Source of the DNA: Fimbriosthenelais zetlandica
Taxonomy: Eukaryota
Length of the DNA: 64,000 nt
Assembly: GCA_977030845.1 (NCBI GenBank)
Contig: OZ365112.1
Location: forward strand, 23,560,001 to 23,624,000
Direction of reading: 5' to 3'
Position numbers and translations under genes: made by a program. The notes below the pieces were generated by a model. It ran no database searches. It worked only from the letters and a program-made list of their open reading frames with translations, and had not been told where the DNA came from. This document shows, piece by piece, positions 1 through 64,000 of the stretch; position 1 is the first letter of the stretch; every line of letters starts with the position of its first letter.

Positions 1-161
1 TGGTGGGTATATGACATTTTTACTAAATGATTTTACAAAGAAATCCCCCTTATAAGTAACTCTTTCAGTGATCATATTTTGTTGATTTCAATATAGTTTT
101 CTTATCTTCATGGTACAAAACCTTCGGCATATTAAGTTTTCTATTCTTCTATTATTTTCAG

Positions 162-394
162 CCAATAATACGGGATGTGAGGTATGTATTCTTATTTATT
201 ATTCAAGTATAATTTGTCGATTATGATATCAATTATTTATATGCATTTATTTCCAATTTCTTACACTCTAGGGTGTATTATATAAAGATGTTTGCTACAG
301 AATATATCATACAGTCATCATTTGTAGGTGGATCCCCTTGGCTGCCCACAAGGCTCTTCCTGCATCCTTCTACCTGGACGACGTTCCCAATGTC
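162..394 (+). CDS. Follistatin-N (FOLN)/EGF-like 4-Cys module, join(162..181,328..394)
   Basis: ttttcag|20-nt exon|gtatgt, then ttgtag|67-nt exon|gtgagt. Reads NNTGCEVDPLGCPQGSSCILLPGRRSQC. Same exon layout as the 920-1193 module. Confidence 0.7.
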
Positions 395-3300
395 GTGAGT
401 ACATCTTTCACCTGTTTCCTCCTTGCTTTTTGAGATATTCTTCCTCAGATTTTGACTTGAAGGTCCAAGTGTGTTATCCTCAAAGGTTCATTTTTTTTCA
501 TACGGTCTGGTTTGGAGAGTAACACTACCCATGAAGAATGGGGTTTCATTTTCCCTGGGAGGGGAAAATGGAGACCTAATGTAATTAGAAGCTGATGGCA
601 AAATCTGTAATGGTCTTACACATTATATATTTAATTTGTACAGAGCTGAACCGCTGCCCCAGATACCGAGTTTCTTTCTGTCCTAACGGAGATGTCGACC
701 AGTGCACGGCAGACAATGCTTGTACTGGAGGTCAGGGATGCTGTTTTGACGGTTGTCGCCGAGTCTGCCAGGCCCTAACCACTAGTAAGTGTCCACTACA
801 TATTGCTTTATATTCCCTCATATATATGGTAAATGATAATGGTCAATGTATGTACTAATGTAGAGAATTGAGATCTTAATTGAGGAGCCGATGTTAATCA
901 TTTTTTTTTTAAATTTCAGCTATGACGCTAACATGTGATGTAAGTAAAGCTTTGTTTCTAAATGTTTTATTATTTAAATATGTAACGTTAATGTTCCTTA
1001 GAGACTCAGTGATGATGAAAGTTTGATTTTATGCAGTGCTTAAGGCAAATCCTCCATTCAATCTTTTTGTTGGAAGTGGATGAATTGATGATTTCATGAG
1101 TTGTTTTCTCCATTTAGCAAGTCACATGTGAACCCGGATTTGTGTGCCGTTTGGTAACTATGAACGGAGAGACCTTCCCTCGATGTGAAATGGGTAAGCA
1201 TGTCATTCTGATCTTCTTTATATAGTACTCGAGTTTTTCTTCTAAGAAGTTGCTACTCGTTTGTTTTTTTTGGGATCGCAATATCTTTTTTATAAACCCT
1301 ATAGTATTCGACAATTTTATATCAATTGCTTTAAAATATCCTTCAGGCTATTTACATCGAGATTTTTTTGATATACATATGTTTATGTCTTTGTATAAAT
1401 TAATATTTTCACTTTCAAAATGATTTACAGGGATGTAGCCTAAGTTATCAGGAAAAATGCTTGATTTACCTCTTTAGATTTATTGTAAGAGCTTACAATT
1501 TGACACTGAAATATTTTTCTTTTAAAGTTACATCCCTGGAATCATGTCATCACCTTGTTACTTGTCATAATATCATTTGTTCTTTTCTACCTCAGCTGGT
1601 AAGCTATGTGAATCCTTTGTCTGGGTAAAGTGAAGGGGTTGAAACTAGGCCCACACCAACCCAACCGATCGGCAGATGAAAATCATGTAAAAATCAGCCC
1701 GATCGCTCAATGATTTAGATTTAACCAGATCTGTAATTGTCAGAACTCGATTCCCCTATCTTTCAACTTCGCATCGGTCGGCTTGTTTAGTCTGGCGCCA
1801 AGAAATCAGTAAAATCTGGCGGTCGGTTGGCGTCTGTGGGCTTGGTGTGTGAGGACCTTTAGACGGTGTTATAAATTGACAGAAGCTGACATTTTACAAT
1901 GGCATGACATTCTAACTATTGGAGTAGATGGCTCCTTTAAGATGCTATACTTTGATACGGAGTACTTTTGTTTCTTAATCTCTCGGTGATGGTTCCTAGC
2001 TGACAGTGCAATGTAAAGCTGATGTTCTCTTACAGATTTGTTTTTCAAAAAACATTTGGAAATATAATGGGTCAAGTGTGTAATGCAAAATTATGTAAGC
2101 ATTGCTGAATTTTACATGCAAAACAAAATAATTCAAACTCATCGGCTTTACTGTGCAGCTGTCCCAAATCTGCAGGTTGCTAGGCAACTTGTAGATGGTA
2201 CGTAATTCAAATAGTATTATATAGAAATGAGCTGAATAGATCTTACCCATATGACTTGTAGTAATGGGGATGCAGGGAAGGTTGTTTTAGAGACATATAT
2301 TAAGTTGGTTTAGATAATCAGTTTTCATAAATGCTTGCAACTACGGTCAACCGTGGGAAGCTAAAAAAACATGTGTGCAAGTTGGGGTCAATAACATTGG
2401 CAATTTGCTCTTAACAAAGCTACAAACAGACATAACTTTATAAATCATCTTTATAATGAACATTAGCGTTAATCCCATTTAATCTGTAATTTACGTTTTA
2501 GATGATGTTGGTAAGAATCTGCAATGGTTTACCTAGATGCATGCATTCCAATCTGAAATCTTCCAAACCTAGGATTGAAAATATACCACGACTTGATAGC
2601 TAATAGTGATTAACATAATATAGCATGAAGATGTGTGATGGTGACTTTGTAACGTGATGGTTGGTAGTAGTGAAGTAGAAGGACTTTCTCCTTGACGACT
2701 TAGATCTGTAGAATCTTGTCAGGATCCTAGTCCGACAGAGACTGTCTGAATATCTGAAAGCATTAAAGGCTTGTGTGACGTCACTTTCCTCAATGCATGG
2801 TCAAGTCTGACTGTAGACAGCTAGGCCAACTCTTATCACTGATCTTGACTGTCAAATTTGACTTCTTGTCCTTTCCAAGCCATTTGCATTTCGAAGTAAC
2901 TCTTTTGAAAATGTTTGACTCCTATCCATACATTTTGCATATTTCTCCTCTCATTTACAATTCCTTCTGAATATTAGAACTTGAAATTCACTGCCTGGAG
3001 AATCTGTCCTGTCCTGTCCTAAAATCGAGCATGGTTTTAATGTCTGATATCACCATATTTCAATGACCCGCCATAATTATGACAACCTATATCTAATCCT
3101 GCCAAACAATCAGAATAAACTACAAAATGCCTTCTTCAGATGCAATAGGCAACATTTTCAATATAAAGTGTAATCGCTCAGCTAAGCACTAAATTTATCA
3201 CAAAAAAGTATTTTTCTTAGTTGAAATGGTTCTCATGTTATAAAATATACCGAGAATTGTTCTGCAGAAGCATTTGTTTTTTTTTCAGTAACAACATGTC

Positions 3301-6300
3301 CTTCACTGTCTGCCCCTGCCAATGGAGCAATCGCGTAAGTTGAATATATTTTTCATTTCATTTGACCAATTAGGACACGTAGCGGGTTCAAGCCAATTAT
3401 ACAAAACTTAATTATGTCTGCAAACTTGTATTCAGATCAACTACTGGAAGTAGCGTTGGAGCAACCATTACTTTTGAATGTGACCCAGGATTCACTCTCA
3501 TCGGGTGGAGAACAATCACTTGCCAAGAAAATAACTTCTGGTCTGGAGATCCTCCCGTCTGTCAAGGTTGGTAGCCAAAAATATTGAAGTTGTAAATAAG
3601 TCACATTTTTGTAAAACTTTGCACATTTCATTCTCGTTTTTTGCTGTAAACTGAGATGATGACCACCCGTTCCCTTTCCTTTTAAGCTGGATCATGTCCT
3701 GACAACCTGGGAACACCTCTCAACGGTTTCAAATCGTAAGAGCAACATTACACAGAAAAGAATCTGTCCTTATCAAATATTTCCCCACAAACTTGCTATT
3801 TGAGTTACTCATTTGTGCCACTTGCTCGTTCACTAATGTCTACATTTTCTTGATATCAGAGTCAATGGGCCTGTACCACCTGGTACTACCATCGTCTTCT
3901 CCTGTACCAATGGCTTCCAACTACAAGGACAAGCTATAATAACCTGTCTTTCTAACCTTGTCTACGATGCTCCACCTCCAATCTGTGTTCAGACCAGTGA
4001 GTATTGTCAAGGCATTAATTTAGGAAGAATTAGATGTATAGCCCTGCTGTCTCTTTCCCATTTTTCTGAATTTATTTAATTATCTTGTACATTACGTCTC
4101 CTGAATATGTTAATTATTCAGAAATAACATGCTTTTCATTTACCTACAGCCCGCAGATGTCCTGATATACTCGGCACGCCTGTGAATGGCTTCAGAACGT
4201 AAGTTCTATCCAACACCTCTTTATCTGGAAGTACTACAAATTCAGTCTTGCCATACCTTTCTATGTAGAATGCTCAAGTATATGTATTTATAAGTTAGGT
4301 AGGAGTTATATGCTGATTTCTGAATTTCAGTGTCAACGGGGACTTCTCACCAGGGACACAGATCCGCTTTGACTGTAACATTGGATTCCAGATCCAGGGA
4401 CAGTCAGTTGTCACCTGTCTGGACAGCCTGGCTTTTGATGCCCCAGCTCCCGTCTGCGTCCGTAAGTTTCTTCTGTATAGAAGATTTTGGTTTGCTATAA
4501 TATATAACTGCTTTTAGATGTAACGATAATATTTACTTTTAGTAGTTTTTTGAACTGCTTGTACATATTTTGCCTTTTTATTTGAAAGTGAATCTGCCAT
4601 TGCTGTCTCGTGCGTTAGTATTAGGTAATTTTGGTTAAAATCTTTCTTCCATTAAAGTTCAAACCGCCATCTGGCGTATTGTCGAACTGGTATATCTAGG
4701 TATATGTACATGTATCTCCATCCACCCATAGCCCCCAAAACCGCGATTCATGTTGAAGGCTTCTCATTATTATACCACCATGAGTTTGTGATTCCCTGAT
4801 ACTGAAGCATGCTTTTTGCCATCAGCTATTTCATGTGGGACCTTCCCACAATTGAGCGGTGTGGAGCCTAGTGACATTCCCACATCTCCTGACACTAACT
4901 ACCCAGCTACCTTCAACTTACGCTGTGCTGGATCAACAACCACCATCACAGTTTCCTGTGGCCTGGATGGCAATTGGACCACGTTTGGAATGTGTTTGGC
5001 AGGTGCATTGAAAAAAAGAGTCACTCATAATAAGAATTAAGCATACGAAGGACATCAGAAGTGTCTTGCTTCGTTCACCAGCAGCTTTCCATCTACTGGA
5101 GTGCTTAGATCCATTGTATTTCGCTGTATCAGAGGAATACCCTTCAACCGTCAATCACATATTTCACTTTGAACAGCCGCTTCCCTTTCCAGTCACTTCC
5201 GCCAAAGTTCCCCCAGTTGATCACCAATACCCCACCTTCTGCATTGCGTCAATTCACTTTCGAAATGTTACCTACCCTGGCATTGGTTTACGAAAATAAT
5301 CAGCTTCAATGCAATTCTACTCCATCTTTTGCTTATAAAATTTGCCCCTCGCTAATTTTTTTCAAACCATTGATTTTCAACTGCTTAAAAGCAACATAAT
5401 GCTAACCTGAAGGACATTTATTGCTTGTACAGAAACCCCCATAGAGCGAGTCTGTTATGAACCGCGGGATCCAGGTCCCTGTTTCCAGTTCCTGCTCCGT
5501 TACTTCCATAACAGTTTGAGTGGAACGTGCGAGAGGTTTGTCTATGGAGGTTGTCAAGGAAACAGTAACAGATTTGGGACGATTGAAGAATGTTTGAGAA
5601 TATGCAAAGGGACAGGTTAGACTTATAAGAGTGCATGATGAATCAGTGACCTATCAAGTGATTGCTGTTGAAGCCTTTGTGCTCTTGGGTTGGTTGGTTG
5701 GTTGGGTCCTCGTTTGGAAGGAGTTGGATGCATACTGGGTATGAAGGATGGAGTCAGGTTGGATGTTTGGTGGTGGAAGGAAGCATGTTACAAATCAATA
5801 TGCTATAAATGAATATTATCTAATTTTCTCCTTTCTGCCGCTCCTCTAATACAGGAATCTGACTTTCAGGGTTGCATTACCTATACAAGCTCTCCATCCC
5901 GGGGCGTCCATTTCACTCTGTCCACATACCTCCAAAATATTTACAGAAATAACATACCAATATATCTTTTGTCACCATTCTGAGCTTCCTCTGCATTCTT
6001 CTATCAACCTGGGACATGTTTCCAAAAGAAATGTATAACATTTTTCCATAATCCTCGAATGGACAAATGTCGTGCATGACACAGAGCCCTATACTTTTAA
6101 TAATTCTCCTACCTATTCACAGATGTCCATTTGGTAGTGGGTACTGGCAAATTGGTTAAGCCCAAAGTGATATTTTCTGTAACTCGATGATATTATTAAC
6201 TTTTGTCATGGTGTAAGATGATAACTATTTCCAAAGAATTATGAAAGAACAGAATTCTCTAGGTAATGTGCAAAGTTAAATAATATTCATTTATCTATTT

Positions 6301-9300
6301 TTCCAGTTGTGACCTGTCCTGAAATTGGCCCTCCAATCAATGGAATGAGACAGTAAGTATGACATTAGTTTTTAGCTTAAAGATATGGATATACATTAAT
6401 AGACTTCAATCATTCGATCAAATATAAAGAAACAAATAAATCTTACATGTCTAATCATTTTTCTCCCAGAATTAACGGAAATGGCGGACCCGGTACAGTG
6501 ATTAGGTTCCAGTGTAACACCAACTTCCAGCTGAGCGGAGCACCAGAAATTCAATGCCTCGACAACGGCCAATGGAACCAGAACCCACCAGTCTGCATCG
6601 GGGGTAAGTGTTATTCAAATATCTGCACCCAGGACAAGGATTACACTGTATATATTATATATTATGATTTCAATTTTAGTCTTGATAGTTATTCCTTCCA
6701 GAGAAAACATGACAGCGTTGGACACCATTTGTTACTATCTTTATTGCAGATTTATGAGTTAACTTTTAGATTAACCTGTATTGTATTTCAGGTACTGTAT
6801 ATAATTTATATGAATGTGTCACAGTCACATTGATGAAGAGTGTCATTTGACCACAAGGTTTTATTTTATACGGGTAAAAGGTAGACAGTGACCCTGAGAG
6901 TTCTGATGCCTGTGATGGGAGGCTTTATCAAGGCAGAGGTTGAATAAGGTACAGGATTTTGAATGGTGAGAAGGAAAGGATTAAAAAGAAAATGCTTATT
7001 AAGAAATGTGTTAGAGGTTGAGGAGGAGGATTAGCGTGAAACGTATGTGTTGCAAGAATGAATGTGATTGGTTTTGGGAGGTGAAAAACAGTGTTTATCA
7101 TAACATTGAGTTACATAACCACATGGATTATGACCACTACCTTTCAACTCTAGCCCTCAGCTGTGGTCCTCTACCAAACGTACCTAACTCGGTCGGTAGC
7201 TGGCCAGGCAACCCAACAACAACTCCAGGAAGTACTTATACCATAAACTGTGCTGAAGGATGCTCTAGGCTTACTGTTACAGCTACTTGCGGTCCAACAG
7301 GATTATGGGTACTAAATGGAGAATGTGTAGGTCAGTGGACAGAAATATACGACCCTGGCATAATGTATGCAGTGTGCTATAAATGAAAACGATATAATAC
7401 ACTTTTAAAAAAAAATCTGCCACATATATATTGGCTGCTTAAATCTTGGAAATGACCAGGCGTTTCAACGAAACCAACGATTCCATTTCCGTCATTTTTT
7501 ATTTATTTTATTTTATTTGTCGAGTTTAGTAGCAAACTGTGGTCCGGTGCCCAATGTACCAAACTCTGCTAATAACTGGCCAGCAAACCCAAACACAGAA
7601 GTAGGAAGCACCTACCAGATAAACTGTCTTCCTGGATTCTCACCAACTAGTATAACAGCTGTTTGTGGACCGGCTGGAACCTGGGTACTTAGCAGTCAGT
7701 GCACACGTGCAGGTTCGTATGATGAACATGTCTCATTGAAAATCACTCAGGAAAGTATATCACTCATTTCCTATAGATGACTTTAAATTGTTTTGTCCCA
7801 AGTCTGGGAAGTGCACGCGGCAGGATCCCCTTATATCACACTATAATTCTGGAGATTCAACAATTCAACAAACGACAGTATTCCAGAACTTTGCCAATAA
7901 GAAGCTATTTTCACATGAGATTGCCTTTGACTAACATCACAAGACTTTATGGAAAGGAAAGGACGTCATTCACAAATTTATATTTTAACCCCACGTCTCT
8001 GTTGAGAACTGACTGTCCTCTTTATGGATGAAAACTCTAGCCATCAGCTGTGGTCCTCTACCAAACGTGCCTAACTCGGTCGGTAACTGGCCTGCGAACC
8101 CAACAACAACACCAGGAAGTATTTATACTATACAGTGTGATGAAGGATGCACCACCGCCTCCGTCTCCGCAATTTGTTCTTCATCAGGACTATGGGAACT
8201 AAGTGGCGCATGTATAGGTCAGTGGACACAAAACTCATTGTAACTTTTAATGAGTAGGCCTACCAATTTATAAATCAAGCATTGGCCATTGCTTGAATAT
8301 CCTATCTCACACCACACTTTCACTTTGAAAATAGCCGTTGGGATCACCTGTGGTCAACTACCTAATGTGCCGAATTCAAGAAATGATTGGCCTGCTAATC
8401 CTGACAGGAGTATAGGGAGGAGTTACCAGGTTAGTTGTCTCCCAGGATACTCACCAACTGTTGTGACAGCAACTTGTCTCGCCACTGGCGTCTGGCAGTT
8501 AAACAGTCAGTGCTCATCATCAGGTTTGTATGATAGTAGTTTCATAGTTTTAACATGCACGGTTTTTTTTCAAGTACCAATACCGGGTACAGATAATGAC
8601 TTTAGAAATAACTTCATGCAGTTGTTACTTGTGGACCACTACCAAATATACCTAACGCTGCTGAAACTTGGCCATCTAACCCCAACACTGAGCCGGGCAG
8701 CATGTATACTATACGCTGTTCTGAAGGATGCACGACTGACACAGTCAGTGCCAGGTGTTCACCATCAGGCCAGTGGGAACTCAGTGGACAATGTACAGGT
8801 CAGTGTTCATGTCTGTAGTTCTGCAGCAGGTGATCGAGTTGACACTCGGGAAATCAATATTTAGCAGATCGTCTTATTACATTTCCAATCGTCCTGGTTG
8901 TTATCAGGTTGAATCATGTAGGGGATGATGTGTTACTGCGCTAATTTTGAGTTCATTTATAGTTATGGACTGTGGACCTCTACCCAATGTGAATAATGTA
9001 GCAGAGAACTGGCCTACCAATATCAACACACAGTTTGGCAGTCGTTACTCAGTTCGTTGTCAACAAGGTTTTCAACCAGATTTTATCACAGCAACTTGCC
9101 TGATCACTGGATGGCAACTTGACAACCAGTGTACAAGAGCAGGTCAGAATATTCCTCTGGGTCTTATATGAAGGTCTCAAACACTTTAGTATTTAAACAA
9201 ACGGGTGGTTTAGAACGACACTAAATTGGAGGATGATAACTGAAAACATGATCAATTGAATGATACCGAAATGACTAAGAGTTATTAGGTTGTTCATGTT

Positions 9301-12300
9301 TTTTGTATATAACTATTCCCTGTGGACCTATTCCCGCTTTCCCCAATACTGCACAACCCTGGCCATTCAACCCTAATAATGGTTTTGTTTAATTGATGAA
9401 TTCGCGGGTTCACAAGTTGATTTATTCATTAAAGCTGACCAATTGGAGTCATTTGTCTGTGGCCCACTACGAAATGTTAATAACATGCTAGACAACTGGC
9501 CAGAAAATCCATGGTTTGGAAATAGGCCTACTTGAATATCTAGTCCGTTGCTTGTCTGGATACACAACTGCTACTATTTGTCTTAGAACTGGATAGAAAA
9601 GTTTTAGACAGCCGTTGTTCACACACAAGTTAGAAATAGTCTACAGTCCACTATTCATTTTTGTGTATTTTTTTTGTCCTATAGTCATTATTTGTGGACC
9701 ACTACCCAATATACCTAACGCTGCTGAGCCTTGGCCATCTAACCCCAACACCCAGCCTGGCAGCATGTATACTATACGCTGTTCTGAAGGATGCACCACT
9801 GACACAATCAGTGCCAGGTGTTCACCATCAGGCCAGTGGGAACTCAGTGGACAGTGTACAGGTCAGATAAACCTAGTAAAACCTGTCTTCCACTTGTTTC
9901 ATTGGTACTCGAGAGAGATCAACTAAATTCCTTAGTAAAGGTTGCTCGAGAATAGCTGGAGAACCGTATGAAACAATGGTTTCAACTGAATTGACAGTGG
10001 AAGACTGGCTTCACTTGAGCAAATCAATCAATTATCACAATTTTTATTTGTTTGAGTCTCACCAATTGGGTTGGGTCTTTGCCTATTTTTGCCAAGTTGC
10101 CTATTTCACTTAATTCATACTTGAAATAAGTTGAATAATTGAATAACAGTTAAAATGGGGGCCTCTGATTAAAGTTATATATATGCGGATAAAACTGTTA
10201 AAGACAAAGTTTGTAGTCCTCAACAATGCTGATAACCTTACAGACTAAAAGTATGTGCGGCTGGAATTGTATTTTTTGATAGTTATGGACTGTGGACCTC
10301 TACCCAATGTGAATAATGTAGCAGAGAACTGGCCTATCAATATCAACACACAGTTTGGCAGTCGTTACACAGTTCGTTGTCGACAAGGTTTTCAACCAGA
10401 TTTTATCACAGCAACTTGTCAGTTTGGTGGATGGCAAATAGACAACCAATGTTCTAGAAGAGGTCAGATATTAATAGTAACCTGCTTCTTTTCTATGAAG
10501 TGGAAATTATTTGTCATATCTTAGTCCTCGCATTGCCCTTATCAACATAATTTTGAAGAAACAGTACATCTTTAATGGAATCCTGTATTTGTCAGTAAAC
10601 CAATATAGTTATCAACTATGGACCAATAGCAGGAGCTACATGTATGAGGGAATGCACTCAGTTTATTTAACTAATTGTTCTTCCTCAAATAATTACATTA
10701 CATCCTGAACTAATGGTTCTACCTCTCATAACTAAAATCACCTCAACCTTGCCTCCCCTTAGTCATTGACTGTGGACCCATACCTGTACTACCCAATGCT
10801 GGTGAACGCTGGCCACCAAACCCCAACACACAGCCTGGCAGTACTTACACTGTTCTCTGTGTGGAGGGATGCACTATTGAATCAGTCACAGCTACTTGCA
10901 CATCATCAGGCCAGTGGCGATTCAGTGGGCAATGCACAGGTTAGAGTGACAATAATAATAACATCATCATGATCATTATGCAACTTATTTCTATGAATTT
11001 CTAACTCACCATTTTATTTAGTTTATTTTAATTTGTTAGTTTTCTGTTTTATTTTCTAATATACCAGAATTTTGAAAATAGCAAACACAGAAACACGAAG
11101 TAACATTGTAGAAGTAATCTTAATGATGTGAGTAACACCTAATTTTCTTTTAGTCATGGATTGTGGGCCACTCCCAAATGTACCAAATGTAGCTGATAAC
11201 TGGCCAGTCAGTCCTAATACACAGTTTGGAGCCACCTACACTGTCCGGTGTTCGCCCGGATACTCACCATCCTTCGTCACAGCAACTTGTACTCTCAGTG
11301 GATGGCAAATAGACAACCAGTGCACACGTAGAGGTCAGAGGTTTGAAAATAAAAAATCATGCTGCATTTATCTGAGAAATAATATGCAATGTTTCTTCCA
11401 AAGAGTCTTAGATGACATATTTACATAATTACCGAGTTCGGTATAATTTATATACCCTTGTTAAGGATCATGCACAAAATGAAGTGTTTGAAGAAAATCC
11501 ATTCATAACTCCCTGTTTGGAAGACTAACCTGACTTATGCACTACCGCTACTAATCAGACCCATGTACAATGTACATGTAGGATTGTGTCCTCTCAATCT
11601 TCCACTGTGGCTCATTGTCTGTATTGTTTAATGCTTTTCAACACTTGCCTCATCAACTATAGCTGCTGGACAAGCAATCCGGGCTCAGTTGTTAGACACA
11701 CTATTTTCATCAATTTGAGTTCACAACTGCTGCTATCACATCAACATGCTTCCTATGTAAACGGCAAATAGGCAACAAATACGCAATTACAAGCCACATA
11801 TCACTCTCTCTATTCATGGATATAAAAATTACTATTTCTGTGATAACTCTTCAGAGATGTGTTCTATATTATCATGTACTATTTGTATGTGATAAAATAT
11901 TCTGCTAACCCATAGTTTAAGGACCATACTTTTCGCTCCAATTCTTAATATGCCTAATATTGACTTACACAATTTCTTCTTAGTCATCAACTGTGGAATA
12001 ATACCTGTACTACCTAACGCTGCACAACCCTGGCCATCAAACCCACTTACCCGTGTTGGCAGTACTTACACTGTTCCCTGCCTAACAGGATGCTCTACTG
12101 ATTCAGTCACAGTGACATGTTTAGAATCAGGGCAGTGGCAGTTCAGTGGTGAATGTAGAGGTCAGGACAACAATTTATTTTTCATCAAAAACCAAGTTTT
12201 TGCGTCAAGCATTTCTTACAAATTTCTTTCACATATTAGTATATTCATACAAACAGATATTCAGCTGTAAGAATTACTGCCTCTCCAAACTGCTCAGGGA

Positions 12301-15300
12301 TGCCTTGTGAATATAATGGTGTTCAACAGACGTTTTTCTTTTCAAAATCTAATGAAAAATGTAGGCTTTAATATTCATGAGAGTCTCACTAAACTTAATT
12401 TCTTCCTAGTCATCGAGTGTGGAATAATACCTGTACTACCTAACGCTGCACAACCCTGGCCATCAAACCCTATTACTCGTGTTGGCAGTACTTACACTGT
12501 TCCCTGTGTAACAAGCTGTACTACTAATACAGTCACAGTGACCTGCTTACAATCAGGGCAGTGGCAGTTCAGTGGCCAATGTACAGGTTAGACAGCCAAT
12601 TCATGTTTCTACCAAAACAAAAGTTTATTTTCCAGTGGAAGAATTTTAAACGTAAAAACGTATTATTCCACATGTTAGTATTATTAATTTCTTGTTCACA
12701 TACTGGCAACTTAGTCAACCAGTCAACCCTTATGGTGCCCCAAAACAGTTCTCCTTTTGCAAATGAACTTTTTGACATCTACCAGAGATTCATTTAACTT
12801 TGCTTATTCCTAGTTATTGACTGTGGACCAATACCTGTACTACCTAATGCTGCACAACCCTGGCCATCAAACCCACTTACCCGTTGTGGCAGCACTTACA
12901 CTGTTCCCTGTGTAACGGGCTGTGCTACCGATATAGTTACAGTGACCTGCTTACAATCAGGGCAGTGGCAGTTCAGTGGCGAATGTATAGGTTAGGCAGA
13001 CTATGATTTATCACAAAGAAACATTATTGCACAACTTTTTATTTGTTCAGTACACGTGGCAAATTTGGGGGTAAAATTATTTTAAATTATCACCTGACTC
13101 ATTAGCACTGTCATTGGCTATTGAATTATCCATTTTGATCCTCAAGCCGAATAAGGCATGTACATCAACGTCTTCACAATTTAGCAAACGATAGAGAAAC
13201 ACAGTTGATTGTACCTCTAGTTATGGAAAGTGGACCACAAGCAGTATCAAAATGTAGCTGAGAACTGGCTGGCTACCCTGACACACAGTGGGCACTTCCC
13301 CATCAGTTGAATGGCAAATAGGAAATAGACAACAATGCACAAATTAAATTCATAGTTTCACAGTAGGTCTTGCATTGGAATGGCGCTCACTTGTCAGACT
13401 TGTTATGCTATCATCAGATTGGGAAATCGTTCCATGACTTTTAAAAGCTATTTTGAAACATTTTCCTCTAAAACTTTACTTCCACGGAAGGGGATAATAA
13501 TCTATTTGAGAAATATATCTTAAATATTCAATTCCGTACATTTCTGACTGTATTAATCTTTTAAAACTTCCTCCTAGTCATCGAGTGTGGTATAATACCT
13601 GTACTACCTAACGCTGGACAACCCTGGCCATCAAACCCTATTACTCGTGTTGGCAGTACTTACACTGTTCCCTGTGTAACAAGCTGTACTACTAATACAG
13701 TCACAGTGACCTGCTTACAATCAGGGCAGTGGCAGTTCAGTGGCCAATGTACAGGTTAGACAGCCACTTTATGTTTCCACATGAACTTAAGACTTCCCAT
13801 TTAAGATATGAACTCTCTAGTACCCATAAAAGACTCACTTAAATTTACTTATTCCTAGTCATCGACTGTGGACCAATCCCTGTACTACCTAACGCTGCAC
13901 AGCCCTGGCCATCAAACCCACTTACCTGTTGTGGCAGTACTTACACTGTTCCCTGTCTAACAGGATGTTCTACTGATTCAGTCACAGTGACATGTTTAGA
14001 ATCAGGGCAGTGGCAGTTCAATGGTGAATGTAGAGGTCAGGACAGCAATTCCTTTTATACCAAAAACAAAGTTTTCACATTAAGACTTTCATAAAAAAAC
14101 ATTTTTCACATGTTAGCATATTTATATGGACCATGGTCATAATTGCTGCCTGTCCAAATTGATCAGAGATGTCTTGTGAATAGAATAGTGGTGTTCAATA
14201 AACCTTTCTTCTTTTCAAAATTAACTGAAGAATGTAATACTCATGAGAGACTCACTATAGTTAATTTCCTCCTAGTCATCGAGTGTGGAATAATACCTGT
14301 ACTACCTAACGCTGGACAACCCTGGCCATCAAACCCTATTACTCGTGTTGGCAGTACTTACACTGTTCCCTGTGTAACAAGCTGTACTACTAATACAGTT
14401 ACAGTGACCTGCTTACAATCAGGGCAGTGGCAGTTCAGTGACCAATGTACAGGTTAGGCAGCTAATTCATGTTTCCACCGAAACAAATGTTTATCTTCCA
14501 CTGATATCTTTTAACCATTAAATTATTTTACACACGTTAGTATTATTAATAGCAGCATAGATTGTTTAGTGTAATAATTTCTTGCTGTTCCAATTTATAT
14601 GAAATGCCTCCCAACAATTATGGCTTTCAAGAAAATTTTCCCTTGAACAAATGAACTTTATAATACCCGCAAAAGACTAACTTAAATTTACTTCTTCCTA
14701 GTCATCGACTGTGGACCAATACCTGTACTACCTAACGCTGCACAACCCTGGCCATCAAACCCACTTACCCGTTGTGGCAGTACTTACACTGTTCCCTGTC
14801 TAACAGGATGCTCTACTGATTCAGTCGCAGTGACATGTTTAGAATCAGGGCAGTGGCAGTTCAATGGTGAATGTAGAGGTCAGGACAGCAATCATTTTTT
14901 CACCAGAAGCAAAAGTTCCAACACAAAGAGAAAATATATACATATGCTAGCACATTTATACCGCCAGATTATCGATCTAAGAATTTCTATTGGACCAAAT
15001 TGTTCAGAGATGCTTTGTGAATTTTATTATGGTGCTCAGTACATATATTTTTGCAAAGTTTAATGAACCTTGTATTCTCCTGAGAGTCACTGAACTTAAT
15101 TTCCTCCTAGTCATCGAGTGTGGAATAATACCTGTACTACCTAACGCTGGACAACCCTGGCCATCAAACCCTATTACTCGTGTTGGCAGTACTTACACTG
15201 TTCCCTGTGTAACAAGCTGTACTACTAATACAGTCACAGTGACCTGCTTACAATCAGGGCAGTGGCAGTTCAGTGGCCAATGTACAGGTTAGACAGCCAA

Positions 15301-18300
15301 TTCATGTTTTCCACATAAACTTACGTTTATTATCCACTGAAAAATATATTAAAAGAAGCATAGATTGTTTAGTGTAATAATTTTTGTTTATTGCAATTCT
15401 GCAGATATGCCTCCTAAACATTATGACTTTCAGGAAAAATTCTCCTTTTAAGAAATGAACTTTGTTGTACCCACAAAAGACTCACCTAAATCTACTTATT
15501 CCTAGTTATTGACTGTGGACCAATACCTGTACTACCTAACGCTGCACAGCCCTGGCCATCAAACCCACTTACCCGTTGTGGCGGTACTTACACTGTTCCC
15601 TGTCTAACAGGATGCTCTACTGATTCAGTCACAGTAACATGTTTAGAATCAGGACAGTGGCAGTTCAGTGGTGAATGTAGAGGTCAGGACAGCTATGCAT
15701 TTTTCACCAAAACAAAATTTCCTCACTAAGACTTTCATACAAAATATTTTCACATGTTAGCATTTTTATAAAGACAGGTCTTCCATAAACAATTATTCTT
15801 TTCAAAATTGAATGAACAATGTATTATTCATGAGAGACTCACTAACCTTAATTTCCTCCTAGTCATCGAGTGTGGAATAATACCTGTACTACCTAACGCT
15901 GGACAACCCTGGCCATCAAACCCTATTACTCGTGTTGGCAGTACTTACACTGTTCCCTGTGTAACAAGCTGTACTACTAATACAGTCACAGTGACCTGCT
16001 TACAATCAGGGCAGTGGCAGTTCAGTGACCAATGTACAGGTTAGGCAGCTAATTCATGTTTCCACCGAAACAAATGTTTATCTTTCACTGATATCTTTTA
16101 ACCATTAAATTATTTTACACACGTTAGTATTATTAATAGCAGCATAGATTGTTTAGTGTAATAATTTCTTGCTGTTCCAATTTATATGAAATGCCTCCCA
16201 ACAATTATGGCTTTCAAGAAAATTTTCCCTTGCACAAATGAACTTTATAATACCCGCAAAAGACTAACTTAAATTTACTTCTTCCTAGTCATCGACTGTG
16301 GACCAATACCTGTACTACCTAACGCTGCACAGCCCTGGCCATCAAACCCACTTACCTGTTGTGGCAGTACTTACACTGTTCCCTGTCTAACAGGATGCTC
16401 TACTGATTCAGTCACAGTGACATGTTTAGAATCAGGACAGTGGCAGTTCAATGGTGAATGTAGAGGTCAGGACAGCAATCATTTTTCACCAAAAACAATA
16501 TTTCCCCACTAAGACTTTCATACAATATATTTTCACATGTTAGCATTTTTATACAGACACGTCTTCCATAAACATTTATTCTTTTCAAAATTGAATGAAC
16601 AATGTATTATTCATGAGAGACTCACTAACCTTAATTTCCTCCTAGTCATCGAGTGTGGAATAATACCTGTACTACCTAACGCTGGACAACCCTGGCCATC
16701 AAACCCTATTACTCGTGTTGGCAGTACTTACACTGTTCCCTGTGTAACAAGCTGTACTACTAATACAGTCACAGTGACCTGCTTACAATCAGGGCAGTGG
16801 CAGTTCAGTGGTCAATGTACAGGTTAGATGCCAATTCATGTTTCCACCAAAACTAAAGTGTATTTTCGACTGGAAGACTTAAACATTAAGCATTTCACAT
16901 GTTAGTAAATGTTCTGATTGTAATAATTTCTTACTCGTATTCTGGTGAAAGGCCAGTCAACTATTATGGTGCTTAAAAATCATTATTCCTTTTGCAAATG
17001 AACTTTGTGGTACTCACTTAACATTGCTTCCTCTTAGTCATCGACTGTGGACAAATACCTGTACTACCTAACGCTGCACAACCCTGGCCATCAAACCCAC
17101 TTACCCGTTGTGGCAGTACTTACACTGTTCCCTGTGTAACGGGCTGTGCTACCGATATAGTTACAGTGACCTGCTTACAATCAGGGCAGTGGCAGTTCAG
17201 TGGCGAATGTATAGGTTAGGCAGACTTTAATTTCTCCCAAAGAAACATTATTGCACAACGTTTCACTTGTTCATTTTGTGCGGCAAATTTTGGGTGAATC
17301 ATTTCTGGTTATTATCAATTGTCACCTTACTTATTAGCACTGCCATTCTCTATTGAATTATCCATTTTGATCCTCAAGCCCAAGGCATGTACATCCCATC
17401 TTTACAATTGGCAGACAAACACTTATATCATTGTAGAGCTATTACCTCTAGTCATAGAAAGTGGACCACCACCAGTATCAAAATGTAGCTGATAACTGAC
17501 CGAGCTACCCTCACACACCTTTTGTGAGCACTTCCCCATCAGTTGGATGGCAAATAGAAAATAGAAAACAATGCAAAAATGGAATTCACAGCTTCACAGT
17601 AGATCTTACATTGGAATGGCGCTAGTTTGTCACACTTTATATGCTATCATCCGATTGAGAAATCTATCCATAACATTTAAGAACTATTTAGAAACATGTT
17701 CCTCTGTCTAAAATCAATCAAGTAATAGATATAGTTTATTCCTATCCATCAAAATTGTTAAATGTCTAACATTCCTTCTATGGAAGATGATGAAAATCTA
17801 CCTGAGTGTTGAAATGCACCTTACATATTCAACTCCACACATTTCTGACTTTATACACGTTTTAAAACTTCCTCCTAGTCATCGAGTGTGGAATAATACC
17901 TGTACTACCTAACGCTGGACAACCCTGGCCATCAAACCCTATTACTCGTGTTGGCAGTACTTACACTGTTCCCTGTGTAACAAGCTGTACTACTAATACA
18001 GTCACAGTGACCTGCTTACAATCAGGACAGTGGCAGTTCAGTGGCCAATGTACAGGTTAGACAGCCAATTCATGTCTTCCACATAAACTTACGTTTATTA
18101 TCCACTGAAGAATTTTAACCTTTTAAATATGTTAGTATATTATAAGCAGCATAGATTGTTTAGTGTAATAATTTTTGTCTGTTGACATTCTGCAGATATG
18201 CCTCCTAAACATTATGACTTTCAGGAAAAATTCTCCTTTTAACAAATGAACTTTGTAGTACCCACAATAGACTCACCTAAATCTACTTATTCCTAGTTAT

Positions 18301-21300
18301 TGACTGTGGACCAATACCTGTACTACCTAACGCTGCACAACCCTGGCCATCAAACCCACGTACCTGTTGTGGCAGTACTTACACTGTTCCCTGTCTAACA
18401 GGATGTTCTACTGATTCAGTCACAGTGACATGTTTAGAATCAGGACAGTGGCAGTTCAATGGTGAATGTAGAGGTCAGGACAGCCATACATTTTCACCAA
18501 AAACAATATTTCCCCACTAAGACTTTCATACAAAATATTTTCACATGTTAGCATTTTTATACAGACACGTCTTCCATAAACATTTATTCTTTTCAAAATT
18601 GAATGAACAATGTATTATTCATGAGAGACTCACTAACCTTAATTTCCTCCTAGTCATCGAGTGTGGAATAATACCTGCACTACCTAACGCTGGACAACCC
18701 TGGCCATCAAACCCTATTACCCGTGTTGGCAGTACTTACACTGTTCCCTGTGTAACAAGCTGTACTACTAATACAGTCACAGTGACCTGCTTACAATCAG
18801 GGCAGTGGCAGTTCAGTGACCAATGTACAGGTTAGACAGCCAATTCATGTTTCCACCAAAACTAAAGTGTGTTTTCGACTGGAAGACTTTAAAAAAAAAA
18901 GCATTTCACATGTTAGTAAATGTTCTGATTGTAATAATTTCTTACTCGTAATCTGGTGAAATGCCAGTCAACTATTATGGTGCTTAAAAATCATTTTTCC
19001 ATTTGCAAATGAACTTTGTGGTATTTACAAGAGACTCACTTAACATTGCTTCCTCTTAGTCATCGACTGTGGACAAATACCTGTACTACCTAACGCTGCA
19101 CAACCCTGGCCATCAAACCCACTTACCCGTTGTGGCAGTACTTACACTGTTCCCTGTGTAACGGGCTGTGCTACCGATATAGTTACAGTGACCTGCTTAC
19201 AATCAGGGCAGTGGCAGTTCAGTGGCGAATGTATAGGTTAGGCAGACTTTAATTTCTCCCAAAGAAACATTATTGCACAACTTTTCACTTGTTCATTTTG
19301 TGCGGCAAAAGTTTGGGTGAATCATTTCTGGTTATTATCAATTGTCACCTTACTTATTAGCACTGCCATTCTCTATTGAATTATCCATTTTGATCCTCAA
19401 GCCCAAGGCATGTACATCCCATCTTTACAATTGGCAGACAAACACTTATATCATTGTAGAGCTATTACCTCTAGTCATAGAAAGTGGACCACCACCAGTA
19501 TCAAAATGTAGCTGATAACTGACCGAGCTACCCTCACACACCTTTTGTGAGCACTTCCCCATCAGTTGGATGGCAAATAGAAAATAGAAAACAATGCAAA
19601 AATGGAATTCACAGCTTCACAGTAGATCTTGCATAGGAATGGCGCTAGTTTGTCACACTTTATATGTGCTATCATCCGATTGAGAAATCTATCCATAACA
19701 TTTAAGAACTATTTAGAAACATTTTCCTCTGACTAAAATCAATCAAGTAATAAATATAGTTATTCCTATCCAAGAAAATTGTTAAATGTCTAACATTCCT
19801 TCTATGGAAGATGATGAAAATCTACCTGAGTGTTGAAATGCACCTTACATATTCAACTCCACACATTTCTGACTTTATTCACGTTTTAAAACTTCCTCCT
19901 AGTCATCGAGTGTGGAATAATACCTGTACTACCTAACGCTGGACAACCCTGGCCATCAAACCCTATTACTCGTGTTGGCAGTACTTACACTGTTCCCTGT
20001 GTAACAAGCTGTACTACTAATACAGTCACAGTGACCTGCTTACAATCAGGGCAGTGGCAGTTCAGTGGCCAATGTACAGGTTAGACAGCCAATTCATGTT
20101 TTCCACATAAACTTACGTTTATTATCCACTGAAGAATTTTAACCTTTTAAATATGTTAGTATATTATAAGCAGCATAGATTGTTTAGTGTAATAATTTGT
20201 GTCTGTTGAAATTCTGCAGATATGCCTCCTAAACATTATGGCTTTCAGGAAAAAGTCTCCTTTTAACAAATGAACTTTGTAGTACCCACAAAAGACTCAC
20301 CTAAATCTACTTATTCCTAGTTATTGACTGTGGACCAATACCTGTACTACCTAACGCTGCACAACCCTGGCCATCAAACCCACTTACCCGTTGTGGCAGT
20401 ACTTACACTGTTCCCTGTCTAACAGGATGCTCTACTGATTCAGTCACAGTGACATGTTTAGAATCAGGGCAGTGGCAGTTCAATGGTGAATGTAGAGGTC
20501 AGGACTGCAATCATTTTTCACCAAAAACAATATTTCCCCACTAAGACTTTCAAACAAAATATTTTCACATGTTAGCATTTTTATACAGACACGTCTTCCA
20601 TAAACATTTATTCTTTTCAAAATTGAATGAACAATGTATTATTCATGAGAGACTCACTAACCTTAATTTCCTCCTAGTCATCGAGTGTGGAATAATACCT
20701 GTACTACCTAACGCTGGACAATCCTGGCCGTCAAACCCTATTACCCGTGTTGGCAGTACTTACACTGTGCCCTGTGTAACAAGCTGTACTACTAATACAG
20801 TCACAGTGACCTGCTTACAATCAGGGCAGTGGCAGTTCAGTGGCCAATGTACAGGTTAGACAGCCAATTCATGTTTCCACCAAAACTAAAGTGTATTTTC
20901 GACTGGAAGACTTTTAAACATTAAGCATTTCACATGTTAGTAAATGTTCTGCTTGTAATAATTTCTTACTCGTAATCTGGTGAAATGCCAGTCAACTATT
21001 ATGGTGCTTAAAAATCATTTTTCCTTTTGCAAATGAACTTTGTGGTATTTACAAGAGACTCACTTAACATTGCTTCCTCTTAGTCATCGACTGTGGACCA
21101 ATACCTGTACTACCTAACGCTGCACAACCCTGGCCATCAAACCCACTTACCCGTTGTGGCAGTACTTACACTGTTCCCTGTGTAACGGGCTGTGCTACTG
21201 ATTCAGTCACAGTGACATGTTTAGAATCAGGACAGTGGCAGTTCAATGGTGAATGTAGAGGTCAGGACAGCAATTCCTTTTGTCACCCAAACCAAAATTT

Positions 21301-24300
21301 AAGACAAATTTCAGCATATTCATACACACAGATTTTCAGCTGTAACACTTCCATCTGTAGAAATAGGTTACAGATGCTTTCTGAATATTTTGGTGCTCGA
21401 AAACATTTGTTTTCCAAAATTTAATAAGCCTTGTATTCACATGAGAATCACTCAAATTAATTTCCTCCTAGTCATCGAGTGTGGAATAATACCTGTACTA
21501 CCTAACGCTGGACAACCCTGGCCATCAAACCCACTTACTCGTGTTGGCAGTACTTACACTGTTCCCTGTGTAACAAGCTGTACTACTAATACAGTCACAG
21601 TGACCTGCTTACAATCAGGGCAGTGGCAGTTCAGTGGCCAATGTACAGGTTAGACAGCCAATTCATGTTTTCACCAAAACTAAAGTTTATTTTCCACTGA
21701 AGACATTTAAACATTTTTTTAAACTATTTTGCACGTGTTAGTATAATTCCAGCATAGATTTGTGATTGTAATAACCTCTTCAATATCTGCAGATTTGTCT
21801 CTCAAAATCATTTCTGGCTTTCAAAATCATTTTTCCTTTTCCACATGAACTTTGGGCTGTCCATAATCGTGAGACTAACTTAAATGTGCTTCTTCCTAGT
21901 CATCGACTGTGGACCAATCCCTGTACTACCTAACGCAGCACAGCTCTGGCCATCAAACCCACTTACCCGTTGTGGCAGTACTTACACTGTTCCCTGTCTA
22001 ACAGGATGCTCTACTGATTCAGTCACAGTGACATGTTTAGAATCAGGGCAGTGGCAGTTCAATGGCGAATGCAGAGGTCAGGCCATATTCATAATGTGTA
22101 GGAAAATCACCTAAAGTTTCATTTATTCACCAAGGAATTTAGTTCCACTAGAAAGGTTGCAAAAAAACATTATGTTCACGTTTATTGGACTCATTTGTCA
22201 TTATATGTTTTGATCATCTGTACCTTCAGTGCACTTTGTGTATACCCGATAAATGACTTCTGTCGTAATTAAGTTTGCTTACTTTTGTTATCAATGTGCG
22301 TTTATTTGCCTCATAACCATTTGCCTCCTAACCATTAGAAAAAGCGTGGATTTTCTTTATCACAGACATTTGTTTTGTTCATAATCCTGAAGGATGCCTC
22401 ATTTATGGTGGTACTTATAAACACATACCTGTCTAGAACCATACTAGAAATAATTATCATATTGTGACTTTGTTCCCCACAGTCACCGACTGTGGACCAA
22501 TACCTGACCTACCCAATGCTGCACGACCCTGGCCACCAAACCCCAATACCCGACCTGGCAGCACTTACACTGTTCCCTGTGTGGAGGGATGTACTCTTAC
22601 TTCAGTCACAGTTACCTGCTTAGAAACATTCGAATGGCAATTTTCCGGCAGATGCACAGGTCAGGAAGGCATCCTCTTCCGGCTATTTCTTTTCGGAATC
22701 AATATTTGCAATATAATATTATTGGTTATGGGTATATTTCATTCAGTCCTTTCTTGTTGGACCCTTGAATCCTCTTTCTTGATATTTTATTCTCCCCAAT
22801 TATATTGTCCTATGGGATTATCCTTGATAGTTAGGTCATATTGTCTGTAGCTGTGTGAAGGGATATTCCCCTTGTTGTGTTATGTAACAATGCTTAAGCC
22901 TATGGTTAATTAGGATTATATTGAATGAGATTGATTACTTCTAGTCATGGACTGTGGACCACTACCAACTGTACCAAATGTAGCAGACAACTGGCCTGTC
23001 AATCCTGACACACAGTTTGGGAGCACATACACAGTTCGCTGTCTGTCTGGGTTCTCACCATCCACCATCACAGCAACTTGTTTTTTAACTGGATGGCAAA
23101 TAGACAACCAGTGTTCACGCACAGGTCAGAAGTTGAAAACTTCACATATTTTGTTTTGTATAATATCCTTTAGCTGAGTTTTTTTCTGTAAAATCATTGA
23201 ATCCATCCTTTGCTTCTAGCTGAAAATGCTTTCTTGTTAAATTGTTTACCAATACAGAGCCATGCTTTCCTTTCTTAAATTTGTCCATGAAGAATATGCT
23301 CTATTTTCACCCCCTGATAGTCATCGACTGTGGGTCAATACCTGTACTACCTAACGCTGGACAACCCTGGCCATCAAACGCTATTACCAGACCTGGCAGT
23401 ACTTACACTGTTCCCTGTATAGAAGGATGTACTGTTGCTTCCGTCACAGTGACCTGCTTAGAAACTGGTCAATGGCAATTTAGTGGCCAGTGCACAGGTC
23501 AGATGGATATCTGATTTCTGTTGTAATGATAATCATTATGATTATTTTAAATATATTTTCATAGAATTGATTTCCTTGATCTGACAGTCTCACATACAGA
23601 GCTTCATTATAATTTCATCCACTCCCTGGACCTCTATGTCTTTTAGTCATGGACTGTGGACCACTACCTAGTGTACCCAATGTAGCAGAAAACTGGCCTT
23701 TCAACCCCGACACACAGTTTGGGAGCACATACACAGTTCGCTGTTTGTCTGGGTTCTCTCCACCCTCCATCACAGCTACTTGTTCAGTAAATGGATGGCA
23801 AATAGACAACCAATGTACACGTAGAGGTCAGAGGTTAAGAATTTCCCCATACTCAGTGTATTGAATGCAGATTATTTCTCTCATGTCATGGAATCTATAT
23901 CTTCTTTGGGTTTATCTACTTTGACAAAAGACGAGTACATTCTGACATTGAGAGAATAAGCGCATTTAATGTGTCGTCCTGCCAGATCCCTTAATGCTTC
24001 AAGTAACCTGTATAGTCTGGAAATAATGGCATCACATTATGTTTTAGTTGCTCCATTTGGAGGTAGTTTATGAAATAGGAACCAATTGAATATTACCAGG
24101 GCTGATGCTAATTTGATTCTATTGTCAAATTCAAATGTTAGACACACTAACAAAGTAGAAAATAGAATAATTCCTCATTCTTACATAGAGTAGCAGAACC
24201 TACCTGTATGAAGGAATACACTCAGTTTATTTAACTAATTGTTCTTCCTCAAATAATTACATTACATCCTGAACTAATGGTTCTACCTCTCATAACTAAA

Positions 24301-27300
24301 ATCCCCTCAACCTTGCCTCCCCTTAGTCATTGGCTGTGGACCCATACCTGTACTACCCAATGCTGCTCAGCCCTGGCCACCAAACCTCAATACCCGACCT
24401 GGCAGCACTTACACTGTTCCCTGTGTGGAGGGATGTACTCTTACTTCAGTCACAGTTACCTGCTTAGAAACATTCCAATGGCAATTTACAGGCAGATGCA
24501 CAGGTCAGGAAGGCATCTTCTCTCTCCCTATATTGTAACTCCGAGACATATTTTAATTTACATATGCACATATTTCTTTCATTTATGATATCCCATCTGT
24601 ATTTTGCTAATATTGAAACGGTGTTTTTTTCTTTGATTATGAATATGTTGTGAGAAAACACTAGAATTAGGAGCAAATATAGGGCTGACATTAAATTCAC
24701 AGACTGTACTTACCATACTTCCAGTCATGGACTGTGGACCACTACCAATTGTACCAAATGTAGCAGACAACTGGCCTTTCAATCCTGACACACAGTTTGG
24801 GAGCACATACACAGTTCGCTGTCTGTCTGGGTTCTCACCATCCACTATCACAGCAACTTGTTTATTAACTGGATGGCAAATAGACAACCAGTGTACACGC
24901 AGAGGTCAGCACTTAAAAACTCAGATTTTGACAATTCAATTTTTTCATCATTGGATATATGCACTCCTTAATTCCTTTCTTTCCTAATTAAACTATGGCC
25001 TATATATTTTACTAAAGGCTCGAACACTTAGGCCATAATTATTAAATTTGGCCATCATTTGATGAACCTGATCTACTTCTTACCAATAATGGAGATTTTG
25101 TACTAAATCTATTTCTTTTTAAAAACGCTAATTCTAAGGGTCCATGTTAAGACCATACCCATGACTTTGCCCCATAACAGTCACCGACTGTGGACCAATA
25201 CCTGACCTACCCAATGCTGCACGACCCTGGCCACCAAACCCCAATACCCGACCTGGCAGCACTTATACTGTTCCCTGTGTGGAGGGATGTACTCTTACTT
25301 CAGTCACAGTTACCTGCTTAGAAACATTCGAATGGCAATTTTCTGGCAGATGCACAGGTCAGGAAGGCATCCTCTTCCTGCTATTATTTTAACAATAAAT
25401 TATTCATTCAACTCTAATATCGGTTATGGGAATATATGATTTTCTTCCATATCCTTGAATATTCATCCTCTTGATATTTTCATAACTTCCCACTTGTTTT
25501 CTTGTGGGATTATCGATGCTAGTTCAATTGTATTGGCTGTAGCCCAGTGAAGGGATATTTTGTACATGGAGGTTGATTAATTCTAGTCATGGACTGTGGA
25601 CCACTACCAATTGTGTCAAATGTAGCAGACAACTGGCCTGTCAATCCTGACACACAGTTTGGGAGCACATACACAGTTCGCTGTCTGCCTGGGTTCTCAC
25701 CATCCACTATCACAGCAACTTGTTTTTTAACTGGATGGCAAATAGAAAACCAGTGTTCACGCACAGGTCAGAATTTTCACATATTTTGTTTTATTTTATG
25801 ATATCATTTAGCTGAGTTCTTTCTGTAAATTTCATGAATCGGTTCTTTGATTCTCGCTGATAAACGTTTCATTGGTTTAATTGTTCACCAGTACAGAGAC
25901 GTAGTACCATGCTTTCTTAAATTTGTCCATGAAGAATATGCTCTATTTTCACCCCCTGATAGTCATCGACTGTGGACCAATACCTGTACTACCTAACGCT
26001 GGACAACCCTGGCCATCAAACCCTATTACCAGACCTGGCAGTACTTACACTGTTGCCTGTGCAGAAGGATGTACTGTTGCTTCAGTCACAGTGACCTGCT
26101 TAGAAACTGGTCAATGGCAATTTAGTGGCCAGTGCACAGGTCAGATGGATATCTGATTATTCTTGCAGTGATAATAAATATAGTACCCCAAGATAAATCC
26201 CTAGTATGCCTACTATGCAAATCATTTCTTCAATCCTAAATTGTCCCATACAGAGATTCGTAAAAAGTCATCAAACCACTTAATTTTTTTAGCCATGGAC
26301 TGTGGACCTCTACCAGTTGTACCAAATGTAGCAGAAAACTGGCCTTTCAATCCTGACACACAGTTTGGGAGCACATACACAGTTCGCTGTTTGTCTGGGT
26401 TCTCTCCACCCTCCATCACAGCTACTTGTTCAGTAAATGGATGGCAAATAGACAACCAATGTACACGTAGAGGTCAGAGGTTAAGAATTTCCCCATACTC
26501 ATTGTATTGAATGCAGATTATTTCTCTCAAGTCATAGGATTCATCTTCTGCAAGCTGGAAATGTATTAAATTACGCTGGCAAAAGATTGAAATATCCGGA
26601 CAGTTTGAGAGAATTAATGCATTTAGTGTGTCGTCCTACCAGACCCTTTAATTCACCAAGTTATGTGAATAGTCTAGCTATGTGACATCACTGTGAGTTG
26701 TCTCTATTGGTGGTAGATTATTCTTAAATCATAACTAAAGAAAATTTGTTCTAACCCTAAAACATGCATCCCTACAGAGCTGTACATTTGTTAATGCAAG
26801 GTTCCATTCTTGTAGAAGTATTTGATGCAATAATCAGTCAATCTAACTAATGTGGCAGACTATAGACTAATTCCTTATCAGTGTAGATAAATTTCAGGAA
26901 CCTACAAAGGAAAGCGCAATTTGTTTTATCTAACAGTACAGACCTTTCTCACATGATTACAATACCTCTTCAGCTAATGGTTCTAGATACCTCTCACAAC
27001 TAAAAACCCCTCAACCTTGCCTCCCCTTAGTCATTGGCTGTGGACCCATACCTGTACTACCCAATGCTGCACAACCCTGGCCACCAAACCCCAATACCCG
27101 ACCTGGCAGCACTTACACTGTTCGCTGTATTGAAGGATGTACTATTGAGACTGCCACAGTGACCTGCTTAGAGTCAGGGCAATGGCAATTTAGTGGCCAA
27201 TGCACAGGTCAGGAAGGCATCTTCTCTCTCCTGATATTGTAACTCTGAAACATAGTTATTTCTATTTACATTTGCACATATTTATTTCATTCGTGATATC

Positions 27301-30300
27301 ATGCCCTGCAGCTTTCTTATGCTAATACTGAGACAATGCCTTTTTCTTTTATTATCTATGAATATTTTGTAAGAAAACACTAGAATTTGGAGCCATAGAG
27401 CTAACATTAAATTCAAAGACCGCACTTACCATACTTCTAGTCATGGACTGTGGACCACTGCCAACTGTACCAAATGTAGCAGACAACTGGCCTTTCAATC
27501 CTGACACACAGTTTGGCAGCACATACACAGTTCGCTGTTTGTCTGGGTTCTCACCATCCACCATCACAGCAACTTGTTTATTAACTGGATGGCAAATAGA
27601 CAACCAGTGTACACGCAGAGGTCAGCATTTAAAAACTCAGATTTTGACAATTCAATTTTTACATTCACAAATGTCTCCTTATCATTTAACACTTTATCAT
27701 AATCATGAACACCTTTGTAATTTATGTTATGTAAGTTACCTTTATTACATCTACCCAATCTGGTTCTTAACATTAAGAAGAATCTTGAATATTTCCTTGC
27801 TAAAAATCCCCATTACTACAAGCATGCACATCACTTTACCTCCTGAAAGTCACTGACTGTGGACGAATACCTGACCTACCCAATGCTGCACGACCCTGGC
27901 CACCAAACCCCAATACCCGACCTGGCAGCACTTACACTGTTCCCTGTGTGGAGGGATGTACTCTTACTTCAGTCACAGTTACTTGCTTAGAAACATTCGA
28001 ATGGCAATTTTCTGGCAGATGCACAGGTCAGGAAGGCATCCTCTTCCTGCTATTTAAAATAAAATAGTTATTATGTCATTAAGTGTAATATTGGTTATAG
28101 GAACATTTTCTTTTCTTTAATCCATGTCATTGGCTATTCACCCTCTTAATATTTTAAATATAGGTCCAATAATTTTCACATGGGATTATCCTTGATATTC
28201 AGTTGTATTTTCTCTAGTTCGTTTACAGGACATTATGTACATGGAGATTGATTTTTTTCTAGTCATGGACTGTGGACCACTACCAATTGTGTCAAATGTA
28301 GCAGACAACTGGCCTGTCAATCCTGACACACAGTTTGGGAGCACATACACAGTTCGCTGTCTGTCTGGGTTCTCACCATCCACTATCACAGCAACTTGTT
28401 TTTTAACTGGATGGCAAATAGACAACCAGTGTTCACGCACAGGTCAGAAGTTGAAAACTTCACATATTTTGTTTTATGTAATATCCTTTAGCTGAGTTCT
28501 ATCTGTAAAATCAATGAATCTGTCATTTGATTCTAGCAGGAAACAACTTTCATGGTTTAATTGTTCACCAGTACAGAGCCAAGCATTGCTTTCTTAAATT
28601 TGTCCATGAAGAATATGCTCTATTTTCACCCCCTGATAGTCATCGACTGTGGACCAATACCTGTACTACCTAACGCTGGACAACCCTGGCCATCAAACGC
28701 TATTACCAGACCTGGCAGTACTTACACTGTTCCCTGTATAGAAGGATGTACTGTTACGTCAGTCACAGTGACCTGCTTAGAAACTGGTCAATGGCAATTT
28801 AGTGGCCAGTGCACAGGTCAGATGGATATCTGATTTCTGTTATAATGATAATCATTATGATTATTTTAAATATATTTCCACATATTTTATCTGTCAAACA
28901 ATTGATTTCCTTGATCTGACAGTCTCACATACAGAGCTTCATTATAATTTCATCCACTCCCTGGACTTCTATGTCTTTTAGTCATGGACTGTGGACCACT
29001 ACCTAGTGTACCCAATGTAGCAGAAAACTGGCCTTTCAACCCCGACACACAGTTTGGGAGCACATACACAGTTCGCTGTTTGTCTGGGTTCTCTCCATCC
29101 TCCATCACAGCAACTTGTTTATTAAGTGGATGGCAAATAGACAACCAATGTACACGTAGAGGTCAGAGGTTAAGAATTTCCCCATACTCAGTGTATTGAA
29201 TGCAGATTATTTCTCTCATGTCTCAGAATTAAGCTTCTCTATCTACTTTGACAAAAGACTAGAACATTATGATATTGAGAGAATTAATGCATTTTATGTG
29301 TTGTACTGCCCCAACCCTTAATGCTTCTAGTGGCGTGAATAGTGATCCATTAGGTGGTAGTTTATGAAATCTGAATCAATAGCACCAAGCCCAGCAACTC
29401 CACAAAGGTAAAGAATGCTACCAGAGCAGATGCTAACAGGAATCTATTCTCATATTTAACTGTTACACATACTAACGAAGTAAAGAAAATTGAATAATTC
29501 CTCATTCATACAGAGAGTAGCAAAACCTACATTTCATGTATGAACGAATACACTTAGTTTATTCTCCTCAAATAATAATATTACACCCTGAACTAATGGT
29601 TCTACCTCTTGTAACTAAAAACCCCTCAACCTTGCCTCCCCTTAGTCATTGACTGTGGACCCATACCTGTACTACCCAATGCTGGTGAACGCTGGCCACC
29701 AAACCCCAATACCCGACCTGGCAGCACTTACACTGTTCGCTGTATTGAAGGATGCACTATTGAGACTGCCACAGTGACCTGCTTAGAGTCAGGGCAATGG
29801 CAATTTAGTGGCCAATGCACAGGTCAGGAAGGCATCTTCTCTCTGCTGATATTGTAACTCTGTAACATTCACACGTAATTCTTACATTTAAGATATCCTG
29901 CCATGCAGATTTTTCTTTGCTAATATTGACTCAATACGTTTTTTTTTTTTAATTATCTATTCACATTTTGTAATAAAAATCTAGAATTTTTGCAACAATT
30001 GAACATGCATTAAATTCTAATTACCATACTTCTAGTCATGGACTGTGGACCACTACCAATTGTACCAAATGTAGCAGACAACTGGCCTTTCAACCCTGAC
30101 ACACAGTTTGGGAGCACATACACAGTTCGCTGTTTGTCTGGGTTCTCACCATCCACTATCACAGCAACTTGTTTATTAACTGGATGGCAAATAGACAACC
30201 AGTGTACACGCAGAGGTCAGCACTTACAATCTCATGACAATTCAATCATTTAATTAATGACTGGTTATGACATTCACTGGTAAAACTATACTGAATGAAT

Positions 30301-33300
30301 GAAACTATACCTTATCTATAGTTCTCGCCAATTACAGGGATTTTTTGTACTATATATTCTTCTCGTCAAAAAACGTATTGCTAAGGCCAATCACTTCACT
30401 TTTCCTCCCCACAGTCACCGACTGTGGACCAATACCTGACCTACCCAATGCTGCACGACCCTGGCCACCAAACCCCAATACCCGACCTAGCAGCACTTAC
30501 ACTGTTCCCTGTGTGGAGGGATGTACTCTTACTTCAGTCACAGTTACCTGCTTAGAAACATTCGAATGGCAATTTTCTGGCAGATGCACAGGTCAGGAAG
30601 GCATCCTCTTCCTGCTATTATTTCTCATATCAAAATAATTATAATCTTTTTGTGTTAATCAGCTGTCACATTGGTTATAGGAATATACTGTATTTTTCCC
30701 TCATATTATGCTTGGCTCCCCACTCTCTTAATATTTTGATCTGCCCAATTAGTTTCCTCTTGGATTATAAATACTTGGCAGTTCAGTTGAACATGCCATT
30801 GTACCACCATAGGCTAAAGCATTGTTGTGCATCACAGCCTTAGTCTTTTAGCTCAGTGACAGGACATTATGTTGAATAGAGATTGATCCTTTCTAGTCAT
30901 GGACTGTGGACCACTACCAAGTGTATCAAATGTAGCAGACAACTGGCCTTTCAATCCTGACACACAGTTTGGCAGCACATACACAGTTCGCTGTCTGTCT
31001 GGGTTCTCACCATCCACCATCACAGCAACCTGTTTTTTAACTGGATGGCAAATAGACAACCAGTGTTCACGCACAGGTCAGAAACCAAATTTCACTTTTG
31101 TTATTGACAGTGTCTCGCAGGAAATTACATGTAAACCTTTTTGAATTGTAGTGGAACAAATATGCAATGCACTGACTTTATAGCTTTCTTTTAATTTATA
31201 GTTTTAGCGGATGCTAAACCACTTAATTTGAACTATATCACAGTTTTTTCTCTGTAAAAAAATTTAAACACGGAAACATGCAAATATTGATATGCTTGGT
31301 TTATCACAAGGTGAAATACTAGGATATTCATATTTTTTTCCATTCAACTAAACACCAGCTACCATATTTGTCACTTTTTTGTTATCCGATAGTCATCGAT
31401 TGTGGGTCAATACCTGTGCTACCTAATGCTGGACAACCCTGGCCATCAAACCCAATTACCAGACCTGGCAGCACTTACACTGTTCCCTGTGTAGAAGGAT
31501 GTACTGTGACTTCAGTCACAGTAACCTGTTTAGAGTCAGGGCAGTGGCGATTTAGTGGCCAGTGCACAGGTTAGAAAGTTATAAAGCATTAATGTCTCCC
31601 CATAGATTAATGCAAGCACAATGAACACTACGATGCACTTTGAATACCTTCACATTAAGTTCCTCTTTGATTTTATCCAACTTCACTAACTTTAGTTGTT
31701 ATCTATTTTGATCTTAACAATTCTTGACGACTTTAATCCATGGAGTATCCGGTTTAAGAGTTAGACAGATGTATGTCAATATTGAATAATTAATTTTCTT
31801 GAAGTTATGGACTGTGGCCCCCTACCAATTGTACCAAATGTTGCTGATAACTGGCCAGTGGCTCCTAACACCCAGTTTGGGAGTACTTACTCTGTTCGTT
31901 GCTTGCCTGGATACTCCCCATCTACTATCTCAGCAACTTGTACTCTCGGTGGATGGCTTATAGACAGTCAGTGTACACGCCAAGGTCAGCAAGTATCCAA
32001 CATGGAGTTTAGCTACATTGCTTTTCAAATAATTAATACAGTACTGGTCCATGGGTTTTAATTTTTTCTTAACTTCAGGCTGCATCTTAGCCCTGTTTCT
32101 GACGACACATTGCTGGTACTGATAAGACGTTTTATGCTATATTATGATATATATTTGTTCATGAATTCAGTCATTAATTGTGGACCACTACCCAATATAC
32201 CTAACGCTGCTGAGCCTTGGCCATCTAACCCCAACACTGAGCCTGGCAACATGTATACTATACGCTGTTCTGAAGGATGCACGACTGACACAGTCAGTGC
32301 CAGGTGTTCACCATCAGGCCAGTGGGAACTCAGTGGACAATGTACAGGTCAGATAATATATCATCTTGATTGCCACCAGAGTGTCAGCAGGATAAGGAAT
32401 AATTATAAAGGAGTTCAACAGATATCCAGGGTTGATAATAGTTTTAAAAGAAAAGATATCCGTTGTTATGCCTGGGAAATGTATCCATAGTTTATTTATA
32501 ATTTGCAGCACATAATTCATTCTCATCGTACCTGCGTGCGTTTACTTTTGTTCTGAAATGTCCGTTCCTTGAGTGTGTTTACTTTTGTTCTGAAATGTCC
32601 GTTCCTTTATGTCAAGTCGTCAACTGTGGTCCGCTACCCAATGTTCGAAATGCCGAAAATTGGCCTTCAATCGCGGACGCCTCATTTGGAAGTCGTTACA
32701 CTACCAGATGCCTCCAGGGATACACACCAAATACTATAACTGGTATATGTGGTCCTAATGGAAGATGGCAAATTGATAGTCAGTGTACTAGATCAGGTAG
32801 GACTTGTGGTTTAGATATGCAATGTACATTCTGCCATTTAGACACTTAGTCCATTATATAGTCCGTAAACCTGGCTCTGAAATCTAATATTTGTGACTCA
32901 ATTATTACTTTCTTCATAGTTTCAATCTCCTGTGGATCGATTCCTGCTTTACCCAATACTGCACAGCCCTGGCCATCTAGCCCTAATACCCAGCCTGGCA
33001 GCAGCTATACTGTTCCCTGTATAGAAGGATGTACTGTTGCATCAGTCACAGTTACCTGTACTGCAGCAGGTGTATGGGAATTTAGTGGTCAATGTACAGG
33101 TTAGATCTTTTTTTGGACCATTGTGTTCTTGGGAAAGCTTGATTCTCCATTTGATCCTCCAATTCTGTTATAAAACATCCCGCACCTTTTGACAGTTCAT
33201 GAAGTGACAAAGTCTGACTTCCTTTTCTACAGTACTAAGTTGCGGACAACTACCTAATATACCAAATGCAGTAAATTGGCCATTCGCTCCTAGCACAGAG

Positions 33301-36300
33301 TTTGGCAGCGTTTATACCGTCCCTTGTCTTCCTGGTTATTCGCCACTGATTATCACAGCTACTTGTGGCCTGAGTGGAAGGTGGGAGTTGTCCAGTAATC
33401 AGTGTACATTTTCAGGTCTGATTTCCCATGTTACTCTCTCTTACAATTACTCGCACTGTTTCACTTGAATTTCACAATTTTTCACCCGAGAAGTAATATG
33501 AAATATCCTTCATTACTCTTCAGTTTAAGAATATGAATATTAGGTTGGTGTAATTAACTTTTCTTCAAAAGTGATTGGAATTCAATGCTAAGGATATTTC
33601 AGAGTGTTGCAAAAACAGTTTAAGTATGATTTTTATTTCTTCTCTAGGGGTCAATAATAATTGTGGACCCCTTCCGACTGTACCTAATTCTGTGGGGACC
33701 TGGCCAGTAAACCCTAATACACAGCCGGGAAGCACTTACACTATCTCCTGTACAACGGGTTGTACCTCTCAATCGGTGACAGCCACTTGTTCAGAAGCTG
33801 GGCAGTGGGTGCTAAGTGGACAATGCACAGGTTTGATTATTCCTTAGTTTACTAATTTCAAATTGATTCCGAGGTAAATCATGATATACTGCTTTTTAAT
33901 CACAATTATTAACTAGGATAGCCACACACACTGTTACGTTAAACTTTTCAATGCGGAAATGAAAGATTTCGCTTCCAATAGTCACCGGTTGCGGTCCACT
34001 ACCAACCATTCGCAACTCTGTCGGCGACTGGACTCCCACTGCAAACACCCCCATAGGCAGCAGTTTCACTATAAACTGCGACCCGGGATGCGTTACCAGA
34101 AGTGTGATAGCCACATGTCCAGGTGGTGGGACTTGGTTACTGAGTGGCCAGTGCCTTCCTCCAGGTATACCTTTCAATTTGCTTTAGTTTCTGTCAAAAA
34201 ATCTGCATCTTTCTAAATAGGTTCCTACCCCATAGTTTAACTAATTTTTTAGTTGGCGTTTACATAATCATCAACTGTGGACCGTTACCCGAGGTGGCCA
34301 ATGTGGCAGAGGACTGGCCAACTAACCCTAGCTTAGTACTTGGAAGGCGCCACACAGTTCGCTGTCTTGATGGCTTTACACCTAAGCACATAACAGCGAC
34401 GTGTGGCAGAACAGGGCGGTGGCATTTGGATGACCAATGTACACCTGCAGGTCAGATATAGTACTTTTATGTGTACATGGGTCGGGGTAAGTCTCACATT
34501 GAAAGTACAGTCCTCACGTCAACCAGTTCATTATGTTCCTGTCATTAGTTATTATTAGTTGCTACTTCAATCAACCATAGTCAAGTGACTGCAAAAAGCT
34601 TTTTGCAACTAACATCCTTAGAACACTTTTCACTACGCTCCGTCCGTGAAAGCAGTTCACCAACTAACAACGTCAAAGTCCCACCACTGGCTCCAAGACT
34701 CTAATGTTATCAGTAAGTTATTGGTCAAATGATATTCTAGATATTTCACACGATTACCAAGGCATACAAGTTGGATAGCAAAATGAGTTACCACTGGTTA
34801 AAAATAGAGAAATACCCGAGGAACAAGGACAACAAGGATTTGACACCTAATACAGACTGCATACCCATGGATATTGTCAATTTTCGGTCTAAAGACAGAT
34901 ATCAGATATTTGATCATCGCGCCTGCAAACTTGGAAAATATGGATCATGGATTGTTTTAAGTATTAACCGATAGTGGAGATGTGCAATACGAAACCAAAG
35001 GAATCTGGAAGAGTGGTGTTAGGAACTACAAAGGTGTTTAATTGAGTGTATAGGTGTGTATGAATGGAATAGCTTTACAGGGTCAGTTATGCATGGCAAG
35101 AAAGGTTGAGAATCACATGGTTGCATAGATCAATCTAAATGATTGAGCAGAATGGTGAATAGTTGATACATGAAATATGTTTTTGTTGGTCAGCTTGAGT
35201 GAATTATATCTGCATTGGTGACACATTTGTCCCTTGGTAAATGCATCAAAGACGTTGTCTCCGCTTAGCATGTGGAGTCAACTGGTTGGTACAGCAGTGT
35301 TGTTAGTCTACATACAGTATCTGGAGTATCTGCAATCCAAAGTATCTTCAGCTGAGGCTGGATTTTTCCCTGAGCCTGTCGAGACAACCTGCAGCATTTC
35401 TATCTCAAAACTGAGCTCTGGACGGAACTTGTTGGTCAACGAAGTTCTGTATGCTGTACAATACATATATCTATTTTCTCCCTTGTTATTTCAAGTAACA
35501 ACCAGTTGTGGGATTCTGCCAATTGTGGCCAACGTGGGTGAAGCTTGGCCCTTAAACCCAATCGACCTGCTGGGCCAGAGGTACAGCGTTCGCTGCCTGC
35601 CTGGTTTCCTGCCCTTATTCGTCACTGCAGAATGTACGCTGGATGGTTGGCTACTCGACGGCCTGTGCACAGGTTAGACCCATGTGTAAAATGTGACCCA
35701 AATTCTCTATGCTACCATTTCAAGATGTATGCTTTCATCATGCAGAATTGATTACTTCTCTTTTTGCCTAACGTCTCCATTCTCTTCCCTGCTATACTGC
35801 ATTCTTCCCAATCTCAACTCTGTCAGTAAAAGCTGGCTGGCTTGACTGCCATTTATTTGTAGCATCCCAGATCTCTTAAACCCTTGTAGCATTGAAATGT
35901 GGGAACTAAAAAATGAACCACTGCACGATAGATAACCAAGCAAGCACTGGCAATGTGACACAAATGGATGAGTGTGTTTTAAACAAGGACGGGCACTAAG
36001 ACGGATAATAAAGTGTATCTAGAAAGTCTGAACATAAGTGGATTGCAGGCCCAGTTAGAAGAGCCAGCAATTGAGCTAACAATGCACATTTTGTACCCCA
36101 ATATCTGCCCTATGTTTGCACAAGTTTCCGCACATATATAAATGTTGTTCAATTGCTGCACCTAATTCTGCTGCTGTAAGCTTCAATGGGGGTCTTTCAA
36201 CATCTGTGCTATATTAATCAATCATCTATATATTATAATTGTCCAGGTTTCTCATAATTATGGAGCGCTTACGTCACAAAGAAATGACAAGGCAAAGTAT

Positions 36301-39300
36301 TTATACTTCAACGAATCCCTTTTAGAATTATATGAGAAACCAGACTTGGAGCTTACTGCTGTACACCTGAAACACCCAATTATATAATTAGGTGATTGAA
36401 ATACAAATCTTCACGCTGAAGATGAAGGCTTCATGAAATAACAAGGTTATCTTTATATCCTCCTCTTTGCACTGCTGAAGTGAAGGTTTTACCTGGCTTT
36501 AAATATCATGAAGATGCTTTAAGGGTGAAGAAGGTTTTTGAATACCATACCGCATTCTTCCCTCTTCTGCTTTACCCCGCACTGCACATCTTTGGTATTG
36601 ATTGTACTGTACCCACCATCATACCTGTTGCTCGCACTATTCTGAGAATATCAACTTCTTCTGAGATTATCAACTTCTTCTGAGATTATCAACTTCTTTG
36701 AGTATGGATCCATTTGCAAAAGAGTAACCTCTCCTGAATAAATATACTCTTGTTTGAAATGAAATGAATCCGAAAAGCAGAAACTATCAAACATTGTATA
36801 GATAGTGTGTTATAGATAGTGTTACTTATATTTCTGTTTTTCTTTCAATCATAATGCCAGTGTCGCAATGTGGTGACCTGTTAATCATACGAAACGCAAT
36901 TCCGAACTCGGAAAACCCATCAGACCCAGGTAGATTCATTGGTAGTCAATATTCAGTGACATGTCCTGATGGGAATCTAGTCACAGTGGTCTGTGATCAG
37001 GGAGCCCAGTGGCGAGCCAGTGGCACATGCAGAGGTCAGTTTGGCATTTTACTGCCTGTATGATAATGTTTTATGTGTTCCCCTGTGATATCTGAATGTT
37101 TTACTTTTGGTTCATTGAGATGTCTATATTTGTTGTATTGTTTAAATGTTTTTCCTTTCATTCCTCATTTGACTGTTTTAATTTTCATCATTAGATTATG
37201 TGTTTAAATTTATCATATTGAATTCTAAACTTTGTCAGATGTCATTTATTATTACACAACTGTGGAATGATGCACCCAAGACCTGTTACGAAGAAACAAC
37301 TAAACACTTACAAACAAGATGTATTTGTAACATGTATATCTTGAATATTTCAATACATAACACGCATATTCTCATTAAAATGCTAATCCATTATTAAAAC
37401 ATGTCTTAAAGTTCCATATAAAATGCATGACATTGTCTTAAAAATTAAGAACTAATCCATCATTGAAAACGTCTTAATTGTAGAGATTCGATGTGGAGCA
37501 CGTCCAAGCATTTCTAACGCTGTACCTAACACAGAAAATCCACAGAACCCAGAGCCTTTTGTTGGTAGTCAATATACAGTGAGATGTGTCGACGGGAGCC
37601 AAGTCACTGTTGTCTGTGGTTCAGGAGGCAATTGGCAAGCGCAAGGCACATGCAGAGGTCAATTTAACAGTTTACAGTCTGTCTCCATATAAAAAATAAC
37701 AAAAAAATATAGAAGTTCCATAAAATATAACAAAAAACAATATAGAAGTTCCATAATATTAACTAAATATTAATCTTAACATTTTCTTAGTGATAAAAAG
37801 GATAACATTATTTTGGAATGCATATTAATTTTTTAATCTAAAATTTAATTGTTATTAGAAAACTTACCTGGTGATATAAAAAGCTAGTTTATTTGTTTTA
37901 ATTTCCATTCTTATTCCATTGCAGACATCCAATGTGGACAGTTTCCCAACATTCCAAACACCATACCTAACTCAAGAAACCCACCAAACCCAGGCTTTAC
38001 GAGTGGAAGTCAGTACACTGAAACCTGTAGACAAGGCTCATTAGTTTCCGTTTTCTGTGATCAGTCTGGCCAATGGCAACGTAATGGTGACTGTGCAGGT
38101 CAGTTGATTAATTTTCATAAATTTCTATACAAATCTTACATATTAATGAATTATATTATCCTTTTGTTTTTTAACAATTTGACATTTCGCATGTTTGTCA
38201 GGTCTGTAATTTCCATATGGGCAATATAGTTTTGCCCCCCCCCCCCCCCCACTCAACCAACCACATACAAAAACTTAAATCCCTGCTTGTATGTTCCTCA
38301 AAGTGTTCCGTATAAAATGCATGACATTCTCTTAAAAATTAAGAACTAATCCAACGTCTTAATTATAGAGATTCGATGTGGAGCACGTCCAAGCATTTCT
38401 AATGCAGTACCTAACACAGAAAATCCACAGAACCCAGAGCCTTTTGTTGGTAGTCAATATACAGTGAGATGTGTCGACGGGAGCCAAGTCACTGTGGTCT
38501 GTGGTTCAGGAGGCAATTGGCAAGCGCAAGGCACATGCAGAGGTCAATTTAACAGTTTTCAGTCTGTCTCCAGATAAAAAATAACAAAAAACAATATAGA
38601 CATTACATAATATTGACCAATTAATAATCTTAACATATATTTATTTTCTCCATGTTCAAAAGGAGGACATTATTTTGGAATGGATATTATAATATTAATC
38701 TAAAATTTAATTCATGTTAGAAAACTTAACTTAATATATAAACAATCTAGTTTAATTCTCTTTAAATTTCCATTCTTGTCCTTTTGCAGACATCCAATGT
38801 GGACAGTTTCCCAACATTCCCAACACCATACCTAACTCACGGAACCCACCAAACCCAGGCTTTTCTAGTGGAAGTCAGTACACTGAAACCTGTAGACAAG
38901 GCTCATTAGTTTCCGTTTTCTGTGATCAGTCTGGCCAATGGCAACGTAATGGTGACTGTGCAGGTCAGTTGATTGATTTTCCTAAATTTTTGTACAAATC
39001 CAAAGCGTTACATTTTAATGAATTTGTTTTCTCTGTAATGGTCTGACAATTCGCATGTTTGTCAGGTCTGTAATTTTCGTGGGGCAATATAATTTTGCCC
39101 CCTCCCCACCCCACAACCATAGTCAAAAACTTACATCCCTACTTGTACATTTCCTGAAAGTGTTCCACATAAAATGCATGTCATTCTTTTAAAAATCAAG
39201 ATCTAATCCATCATTGAAAACGTCTTAATTATAGAGATTCGATGTGGAGCACGTCCAAGCATTTCTAACGCAGTACCTAACACAGAAAATCCACAGAACC

Positions 39301-42300
39301 CAGAGCCTTTTGTTGGTAGTCAATATACAGTGAGATGTGTCGACGGCAGCCAAGTCACTGTGGTCTGTGGTTCAGGAGGCAATTGGCAAGCGCAAGGCAC
39401 ATGCAGAGGTCAATTTAACAGTTTACAGTCTGTCTCCAGATACAATATAACAAAAAACAATATAGACGTTACATAATATTAACCAATTAATAATCTTAAC
39501 ATAAATTTATTTTCTCCATGTTCAAAAGGAGGGCATTCTTTTGGAATGTATAATTTATTAATCTAAAATTTAATTCATGTTATAAAACTTAACTTAATAT
39601 ATAAACAATCTAGCTTAATTCTTTTTAAATTTCCATTCTTTTTCCATTGCAGAAATCCAATGTGGACAGTTCCCCAACATTCCAAACACCATACCTAACT
39701 CAAGAAACCCACCAAACCCAGGCTTTACGAGTGGAAGTCAGTACACTGAAACCTGTAGACAAGGCTCATTAGTTTCCGTTTTCTGTGATCAGTCTGGCCA
39801 ATGGCAACGTAATGGTGACTGTGCAGGTCAGTTGATTAATTTTCATAAATTTCTATACAAATATAAAATCTTACATATTAATGAATTATACCCATTTGTT
39901 TTCTCTTTAACAGTTTGACAATTCGCATGTTTGTAATGTCTGTAATTTCTGTGTGCCCAACATACAAAGACTTACATCCCTGCTTGTATGTTCCTCTAAG
40001 TGTTCCATATAAAATGCATGACATTCTCTTAAAAATTAAGAACTAATCCATCATTGAAAACGTCTTAATTATAGAGATTCGATGTGGAGCACGTCCAAGC
40101 ATTTCTAATGCAGTACCTAACACAGAAAATCCACAGAACCCAGAGCCTTTTGTTGGTAGTCAATATACAGTGAGATGTGTCGACGGGAGCCAAGTCACTG
40201 TGGTCTGTGGTTCAGGAGGCAATTGGCAAGCGCAAGGCACATGCAGAGGTCAATTTAACAGTTTATAAACACAATAAAACACAGATCAAAAAAATATGGA
40301 CCTTCATAATAATAACAAATTTATAATCTTAACATATGTTAAAACTATTTCATTAATTTGGAATGCACATTTATTTCTTAATCTGTTTTTTTTAATCTAA
40401 GATTTACATATTTAATTTAAATTTAATTGTTTAATCTACAATTTAGTTTTTTTGTTTAAAAATTAATTTTTAGGTTCTAAAAGTTAATTCTTTCTAAATA
40501 CCATTCTTGTTCTTTTGTAGACATCCAATGTGGACAGTTTCCCAACATTCCAAATACCATACCTAACTCACGGAACCCACCAAACCCAGGCTTTACAAGA
40601 GGAAGTCAGTACACTGAAACATGTAGACAAGGCTCATTAGTTTCCGTTTTCTGTGACGATTCTGGCCAATGGCAACGTAATGGTGACTGTGCAGGTCAGT
40701 TGATTACCTTAATTTCTATACAAATCCAACCTGGTACTTAATAAATTAAAACAGTATGTTTTCAAAGCAGTTTCAGTACAATCAAGTTGATACAATGTTG
40801 TTTGTCTACACATATCTTGAAAAAGCATGTTCACATTAAGAATGGCCACTTAGCCAAGACCAAGAATAAGAACTAATCCATCAGTTTAAAATGTCTTATT
40901 AATTGTAGAGATTCGATGTGGAGCACTTCCAGGCATTTCTAACACAGTGCCTAACACAGAAAACCCACGGAACCCTGAGCCTTTTGTTGGCAGTCAATAT
41001 TCAATCCAGTGTGTCGATGGAACACAAATAGCAGTGGTATGTGAACAAGGAGGCAATTGGCAAGCAAGAGGCTCATGCAGACGTTAGTAACATTGTTGAT
41101 ATTAAATCATTATTAAATCATTTGATTAAAATAATTTTTAAAATAACAACAATTCTAAAGTATCCTCAGTAAAAGATAATGATAAATAAATGCTCATTTT
41201 GAATTCAAGTTCAGGTTTAATATGTTTTTAATTAATTCGATCTTTTACATTTACCTTTTAGCCTTAGTAGACTGCGGACCTTATCCAAATATACCTGATG
41301 TCGTTCCTAATGGACGGAACCCTAGGAACCCAAGCACCAATGCAGGAAGCCAGTTTACAGAGACGTGTCGTCAAGGCTACCTACCAAACGTACTGCCTGT
41401 TTTCTGTGACGAATTTGGCCAGTGGCAATTCGGAAGATGTCAAGGTCAGACAAACTTTTCATTTCTGATTATTAGTAATTTTTTAAAGAAACATTCTTCC
41501 TTTCAAAGTTTCAGGAATCCTTTGTTGTATAATGATGTGGACTCATCTGGAAAACAAGTTATTTTTATGAAATTATGTCTCATAATGTGCTGATATACGC
41601 CGCCTGTACCAGTTCTGATTTCAGCTTAACATATTCCATTGATCCTTTAAGCCGCTTTATAGATTCTCATCTGCTGGCAATTTCAACAACCAGTTTACAT
41701 TGCAATTTCCTATTGTGTTGTTGATGTAGCAAGGGGATGTCCCCCATTCCCAGAGGTACCTTACGTGGTCCTAGAAGACCTACCAGACACCCCTTCCCAG
41801 CATATCGGTTGCCAGTACGCACTACGCTGTCTGTATCAATCTGGTACGACGACAACTGTCATAGTCCGTTGTTCCGAAGATGCTGAGTGGGATATTTCTG
41901 GCTTCTGTCCCCCTCCACCAGGTTAGAATTCATTGCGGATCCGGGTTCTAACACCACGTGGTCTCTGCATGTGGTAAATGCGTGGTTCTTCCGGGCATGA
42001 ACCCCATAAACCCAGTTTTATCATAATACATTCCATTTATGGTTATTGGGCCATAACAGCATGTTTCCCCTGCCTCGATTTCCTTGCAGATCGCCATTAC
42101 ATTTTATGCCTCGATAATTTCTTATTCCTGGTCAGGGTCTTCTAAAATGGTTTCAATATAAACCTGCACTCCCACCTTCAATAATCTGAATGTATTTTGT
42201 TCTGGGAAGGCATACTTACATGGCCTTAATGTTACTTCAATTTCTGTTCATTTATTTGGCCGAAAGTGAAGGGTCCCACTTAATCCAATACCATGGAATT

Positions 42301-45300
42301 TAACTCATTACCCACCTAAAGTGCTTAGGGTGGTGGAAATACTCATTAAAATTGTTCACACCAATGTTCAAATTATATCCTTATTGCAGACTTCGCAAGG
42401 AAAATCGTTTAAAAATGGATGACCAAACATTTCCTTCATTTCAGGAATGACAATATATTTACTTCAATATTTGCCTTTGATTTGACAGACCTATAGAAGG
42501 ACTCACGACTGGATAACTAATAAAAACAGTAAAATCCTTTGACTAAATCCAGGGAAGAATTACAGGCAGTATGAGAATCTTATAACATGGATGACAGCCA
42601 CTCACAGAGCCACCCACGTAACAGACTAGTTTCTGGTAATAAGTGGCCTTTTGGTCTTCATTTTAGCTATATCCTGTGGGCCTTTCCCAGCCTTGCCACC
42701 AGGTGCTGTCAGTTGGCCCACAGACCCTGACCCCTCATCAACATTCATCTGGATTCAATGTCAGCCGGGCTACTTGCCCGATTACATCAGCATCTCTTGT
42801 AATTTAGAGACTAGGAACTGGCTTCTCGATGGGAAGTGCACAGGTTAGATTGACGCGTGAAAAGTGTGGCTATTCCCTCTCAGATTCACAGTTGTAATCC
42901 TGCCGAGTGACCTGGCCTTCTTTACCCTTCGCCCTGATTCCTGATCATGATTATATCTGATAATCTGATAATATCGGGAATACCCTTACTATGCTCATGC
43001 TCTTTAGCTTTATTGTCATTCGTTATTTTATAGTGGCAACATGCCCCGATGTTCCTCAGATAGCCAATGGAAACAGAGTGTAAGTGTGAGATTCAAGTTG
43101 AATTTTCCCACAATGATATTTCTTCTTATTTGGACCATCGGAAAACTTTTCATTTTGGAAAAATTCCAAGTGAAATAAGACGCAAAATCATTGTTATTTT
43201 TCCATTAATGCTTCAAAAGGATTGAAGGGCCTCGCACACCAGGAACACGAGTAATATTCATGTGTCTCAGTGGGTTCAGATTAGTTGGTGAGATGGTTGT
43301 GTTCTGCCAAGAAGGTTTCACCTACAGTGCCCAATTCCCAACATGCATCTGTGAGTCTATGATGTCTTATAATACAGACCTATATGATTTAAACTAGTAG
43401 CCTGTCTTGGGGTTACCCTAGCCTGGAACTCTCACAGTCCGCGAGCAAGGTTCCCTGTTGCATCAAAAATCGATCGTACTAACTCGGGGGAAAGGCTATA
43501 AGTTCCATACATCTCACTGAATGGATGTCCTTGTGTTTAACAGCTTTTGATTGTGGCCCGCCACCTCCGCTAGAAAACTTGGTTGAAGGTTGGATAGATG
43601 GATCAGTGACGAGTTACCTTGCCAGTTATTCATTCCGCTGCAGAGAGGGGTTTTTCCCTATCTACATTACACTCACGTGTAGAGAGCAGGGATGGGATGT
43701 CAGTGACACATGTACAGGTTAGAATATATCAAATCTGAAAGTTAATACAAAATTCAATTGTTCAGAGTGTAGCGAATGTGCAGAAAGGAATCAAGATCGC
43801 GAGTTTTCTATTCTACTCATGTTATATGCTCTCAACTCTCCCCAGTAGATGACCCAGAATGTTAATTCATTTTCATACTTTACTTCCCAGTGAAAACTTG
43901 TCCCCCAGTTGTGGATTTTGAGCATGGGACTTTTCAGTAAGCATCACTGTCGATTTGTTTTGAGTGCAATTTGTGTGATAGCTATGATTTCGGTGATGAT
44001 AATAATGGCTGCTGAGGGGATCTAAAATGAGAATGTTTGTATTTTGAGGATGTCCCATGACGGATCGCCTGGTACAGTCATCACTTTCACCTGTGACACT
44101 GGTTATGTACTCAATGGTGCTTCTCAGATTCGCTGTCTAAGTGACTTCACATATGACGTACCCGTTCCCAGTTGTTTGTGTGAGTTAACTATACTCAAAG
44201 TAACTGGAAAATCACTATGACATCAGATGCTTTATCAATGATCTCTATGAGAATGAAGATCTTCTTTCTGCTAATAGCTTGCTCTCAGACAGGGTTAAAT
44301 TGTTGTCTGGTTTCATTAAAATGCAGTGATTGACTGTGGGGACCTTCCTGAACGACCTGCGGGCGTTATAAACTGGCCTGATCAGCTGGATTCCAGGTAC
44401 CCAGCTGTTTACTGGGTTGAGTGTCAGCCAGGTTGGTTCCCTTCCTACGTCAGGATCTCATGTACCCTACAAATGGTTTGGGTGAGAGAGGGGACATGCA
44501 GAGGTGAGAGGTTTGACCATTCGCTCCTCCACTCATTCTACAAGCCTCTGAAAGCTCTTTATTTGCCTTAATCTCTTCTATTCCACACAGGAAAGAAAAT
44601 ACTGCCTTCAACTCGAACTTATTTCCATTTTATATCCTTAATCTGATCTCAGCTTCATCGACAGATTGCCTCAAGGTGCACAGTTACTGGAATCTGAACC
44701 TGTCTGATGGATCTCGTCTTTCTTTGTCAGACAGTTTACCTTATTATGATTCTACATTGTTGTGGTTGTTGACTATCACTGATGTCTTATTCATAGCTAC
44801 TTGCTGAACTTGAATCATCTTTGTCAAACTTGTGTCTGCATTTTTCAATGCTTTATAGAGGTACACTTTTGCAACTTACATAAAACCTTTTTCATCGTTA
44901 CTTCTTTGGATATCATACACGTCTCTTACACCTGCTATGGAATTTACAGAATTATAGAAGTTGTCATGTAGTTAAGATGCTAAAATAGTTTCTGACAATT
45001 TCAATTGAATTCTGTAAATTTGGAAACTTGTTTTAGAAGGCATATTCATCTTTTGATTTGTTTTGTTTTTAATTCAGCTAGATGCACTGAACCAGAAGCA
45101 CCCGTTAATGGTGTGAAAGAGTAAGTAAAATGTAATGAGAAGAAAATGTCTATTAGTCTTATATTCGTGGTAATAAGTCATAGAAAATTCTAGTCATGGA
45201 TGCAGGAAAAGTTTCAATGTTTCCCTATTCAGTGTCATTTCCCTGGTTGGTCAACCAGAACATATTATGGTCGATTTGAAATATATTCAAAATAGAAAGA

Positions 45301-48300
45301 AGTCATCACCTTCAAACTTATTGCATTGTCTCAGGGTATCGGGAGATCTCTCTCCTGGCACAACGGTTAGATTCTTCTGTAACCTCGGTTATGTATTGTC
45401 TGGTCGACCAATCCTCACCTGCCAAGACAACAGTCAGTTTGACTTCTCCACACCAGCTTGTGAAAGTAAGATTTCCTCCAGAATCCCCTGAAACATTGGC
45501 TCTCATGAATTTGAGTTTGTTGACACTTGAATTAGTTTAGTTGAAAGTCTTGTTTTAACCATGGTATATCTGGTCTTGCTATAGTTGTGGACTGTGGGAG
45601 GCTTCCAGATCCAGCCTCTCTCAACCTCATGGGTCAGTGGCCCCAGCTGTATGATACTTCATATCAGGCTGTGCAACGTCTAAGATGTCGCCGGCCAGAT
45701 TTTGGGGAACAAACTATAACATTTCGATGCACTGAAGCGGCAATATGGCAGCCAAGTGGCCAATGCAGAGGTATACATAATTATGAAATGTTATATTTGT
45801 AATATCTTATTTACTTCAGTTTTCCTCGGACTCCAATCCCGCTATCAAACTATTTTCGTCTCGAGTATGATCTGTCAATTTCCTTTTACAGTTCATGACT
45901 TTCTTGCACAGCAGCTCTTCAATATTAATGAGTGCTATGCAATTTTACTTTTATTATTTCCATTATCATCCACACACTAATTAAGACCTTAACACCCAAG
46001 TTGTCATAACTTCTATAGAATGACCTTAGCCTCTTAGCAAGAAAATAGTTCATTCAGTCCTTTGAAATTTGGATTTTTTTAAAGAAATCAGAACCTGGTG
46101 TGTGGATATTCAACCACCAACTGATGGACAGTTAAGGTAAGTTCATGTCCTGCTTTAGTACCTCTGTTGTCCATGTGTCCTTTCTGTATTTTAGACGCTA
46201 AAAGACCAAAATTTATATGACCGAATACAGATCCATTTCAATCCCTGAAAGTCATAAATCCCATCGGCAAACTTGTTTCATTTTTTGAAGGATAAATAAC
46301 GATGTTAACGGTGTCCTATTCCCTGGAGCATATGTAACGTTCACATGTGCTGAAGGTACAAAACTGATTGGTGCAGACAGAATAACATGCCAGGACAACT
46401 TCTTTTATGACTATCCACCCCCAACTTGTCAAAGTAAGTGTGAAAGCCAGAGACCAGTCCAACTGTTGTCACTTGTGATACAGACTCTTTATATATCCTC
46501 AAGTTGATACCCCGTGCTGGTTGAAATTAGAACTCTTTGATGGTTCGTATTTCATGAATTACTCTGACATAATATATAATTACTTTAATCCCTACACCTT
46601 AGGGATAGATTGTGGTAGTAATGTACCACCGCTACCACAGGGCATTGGCGATCGGCCCACAATTACATCCACTCTCTTCATGGCCTTCTATTGGATACCA
46701 TGTCGTGAAGGCTTTGAGCCACCTTATATGGGCCTTTTCTGTAACCGGGATGGGGTGTGGGAGCAACAAAGTCCATGTACAGGTCAGATATTGTGGAAAT
46801 GTCTTTTAGTGGTTTACTGTCCTATAGCACTATTTCATCGCCTTTTCCAGGATAGAAGTCATTTCCTCCAAGCCTTAATAATGTTGCACCCCTGTTGTGA
46901 ACTAAAAGTTTATATGCGATAGAATTTTCATTTTAGTTGTCTGATTTATTAGATTCTGTGTCAGGCTCAGCATGGATTCCTTATCATCTTGTTTTATCTT
47001 TATTTGGTCATCTAAGTTGTTTCACATCTTATGCAGGTTTAATAGAGCACACTAGTTAGTGAGGCCCTATCCCTTTCCATTCTGCGTTAAAATTCTTATA
47101 TTTTTCTCTCCTTGCAATTATTTGTAGGCTTATATTGTTCCTGTCGTTTTTCCTAACTTTTTATCTTAAAGGAGCTTTAATCGTTTGTCTTTTTCATATT
47201 ACAAATTTTGATAATGATATCTTACTTTCATAATCATGTCTTATGTTATAGACATGTAATTTATATATATAAACTTTTTATACTATAGCAAATTTCGATC
47301 TACAAATTAGCTCCCACGGATTGGCTATTTTATTGTAAAGCAAAAGTAATGTTCTTGATTGTTAAATCTTACCCTTCTATTAGCTATTGGTAGTGCAAGA
47401 TGTCCCACCCCGCCACAAATAGCAAATGGATATTATGAGTAAGTTCTGAATATGCTATGCTCATTGGACATAAAAATTCATTGATTTTCATCAAATAGGC
47501 ATTTTGAAATTGGTGTCAGTAGTTACTCTGTAAGGTTTTGTAGACATATTTGTACCTCCTAATTCCTCAGAATTATTGGATCGGATCTAACTGCCAACAC
47601 ACAGGTTCGGTACCAATGTAACCCAGGCTTTATATCGATGGGTTCCTCAGTTATTACCTGTCAATCAAACTTACAGTTCGACCGCTTTCCCCCAACATGT
47701 ATGGGTGAGTGTCTGCTAAACTGTACTTCATGAATTCACCCTAGATTCAACCCAAATTGTCATGGTTCATTTCAAGAAATTCATATTGAAATTCAATATT
47801 CCAAGATTTGACTTGGAACCAGTGCAAAATCTCCATTGTAAAGCTTTACCTGTTCTGATACATTTAACCCATAACCCTCAATTACTTTCCTGCGATGAAG
47901 ACGCTAGCCGAAGATGTGAAAGACTCGATCCCCCACAGAATGGACAGAGTCAGTAAGTCGAGCTGTAGTATTACTAACCATCAAACATTCGGAAAGTTGG
48001 AACCCAAACCATAAATAGTGTATCCAGACTGACCATGAGAGTTGTCTACTGCTCACTCAGCTTGGGGACAACCAAAAGTTTCAGCAAGTTTAAGATTCAT
48101 TGAACAAAAACAGTCTCTTCTGTCAAAGTTATCAGGCCTTGCTACCAGCCTCTGTTTTTTATTCACATTAATAGGATCAGCAGAGTCCAGGGCCAACTCC
48201 AGCCTGGTGACAACATCACCTTCTTCTGTCATCCAGGGTTCTCACTGCTGGGAGAGCCAGTGCTAGTCTGCCTCATAAGTAATGAGTTTAACCATAACCC

Positions 48301-51300
48301 TCCCATTTGCACACGTAAGTCAGCCATCTTGGAACTCAATTGTCATCCATCAGGACATTTTAGTTATCATGCTTCCTGACTGGACTTCCTCCTCTAGAAT
48401 GATGCCATGCCTTAGCCTTTCTTTTTTCATCTCCCAATTTTCTCATACGTATACAATACTTCTCCCCTTCTAGAAACAGCTTGTCAAGCCTTGCCACCTT
48501 TACCCTTTGGTGTGGCATCCTGGCCAAACATAATGGACAGGGGACCTTCAGCTTTTTACTGGGTTCCCTGTATGGATGGTTTCACTCCACCTTACATCCA
48601 ACTCGCATGTTTGGCTAGTGGTAATTGGGAGGTCAGAGGGGAATGTCAAGGTTAGTTTTGGGGACATTTTTAATTAGAGTGACTAATACATCAATGGCAT
48701 CAAGATATTTCCATGTTTTCTTCGATTAATTCATTTGATTTCATCAAATTTCATTGTGACCATCTTGTCTTCATGCATTCGCTAATAAGGACCTACCAAT
48801 CGATGCCCACAAAACTCTGCTCTTGCAAATGGATATACAGAGTGAGCCAATTAATTATCAAACGAGTCAAACCGAGTTATAAAATAAGTTAAACGCAGCC
48901 ACTGACTTCATTAGGCTCTTCTTTGTCCTGTTGTTTACTCACCTTTTTACTGTTCAAGGATCATTGGTGATTTAGAAGTTGGTTCATCTATGTTCTTCTT
49001 CTGCAATAACGGCTACACTCTTCAAGGGAGGTCGGAACTAGTTTGTGAGATAGACTTGCAATGGGACTACCCTGCCCCAACCTGCCAAAGTAGGTCCTAG
49101 TGTTGAAGTGGATATTAGTCCCCTTACAACTGGTTTATAGTCTCATTGAAATTCGTGAGAACGTTCTGAAGGATAACAAATTATCCATGTGGATACTTCT
49201 ATATTAGAAAGTATCACCGTTGGTCAAACATTGTAGGGATAGCGCATACCATTCAAAGTTTCAACTTATGTCTTTTTCACCTGTTTAGTCTCAGACTGTG
49301 GACCACTGCCTGATCCCTTCACTTTGAACCTTCGAGGTTCATGGCCACCCGGTGCCCCCACCACATACCTCCAAAACTACACGCTTCCATGTGAGACAAA
49401 CTTTCTCCCCCCTGAAGTCACAGCCACGTGCACGGCCACTCAAGGCTGGATATACAATGATTTTTGTCGAGGTTAGTGTCATCGGTGTGACATGTGTTAG
49501 CTTTCGTTTGCATGCAGATCTTCGACTTTAAAAAATAGTTTTTTTCATTTTCCATTATATCCCATTATTTCCACATCATTCCTGTAGTGATTGTCCGTCC
49601 CTTTGGTGTCCTTAAGTTGACTGTTATTTCCATACTTAAGTTTTCTGGAAAAGTGTGTTCGTATTGTGATTGAATACCTTCAATTTTTCATTCCTAAGTG
49701 CTTTGGTTGGATTTTGTGTGTGATATTTTTTGGTGTTGTAATACGTGTTTTTTCTGCATGTATCCATCATTTTCTTCGTCAACAATGATGTGTTAAGCGA
49801 TACTTTTGTACTATTTTAATTGTGTATATTTATACATGTTTCACACACATAATTTATACCTATTACTTTCAGCGATATGAGATATTTATCTTTTTATCAA
49901 GATGGCTTTCTTTATCACATCACTAATGTTCATGTAGACTGTTACTTTGGTCATGCATACAAAATGTTTATATGCTGGACAATTGAATAAATATTGTCCT
50001 CATATAGCTCACAAATCGCTGTTTTATGCCTTTCAACCCAAGTGTATGAACTTTCACTTACCTTCTAATTCACTTGTATGAATTTAGTTACCCAAGGGAC
50101 ACGATGTGACACTCCACCAAGACCAGTGGATGGTGATAGAATGTAAGTTAGTAGAAATCATCCCAACTGATTTAACTAAAAAAAACACTGTCCAAACAAA
50201 TAATATTCAACAACCTATGCAAAACTAAATTACCGAAATAAGGCCGAACAAAACAGTTTAACAACGACTCAGTGTTTCTAATTCTGTAAGGGTTAGGACA
50301 TATCATCAAGTGAAACAGTTAGAGACTTTCTGTGTCGTTCAGTATAATGATAATTATGAAGTTGTTTGTTGTTCACTTTTGCCAGTATTGATGGGGATCT
50401 CACACCTGGCACCATGGTCACTTTCACTTGTAACGCAGGATTCACATTGGTTGGTGAAAGACTACTGCAATGCCAGCAAAATGGGCGTTTTAATTCCCCT
50501 GCCCCAACATGCGTTGGTAAGGAAATTAGTCAGTTAATGGCATTAGTTAGCTGCTGCTGAGCTTAATACAGCCAGATACGATAAAATGTTTGTAAATCCT
50601 CCAGGAACAGACTGTACCCAACCACCAAACCTCCTGGTTTTTGGAGTGGATCCGTCTGAATCTGTGACGATGACACGCTATCCTGTGTTCATGTGGTTGC
50701 GCTGTGCCCCCAACACCATGCTGGATTTTGTATCATTGACCTGCCTGTCAGATGGATCATGGAGTGTGTCTTCACAATGCTCTGGTCAGGTCGATTATAT
50801 ATTGGACTGTTTGTAGTCTTTGTCTCTACCTCTGGTCAGGACTTCCTTTGACCTTGTCCCTGCTGTTTTATTCTTATGCAGTGCAATATATGCCATGGTG
50901 CACATTCCCGCTTTCCTGAAAGCTAGGCCATTTTAGTGACCCATGTTCTGGTACCAATAGTAGCTCTTGCTTCCTTTACTGTACTATTATTGGACACATT
51001 ACCTCACGAGGTCTAGTAAACCTCAAGTAATTTCAAAGCCTTCCCCCTCTGTGGCTTACAATTTGCAATTTCTGTTTTGTCTTTGGCATATCTATCTTTC
51101 AAATACATGCACATTATTAAGTATACATGTATATATTTTGGCACATTTTGATGTCTGATAATAAGACTAAGTTTAAATTGGACACCCTCTCCATTTCTGA
51201 CTTAAAGAGAGATTTATTTTCTGGCATCATGGATTAAGATGTGAAGTTTTCACAGGTGCCCCAAGTCAGTGTCCTGAATTGAGACGCCCTGAGAGAGGTT

Positions 51301-54300
51301 ACATGCAGTAAGTGTCATCCTCTCCATTCCCTTCATAAAATCTAAGACAAAACCAGTAATTGATGGGCAAGTATCTGGCTGTTTACATTTAAAGCCTTGA
51401 TACCACATAATGCATTTGTTTAGTGTCCCCTCAAATCTCCACGTTGTCAATTTATGCAACAAAAAGGATCAATGGTGGACGGTTGATTGGTACAACAGTC
51501 ACCTTTAGCTGCGAGGATGGTTTCATCTTAACTGGTTCTGATAATCTTATGTGCACTTCTAATAATATCTGGGACCGTGAGACACCGACATGTGAACGTA
51601 AGTCCATCCATTCTATGCCTGACCATGGTCCGGTGGAATCATAATCATTTAACCAGCCATCGCCGATTTCCTGTTTTCTGATTATACAAATCTGAAGTGA
51701 AGCCATGATTTTCCAATAACACAAAGTATATACTATATTTTAATTTGGTTATCAGTGACTGCTGCCAGTGGCAGTGGCCCTGTCCCTGAGCTCATGTGTA
51801 AAGGTAAATGTGTGAAGGAAATTTGAACATGTCTACTTGATCTTTTCTTTATCATAAAAGCTTCTTCTGGGATGGCATGTAGCTCAATCCTCAATCCAAA
51901 CAATGGATTCAGAATGTGAGTTTTTTAAAATTCATTTTTAAACTCCATATACTTCCACATTTATATTTCATTCAGAATGTAATTCCAACATTTGGTTCCC
52001 TTGTTGGTTTTGAAATATTCTATTCTCGACCTTCCTATTTCTCAGTGTGATTGGTAGAAACATATCCTTCAATTGCAACGAAGGGTACCGATTGAATGGT
52101 CCCTCGTTTATCCTTTGTCTGCCAAATGGGCAATATACTCAACAGTTGCCAACTTGTGAACGTGAGTAGTTGACAACTAAGAACGTCTGTAGATTTTTTG
52201 GCTTTCCAAAAGTGCAATATTTGAGTAATTCGTCTCGACATATTTTATCAGTGTCTGCATCATGATGTAGCAGTGTTGATAGCTCTGTGTCCTTGTTTTA
52301 TTTTGTGTGTAGCGGCTGTTTGTGGTGATCTCCCACCATTACCTGCTGGTGTTGTCTCATGGCCTGAGATTGATCGCAGACAGTCCCCAGCATTTTACTG
52401 GCTCACATGTCGTCCAGGCTCCAACAAGGACTATGTACCTTTACGGTGTTCAATGGATGGCTTTTGGATTACCCCTGAGGATTGTGGGGGTCAGATGAAC
52501 TTTTAACTATTCATTTTTACTGGATTTTTTCTTGTGGTTTTTATTGACTTTGACCTGTAGGAAGATTACTTCAGTGTTTCCACCCTTCATTCCAATGACC
52601 TTTTCCACACTATGTCCATCTTGTTTCGTCTAAAGAATTGATGCTTGATCCTTAAAATATTTGCTTTCAAATTCTTACTCTTTATCTGATTTTATTGATC
52701 AATTTCTTTCTCTCTTCCAGGACCCTTTCAGTGTTTTCCCTGTTTGCTGTTCCCTCCTGTCCCTTTTCCCTCATTTTAATACCTTTTAATGAATGAATGA
52801 CATTATATAAATATGGAATTTATTCATACCTGTATACTGACTTTGATTCCGACAGTTTTAAGATATGGATTAGCTAGTACTAGTTAACCATCCTATCTTT
52901 TGCTAATAGGTAGAACCAAATTTTATTTAAATCTTTTTTCCACATTTTTCCTTATTTCAATAGTGGTGCAATGCCCAGCCATCAACCAAATACGAAACGG
53001 TTACGCCAAGTAAGTTGCAAGACCGAAATTAATTGAGTTACCATGCTATGCCAGGTTGGAGACTTATAAGTGAGTTGACATTTATTGAAATGCAAACTTA
53101 TGGTGATAGAAATGATGCTATACGAATAGTGAGTATGGAAGCCAATACATAGGCCTACTGAAAGAGCAATTTTGGGGGGAGATCTCAGAGAAAGCAATTG
53201 AGTTTAAGATGTAGTTTTTAAATTCTAGTTTTATACTTACCAGTCTCTATTACATTTCTAATTAGTTTTTAACGTTTCTTAGTATTAGTGAGACTGAGAC
53301 CACGTTCACTTGCTTCCAAGGCTTCTCAATAGTTGGTCCGGCACGGATCGTCTGCCAGCGAGACGGCACATGGAGTGGTCCGGTACCAACTTGTGAACGT
53401 GAGATAACAGTCCTTTAGTTCCTGAATTGAATTTTGATATGAATTAGAGCAGGTTTTCTGTAATCAAAGATTTGAATTCCCACCTACTACACCATTCCAA
53501 AGAAAATCTAATAGTAACATTCCATCGCTCCAGGGACATCTACTCCACAGTGCGTCGATTTGCTGGACCCAATCAATGGATTCATTGTGTAGGTTACATT
53601 CTGGGTGATGGTTCCACGTGCCTTTTTACAAATAATTCACAGCTGCTGCAGGCAAAAAATGCTATATGATTTTCCAAATTTTACCTCTGATTCTTTGGCG
53701 AGAATGACCTCATTCAAAGTATTGTGCAGTATTACGCTTTAAAATTTGTTCTCGTTCTTTCCATTAGGCGGGAAGGGGACACAAACGTGGGATCAAAGAT
53801 CACTTTCTTCTGTAATCGTGGATTTAGACTGACAGGCAATGGAAATCTAACCTGTCAGAGTAACATGGAATGGGATCAACCAACCCCACGGTGTGTTCCA
53901 TGTAAGTAGTTGAGTGTCGACAAAAATCGAGCAAGGGGTTCCCTTTATTCCTCTTCTGCCCTGATGCAGACTCCTTGAAAAAGGCTCTCTCCTCTTTTCG
54001 TATCTTCTGAAGAGGAAAACAGAATTTACTCTTCTGGTGCTAGAGCAAACTTGGGATGAGACTGGCTAGGGAATGGATCTAATCTTGGAGAAATGTTTTC
54101 AGCATGGGCAAGGTAGAAGTTTGTTTGAGTGTATGTCCTGCAGTGGGCATGATGTGAACGATGGCTTTCATTGCATTTCTCGGGCTGGATGAATGAATTG
54201 ACTCACAGCTGAAAATATATGAGCACATAATTACTCCTCAGAATAGCAAGCATATAATGAAACAACTCACAGATGTCGTCAAATAGCAAGCACCCTTTTG

Positions 54301-57300
54301 ACCTCAACGGTTTTTGGCTGGGCTTTTATCATGCAATCTCAAGATCAAAACTGTCAATGTGTTGAAACTCCATCTTCTCTTTTTACCTTTGATTTTAGTT
54401 TTGATATCACTGTTGTCTATGATGCTTCTTTTATCTGATACAAATCGAATGAAATTTTACCAAACGTTAAAATATACATTGGTTTATATCTGTCACCACC
54501 AAAATAAAATCACATAACTCACATGCTTTGTTTGTACAGGTATTAAAGCAACATATTTATTTTTTATCAATCATCTGCAAACAGCTGCAACTGTCACTGA
54601 CTGTGGACCTTTACCAAACTTGGATGGCACCAGGGGTCAATGGAACCCTGGCCAGGGCACATCCAGTGGTTCAAGACATACTATACAATGTCAAAATGGC
54701 CTTGCCCCTCCCGTCGTCACCGCATTCTGCTCTCAGGATGGTCAATGGCAATACATTGATGGCATTTGCCGAGCAGGAGGTCAGAAAATCAAATGCTCCC
54801 AATACAGTGGTTACATTAGCACGATAACATTAACAGCTCCTCCTGCACATTACAGACAGAACGAGCATTATGTTCATCTTTGTCATCATCATGCTGGCGT
54901 TACCATTGTCTTTTTCTCTTCACGGCCCCAATGGGCTTTTCTTGTGGTGAACTGCTGTTAGATTGCACAAACTACATGTATCTCTTCCTCGTCTCCTTCC
55001 ATACAGTTTCTTCATGTCTCTTGTATTATATACACAGTATAGGTTTGTGTGCCACTGGTTATGGTGGCCTCATGTATGTGAGCTAATGTGATTGTACCTG
55101 TTCTCATCACCATTTTCTCTGTACTCCGCTTTCAGATGTGGGACCGGAATAAGATTACTTTACAATATTCACTGTGTCCCATATATAGGCTCTTCTTTAT
55201 TATTTTTATTATCACCCCACCCCATATTTCTTGCCATATTTGCTATATTCTTGCTTCTTTGCAGGTTTCCAGTTTCTATGTGTTTACTCTTGATTTCTCG
55301 CTGCCGCCATGCATTTCCTGTCATAACCAAAGTGTTTTACTTTTGAGCGCTGATTAATTAACAATAAGCTTTTTCTTTGCTCCTGCATCTTAAACACCCT
55401 TATTTAATTTCCAATATTCATCCTGTCTTGAAAATAAAACTTGCAGGTTCTGTGGAGGACTCAGAATGTTACTCTGCAATGGGCTGTTGAAACTATTGGA
55501 AAGCATTTCATAAACCAATAATCTATAATTTATAAAAGACTCATTCCTACCAAGTTAACGTTGATCTAACTTTCAAATTAGAACAATTCTAATACTGCAT
55601 TAATTACTCAAAATTAAACTTTGGAAATGATTACATATTGTAACAGAAATATTCAATATTTTATAGGATCTGTTTGGAAATGAATTTAAACATACCATTT
55701 TAATAATGCAACCAAAGTAAATCATACCAACTATTATTCTCTATTCATACGTATTCCTTGATAATATTGAAAGATATTGATATTAAATGTCCTTTATTTA
55801 ATTTTTGCAGCTTCAAGATGTCAAAACCCTGGTGGCATTCGAAATGGAAGAATAGAGTAAGCACTTGTTTTTGATTACATTAAATTATTCATCCTAAAGT
55901 CAAGTCTTTAGGTATTTTTTGACTGATAGTGGAGTGTATTTTCACTTGATGTACACACCACATTGCGAAACCATCAAAAAGATACCTAGAATGTCTCTGA
56001 TTGAATCTTTCCACTATTTAACAGAAGGATCAGTAATGAAGATTTCACTGTGGGTACAGTGGTCACCTACATCTGTGACCGAGGCTACAATCTACAGGGA
56101 GACAGGAGCATTGTCTGCAGAGATAACCTTCAGTTCACCCCCAATCCTCCAGTCTGTTCCCGTAAGATGACAGTTTAATCTCTCTAACATAACACCATAC
56201 CAGCACGAATGTATAAGAAAGTTTACTGTTTCAGGACTGATGATCATACATGTATCATAATGCTTCACATTTCCATTGCCAACTTATAATCTGAGAATGA
56301 CAAGGAATCTTCTGTTGCTAAGCATTTTGGGGATTTTTTTGCTCTCCTTAATTTGCCAGTCTGTCCATTCATCTCACTAATAAACCAAAGATTGAAACAA
56401 ACCAACAGCCCGGGGCTGGCTGCAATCAATGCATGCAAGCAGTTGAATGGCATGCTGGATACTAGTGACATCACAAGCAATGTTGAAAGTATATTCTTCT
56501 GCCAGTGATCCTCCGCTTTCTTGTAACTCGTTGATAATGCGTTCTCAGAATCCATTTTTGTACGGTCATTTTGTTCTTTTCTACTAGCATCTTCTACGGG
56601 CTGTGGAGCATTACCTTTCATTCCCAATATTCGGATCTCTGATTTGCCTACTAACCCCACTGGTACAGAGACCCTCAATGTGCGTTGTGAACGTGGTTTT
56701 TCACCGTCCACCATCACTATCAACTGTATAGGTGGGAGGTGGACACCCTCCCAGCAATGTATTCGTAAGTCTCAAGCACATGAATTCACATTCTCCTCAT
56801 TTTTACCAAATATTTTATTTACGCTGAATTAATCTTCAACTCGTCATGTCTGAAAATTAATTCCTTCATGTGAATACCACCCTTTTTGCTATATTAATTC
56901 CAAAATATAATTTTATTTTTGCGAATTAATACTTAATTAATACTCATTCTGTTTAATGTAAATATTCACTTTTCTGCATTATTAATTTGAATGATTTTTT
57001 GTTATTAACTTTTAACACTATGTTGGCTTTTTGCTCACACCTTACAACTTGCTTTATTTATGCAGCCATTGACTGTGGCAACCAGATTCCAGATACTCTC
57101 TCCTTAGGAGGAGGACTTGAGGATGGTGCGCGTACATCATATGGCTCGACTCACAGCCTGCCCTGCCCAGACGGCTTTACGCCGCTCAGGATCACCATCT
57201 CCTGCTCTGAGAGAGCCACCTGGGAATCCAACCAAAACTGCACATGTCAGTCTTTATCTCATGTGTATCTCTCTCTTTTGTGAGAGAAGTACCAATGAGA

Positions 57301-60300
57301 GATGCAGCTCACACGTGTTTCAAAATGTCATTGATATTCAGAGTGGAGTTCGGGGAGACAAGCCCCCAAAACGACCAAACGATAATTTTTACATTCAGTT
57401 TTCAAGAAACCGATAGAATACCTTAAGAGACTAAGAGTTTTGAACCGTGACCTCTTTTATTTTGCTCTTGGTTGTAGGGAATTTGGTTTAAAAAGATAAT
57501 TTGAAGTCTAGCTTTAATAATTCATAGAATTATGTAAATTGCATACCTTTAAAATAATAAGTGAACTCTTCATTTTACAGCCATGCCCGACTGTCCAAAT
57601 ATCATTTCACCACCTGACGGAACTATGATGTAAGTAAGATTGTAAATCCATGGAAACCAGCATACTTACTGACATGATTTCTAAGAACATGTAAATTGAC
57701 TAATGTACTCACCGTTTCACCTATTCTCTTTCTAGTATCAACGGAACACTCCTCAGATTTTCCTGTAACCCTGGCTTCCGATTGTCTGGCCCACCAGAAA
57801 TCCTCTGTTCTGCAGGAATCTGGACGGACAATCCACCGACCTGTTTGCGTAAGTAAATGATTAAGCTTTGACTGCATGCTTCTGGTGTATGGTCACCATG
57901 CTTGTTTAGTTACCTTGATTTCATCATCTATATGCTCTGATTAAATCATGTATGTAACTAACATAGATTGTAAACATTTACATGACATAGTTTAAGTAGA
58001 TCCATTCACTATTAACATATCTAACATTGATTCACCTGATGTCAGCAACAATCTGCGAGGACTCGTTTCCCACCGTACCTAACGTAGTCAGAAGTACCAT
58101 ACCTGATTTTCCTAACCCACGAGCCGCTGGAGAACCGATCGTTCTCCAGTGTGAGACCGGATTCTCCCCTGAGACTGTTACTGTACAATGCACAGAAGAC
58201 GCAGAGTGGAACGTCAGCAGCCGCTGTGAAGGTTACCATTCTCACGTTTGATAATGTTTTACAAAACCTGATCAGAACAAATAGTGCAGTTGATATAGTA
58301 AATCTTCACAAACCATCAAAATTTAGGATGACCCATCACAATAATTATATTCATGATATTCCACCTATTGTGCCCTGGAAGTCGAAGCATCATTATTATT
58401 ATTTGAAGACATTTTGGACAACGTAGAGCATGAGATTTTCATGTTTCGTGTATCTCAATTCGGCCAGACTGTGTTAGAAAATTCACAAGCATGACACAAT
58501 TGATTATTAGTTGCATGTAATACATTGATGATTTTACAGTTCCAATGATAGGGCGTTGTTCCCTGCGCCTTGACCCCGGCACCTGCGATTTCGATGTGAC
58601 ACTTTATTATTACAATGTATTAACTGATCGGTGTGAGGAATTCGTGTATGGAGGTTGTGGGGGCAATGACAATCGCTTCAGCACAGAACTGGAATGTCAA
58701 AACACATGTGGTGGTGAAGGTGAACAAATTTTAAAGATATGATGGATACACTTGCTCAGGCTATAACAGTTGTACTTTGATGCGAAAGAACAAACTTTAA
58801 ATTTAATATTCGGTTAATATTCTATTAAAATAAATTTCCTGAGGAGGTGGTATCTTGATTCATCTTTCACTGTCGATTTGTGTTTCACATTTGATATAAT
58901 TCATCAGATTATTATCTAATCTGATCCTGCATGCTTTGTCTAATCCAACTCAGCTTTTCAGCTCGGCGATACACGCATATCTTAACATCTTTTCACATGT
59001 TCAAGTTGTACCTTGAACTATATTCATTAAAGATAAAATCGTCCAGATCCTAACCAAATGGAAATAGTTTTTTGTTAGCATGTTCTTACGATATAATTTA
59101 GGAAGAGAATGATTGCAATTGCTCATATCTTAGGTTTTATTGTGACCTTTCAGCTATTCCCGGGACCTGCATTGCCCCAGTTATTCAAGGAGAGGTAGAG
59201 CTGGCCAGGTAAGATTCTCCCTTTCTTTATAACAATCACTGCCTGTGGAACATTTCTGTGGAACATTCCTAAAGTAACACTATACAATGATAACATCCAT
59301 TCTGTCTTTCAGATTTGAAGGCAACCGCCTGATAATCACCTGCAGGCCTGGATATGCCCTGGATAGATCAGACTATGAAATCATCTGCCTCACTACAGGA
59401 AACGTGAACATTCTTAACGGCATTCTACCTGCTTGTCGAGGTATTCAGCCATAGTTTAGTAATTTTCAAACCCGGGGTTCCTTTTCATTGTATGTGTAAA
59501 ATAGTACGGATATGGCCTCTGCGTTTCACTGGCATAGAAACCTGAAGGTCCACCATTTAATGTTCCAAAAATACAGTTTCCCCTGTAACATGCTAAAACT
59601 GGAGGTGTCAATAATTGTGGGAGCCATATGTCATGATAGGGCACCTGAAAGAAGAGCCACAAATACAATAATGAACAGACAATACTTGATACCATGAGCA
59701 CTGTTGAAAGGATCAGTAGATTGAGATTGAGACAGGCCTTTTGGAAAGCATAACTATATGAATAACAATCCTATACAAACATGGTGAGGTGATTATTATA
59801 TTAAATGGTTTTTCAGCACTACATAATCCAAGTACATAAAGCCCCAGAGGTGGTACACACACACATTAACCTAAGTTTTGCATAATGAGACTGAATAGTA
59901 GACCGATATATCATGTTTAGAAGTTTAGACTGCTGGGCTTCATTTTAGACTGGAATTTGCTCTTTTATAGTATGAGATTATATACGTCGGTATGTAAAAT
60001 AAAAAAAACTGGGTAATTGTATATATATTTATAGCTACATGTGTATTTCTTGCCATACTGTGTGTTATGAGTAAAAAGAAGCTAATTGGGAATATACAGC
60101 AGGAAGCTAATTGGGAATATACTCATTTTTAATCATGGTAGTACTGTGTCAGAGTAAAGGAACAGTACTAGGGGTTAGTGGTGTTGTTGGGTATGGTAAG
60201 AGGTATGGGCTGCCTAGTTGGCAATGCTTACTAGGTGATCAAGGTGACTGGAGGACTCGGCCCCGGAGCAGCAGGGACATGGTCAGTAGTTACATGATGT

Positions 60301-63300
60301 CAGTTTACTGCCCAGTCTAACACTCACTGCTTCCAGAGCACTCAAACATGTACACTCCAACAGAACATCATAGTCCAGGACATCACCCAACACCAAAATG
60401 TAGCCAGTGAAATGGCAGGGCTAAAGTCAGCATAAAACAGAAAGCAAAATAGTCTACTCTGACCATAGGTTGTGATGTTCTTCAATGACTGGTCTGGTGA
60501 TATGTCAAAAAACAACTTTACATCTTCTCTGAGAATCACCTCTTCCAAGTGAATTATGCTATTGGGGCTATGATAGGTTTTTCTGTCTGTTTGAGGTAGC
60601 ACGTATTCACTGCTAGTGCTTGAACATCGTCTTGTCAAGTCTCTCTTTTGGTGTCTTATGATCATTGTGGCTTCTTCATTTTGTCAGAAGTTGACAGGAA
60701 AATACTGTCATCACATTTTTGCAGTCATGAGTGACACATCAATGCCATAGTATTGACACAATATTCAAAGCTTTACATGCAGACATGTACAAGGGTTTTT
60801 AGTCAACTCCACCACCTATAGGTATTGGGGAAAGCAATATTATGAGTTTGATATATTGGTATGATTTCTGAAAATGAAATTTATACAGTTGGTCTGAAAT
60901 AATTAGTATGTAACTTTGACTCCTTTCCACAATTCCAGCAATTGAAGCAGGCTGCAACTCCCGAATTGTAAATGGAGAATTAAGGTCAGTCTTAACACTT
61001 ATTTGCTATAACCACTATCTCCCAACTTCTCTAGCCCTGCTTCAATCATTAATGGTTTGATTTAAACATTCATTGCTTGACTTTCCAGTTCATCCAATAA
61101 TCCACCCCGACCAGGAGATTTGGCAAGGCTTGCCTGTGAACTTGGATATGACCCCAGCTCAACAGATTTCTTTAGATGTGTAAGTGACGGACGGTGGGAA
61201 AATGTGAACGACGGAAGAGCACCTGAATGCAGAGGTACAGTCTCAGGTTTTAACCAGTCTCTCAGTTTTTCTTTTTCCTGTAAGCTCTTTTCATTCTTTA
61301 AAACCAATAAGTTATTTAAGAACAATAAAGATTCACAGTCGTGTCATGTGATATCCAAGTTCATTAGCAGACTACACAGTACCTTGATATTCCTTTTTTC
61401 TCCATATCTTACCTACTCGTGTCATCATAAAACAACTTAACAATCACTAAACTTTACATTCCTTGTTTATTACCTATAATATTCTACATCCATTGTTCCT
61501 GTCTGATTAACATGATCTTTGCTTTCTTTAAATAATGAATTGTTCTTCTGTTAGTTCTTTTCCAGTTATTACTATGTCCCGAATTCATAATTTCCTTTAC
61601 TTCCTCTGGTTTTCACTAATTAGAGGTCCTAACATAGCACAAACCTAACAAACTTCTTATAAACAAAACTGGTGTACTCTACTTTGTAATGGTTGAAGAA
61701 TCTTAAAGATACATTTTCATATGGTAGTAATTGTGATGTTCAACTTGTTGTCAGGGACAGCATAGACCGTACAACAATATGAAGGTTTTATCAGGAAAAG
61801 TAAAGACTAACCTATGATGGGTCTCGTGGTTGGTCAGGGAATGCTTGGGTTGGGAAAGTGGCAGGAAACGCTAATCCTGCTGGGTCTGGTGTTGCTTTTT
61901 ATACAAGTGTGGACTCTGTGGTCTTATTGGATTTGGCAACTTAATGACATAGTTAGGTTAGATATAGAGCAATCCCAAAATTCCCCGTGCACATCCCTGC
62001 TGTAGGTATACATACGACATATAAAGTTTGCCATATTCTCCCTAATCATCACACCCATGCGCCTAGGTAAAAATGGCCGTGGAGATGTCAGTTTTTGCTT
62101 CCTATCGCCTGAGACTGGGCCCTGTCGGGACTATATCACACATTTCCACTACAACGAAATAACGGGCGTATGTGAGACATTTACTTACGGAGGCTGCGGA
62201 GGCAATGGAAACAACTTTTATAGCAAGATCGATTGTGAACAAACATGTAGCCAAACAGGTTGGGATTCTGCAAATAATTTGATAAATATGCACCTTTTGT
62301 AGTTAGCAAATTATTTTCTATTTCTTTTCATGTCCTAGATGATTTATAGAGCTACTAGGTTAAGTGTGCTATTGCCTTTCTCTTAGGCCGGATAGTCTTT
62401 ATCAACTGTTTTATCAAATTTTGTTTTTGTCATGTCAATGTGAGTCTATTTTAAAAAGGATTTGCTGCACCATCCATTAACCTCTGCTATGAGCCTCTCA
62501 ACCCTGGACCTTGTCAGGGCCTGGAAAACCGGTTCTACTTTAACATCCAAAGTAAAGAGTGTGAACCTTTCCTATATGGGGGCTGTGGAGGCAACCAGAA
62601 CAAGTTCCAGACAAAGAAAGATTGTGAAGATATTTGTGGAAGAGGTGCGAAATGAATTATTCCTCATGGTCCATCGCACAAGGAAGTAGACACGGGTTTC
62701 ATGGGTTGGCACAACAGTTACTGTCACGGACCATTTTTGTACCCCTTTTCTTCAATGTTGGCATAGATAGGAGGGCTTTGTCATTCCATGCAGGAGGGAC
62801 TGGATGCACTAGAATAACAGAAAGTGATATGAATGAGTACCTATCGTAGACCATGTATAGTGATAGTGATGAACAGTTAATAGTGTAGGGGTAGTTAATT
62901 AACATACTTTTCACGTAGGATTCCTCCTGGACCGAGGAGGTTTGCCATATTAGTTTAATTATCATCTACAGATTAAAGGTTAGGGTGGCGAGTAGACATA
63001 TACATCTTGCTTTTATGCTTGTAAACATATTAAACATCGTCTGCTTCTTGTTCAATCATTGAAACAGACTATTAACAGAGAACAAACCCAGCGAAATCTT
63101 TATGACATATGACGTGTTGGCACCTTGTCAAACTAAGGGCTATTGCATGATTTCATAACTGAGACCTTTACAGGCAAGGGTTTCTTCTCTTTCTATGAGT
63201 CTATCCAATTGTGTGTTGCGGTTTACAGATTTGTTCTTGTTTTCTGTCCCTTGTATATCTGTTTGGAACAGGTTCGATCAGTACATGTTAAGTCTTGTTT

Positions 63301-63721
63301 CGTTGCACTTTGAAGTGACAGATTAAGCTTGATATAGGCATTGGTCTTGATATCAAATACATTGGTTAGATTAGCAGGAATCTTTACTAAAATCTCTGGT
63401 GGAGGTCCTTTATGTACAAGTATCGGTGATGTTTCGCAGGTCTGTTAAACTCTTTGAATGCATAATTATCTACATTGATCTAAATACTCTGGTCTGCAAA
63501 AAGAAGTAGATAAATGTGCCTTGATCTTTTCATAAAAGACATATTGGTTGTTTTCATTGTTATCACACTTTGGTTATATTGATGGGAATCCTAGCATTGC
63601 TGGCTGTTTCAGACAATGAACCTGACCCCTCACAAGTCAACTGTCCCTGTCCAGGAGCGACTGTAAGAGCAGATGAAGGATTATGTCCTGATGTCTGGTC
63701 TCCTACTAATGGATGTAGATG
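162..63721 (+). CDS. Giant multi-exon secreted/extracellular-type mosaic protein (FOLN-like, WAP, ~109 sushi/CCP-like, 4 Kunitz), partial at both ends
   Basis: About 140 exons flanked by pyrimidine-tract AG and GT. Every module begins and ends in phase 1, and split modules have a matching internal phase-2 intron, so the joined CDS (about 20.7 kb) stays open. Cys/Trp patterns of sushi, Kunitz and WAP are visible in translation. No ATG/signal exon or terminal exon in the window. Confidence 0.9.
644..784 (+). CDS. WAP (four-disulfide core) domain exon
   Basis: 141-nt phase 1-1 exon, gtacag|...|gtaagt. ELNRCPRYRVSFCPNGDVDQCTADNACTGGQGCCFDGCRRVCQALTT has 8 Cys with the CC-x3-C-x3-C WAP ending. 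Confidence 0.9.
920..1193 (+). CDS. FOLN-like module, join(920..939,1118..1193)
   Basis: atttcag|20 nt|gtaagt and catttag|76 nt|gtaagc. Reads MTLTCDQVTCEPGFVCRLVTMNGETFPRCEM, matching the FOLN pattern C-x2-V-x-C-x2-G-x2-C-xn-P-x-C. Confidence 0.8.
1596..1598 (+). other. Candidate 3-nt micro-exon (CTG)
   Basis: tttgttcttttctacctcag|ctg|gtaagc: strong acceptor and donor around 3 nt, frame-preserving, inside a 2.1-kb intron. Confidence 0.35.
1648..1843. mobile_element. Degenerate MITE-like element with imperfect inverted repeats
   Basis: Left ...gcccaca...ccaaccgatcggcagat (1648-1677) versus reverse complement of 1814-1843 ...gcccaca...ccaaccgaccgccagat. GC-richer than the flanks. No TSD identified. 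Confidence 0.3.
3289..3566 (+). CDS. Canonical sushi/CCP, join(3289..3334,3436..3566)
   Basis: TTCPSLSAPANGAI / STTGSSVGATITFECDPGFTLIGWRTITCQENNFWSGDPPVCQ. Internal phase-2 intron after NG-x-x. Absent from the + ORF track. Confidence 0.9.
3687..3996 (+). CDS. Canonical sushi/CCP, join(3687..3735,3860..3996)
   Basis: GSCPDNLGTPLNGFK / VNGPVPPGTTIVFSCTNGFQLQGQAIITCLSNLVYDAPPPICVQT. GT-AG sites. Confidence 0.9.
4150..4461 (+). CDS. Canonical sushi/CCP, join(4150..4198,4331..4461)
   Basis: RRCPDILGTPVNGFR / VNGDFSPGTQIRFDCNIGFQIQGQSVVTCLDSLAFDAPAPVCV. Confidence 0.9.
4826..5002 (+). CDS. Single-exon divergent sushi-like module
   Basis: 177 nt, phase 1-1. ISCGTFPQLSGVEPSDIPTSPDTNYPATFNLRCAGSTTTITVSCGLDGNWTTFGMCLA. 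Donor gtgcat is weak. Confidence 0.8.
5433..5615 (+). CDS. Kunitz/BPTI domain 1 (P1 = Phe)
   Basis: 183 nt, gtacag|...|gttaga. TPIERVCYEPRDPGPCFQFLLRYFHNSLSGTCERFVYGGCQGNSNRFGTIEECLRICKGT: 6 Cys, FVYGGC-x-GN-x-N-x-F motif. Missing from the + ORF track. Confidence 0.95.
6307..6603 (+). CDS. Canonical sushi/CCP, join(6307..6352,6470..6603)
   Basis: VTCPEIGPPINGMR / INGNGGPGTVIRFQCNTNFQLSGAPEIQCLDNGQWNQNPPVCIG. Confidence 0.9.
7154..11333 (+). CDS. Array block 1: 10 single-exon sushi-like cassettes alternating type A (5 Cys) and type B (4 Cys)
   Basis: Exons A 7154-7330, B 7530-7712, A 8041-8217, B 8335-8523, A 8622-8798, B 8963-9142, A 9685-9861, B 10283-10462, A 10763-10939, B 11154-11333. 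All lengths are multiples of 3, phase 1-1, AG/GT flanked. Motif CGP(L/I)P-x-(V/I/L)PN-x4-WP-x-NP-x-T-x2-GS-x-Y-x3-C-x12-C-x2-3-G-x-W-x5-C. Confidence 0.9.
9313..9628 (+). pseudogene. Fossil exon pair (truncated type A plus frameshifted type B)
   Basis: 9313-9380 reads IPCGPIPAFPNTAQPWPFNPN behind AA instead of AG and is then truncated. 9449-9628 resembles type B (CGPLRNVNN...DNWP...VRCLSGY...gttgttcacacacaa|gttag) with stops and frameshifts. Confidence 0.75.
11598..11790 (+). pseudogene. Highly decayed A-5'/B-3' exon remnants
   Basis: ctctcAA|tc ttc cac tgt ggc tca ttg tct gta ttg ttt aat gct gives CGSLSVLFNAFQHLP (cf. CGSIPVLPNAGQPWP). Downstream ITSTCFLCKRQIGNK (cf. ITATCFLTGWQIDNQ). Confidence 0.55.
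11984..22076 (+). CDS. Array block 2: 23 near-identical 177-nt type-A cassettes (E and D subtypes alternating)
   Basis: Exon starts (each 177 nt): 11984, 12410E, 12814D', 13578E, 13859D, 14276E, 14702D, 15111E, 15506D, 15863E, 16289D, 16646E, 17038D', 17879E, 18297D, 18654E, 19060D', 19903E, 20321D, 20678E, 21084D'/D, 21472E, 21900D. E = IECGIIPVLPNAGQPWPSNPITRVGSTYTVPCVTSCTTNTVTVTCLQSGQWQFSGQCT. D = IDCGPIPVLPNAAQPWPSNPLTRCGSTYTVPCLTGCSTDSVTVTCLESGQWQFNGECR. Confidence 0.9.
13221..13341 (+). pseudogene. Decayed type-B pseudo-exon, copy 1
   Basis: cctctag|tt atg gaa agt gga cca... first Cys changed tgt>agt, +1 frameshift giving an early TGA, central deletion, ends ...atagacaacaatgcaca without a GT donor. 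Confidence 0.8.
17452..17580 (+). pseudogene. Decayed type-B pseudo-exon, copy 2
   Basis: cctctag|tc ata gaa agt gga cca cca cca gta tca aaa tgt agc tga. Same lesions as 13221. Confidence 0.8.
19475..19603 (+). pseudogene. Decayed type-B pseudo-exon, copy 3
   Basis: Essentially identical to 17452-17580 at offset 2023. Confidence 0.8.
22400..31600. repeat. Six-exon higher-order repeat, period about 2.57-2.70 kb, about 3.5 copies
   Basis: The VTDCGPIPDLPNAARPW exon recurs at 22483, 25181, 27850, 30415. The cccctgatag-acceptor exon recurs at 23321, 25963, 28640. The cctccccttag-acceptor exon recurs at 24327, 27031, 29646. Confidence 0.85.
22483..31984 (+). CDS. Array block 3: 22 cassettes strictly alternating type A (177 nt, 5 Cys) and type B (180 nt, 4 Cys)
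   Basis: A starts: 22483, 23321, 24327, 25181, 25963, 27031, 27850, 28640, 29646, 30415, 31393. B starts: 22945, 23647, 24725, 25587, 26293, 27441, 28263, 28982, 30036, 30897, 31805. B consensus MDCGPLPIVPNVADNWPFNPDTQFGSTYTVRCLSGFSPSTITATCLLTGWQIDNQCTRR. Confidence 0.9.
32171..35672 (+). CDS. Array block 4: 8 diverged A/B cassettes
   Basis: A 32171-32347, B 32617-32796, A 32920-33099, B 33233-33415, A 33648-33830, A 33982-34164, B 34253-34450, B 35496-35672. All phase 1-1 with the WP motif. Confidence 0.85.
32541..32607. repeat. 30-bp direct duplication in intron
   Basis: tttacttttgttctgaaatgtccgttcctt at 32541-32570 and 32578-32607, immediately upstream of the 32617 acceptor. Confidence 0.9.
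36641..36697. repeat. 19-bp minisatellite, 3 copies
   Basis: tctgag(a/t)ttatcaacttct-like unit repeated three times (first copy tctgagaatatcaacttct). Confidence 0.9.
36861..41444 (+). CDS. Array block 5: 11 Asn/Pro-rich short-loop sushi-like cassettes (dimer repeat, period about 0.83-0.89 kb)
   Basis: 174-nt exons at 36861, 37484, 37925, 38369, 38790, 39235, 39653, 40075, 40521, 40909, and a 183-nt exon 41262-41444. IRCGARPSISNAVPNTENPQNPEPFVGSQYTVRCVDGSQVTVVCGSGGNWQAQGTCR alternates with IQCGQFPNIPNTIPNSRNPPNPGFTSGSQYTETCRQGSLVSVFCDQSGQWQRNGDCA. Most are absent from the ORF track. Confidence 0.9.
41730..41921 (+). CDS. Single-exon divergent sushi-like module (5 Cys)
   Basis: gatgtag|192 nt|gttaga. 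RGCPPFPEVPYVVLEDLPDTPSQHIGCQYALRCLYQSGTTTTVIVRCSEDAEWDISGFCPPPP. Confidence 0.85.
42667..42843 (+). CDS. Single-exon divergent sushi-like module
   Basis: ISCGPFPALPPGAVSWPTDPDPSSTFIWIQCQPGYLPDYISISCNLETRNWLLDGKCT. Confidence 0.85.
43034..43350 (+). CDS. Canonical sushi, join(43034..43079,43220..43350)
   Basis: ATCPDVPQIANGNR / IEGPRTPGTRVIFMCLSGFRLVGEMVVFCQEGFTYSAQFPTCI. Confidence 0.85.
43544..43717 (+). CDS. Single-exon divergent sushi-like module
   Basis: FDCGPPPPLENLVEGWIDGSVTSYLASYSFRCREGFFPIYITLTCREQGWDVSDTCT. Confidence 0.85.
43891..44179 (+). CDS. Canonical sushi, join(43891..43936,44049..44179)
   Basis: KTCPPVVDFEHGTF / MSHDGSPGTVITFTCDTGYVLNGASQIRCLSDFTYDVPVPSCL. Confidence 0.85.
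44327..44503 (+). CDS. Single-exon divergent sushi-like module
   Basis: IDCGDLPERPAGVINWPDQLDSRYPAVYWVECQPGWFPSYVRISCTLQMVWVREGTCR. Confidence 0.85.
45078..45465 (+). CDS. Canonical sushi, join(45078..45120,45335..45465)
   Basis: RCTEPEAPVNGVK / VSGDLSPGTTVRFFCNLGYVLSGRPILTCQDNSQFDFSTPACE. Confidence 0.85.
45585..45770 (+). CDS. Single-exon divergent sushi-like module
   Basis: VDCGRLPDPASLNLMGQWPQLYDTSYQAVQRLRCRRPDFGEQTITFRCTEAAIWQPSGQCR. Confidence 0.85.
46085..46433 (+). CDS. Canonical sushi, join(46085..46136,46291..46433)
   Basis: IRTWCVDIQPPTDGQL / INNDVNGVLFPGAYVTFTCAEGTKLIGADRITCQDNFFYDYPPPTCQ. Confidence 0.8.
46603..46782 (+). CDS. Single-exon divergent sushi-like module
   Basis: IDCGSNVPPLPQGIGDRPTITSTLFMAFYWIPCREGFEPPYMGLFCNRDGVWEQQSPCT. 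Confidence 0.85.
47384..47704 (+). CDS. Canonical sushi, join(47384..47438,47571..47704)
   Basis: IGSARCPTPPQIANGYY / IIGSDLTANTQVRYQCNPGFISMGSSVITCQSNLQFDRFPPTCM. Confidence 0.85.
47901..48314 (+). CDS. Canonical sushi, join(47901..47952,48175..48314)
   Basis: ASRRCERLDPPQNGQS / ISRVQGQLQPGDNITFFCHPGFSLLGEPVLVCLISNEFNHNPPICT. Confidence 0.85.
48474..48650 (+). CDS. Single-exon divergent sushi-like module
   Basis: TACQALPPLPFGVASWPNIMDRGPSAFYWVPCMDGFTPPYIQLACLASGNWEVRGECQ. Confidence 0.85.
48790..49089 (+). CDS. Canonical sushi, join(48790..48841,48959..49089)
   Basis: PTNRCPQNSALANGYT / IIGDLEVGSSMFFFCNNGYTLQGRSELVCEIDLQWDYPAPTCQ. Confidence 0.85.
49289..49471 (+). CDS. Single-exon divergent sushi-like module
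   Basis: SDCGPLPDPFTLNLRGSWPPGAPTTYLQNYTLPCETNFLPPEVTATCTATQGWIYNDFCR. Confidence 0.85.
50088..50516 (+). CDS. Canonical sushi, join(50088..50142,50386..50516)
   Basis: TQGTRCDTPPRPVDGDR / IDGDLTPGTMVTFTCNAGFTLVGERLLQCQQNGRFNSPAPTCV. Confidence 0.85.
50605..50784 (+). CDS. Single-exon divergent sushi-like module
   Basis: TDCTQPPNLLVFGVDPSESVTMTRYPVFMWLRCAPNTMLDFVSLTCLSDGSWSVSSQCS. Confidence 0.85.
51256..51597 (+). CDS. Canonical sushi, join(51256..51307,51467..51597)
   Basis: APSQCPELRRPERGYM / INGGRLIGTTVTFSCEDGFILTGSDNLMCTSNNIWDRETPTCE. Confidence 0.85.
51756..51803 (+). CDS. Candidate 48-nt linker exon with a lone Cys
   Basis: ttatcag|tg act gct gcc agt ggc agt ggc cct gtc cct gag ctc atg tgt aaa g|gtaaat = TAASGSGPVPELMCK, phase 1-1. 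The downstream intron is only 57 nt. Confidence 0.5.
51861..52161 (+). CDS. Canonical sushi, join(51861..51915,52046..52161)
   Basis: SSGMACSSILNPNNGFR / VIGRNISFNCNEGYRLNGPSFILCLPNGQYTQQLPTCE. Confidence 0.85.
52313..52489 (+). CDS. Single-exon divergent sushi-like module
   Basis: AVCGDLPPLPAGVVSWPEIDRRQSPAFYWLTCRPGSNKDYVPLRCSMDGFWITPEDCG. Confidence 0.85.
52964..53398 (+). CDS. Canonical sushi, join(52964..53009,53283..53398)
   Basis: VQCPAINQIRNGYA / ISETETTFTCFQGFSIVGPARIVCQRDGTWSGPVPTCE. Confidence 0.85.
53534..53901 (+). CDS. Canonical sushi, join(53534..53588,53768..53901)
   Basis: TSTPQCVDLLDPINGFI / REGDTNVGSKITFFCNRGFRLTGNGNLTCQSNMEWDQPTPRCVP. Confidence 0.85.
54585..54779 (+). 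CDS. Single-exon divergent sushi-like module
   Basis: ATVTDCGPLPNLDGTRGQWNPGQGTSSGSRHTIQCQNGLAPPVVTAFCSQDGQWQYIDGICRAG. Confidence 0.85.
55811..56161 (+). CDS. Canonical sushi, join(55811..55856,56025..56161)
   Basis: SRCQNPGGIRNGRI / RISNEDFTVGTVVTYICDRGYNLQGDRSIVCRDNLQFTPNPPVCS. Tandem CAGAAG acceptor (56025 or 56028). Confidence 0.85.
56588..56764 (+). CDS. Single-exon divergent sushi-like module
   Basis: SSTGCGALPFIPNIRISDLPTNPTGTETLNVRCERGFSPSTITINCIGGRWTPSQQCI. Confidence 0.85.
57066..57245 (+). CDS. Single-exon divergent sushi-like module
   Basis: IDCGNQIPDTLSLGGGLEDGARTSYGSTHSLPCPDGFTPLRITISCSERATWESNQNCT. Confidence 0.85.
57581..57848 (+). CDS. Canonical sushi, join(57581..57629,57736..57848)
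   Basis: MPDCPNIISPPDGTM / INGTLLRFSCNPGFRLSGPPEILCSAGIWTDNPPTCL. Confidence 0.85.
58046..58231 (+). CDS. Single-exon divergent sushi-like module
   Basis: TICEDSFPTVPNVVRSTIPDFPNPRAAGEPIVLQCETGFSPETVTVQCTEDAEWNVSSRCE. Confidence 0.85.
58540..58719 (+). CDS. Kunitz/BPTI domain 2 (P1 = Asp)
   Basis: PMIGRCSLRLDPGTCDFDVTLYYYNVLTDRCEEFVYGGCGGNDNRFSTELECQNTCGGE. Confidence 0.95.
59154..59440 (+). CDS. Divergent two-exon sushi, join(59154..59208,59313..59440)
   Basis: IPGTCIAPVIQGEVELA / FEGNRLIITCRPGYALDRSDYEIICLTTGNVNILNGILPACR. 4 Cys, conserved Trp lost. Confidence 0.75.
60078..60122. repeat. 20-bp direct repeat in intron
   Basis: gaagctaattgggaatatac at 60078-60097 and 60103-60122. Confidence 0.85.
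60939..61234 (+). CDS. Two-exon sushi, join(60939..60984,61089..61234)
   Basis: IEAGCNSRIVNGEL / SSNNPPRPGDLARLACELGYDPSSTDFFRCVSDGRWENVNDGRAPECR. Confidence 0.85.
62067..62258 (+). CDS. Kunitz/BPTI domain 3 (P1 = Arg)
   Basis: KNGRGDVSFCFLSPETGPCRDYITHFHYNEITGVCETFTYGGCGGNGNNFYSKIDCEQTCSQT. Confidence 0.95.
62459..62644 (+). CDS. Kunitz/BPTI domain 4 (P1 = Gln)
   Basis: FAAPSINLCYEPLNPGPCQGLENRFYFNIQSKECEPFLYGGCGGNQNKFQTKKDCEDICGR. The ORF track shows only another frame. Confidence 0.95.
63613..63721 (+). CDS. Cys-rich linker plus first half of a further split sushi (gene continues beyond the window)
   Basis: gtttcag|...NEPDPSQVNCPCPGATVRADEGLCPDVWSPTNGCR(W)|gttagc, phase 1 to 2. CPDVWSPTNGCR aligns with CPEIGPPINGMR. 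An internal gtaaga at 63663 is an alternative donor. Confidence 0.65.
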
Positions 63722-64000
63722 GTTAGCTTCTCTGTTAAAGTACCCTCCACAATCATCAAATATATCTCCCTATAATATTACTTCCTCATTTGAGTAATAT
63801 ATCATATTCAGCACCTGCAAATGTCTTTCAACATCGATAACAACTGAACCTTCTTATGTAAAATAACTTTATCTCAGTTCAGAAGGGAATAGAGCTCTAC
63901 GCATGCAAAATATCCAGCATATCACATAATTAAATAAATTAATTTGTGTCTATTCCTTAATCTCCTCAGTAGCTGATACATAGATAAATATCGACCATGT

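What the first reader, a model, noticed from the sequence alone, without database searches (positions are those of the whole stretch)
162..63721. Giant sushi-array protein (over 100 CCP-like modules) carrying WAP, FOLN and four Kunitz domains
Seen: about 140 exons join in frame into roughly 6,900 aa with about 109 sushi-like modules, and the gene is open at both ends. Established: well-known CCP-rich proteins are far shorter (factor H 20 modules, common CR1 allele 30, SVEP1 34), and multi-Kunitz matrix proteins such as papilin lack a sushi array. I do not recognise this architecture. Inference: a very long extracellular filament with protease-inhibitor modules near both ends, e.g. a protease-resistant matrix, adhesive or mucosal-defence scaffold.
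Basis: partly seen in the sequence, partly recalled or inferred. Interest (0 to 1): 0.9.

Follow-up and report, generated by a model that had tools for sequence, protein, structure and literature searches.

The report
Giant 109-sushi secreted protein gene
The whole window is one gene for a secreted protein of about 6,850 residues. It is a chain of 109 sushi (CCP) beads with protease-inhibitor domains near both ends. That is about twice the longest sushi array my library search returned, but it is built entirely from known domain types.

Summary
I rebuilt the gene independently: 137 exons on the + strand, all with AG/GT splice sites, give 20,547 coding bases and 6,848 residues with no internal stop. 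It contains 109 sushi-type modules. Eighty-nine are a divergent single-exon subtype and 20 are canonical two-exon sushi. It also has one WAP and four Kunitz domains. The FOLN call is not confirmed, since Pfam gave no hit.

The divergent subtype is a true CCP fold. C, C, C, W and C are invariant, 44 of 89 modules match Pfam Sushi, and an AlphaFold model (pLDDT 91.5) matches C4BP, CD46, DAF and beta2-GPI CCPs.

I find a likely start (ATG 110 with a signal-peptide-like leader) and a likely stop (TGA 62653, just after Kunitz 4).

Duplicated modules show dN/dS of about 0.42, and repeat blocks are at most 95.6% identical, so the array is neither a pseudogene nor an assembly artefact.

In a search of 1.84 billion representative proteins, none of the best 150 matches has Kunitz or WAP. 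The longest array found has 56 modules (a clam protein). Expression and function remain untested.

This is a new variant of a known kind. It is moderately interesting, not 0.9.

The parts
110..181 (+). Exon 1. ATG at 110 is the first ATG after an in-frame TGA at 83-85. It encodes a 24-residue signal-peptide-like leader and ends at a GAG|GTATGT donor (phase 0). A TATAAG lies at 50-55.
   Evidence: Sequence read directly. Translation and hydrophobicity, with a 9-residue Kyte-Doolittle peak of 2.4.
328..394 (+). Exon 2 (phase 0 to 1). A small Cys-rich hairpin (C-x5-C-x9-C) ahead of the WAP domain.
   Evidence: No Pfam hit.
644..784 (+). WAP four-disulfide-core domain. One exon, phase 1-1, eight Cys.
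   Evidence: Pfam PF00095, E 6.7e-7, 29.9 bits against a cut-off of 20.8. Splice sites.
1122..1193 (+). Phase 1-1.
   Evidence: Exon candidates. No Pfam hit at E <= 1. The FOLN resemblance is at pattern level only.
3289..4461 (+). Three canonical sushi domains, each in two exons: 3289-3334 + 3436-3566, 3687-3735 + 3860-3996, and 4150-4198 + 4331-4461.
   Evidence: Pfam Sushi 3e-12 and 20 of 20 second halves.
4826..5002 (+). First single-exon ('type A') divergent sushi module.
5445..5615 (+). Kunitz domain 1. The residue after the second Cys (P1) is Phe.
   Evidence: Pfam PF00014, 7.4e-20. Splice sites.
6307..6603 (+). Canonical two-exon sushi 4 (6307-6352 + 6470-6603).
7154..42843 (+). Uninterrupted run of 76 type A exons (174-198 nt each, phase 1-1). 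It is built from tandem units of about 0.8-0.9 kb (2 exons), 2.0 kb and 2.7 kb (6 exons).
43034..58231 (+). Mixed region with 14 canonical two-exon sushi domains interleaved with 12 diverged type A exons.
58552..58713 (+). Kunitz domain 2 (P1 Asp).
   Evidence: Pfam 1.4e-18. Splice candidates.
59154..61234 (+). Canonical sushi 19 (59154-59208 + 59313-59440) and sushi 20 (60939-60984 + 61089-61234).
   Evidence: Pfam Sushi 0.0052 and 1e-4.
62067..62258 (+). Kunitz domain 3 (P1 Arg).
   Evidence: Pfam 1.6e-18. PDB sequence search: best match is the annelid tri-Kunitz inhibitor SmCI (1.3e-32), and it aligns with TFPI domain 2.
62459..62655 (+). Kunitz domain 4 (P1 Gln). Its frame runs into TGA at 62653-62655, the probable stop. 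ATTAAA lies at 62972 and 63029.
   Evidence: Pfam 6.2e-21..
63613..63721 (+). It is reachable only through a weak donor at 62644. It may instead belong to a next gene whose ORF holds an ATG at 63582 followed by a hydrophobic leader.
   Evidence: No Pfam hit.

Best explanation
The window holds one complete, intact gene of about 62.5 kb with 137 exons. It encodes a secreted protein of about 6,850 residues and about 735 kDa, with pI 4.6.

Domain order: signal peptide, small Cys hairpin, WAP, small Cys hairpin, 3 sushi, 1 divergent sushi, Kunitz, 1 sushi, 76 divergent sushi in a row, 26 further sushi of both kinds interleaved, Kunitz, 2 sushi, Kunitz, Kunitz, stop.

Each sushi (CCP) module is a disulfide-locked beta-sandwich bead. 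With linkers of mostly 4-6 residues, 109 beads would make a semi-flexible thread roughly 0.4 micrometre long. That length is inferred from about 3.5-4 nm per CCP in solved complement regulators.

The array grew by repeated tandem duplication of 2- to 6-exon units of phase 1-1 exons and is held under purifying selection.

Inferred, not shown: the thread is an extracellular scaffold or surface-coat component (mucus, cuticle, tube or egg coat). Its WAP and Kunitz heads would locally block serine proteases. Kunitz 3 has P1 Arg, which predicts a trypsin-like target, and Kunitz 1 has P1 Phe, which predicts a chymotrypsin-like target. Kunitz 2 and 4 have P1 Asp and Gln and may bind rather than inhibit. 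The 36 modules with an odd Cys count could let threads cross-link through disulfides.
For: - Gene structure: module HMM hits fall only on the + strand. All 136 introns are AG/GT and phase-compatible, and there is no stop in 6,848 codons.
- Domains: Pfam WAP and 4 Kunitz. Sushi for 20 of 20 canonical and 44 of 89 divergent modules.
- Fold of the divergent subtype: invariant C, C, C, W, C in all 89. AlphaFold pLDDT 91.5. Foldseek top hits are C4BP, CD46, DAF, beta2-GPI, MASP and factor H CCPs, with TM 0.6-0.77 and probability up to 0.99. The ten best protein-language-model matches are all Sushi.
- Secretion: ATG 110 with a hydrophobic leader. No hydrophobic run of 16 or more residues in the model.
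- Selection: dN/dS about 0.42, below 1 in 98.5% of 403 pairs. There is no clustering of replacements.
- Not an assembly artefact: there are no Ns, and the most similar blocks are 95.6% identical over 3.4 kb.
- One gene: no internal ATG-plus-leader exon with a phase-1 donor was found in any intron. No other Pfam or Rfam feature occurs on either strand.
Against: - No transcript or protein evidence could be obtained. Neither library search turned up this genome's proteins or transcripts.
- All array exons are symmetric phase 1-1, so any subset could be skipped without breaking the frame. The full-length product may therefore be rare.
- The 3' end is ambiguous: either a stop at 62653, or a weak donor at 62644 leading to 63613.
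- The signal peptide was judged by eye and hydrophobicity only.
- The functional role is pure inference. Kunitz P1 Asp and Gln are not classic inhibitor residues.
- Foldseek E-values are weak (0.17 and up) because the domain is only 58 residues long.
Confidence: 0.6

Rival explanations
1. The locus is a cassette-exon library. The 89 symmetric type A exons are used combinatorially, through regulated exon skipping, to make many shorter isoforms of different length or surface. The 6,848-residue product is then the exception.
For: - Every array exon is phase 1-1 with a length that is a multiple of 3.
- 83 of 89 type A donors carry a pyrimidine at intron +3 (GTCAG or GTTAG), whereas 43 of 47 other exons of the same gene have GTAAG or GTGAG.
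- The bias survives clustering of the type A exons into 25 diverged groups: 19 are Y and 6 are R. Fisher's exact test against the 47 non-type A exons (4 Y, 43 R) gives p = 8e-9.
- From general knowledge, +3 pyrimidine donors are weaker and are enriched at alternative exons.
Against: - Type A exons end in AG|, and they keep +4 A and +5 G, so the donors may be adequate. The +3 bias may be partly compensation.
- Replacement changes are not concentrated in a variable loop, and dN/dS is below 1 throughout. That does not look like a diversity-generating repertoire.
- There are no RNA data.
Confidence: 0.2
2. It is an overgrown member of the LEV-9/Hasp kind of protein (N-terminal WAP followed by a CCP chain). 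It would act as an extracellular organiser that clusters receptors at synapses or cell contacts, rather than as a bulk matrix protein.
For: The N-terminal order of signal peptide, WAP, then CCPs matches LEV-9 (one WAP and eight CCPs; the source does not give their order) and Hasp (one WAP followed by up to 17 CCPs), as described in PMC9083331. WAP and CCP are confirmed here.
Against: - LEV-9 and Hasp have no Kunitz domains and 6-13 times fewer CCPs.
- Orthology could not be tested, because no LEV-9 or Hasp sequence was available to the tools.
- A 0.4 micrometre thread is far longer than a synaptic cleft is wide.
Confidence: 0.1
3. It is an innate-immune recognition or complement-regulator-like molecule. 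The CCP array would bind microbial or self surfaces, and the inhibitor domains would neutralise pathogen proteases.
For: - CCP arrays are the binding units of complement regulators, which were the top structural matches.
- Sushi gene families are reported as expanded and fast-evolving in tubeworms (PMC8789280).
- Other notes on this genome list many sushi-bearing receptor genes (unchecked).
Against: - There is no sign of diversifying selection in the modules.
- Near-identical repeats add length rather than new specificities.
- No complement-type partner domains (CUB, serine protease, TEP) occur in the gene.
Confidence: 0.1
4. The window holds several shorter genes, or a decaying unexpressed array.
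For: - No expression data are available.
- A few decayed module fragments lie in introns, at 9319-9378, 9458-9511 and 13223-13289.
- Five introns exceed 1 kb.
Against: - There are zero stops or frameshifts in 20.5 kb of coding sequence, and 136 intact introns.
- dN/dS is about 0.42.
- There is only one leader-bearing first exon and one terminal stop.
- No internal start exon was found.
- The decayed relics show what unconstrained copies look like here, and the 89 used modules look nothing like them.
Confidence: 0.05

Closest known systems
Complement-control-protein (sushi/CCP/SCR) array proteins: factor H (20 modules), CR1 (30), SVEP1/polydom (34), CSMD1-3
   Same: Beads-on-a-string of roughly 60-residue CCP modules with the C-C-C-W-C signature and short linkers. 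Mostly one exon per module in phase 1-1, with some modules split into two exons. Growth by tandem exon duplication.
   Different: There are 109 modules, three to five times more. Eighty-nine belong to a divergent subtype with a P-N-x4-W-P-x-N-P-x-T loop, and only half of them reach Pfam Sushi at E <= 0.01. The companion domains are WAP and Kunitz rather than CUB, EGF, pentraxin or a membrane anchor.
Mercenaria mercenaria uncharacterized protein LOC128558234 (XP_053403087.1, 3,897 aa)
   Same: It is the best library match to the module profile, with 56 matched modules and 1,392 bits. It is a giant lophotrochozoan sushi array made of near-identical alternating modules.
   Different: Modules share only about 24% identity over a three-module tblastn match with the window. 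The modules are rich in N-x-S/T sites. Its non-sushi C-terminal region carries a GLCGNFNG motif that I read as VWD-like, which I did not test. A pattern screen found no Kunitz or WAP. It has about half as many modules. It is not an orthologue.
LEV-9 (C. elegans) and Hasp (Drosophila)
   Same: Secreted proteins with one WAP domain and a CCP chain (PMC9083331). In Hasp the WAP precedes the CCPs. This gene's N-terminal region has the same order.
   Different: They have 8 and up to 17 CCPs and no Kunitz domains, and they act at synapses. Homology of the WAP and first CCPs was not tested.
WAP-plus-Kunitz proteins: WFIKKN1/2, eppin. Multi-Kunitz matrix proteins: papilin, collagen VI alpha3
   Same: Several protease-inhibitor folds combined on one extracellular protein. 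Kunitz 3 matches the WFIKKN1 Kunitz domain in the PDB sequence search (1.1e-12).
   Different: By general knowledge, none of these carries a sushi array. Here the inhibitor domains make up only about 4% of the protein.
SmCI, the tri-Kunitz inhibitor of the annelid Sabellastarte magnifica (PDB 4bd9)
   Same: It is the best solved-structure sequence match of Kunitz 3, at 1.3e-32 summed over three domains.
   Different: It is a 165-residue free inhibitor with no CCP modules.

Membership tests
Sushi / CCP / SCR domain (Pfam PF00084) | Four invariant Cys plus a Trp between Cys3 and Cys4, in a module of about 60 residues | tested here: met
   C3, C33, C44, W50 and C56 are invariant in all 89 type A modules (A2). 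The canonical two-exon modules keep the three second-half Cys in 20 of 20, with W in 8 of 20 and Y or F in 11 (A3).
Sushi / CCP / SCR domain (Pfam PF00084) | Match to the family profile | tested here: met
   20 of 20 canonical second halves match at E <= 0.01, best 4.4e-12. 44 of 89 type A modules match at E <= 0.01, best 8e-7. The rest fall below threshold, with HRM (the same fold clan) as the only other recurrent hit.
Sushi / CCP / SCR domain (Pfam PF00084) | CCP beta-sandwich fold | tested here: met
   AlphaFold model of module 8624-8797: pLDDT 91.5. Foldseek PDB hits are almost all CCP domains, TM 0.6-0.77, probability up to 0.99, E 0.17 or weaker because the domain is small.
Kunitz/BPTI (PF00014) | Six Cys with BPTI spacing and a profile match above the cut-off | tested here: met
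   Four domains, 67-75 bits against a cut-off of 21. Six Cys in each by direct reading. Kunitz 3 aligns to BPTI, TFPI and SmCI.
Kunitz/BPTI (PF00014) | Serine-protease inhibition through the P1 residue | not testable with these tools
   The P1 residues read from the sequence are Phe, Asp, Arg and Gln. Activity needs an enzyme assay.
WAP four-disulfide core (PF00095) | Eight Cys and a profile match above the cut-off | tested here: met
   29.9 bits against a cut-off of 20.8, E 6.7e-7. Eight Cys in exon 644-784.
FOLN, follistatin N-terminal domain-like (PF09289) | Profile match | tested here: not met
   No Pfam family at E <= 1 for 1124-1192 or 328-393. Only a loose C-x5-C-x9-12-C pattern is present. 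The pieces are 22-23 residues long, so the test has little power.
LEV-9 / Hasp | Secreted, with an N-terminal WAP followed by a CCP chain | tested here: met
   Domain order. The family description is from PMC9083331.
LEV-9 / Hasp | Orthology of the WAP and CCP sequences, no other domain types, and synaptic localisation | not tested
   No LEV-9 or Hasp sequence could be obtained. The four Kunitz domains are a difference in architecture.
Regulators of complement activation | Binding or regulation of C3b/C4b-like proteins | not testable with these tools
   The only link is fold similarity.

The most novel reading that the evidence does not exclude
The 89 symmetric type A exons carry a conserved, atypical GTYAG donor class that the other exons of the same gene lack. 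They could form a regulated cassette system that lets the animal tune the length or make-up of a lysine-free, thiol-studded extracellular thread. That would be a splice-programmable structural or recognition fibre with no described counterpart among CCP proteins.
Probability: 0.12. Interest if true: 0.7.

Novelty: new variant of a known kind. Interest (0 to 1): 0.42.

Why it matters
If it is expressed as modelled, this is by far the longest CCP array I could find. It has 109 modules, against 56 in the best library match and 20-34 in the textbook proteins. It is also the first I could find that joins a sushi array to WAP and Kunitz inhibitor domains.

It gives a clean natural example of how phase 1-1 exon duplication can inflate a protein to about 735 kDa while selection keeps every copy intact.

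Three side features suggest a specialised extracellular chemistry worth testing: near-absence of Lys and His, one spare Cys in 36 modules, and a private splice-donor class. It does not open a new category of system, and nothing here bears on a long-standing question.

Tried and rejected
- **Tandem Repeats Finder:** it found nothing, because the units exceed its 500-nt period limit. A self-BLAST was used instead.
- **Kunitz regex:** my first pattern was wrong and found nothing. It was corrected. The two corrected pattern hits (P0078, P0101) proved to be Sushi plus EGF proteins with no Kunitz.
- **Finding this species' own transcripts or protein fragments:** I queried a stop-free ORF of 164 aa with the search restricted to its module. 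No candidate shared three 5-residue words. The representative search gave no module above about 44% identity. Expression could therefore not be checked.
- **Literature:** three searches for sushi + Kunitz + WAP combinations returned nothing describing such a protein. A fourth search retrieved the LEV-9/Hasp review. The sea-anemone matrisome paper and the Riftia genome paper mention sushi genes only in general terms.
- **Assembly inflation:** rejected. There are no Ns, and block identity is at most 95.6%.
- **Pseudogene array:** rejected on intact frames and dN/dS.
- **Diversifying selection in a variable loop:** looked for and not seen.
- **Other features in the window:** the longest other ORFs on both strands and an Rfam scan gave nothing.
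- **Organism:** not established. Earlier notes call it an annelid (unchecked). My module hits are mostly bivalve, and the best Kunitz PDB hit is from an annelid. 'Lophotrochozoan' is the most I would say.

Full report
**What is there**

The window has no Ns and about 39% G+C. Stop-free frames on the + strand are full of Cys-rich pieces of about 60 residues. I built an HMM from 80 regex-seeded pieces. It finds 94 hits on the + strand and none on the - strand.

Every full hit lies between an AG with a pyrimidine tract and a GT. Both are in the phase that leaves two bases of a split codon at the start of the exon and one at the end. This gives 89 exons of 171-198 nt. All lengths are multiples of three and all are phase 1-1. 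I call these type A.

**The canonical sushi domains**

A second set of pieces matches Pfam Sushi only from about profile position 16-22 onwards. Their best acceptors leave one base of a split codon. A short exon of the form C-x2-P-x4-6-N-G, with a GTAAGT or GTGAG donor in phase 2, lies 100-250 nt upstream of each. These are 20 canonical sushi domains split into two exons.

**The other domains**

Pfam confirms one WAP (644-784; 29.9 bits against a cut-off of 20.8). It also confirms four Kunitz domains at 5445-5615, 58552-58713, 62067-62258 and 62459-62644, with E 1.6e-18 to 6.2e-21.

I treat them as unclassified Cys hairpins.

**The joined model**

The 135 exons join into 20,397 nt and 6,798 aa with no stop and no non-AG/GT junction.

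Upstream, the ATG at 110 is the first ATG after an in-frame TGA. It opens MVQNLRHIKFSILLLFSANNTGCE and ends at GAG|GTATGT. A TATAAG lies 55-60 nt upstream of the ATG. Exon 2 (328-394) links it in phase to the WAP exon.

Downstream, the Kunitz 4 frame runs into TGA at 62653, four residues after the last Cys. ATTAAA lies at 62972 and 63029.

The full model has 137 exons and 6,848 aa, with a mass of 735 kDa and pI 4.6. Its ORF also holds an ATG at 63582 followed by a hydrophobic leader, so it may start a next gene. The gene is therefore probably complete in the window, not open at both ends.

The domain order is: leader, hairpin, WAP, hairpin, 3 sushi, 1 type A, Kunitz, 1 sushi, 76 type A, then 14 sushi interleaved with 12 type A, Kunitz, 2 sushi, Kunitz, Kunitz.

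**Is type A really sushi?**

All 89 modules keep C, C, C, W and C at fixed columns. At E <= 0.01, 44 of 89 match Pfam Sushi, and the only other recurrent match is HRM, which has a sushi-like fold.

An AlphaFold model of module 8624-8797, made with 40 paralogues, has pLDDT 91.5. Its Foldseek matches in the PDB are C4BP, CD46, DAF, beta2-glycoprotein I, C1s/MASP and factor H CCP modules. TM is 0.6-0.77 and probability up to 0.99. E-values are 0.17 or weaker, as expected for 58 residues. Protein-language-model neighbours are all Sushi clusters.

Type A is therefore a divergent CCP subtype. It is marked by a P-N-x4-W-P-x-N-P-x-T-x2-G loop after the first Cys.

**Real, used, and one gene?**

Self-comparison shows tandem units of about 0.8-0.9, 2.0 and 2.7 kb. 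Their whole-unit identity, introns included, is 82-95.6%. Exons of a subtype are 96-100% identical. The copies are distinguishable, so collapse or inflation by the assembler is unlikely.

Nei-Gojobori dN/dS is about 0.42 and is below 1 in 98.5% of 403 pairs. The pairs are not independent. Replacement and silent variants are spread evenly along the module, with no hot loop.

Only three short decayed module fragments lie in introns. No intron holds an ATG-plus-leader exon with a good phase-1 donor. Other ORFs and an Rfam scan give nothing.

These results argue for one constrained gene. No RNA evidence could be had. The protein libraries hold nothing from this genome.

**Relatives**

I searched a profile of 40 diverse type A modules against 1.84 billion representative proteins. 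It found 754 proteins at E <= 0.001.

- The best is a 3,897-aa uncharacterised protein of the clam Mercenaria, with 56 matched modules. It shares only about 24% identity over a three-module match with the window. Its non-sushi C-terminal region has a GLCGNFNG motif that I read as VWD-like, which I did not test.
- The others I looked up that carry a species label are also bivalve proteins, and several more are auto-named 'SVEP1-like'.
- None of the best 150 has a Kunitz or WAP pattern. The two pattern hits are Sushi plus EGF proteins.
- The closest single module (44% identity) is an exon on a 1.1-kb environmental contig. It carries the same P-N-A-x-P-W-P-x-N loop.

An N-terminal WAP followed by CCPs is the known design of Hasp. 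LEV-9 also combines one WAP with eight CCPs (PMC9083331). Kunitz 3's best solved relative is SmCI, a tri-Kunitz inhibitor from an annelid. Earlier notes of this scan call the genome an annelid. I did not verify that.

**How it probably works**

Shown:
- A leader and no membrane-type hydrophobic run in the model.
- 109 disulfide-locked beads with linkers mostly of 4 or 6 residues.
- Intact Cys frameworks in all inhibitor domains.

Inferred:
- A thread of about 0.4 micrometre, at 3.5-4 nm per CCP.
- Inhibitor heads at both ends. P1 Arg (Kunitz 3) predicts a trypsin-type target and P1 Phe (Kunitz 1) a chymotrypsin-type target. P1 Asp and Gln (Kunitz 2 and 4) are atypical.
- An extracellular scaffold or coat is the most economical reading, because near-identical repeats add length rather than specificity and there is no diversifying selection.

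The rivals are listed with their tests: cassette-exon isoforms, a LEV-9/Hasp-like organiser, an immune binder, and several genes or a dead locus.

**Unexplained features**

1. Lys and His depletion. Lys is 17 and His 15 of 6,848 residues. There are three Lys in 5,198 residues of type A modules, and five in 1,164 residues of the old canonical modules, which are only 30-40% identical to each other. Base composition predicts 3.5% Lys. The median of 131 sushi-rich library proteins is 3.2%, although two of those also have none.
2. Spare cysteines. Thirty-six type A modules have an odd Cys count. The extra Cys replaces the aromatic residue after C2-x-x-G.
3. A private donor class. 83 of 89 type A donors are GTYAG, while 43 of 47 other donors in the same gene are GTRAG. 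The bias holds across 25 diverged clusters (19 Y, 6 R); compared with the non-type A exons (4 Y, 43 R), Fisher's exact test gives p = 8e-9. Compensation by the strong exonic AG| explains part of this but not the direction.

**Verdict**

FOLN and 'open at both ends' fall, and the function remains inference.

This is a new, extreme variant of a known kind of protein. It deserves a moderate score rather than 0.9.

Noticed in passing
window, all 89 type A exon donors (e.g. 13755, 8799, 42844): 83 of 89 type A exons have a pyrimidine at intron position +3 (GTCAG x50, GTTAG x24). By contrast, 43 of 47 other exons of the same gene have GTAAG or GTGAG. The bias persists across 25 diverged exon clusters (19 Y, 6 R); against the non-type A exons (4 Y, 43 R), Fisher's exact test gives p = 8e-9.
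   Followed up: partly
window 110-62655 (spliced product): The product is almost free of lysine and histidine: 17 Lys and 15 His in 6,848 residues, about 0.2% each. Base composition predicts about 3.5% Lys, and related sushi-rich proteins have a median of 3.2%. The depletion also holds in the old, mutually diverged modules, so it is not just a founder effect of one amplified module.
   Followed up: partly
window 7154-32347 mainly: 36 of 89 type A modules have an odd number of Cys (33 with five, 3 with seven). The extra Cys replaces the conserved aromatic residue after C2-x-x-G. In 11984-22076 the pattern alternates between 5 and 6 or 7 Cys per module.
   Followed up: partly
window 63525-63794 (+): This ORF has an ATG at 63582 followed by a short hydrophobic leader (MGILALLAVS) and a Cys-rich stretch. 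It may be the first coding exon of a neighbouring gene rather than a continuation of the giant gene. It has no Pfam hit.
   Followed up: partly
window 9319-9378, 9458-9511, 13223-13289: Short decayed fragments of type A modules lie inside introns. They are relics of lost copies within the array.
   Followed up: partly
window 50-55: A TATAAG lies 55-60 nt upstream of the proposed start codon at 110. This is compatible with a promoter just inside the window.
   Followed up: no
L001 279-722 (ENA ERZ23495071 scaffold_209338; protein P0140): A 1.1-kb contig from an environmental assembly carries a single exon with the same P-N-A-x-P-W-P-x-N-x-D-T-Q-x-G loop as type A modules, at 44% identity. The subtype therefore exists in at least one other, unidentified organism.
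   Followed up: partly
window, 20 canonical second-half sushi exons (A3): Only 8 of the 20 canonical sushi domains keep the hallmark Trp. Eleven have Tyr or Phe, and one has Val. All 89 divergent type A modules keep the Trp.
   Followed up: no

Follow-up and report, generated by a model that had tools for sequence, protein, structure and literature searches.

The 89 single-exon modules of an array in Fimbriosthenelais zetlandica, which we call S modules, very probably form a divergent subfamily of the sushi/CCP/SCR domain, a lineage-expanded variant and no new domain or fold. The array is found in a stretch of 64,000 nucleotides (the window; contig OZ365112.1, positions 23,560,001 to 23,624,000), where it extends from 4826 to 58231 on the + strand. 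Its first exon is located at 4826–5002 and its last one at 58046–58231.

The S array and its gene

The features of the window are the following, all of them on the + strand:

589–855, +: WAP four-disulfide-core exon in an open frame (PF00095, 28.3 bits), assigned to the S-array gene
3289–4461, +: three two-exon sushi modules of the canonical type, interrupted by an intron in phase 2 (second exon alone, 44 bits against PF00084)
4826–5002, +: first S exon, 4-Cys, subclass E (55.8 bits against the S profile)
5411–5617, +: Kunitz/BPTI exon in an open frame (PF00014, 71.3 bits)
6307–6603, +: canonical two-exon sushi module (second exon alone, 41 bits against PF00084)
7154–11333, +: block 1, 10 S exons, alternating 5-Cys (B) and 4-Cys (A)
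9143–9684, +: intron in which a B-A pair of S exons has decayed (truncation, frameshifts and stops)
11984–22076, +: block 2, 23 S exons of type B (5, 6 or 7 cysteines each)
22483–35672, +: block 3, 30 S exons, B and A mostly alternating, in units of about 2.65 kb with four modules
36861–41082, +: block 4, 10 short S exons of subclass D (Cys2-Cys3 = 9), two types which alternate about every 890 bp
41262–41921, +: two S exons with same-order counterparts on contig L014 of another organism (41% and 53% identical)
42667–58231, +: block 5, 13 divergent subclass E S exons among 14 canonical two-exon sushi modules
58521–58739, +: Kunitz/BPTI exon in an open frame, directly after the last S exon (67.3 bits)
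62006–62652, +: two more Kunitz/BPTI exons (67.1 and 74.8 bits)

Each S exon is predicted to code for a module of about 58 amino acids and is symmetric, with phase 1 at both ends. Exon lengths range from 174 to 198 nt, the commonest being 177 nt. All 89 frames are open and flanked in phase by splice sites: an AG acceptor, which in most cases lies 8 nt upstream of Cys1, and a GT donor 4 or 10 nt past Cys4. As a chance control, the S profile was run with a threshold of at least 40 bits on both strands and on a codon-shuffled window: 89 domains are found on the + strand of the window, whereas the − strand and the shuffled sequence give no match.

The four framework cysteine columns are invariant across 46 non-redundant S modules, with spacings of 27–31, 9–13 and 10–12 residues, and 44 modules have extra cysteines, one to three each. 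One of the extra sites is Cys2+4, and its cysteine may be free or may pair with another found eight residues ahead of Cys2. There are 12 residues between Cys2 and Cys3 in 76 of the 89 modules, 9 in ten of them, 10 in one and 13 in two. A Trp between Cys3 and Cys4 is present in all modules, as W-x5-Cys4 in 86 of them, and no module has a Pro two residues ahead of Cys4. The Cys1-Cys2 loop contains a WP motif in 68 modules, and NG at the canonical site is found in none. These counts agree with the original prediction: the number and limits of the modules are reproduced exactly, and so is the description of a class with 12 (or 9) residues between Cys2 and Cys3, usually with a WP loop instead of NG, which ends in W-x5-C without the Pro.

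The window also contains 18 canonical two-exon sushi modules, which share a phase-2 internal intron. Their first exons are 43–55 nt long and terminate in phase 2, in most cases at GTAAGT; second exons alone score 36–47 bits against PF00084. Sequence features were counted in the 17 of 18 modules which could be cleanly joined. All 17 have 13 residues between Cys2 and Cys3 and P-x-Cys4, just as the canonical class had been described. The NG site is x-G in all 17, and NG proper in 12.

From strand, phase and domain content, we infer that the S array is part of a single gene, which is very large at about 76 kb. Besides the array, this predicted gene would include about 10 exons of the WAP type, at least 4 of the Kunitz type and more than 18 sushi modules of the canonical kind.

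Sushi/CCP membership and predicted fold

Pfam Sushi (PF00084) has a gathering score of 20.7 bits, which is about reached by 16 of the 46 non-redundant S modules. The scores of single modules go from no match (14 of 46) up to about 30 bits; E is 1 or less in 32 of 46, with a best value of 8.5e-7. Poor scores against this profile had been anticipated, and this is what we observe. PF00084 is the sole family matched consistently, with full-length alignments, and the summed score over the full S-array protein would easily pass the cut-off. No match to Sushi_2 (PF09014) is found. Membership of the HRM family (PF02793), a domain with a sushi-like fold, was considered and rejected: only weak matches are found, in 15 of 46 modules with E of 0.004 or higher, which we read as an echo of the fold.

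When the S profile is compared with PDB sequences, all 19 matches are CCP proteins. E-values go down to 3e-13 for whole chains, and a two-module fragment, CCP1-2 of C4BP alpha, gives 1.3e-8. In the ESM Atlas, the features of S modules have a value of 0.95 to Sushi clusters.

The S modules are predicted to fold as a CCP beta-sandwich. The AlphaFold model of module 23649–23825 has a pLDDT of 88.9, and in a wide structure search of the PDB all 50 of the matches listed are of the CCP type, the best one with Z 6.9 and an rmsd of 2.1 Å over 57 of 59 residues. The module at 48476–48649, in block 5, has no Pfam match; its model has a pLDDT of 96.6, and 49 of the 50 matches listed are of the CCP type (Z 5.8). 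The S models superpose on modules of factor H, C1s and SPICE. Sushi domains have disulfides that join Cys1 to Cys3 and Cys2 to Cys4, a pairing which would also be expected in S modules. The fold check suggested beforehand, AlphaFold followed by a structure search, thus leads essentially to CCP structures alone.

The S modules could instead be a separate four-cysteine family which resembles sushi by convergence. The low scores of most single modules, below the gathering score when not unmatched, might be read in this way, as might the Foldseek E-values of the S model against the PDB, which are weak (0.04 or worse). Nevertheless, the full-length PF00084 alignments, the exclusive PDB sequence matches to CCP proteins and the nearly uniform CCP neighbours among the structural matches listed all speak for common descent. 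S exons are also of the class 1-1 type known from sushi modules, and within one gene S and canonical modules alternate. We consider convergence extremely improbable.

As a sushi/CCP variant, the S type has much in common with the family to which factor H, CR1, CR2, C4BP and DAF belong: a length of about 60 residues, four framework cysteines with similar spacing, an invariant Trp between Cys3 and Cys4, a Cys1-x-Pro start, class 1-1 exons, and tandem arrays with short linkers of about 4–6 residues. On the other hand, the P-x-N-G turn has no Gly in any of the 89 modules, a conserved W-P-x-N-P occupies the place of the hypervariable loop of CCPs, the Cys2-Cys3 distance is 12 or 9 instead of 13, Pro-x-Cys4 is absent, and half of the modules have extra cysteines. 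The P-x-N-G turn and the Pro two residues before Cys4 are frequent in the sushi consensus, not universal. The missing Pro is not decisive for membership, since sushi modules of other organisms which Pfam recognizes also lack it.

Compared with the CCP domain, the S type retains the beta-sandwich, as far as predicted, together with the Cys1-x-Pro start, all four framework cysteines and the Trp ahead of Cys4. It has lost the Gly of P-x-N-G and the Pro before Cys4, its hypervariable-loop segment has become W-P-x-N-P, and its Cys2-Cys3 hairpin is one residue shorter, or four residues shorter in subclass D. Divergent variants of the CCP fold have precedents in Sushi_2 (the fifth domain of beta-2-glycoprotein I) and in the sushi domains of IL-2R alpha and IL-15R alpha. 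Both are among the structural neighbours of the S models, but the S modules do not have their insertions, C-terminal extensions or domain swaps.

A discrete lineage, also present in protease genes

The S modules form a separate sequence cluster. In order to compare both types, a canonical-sushi profile was built from other loci of the F. zetlandica genome. S modules score 56–96 bits on the S profile and 1–20 bits on the canonical one, and the reverse is found for canonical modules. Since the S profile was trained on modules of the window, their scores on it are partly circular, and the S modules found in protease genes provide an independent check.

A search of the same genome with the S profile gives 109 matches, all of them with at least 50 bits. 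About 20 of the S exons are additional to the array and are found as pairs in trefoil/trypsin/EGF genes on contigs C11, C38 and C39. The S type is thus not confined to the array gene. In these loci the order is four trefoils, trypsin, S, S, EGF and trypsin; no CUB domain is seen in the 10-kb stretches which contain them.

In the best ML tree, the S modules of the window and those of the protease genes are on one side of a branch, and 75 other sushi modules are on the opposite side. The interleaving of S and canonical modules that the original prediction had considered is not seen in this tree. The branch has an SH-aLRT support of 78 here (78–80 over the trees built), based on about 60 alignment columns. 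Together, cross-profile scores and tree uphold the proposal of a discrete, loop-remodelled sushi lineage.

The modest support of this branch leaves some room for another reading, in which the S modules are ordinary drifted sushi and not one lineage, their shared features having arisen repeatedly or by gene conversion within the array. Concerted evolution is common in tandem arrays, and some S features are widespread, since in the short sushi modules of proteins P0001 and P0009 from other organisms the Cys2-Cys3 spacing is likewise 12 residues and the Pro before Cys4 is missing, yet these modules are Pfam Sushi, with about 24 bits per module. Such modules, found in large Sushi+VWD and similar proteins (P0001, P0009, P0021), also resemble the S type in their C-G-x-x-P start, their G-x-W-x5-Cys ending and their very long arrays (56 matched stretches in P0001). 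However, they keep NG, have N-T-S/T-Y-G where S modules have W-P-x-N-P, score equally on both profiles (about 37 bits) and fall outside the S clade. The unlinked S modules of the protease genes, which are not part of the training set, have 52–60 bits on the S profile and 14–29 on the canonical one, and they fall within the S clade. Moreover, the S profile gives at most 20 bits to any canonical module of the window or of the genome sample. Drift without a common S ancestor is therefore improbable.

An intron-less ancestral module had been proposed as the founder of this lineage. The single-exon state is indeed observed, but it cannot be considered a derived hallmark, as it is normal for sushi modules in this genome: of its top 150 Pfam Sushi matches, about 130 span the profile from end to end in a single open frame. 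It is the phase-2 split of the canonical modules in the S-array gene that is the less common state. A phase-2 intron likewise divides some vertebrate CCPs. Mobile extracellular domains in general are, as a rule, encoded by single exons of class 1-1 (PMC8001218).

The S family had also been described as lineage-specific. It is a discrete lineage, but it is not confined to the F. zetlandica genome. S exons with identical boundaries of 8 nt and 4 nt are present on contigs L013 and L014, which come from two other organisms and have no DNA match to the F. zetlandica genome. When 1.84 billion representative proteins, a set which may lack those of this genome and of its close relatives, were searched, only P0142 and P0148 were S-like among the matches listed, most of which are generic multi-sushi proteins with at most 44 bits per module. 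A search for homologous proteins with S alignment A2, covering exon-sized fragments only, gave no match.

Tandem growth and possible role

Tandem units were delimited by self-BLAST of the window. They are 82–96% identical, introns included. The youngest one, in block 2, has 2016 bp and is 95.6% identical over 3.4 kb. Tandem Repeats Finder detects nothing at periods of up to 500 bp, because the repeat units of the S array (0.8–2.7 kb) exceed this limit. The array grew through successive tandem duplications, each of a unit of two to five exons. As every S module is encoded by a single class 1-1 exon, the reading frame survives any tandem duplication or skipping of exons.

Repeats as long and alike as these are hard to assemble, and at least one decayed exon pair is present; the array might accordingly be regarded as largely non-functional repeat DNA, made of pseudo-exons or inflated in the assembly. 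But the S copies differ by 2–20%, so they are not assembly duplicates, and the open frames and in-phase splice sites of all 89 exons do not fit pseudo-exons. The S array is under purifying selection, with a dN/dS of about 0.37 (0.36–0.38 for S exons, below 1 in 98% of pairs), and in older S copies exons are better conserved than introns. The decayed pair shows how unconstrained copies look at this locus. It is very unlikely that most of the array is non-functional.

As regards its role, the domain context points to a secreted product, which would be a bead-on-a-string scaffold or a multivalent binding array attached to protease-inhibitor domains. In the same context, the remodelled W-P-x-N-P loop would be the likely contact surface of the S modules. 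In C1r, C1s and the MASPs, with the order CUB-EGF-CUB-CCP-CCP-SP, a CCP1-CCP2 pair precedes the serine protease domain. The genes on C11, C38 and C39 are analogous in that the S pair adjoins a trypsin-like domain, and also an EGF domain; the CCPs of C1s and MASP-2 are among the structural and sequence matches of S modules. The genes differ from those proteases in their trefoils, in the position of the S pair between two trypsins and in having no CUB in the stretches read. By analogy, the S pair between trypsin-like domains suggests a role in the control of extracellular proteolysis. A more ambitious reading would combine these elements: W-P-x-N-P modules might be the recognition unit of a lineage-specific protease/inhibitor system, where the S pair of the protease docks on the 89-module array as a multivalent trap or storage scaffold, and the unpaired cysteine of 5-Cys modules cross-links the matrix. 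We regard this combination as a long shot.

In summary, the S array adds no new fold or mechanism, and it opens no long-standing question. An annotation based only on Pfam would leave many of its approximately 5,300 residues unlabelled or patchy, and a dedicated S profile (alignment A1) cleanly separates S modules from canonical sushi. The locus is a clear and datable case of class 1-1 exons permitting an expansion to 89 copies in one gene, and it displays subtypes, gained cysteines, decayed copies and the re-use of a module in a protease family.

S exons and their organization

The plus strand of the window, which lies at C13:23,560,001-23,624,000 (contig OZ365112.1) in a eukaryotic assembly of 447 Mb, contains 89 open segments coding for one module each, of the form Cys1-G-P-x-P ... 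Cys2 ... Cys3 ... W-x5-Cys4 (S modules). The first S exon begins at 4826 and the last one finishes at 58231; these segments, delimited by AG and GT, match exactly the 89 single-exon copies and the limits of the original prediction. The AG is usually 8 nt ahead of Cys1 and the GT is found 4 or 10 nt past Cys4, all borders are in phase 1. A pyrimidine tract is found at the acceptors, and donors follow the consensus CAG/GTCAG. Exons have 174–198 nt, 177 being the commonest length, and are mostly separated by introns of 100–700 bp. As a control for chance, a profile built from these modules (S profile) detects 89 domains with at least 40 bits on the plus strand of the window, and none at that threshold on the minus strand or in a shuffled window.

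The window also contains 18 canonical modules, every one split by a phase-2 intron. Their first exon (43–55 nt) has the form C-P-x-x-x-P-x-N-G-x-x-x and mostly ends in GTAAGT, the second usually starts 43 nt upstream of Cys2. The features proposed for each class (spacing, NG or WP loop, final Pro) hold when 89 S modules are compared with 17 of the 18 canonical modules, after joining their exons.

Features of S (n = 89) and joined canonical (n = 17) modules
Cys2-Cys3 spacing: S, 12 residues in 76, 9 in 10, 10 in 1, 13 in 2; canonical, 13 in 17/17
Pro two residues ahead of Cys4: S, 0/89; canonical, 17/17
NG at the canonical place: S, 0/89; canonical, 12/17 (x-G in 17/17)
W-x5-Cys4: 86/89, counted for S modules alone
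WP within the Cys1-Cys2 loop: 68/89, counted for S modules alone

Subclasses of S modules and their location in the window (plus strand)
Subclass A, 21 modules: 4 Cys, G-F/Y-x-P follows Cys2
Subclass B: additional Cys at Cys2+4, with 5, 6 or 7 cysteines in 32, 8 and 3 modules
Subclass D, 10 modules: short, Cys2-Cys3 spacing of 9 residues
Subclass E, 15 modules: divergent, 4 Cys
7.1–11.3 kb and 22.5–35.7 kb: A and B alternate
12.0–22.1 kb: B only
36.9–41.1 kb: D
42.7–58.2 kb: E alternating with canonical two-exon modules

In the 43 B-type exons (7154-34164, especially 12814-22076), a conserved aromatic residue at Cys2+4 is replaced by Cys, giving an odd cysteine count. Eleven of these 43 modules have gained one or two further cysteines, about 8 residues before Cys2.

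The absence of an internal intron had been proposed as a special mark of S modules. In fact, single-frame sushi modules are ordinary in this genome: About 130 of the best 150 matches in a genome-wide Pfam Sushi search extend from profile positions 1–7 to 51–56 in one open frame. On the minus strand of C10:33,621,000-33,630,500, a single open frame of 2462 amino acids codes for dozens of canonical modules with no introns, so intron-less arrays are normal here. Mobile extracellular domains are generally encoded by single exons of class 1-1 (PMC8001218). The rarer state is that of the canonical modules in the window, which a phase-2 intron splits.

S modules as a sushi variant

S modules are sushi modules by all the tests available. 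Sushi is the sole Pfam family which they match consistently, though weakly: Ten representatives give from no match to 25 bits, while the second exons of neighboring canonical modules, taken alone, reach 36–47 bits. The poor Pfam scores that had been anticipated are indeed found, since among 46 non-redundant S modules only 16 are at about the gathering score, 32 have E ≤ 1 (best 8.5e-7) and 14 have no Sushi match. The S profile finds CCP proteins in 19 of 19 matches to PDB sequences (CR2, CR1, C4BP, Crry, beta-2-GPI, MASP-2, DAF, and factor H), with E 1.3e-8 for CCP1-2 of C4BP alpha. Sushi clusters are also the nearest ones (0.95) by language-model features.

A non-CCP fold had been considered as a possible outcome; two predicted structures argue against it. 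For module 23649-23825 (pLDDT 88.9), the top Foldseek rows are nearly all CCP/sushi-type, with weak E-values (0.04 or worse). In a search independent of Foldseek, 50 of the 50 matches listed are CCP-type modules, the best one with Z 6.9 and rmsd 2.1 Å over 57/59 residues. The AlphaFold DB neighbors of module 23649-23825 are mostly named as sushi-domain-containing. Module 48476-48649, without a Pfam match, is predicted with pLDDT 96.6 and has 49 CCP-type neighbors among the 50 listed.

A separate lineage and its distribution

To judge from their sequences, S modules largely form a separate lineage. In the window they score 56–96 bits with the S profile and 1–20 with a profile built from canonical sushi at other loci of this genome, while canonical modules score 3–18 and 26–61 bits, respectively. 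Two label changes suffice for S in a tree made from 46 S modules, 17 canonical ones of the window and 30 canonical ones from the genome. There, the split canonical modules of this gene likewise group together, so the gene contains two lineages of modules, each of which has expanded locally. In a tree of 125 rows, extended with S modules from the protease genes and with foreign short sushi, a branch separates S and protease-linked S modules from the rest (SH-aLRT 78, from about 60 alignment columns). The single discrete lineage of the original prediction is thus favored by profiles and trees, with modest branch support.

S modules are not limited to this gene. Genome-wide, we have found 109 S exons that score 50 bits or more with the S profile, 89 in the window and about 20 elsewhere. 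The latter are always paired (C11 at 2.46, 2.48 and 3.45–3.59 Mb, C38, C39) and lie within genes that also have exons for trefoil, trypsin and EGF domains, the only other place where S modules have been found in this genome. They score 52–60 bits with the S profile, whose training set did not include them, and 14–29 with the canonical one.

Tandemly duplicated family with the order trefoil x4 - trypsin - S - S - EGF - trypsin (stretches L008-L012)
C11: 2.455–2.465, 3.446–3.456 and 3.480–3.490 Mb
C38: 1.011–1.021 Mb
C39: 2.763–2.773 Mb

The introns of these protease genes contain a minisatellite (for example, L010, minus strand, 139-2500) which, when translated, gives many repeats of a Cys-rich motif of about 45 residues, and beside it a repeat which translates as a recurring nine-residue unit. 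Both look like non-coding repeats.

Nor are S modules limited to this genome. In a search of 1.84 billion representative proteins, just two of the matches listed are S-like, both of them short ORFs (P0142 and P0148, 66–67 bits). The contigs that carry them, one from an ENA metagenome (L013) and one from Logan (L014, ERR14368248), do not match this genome at the DNA level. Their S exons have the same borders, with Cys1 preceded by AG and 8 nt, and Cys4 followed by 4 nt and GT. Two S exons in L014 are 41% and 53% identical to 41262-41444 and 41730-41921 of the window, in the same order, and adjoin a canonical second exon (all three within 330-1700). On this resemblance L014 is probably an orthologue of 41262-41921, and the S family is probably older than the split of at least two species. 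Other matches listed belong to a wider class of short sushi, such as P0001 (3897 amino acids, with Sushi and VWD). Like S modules, this class has a 12-residue hairpin and lacks the Pro, so these two features are not unique; unlike them, it keeps NG and is recognized by Pfam. Within the samples compared, S modules are set apart by their W-P-x-N-P loop and the missing Gly.

Array history and gene context

Self-comparison of the window shows tandem units of 0.8–2.7 kb, introns included, with 82–96% identity; the youngest (2016 bp) has 95.6% identity over 3.4 kb. In older duplicates, exons are more conserved than introns (for example, 97–98% vs. 75–88%). Median dN/dS for 458 pairs of paralogous modules is 0.36 (pooled 0.38), and it is below 1 in 98% of them. 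Two decayed S exons, a B-A pair, lie in the intron at 9143-9684; one is truncated past the W-P-x-N-P loop and the other has frameshifts and stops, which points to copy turnover within the array.

The gene runs past both ends of the window. About ten WAP exons are found upstream (C13:23,554,200-23,560,000; L016, 4220-9990), and sushi exons continue downstream to about 23,630,300; the window itself contains one WAP and four Kunitz exons. The downstream flank (L017, 44-6400) presents a series of sushi-like second exons which belong to a further subtype, of the form C-P-x-G-x-x-P-x-N-x-x-V-T-C ... P-P-x-x-C. Past the first downstream Kunitz exon, two sushi-like exons (59278-59451 and 61081-61280) follow neither the S nor the canonical pattern.

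In summary, the S type is a genuine variant of sushi/CCP, clearly delimited, under constraint, strongly expanded, and under-detected by Pfam. It represents no new fold or kind of domain, and there is nothing unusual in its single-exon structure. The domains found, and exons that are all compatible in phase, suggest one giant secreted protein. S modules would form a disulfide-stabilized chain with linkers of about 4–6 residues, and their conserved loop, which takes the position of the hypervariable loop in CCPs, might provide a repeated contact surface beside protease-inhibitor domains. Extracellular proteolysis is the theme also suggested by the S pairs that lie between trypsin-like domains.
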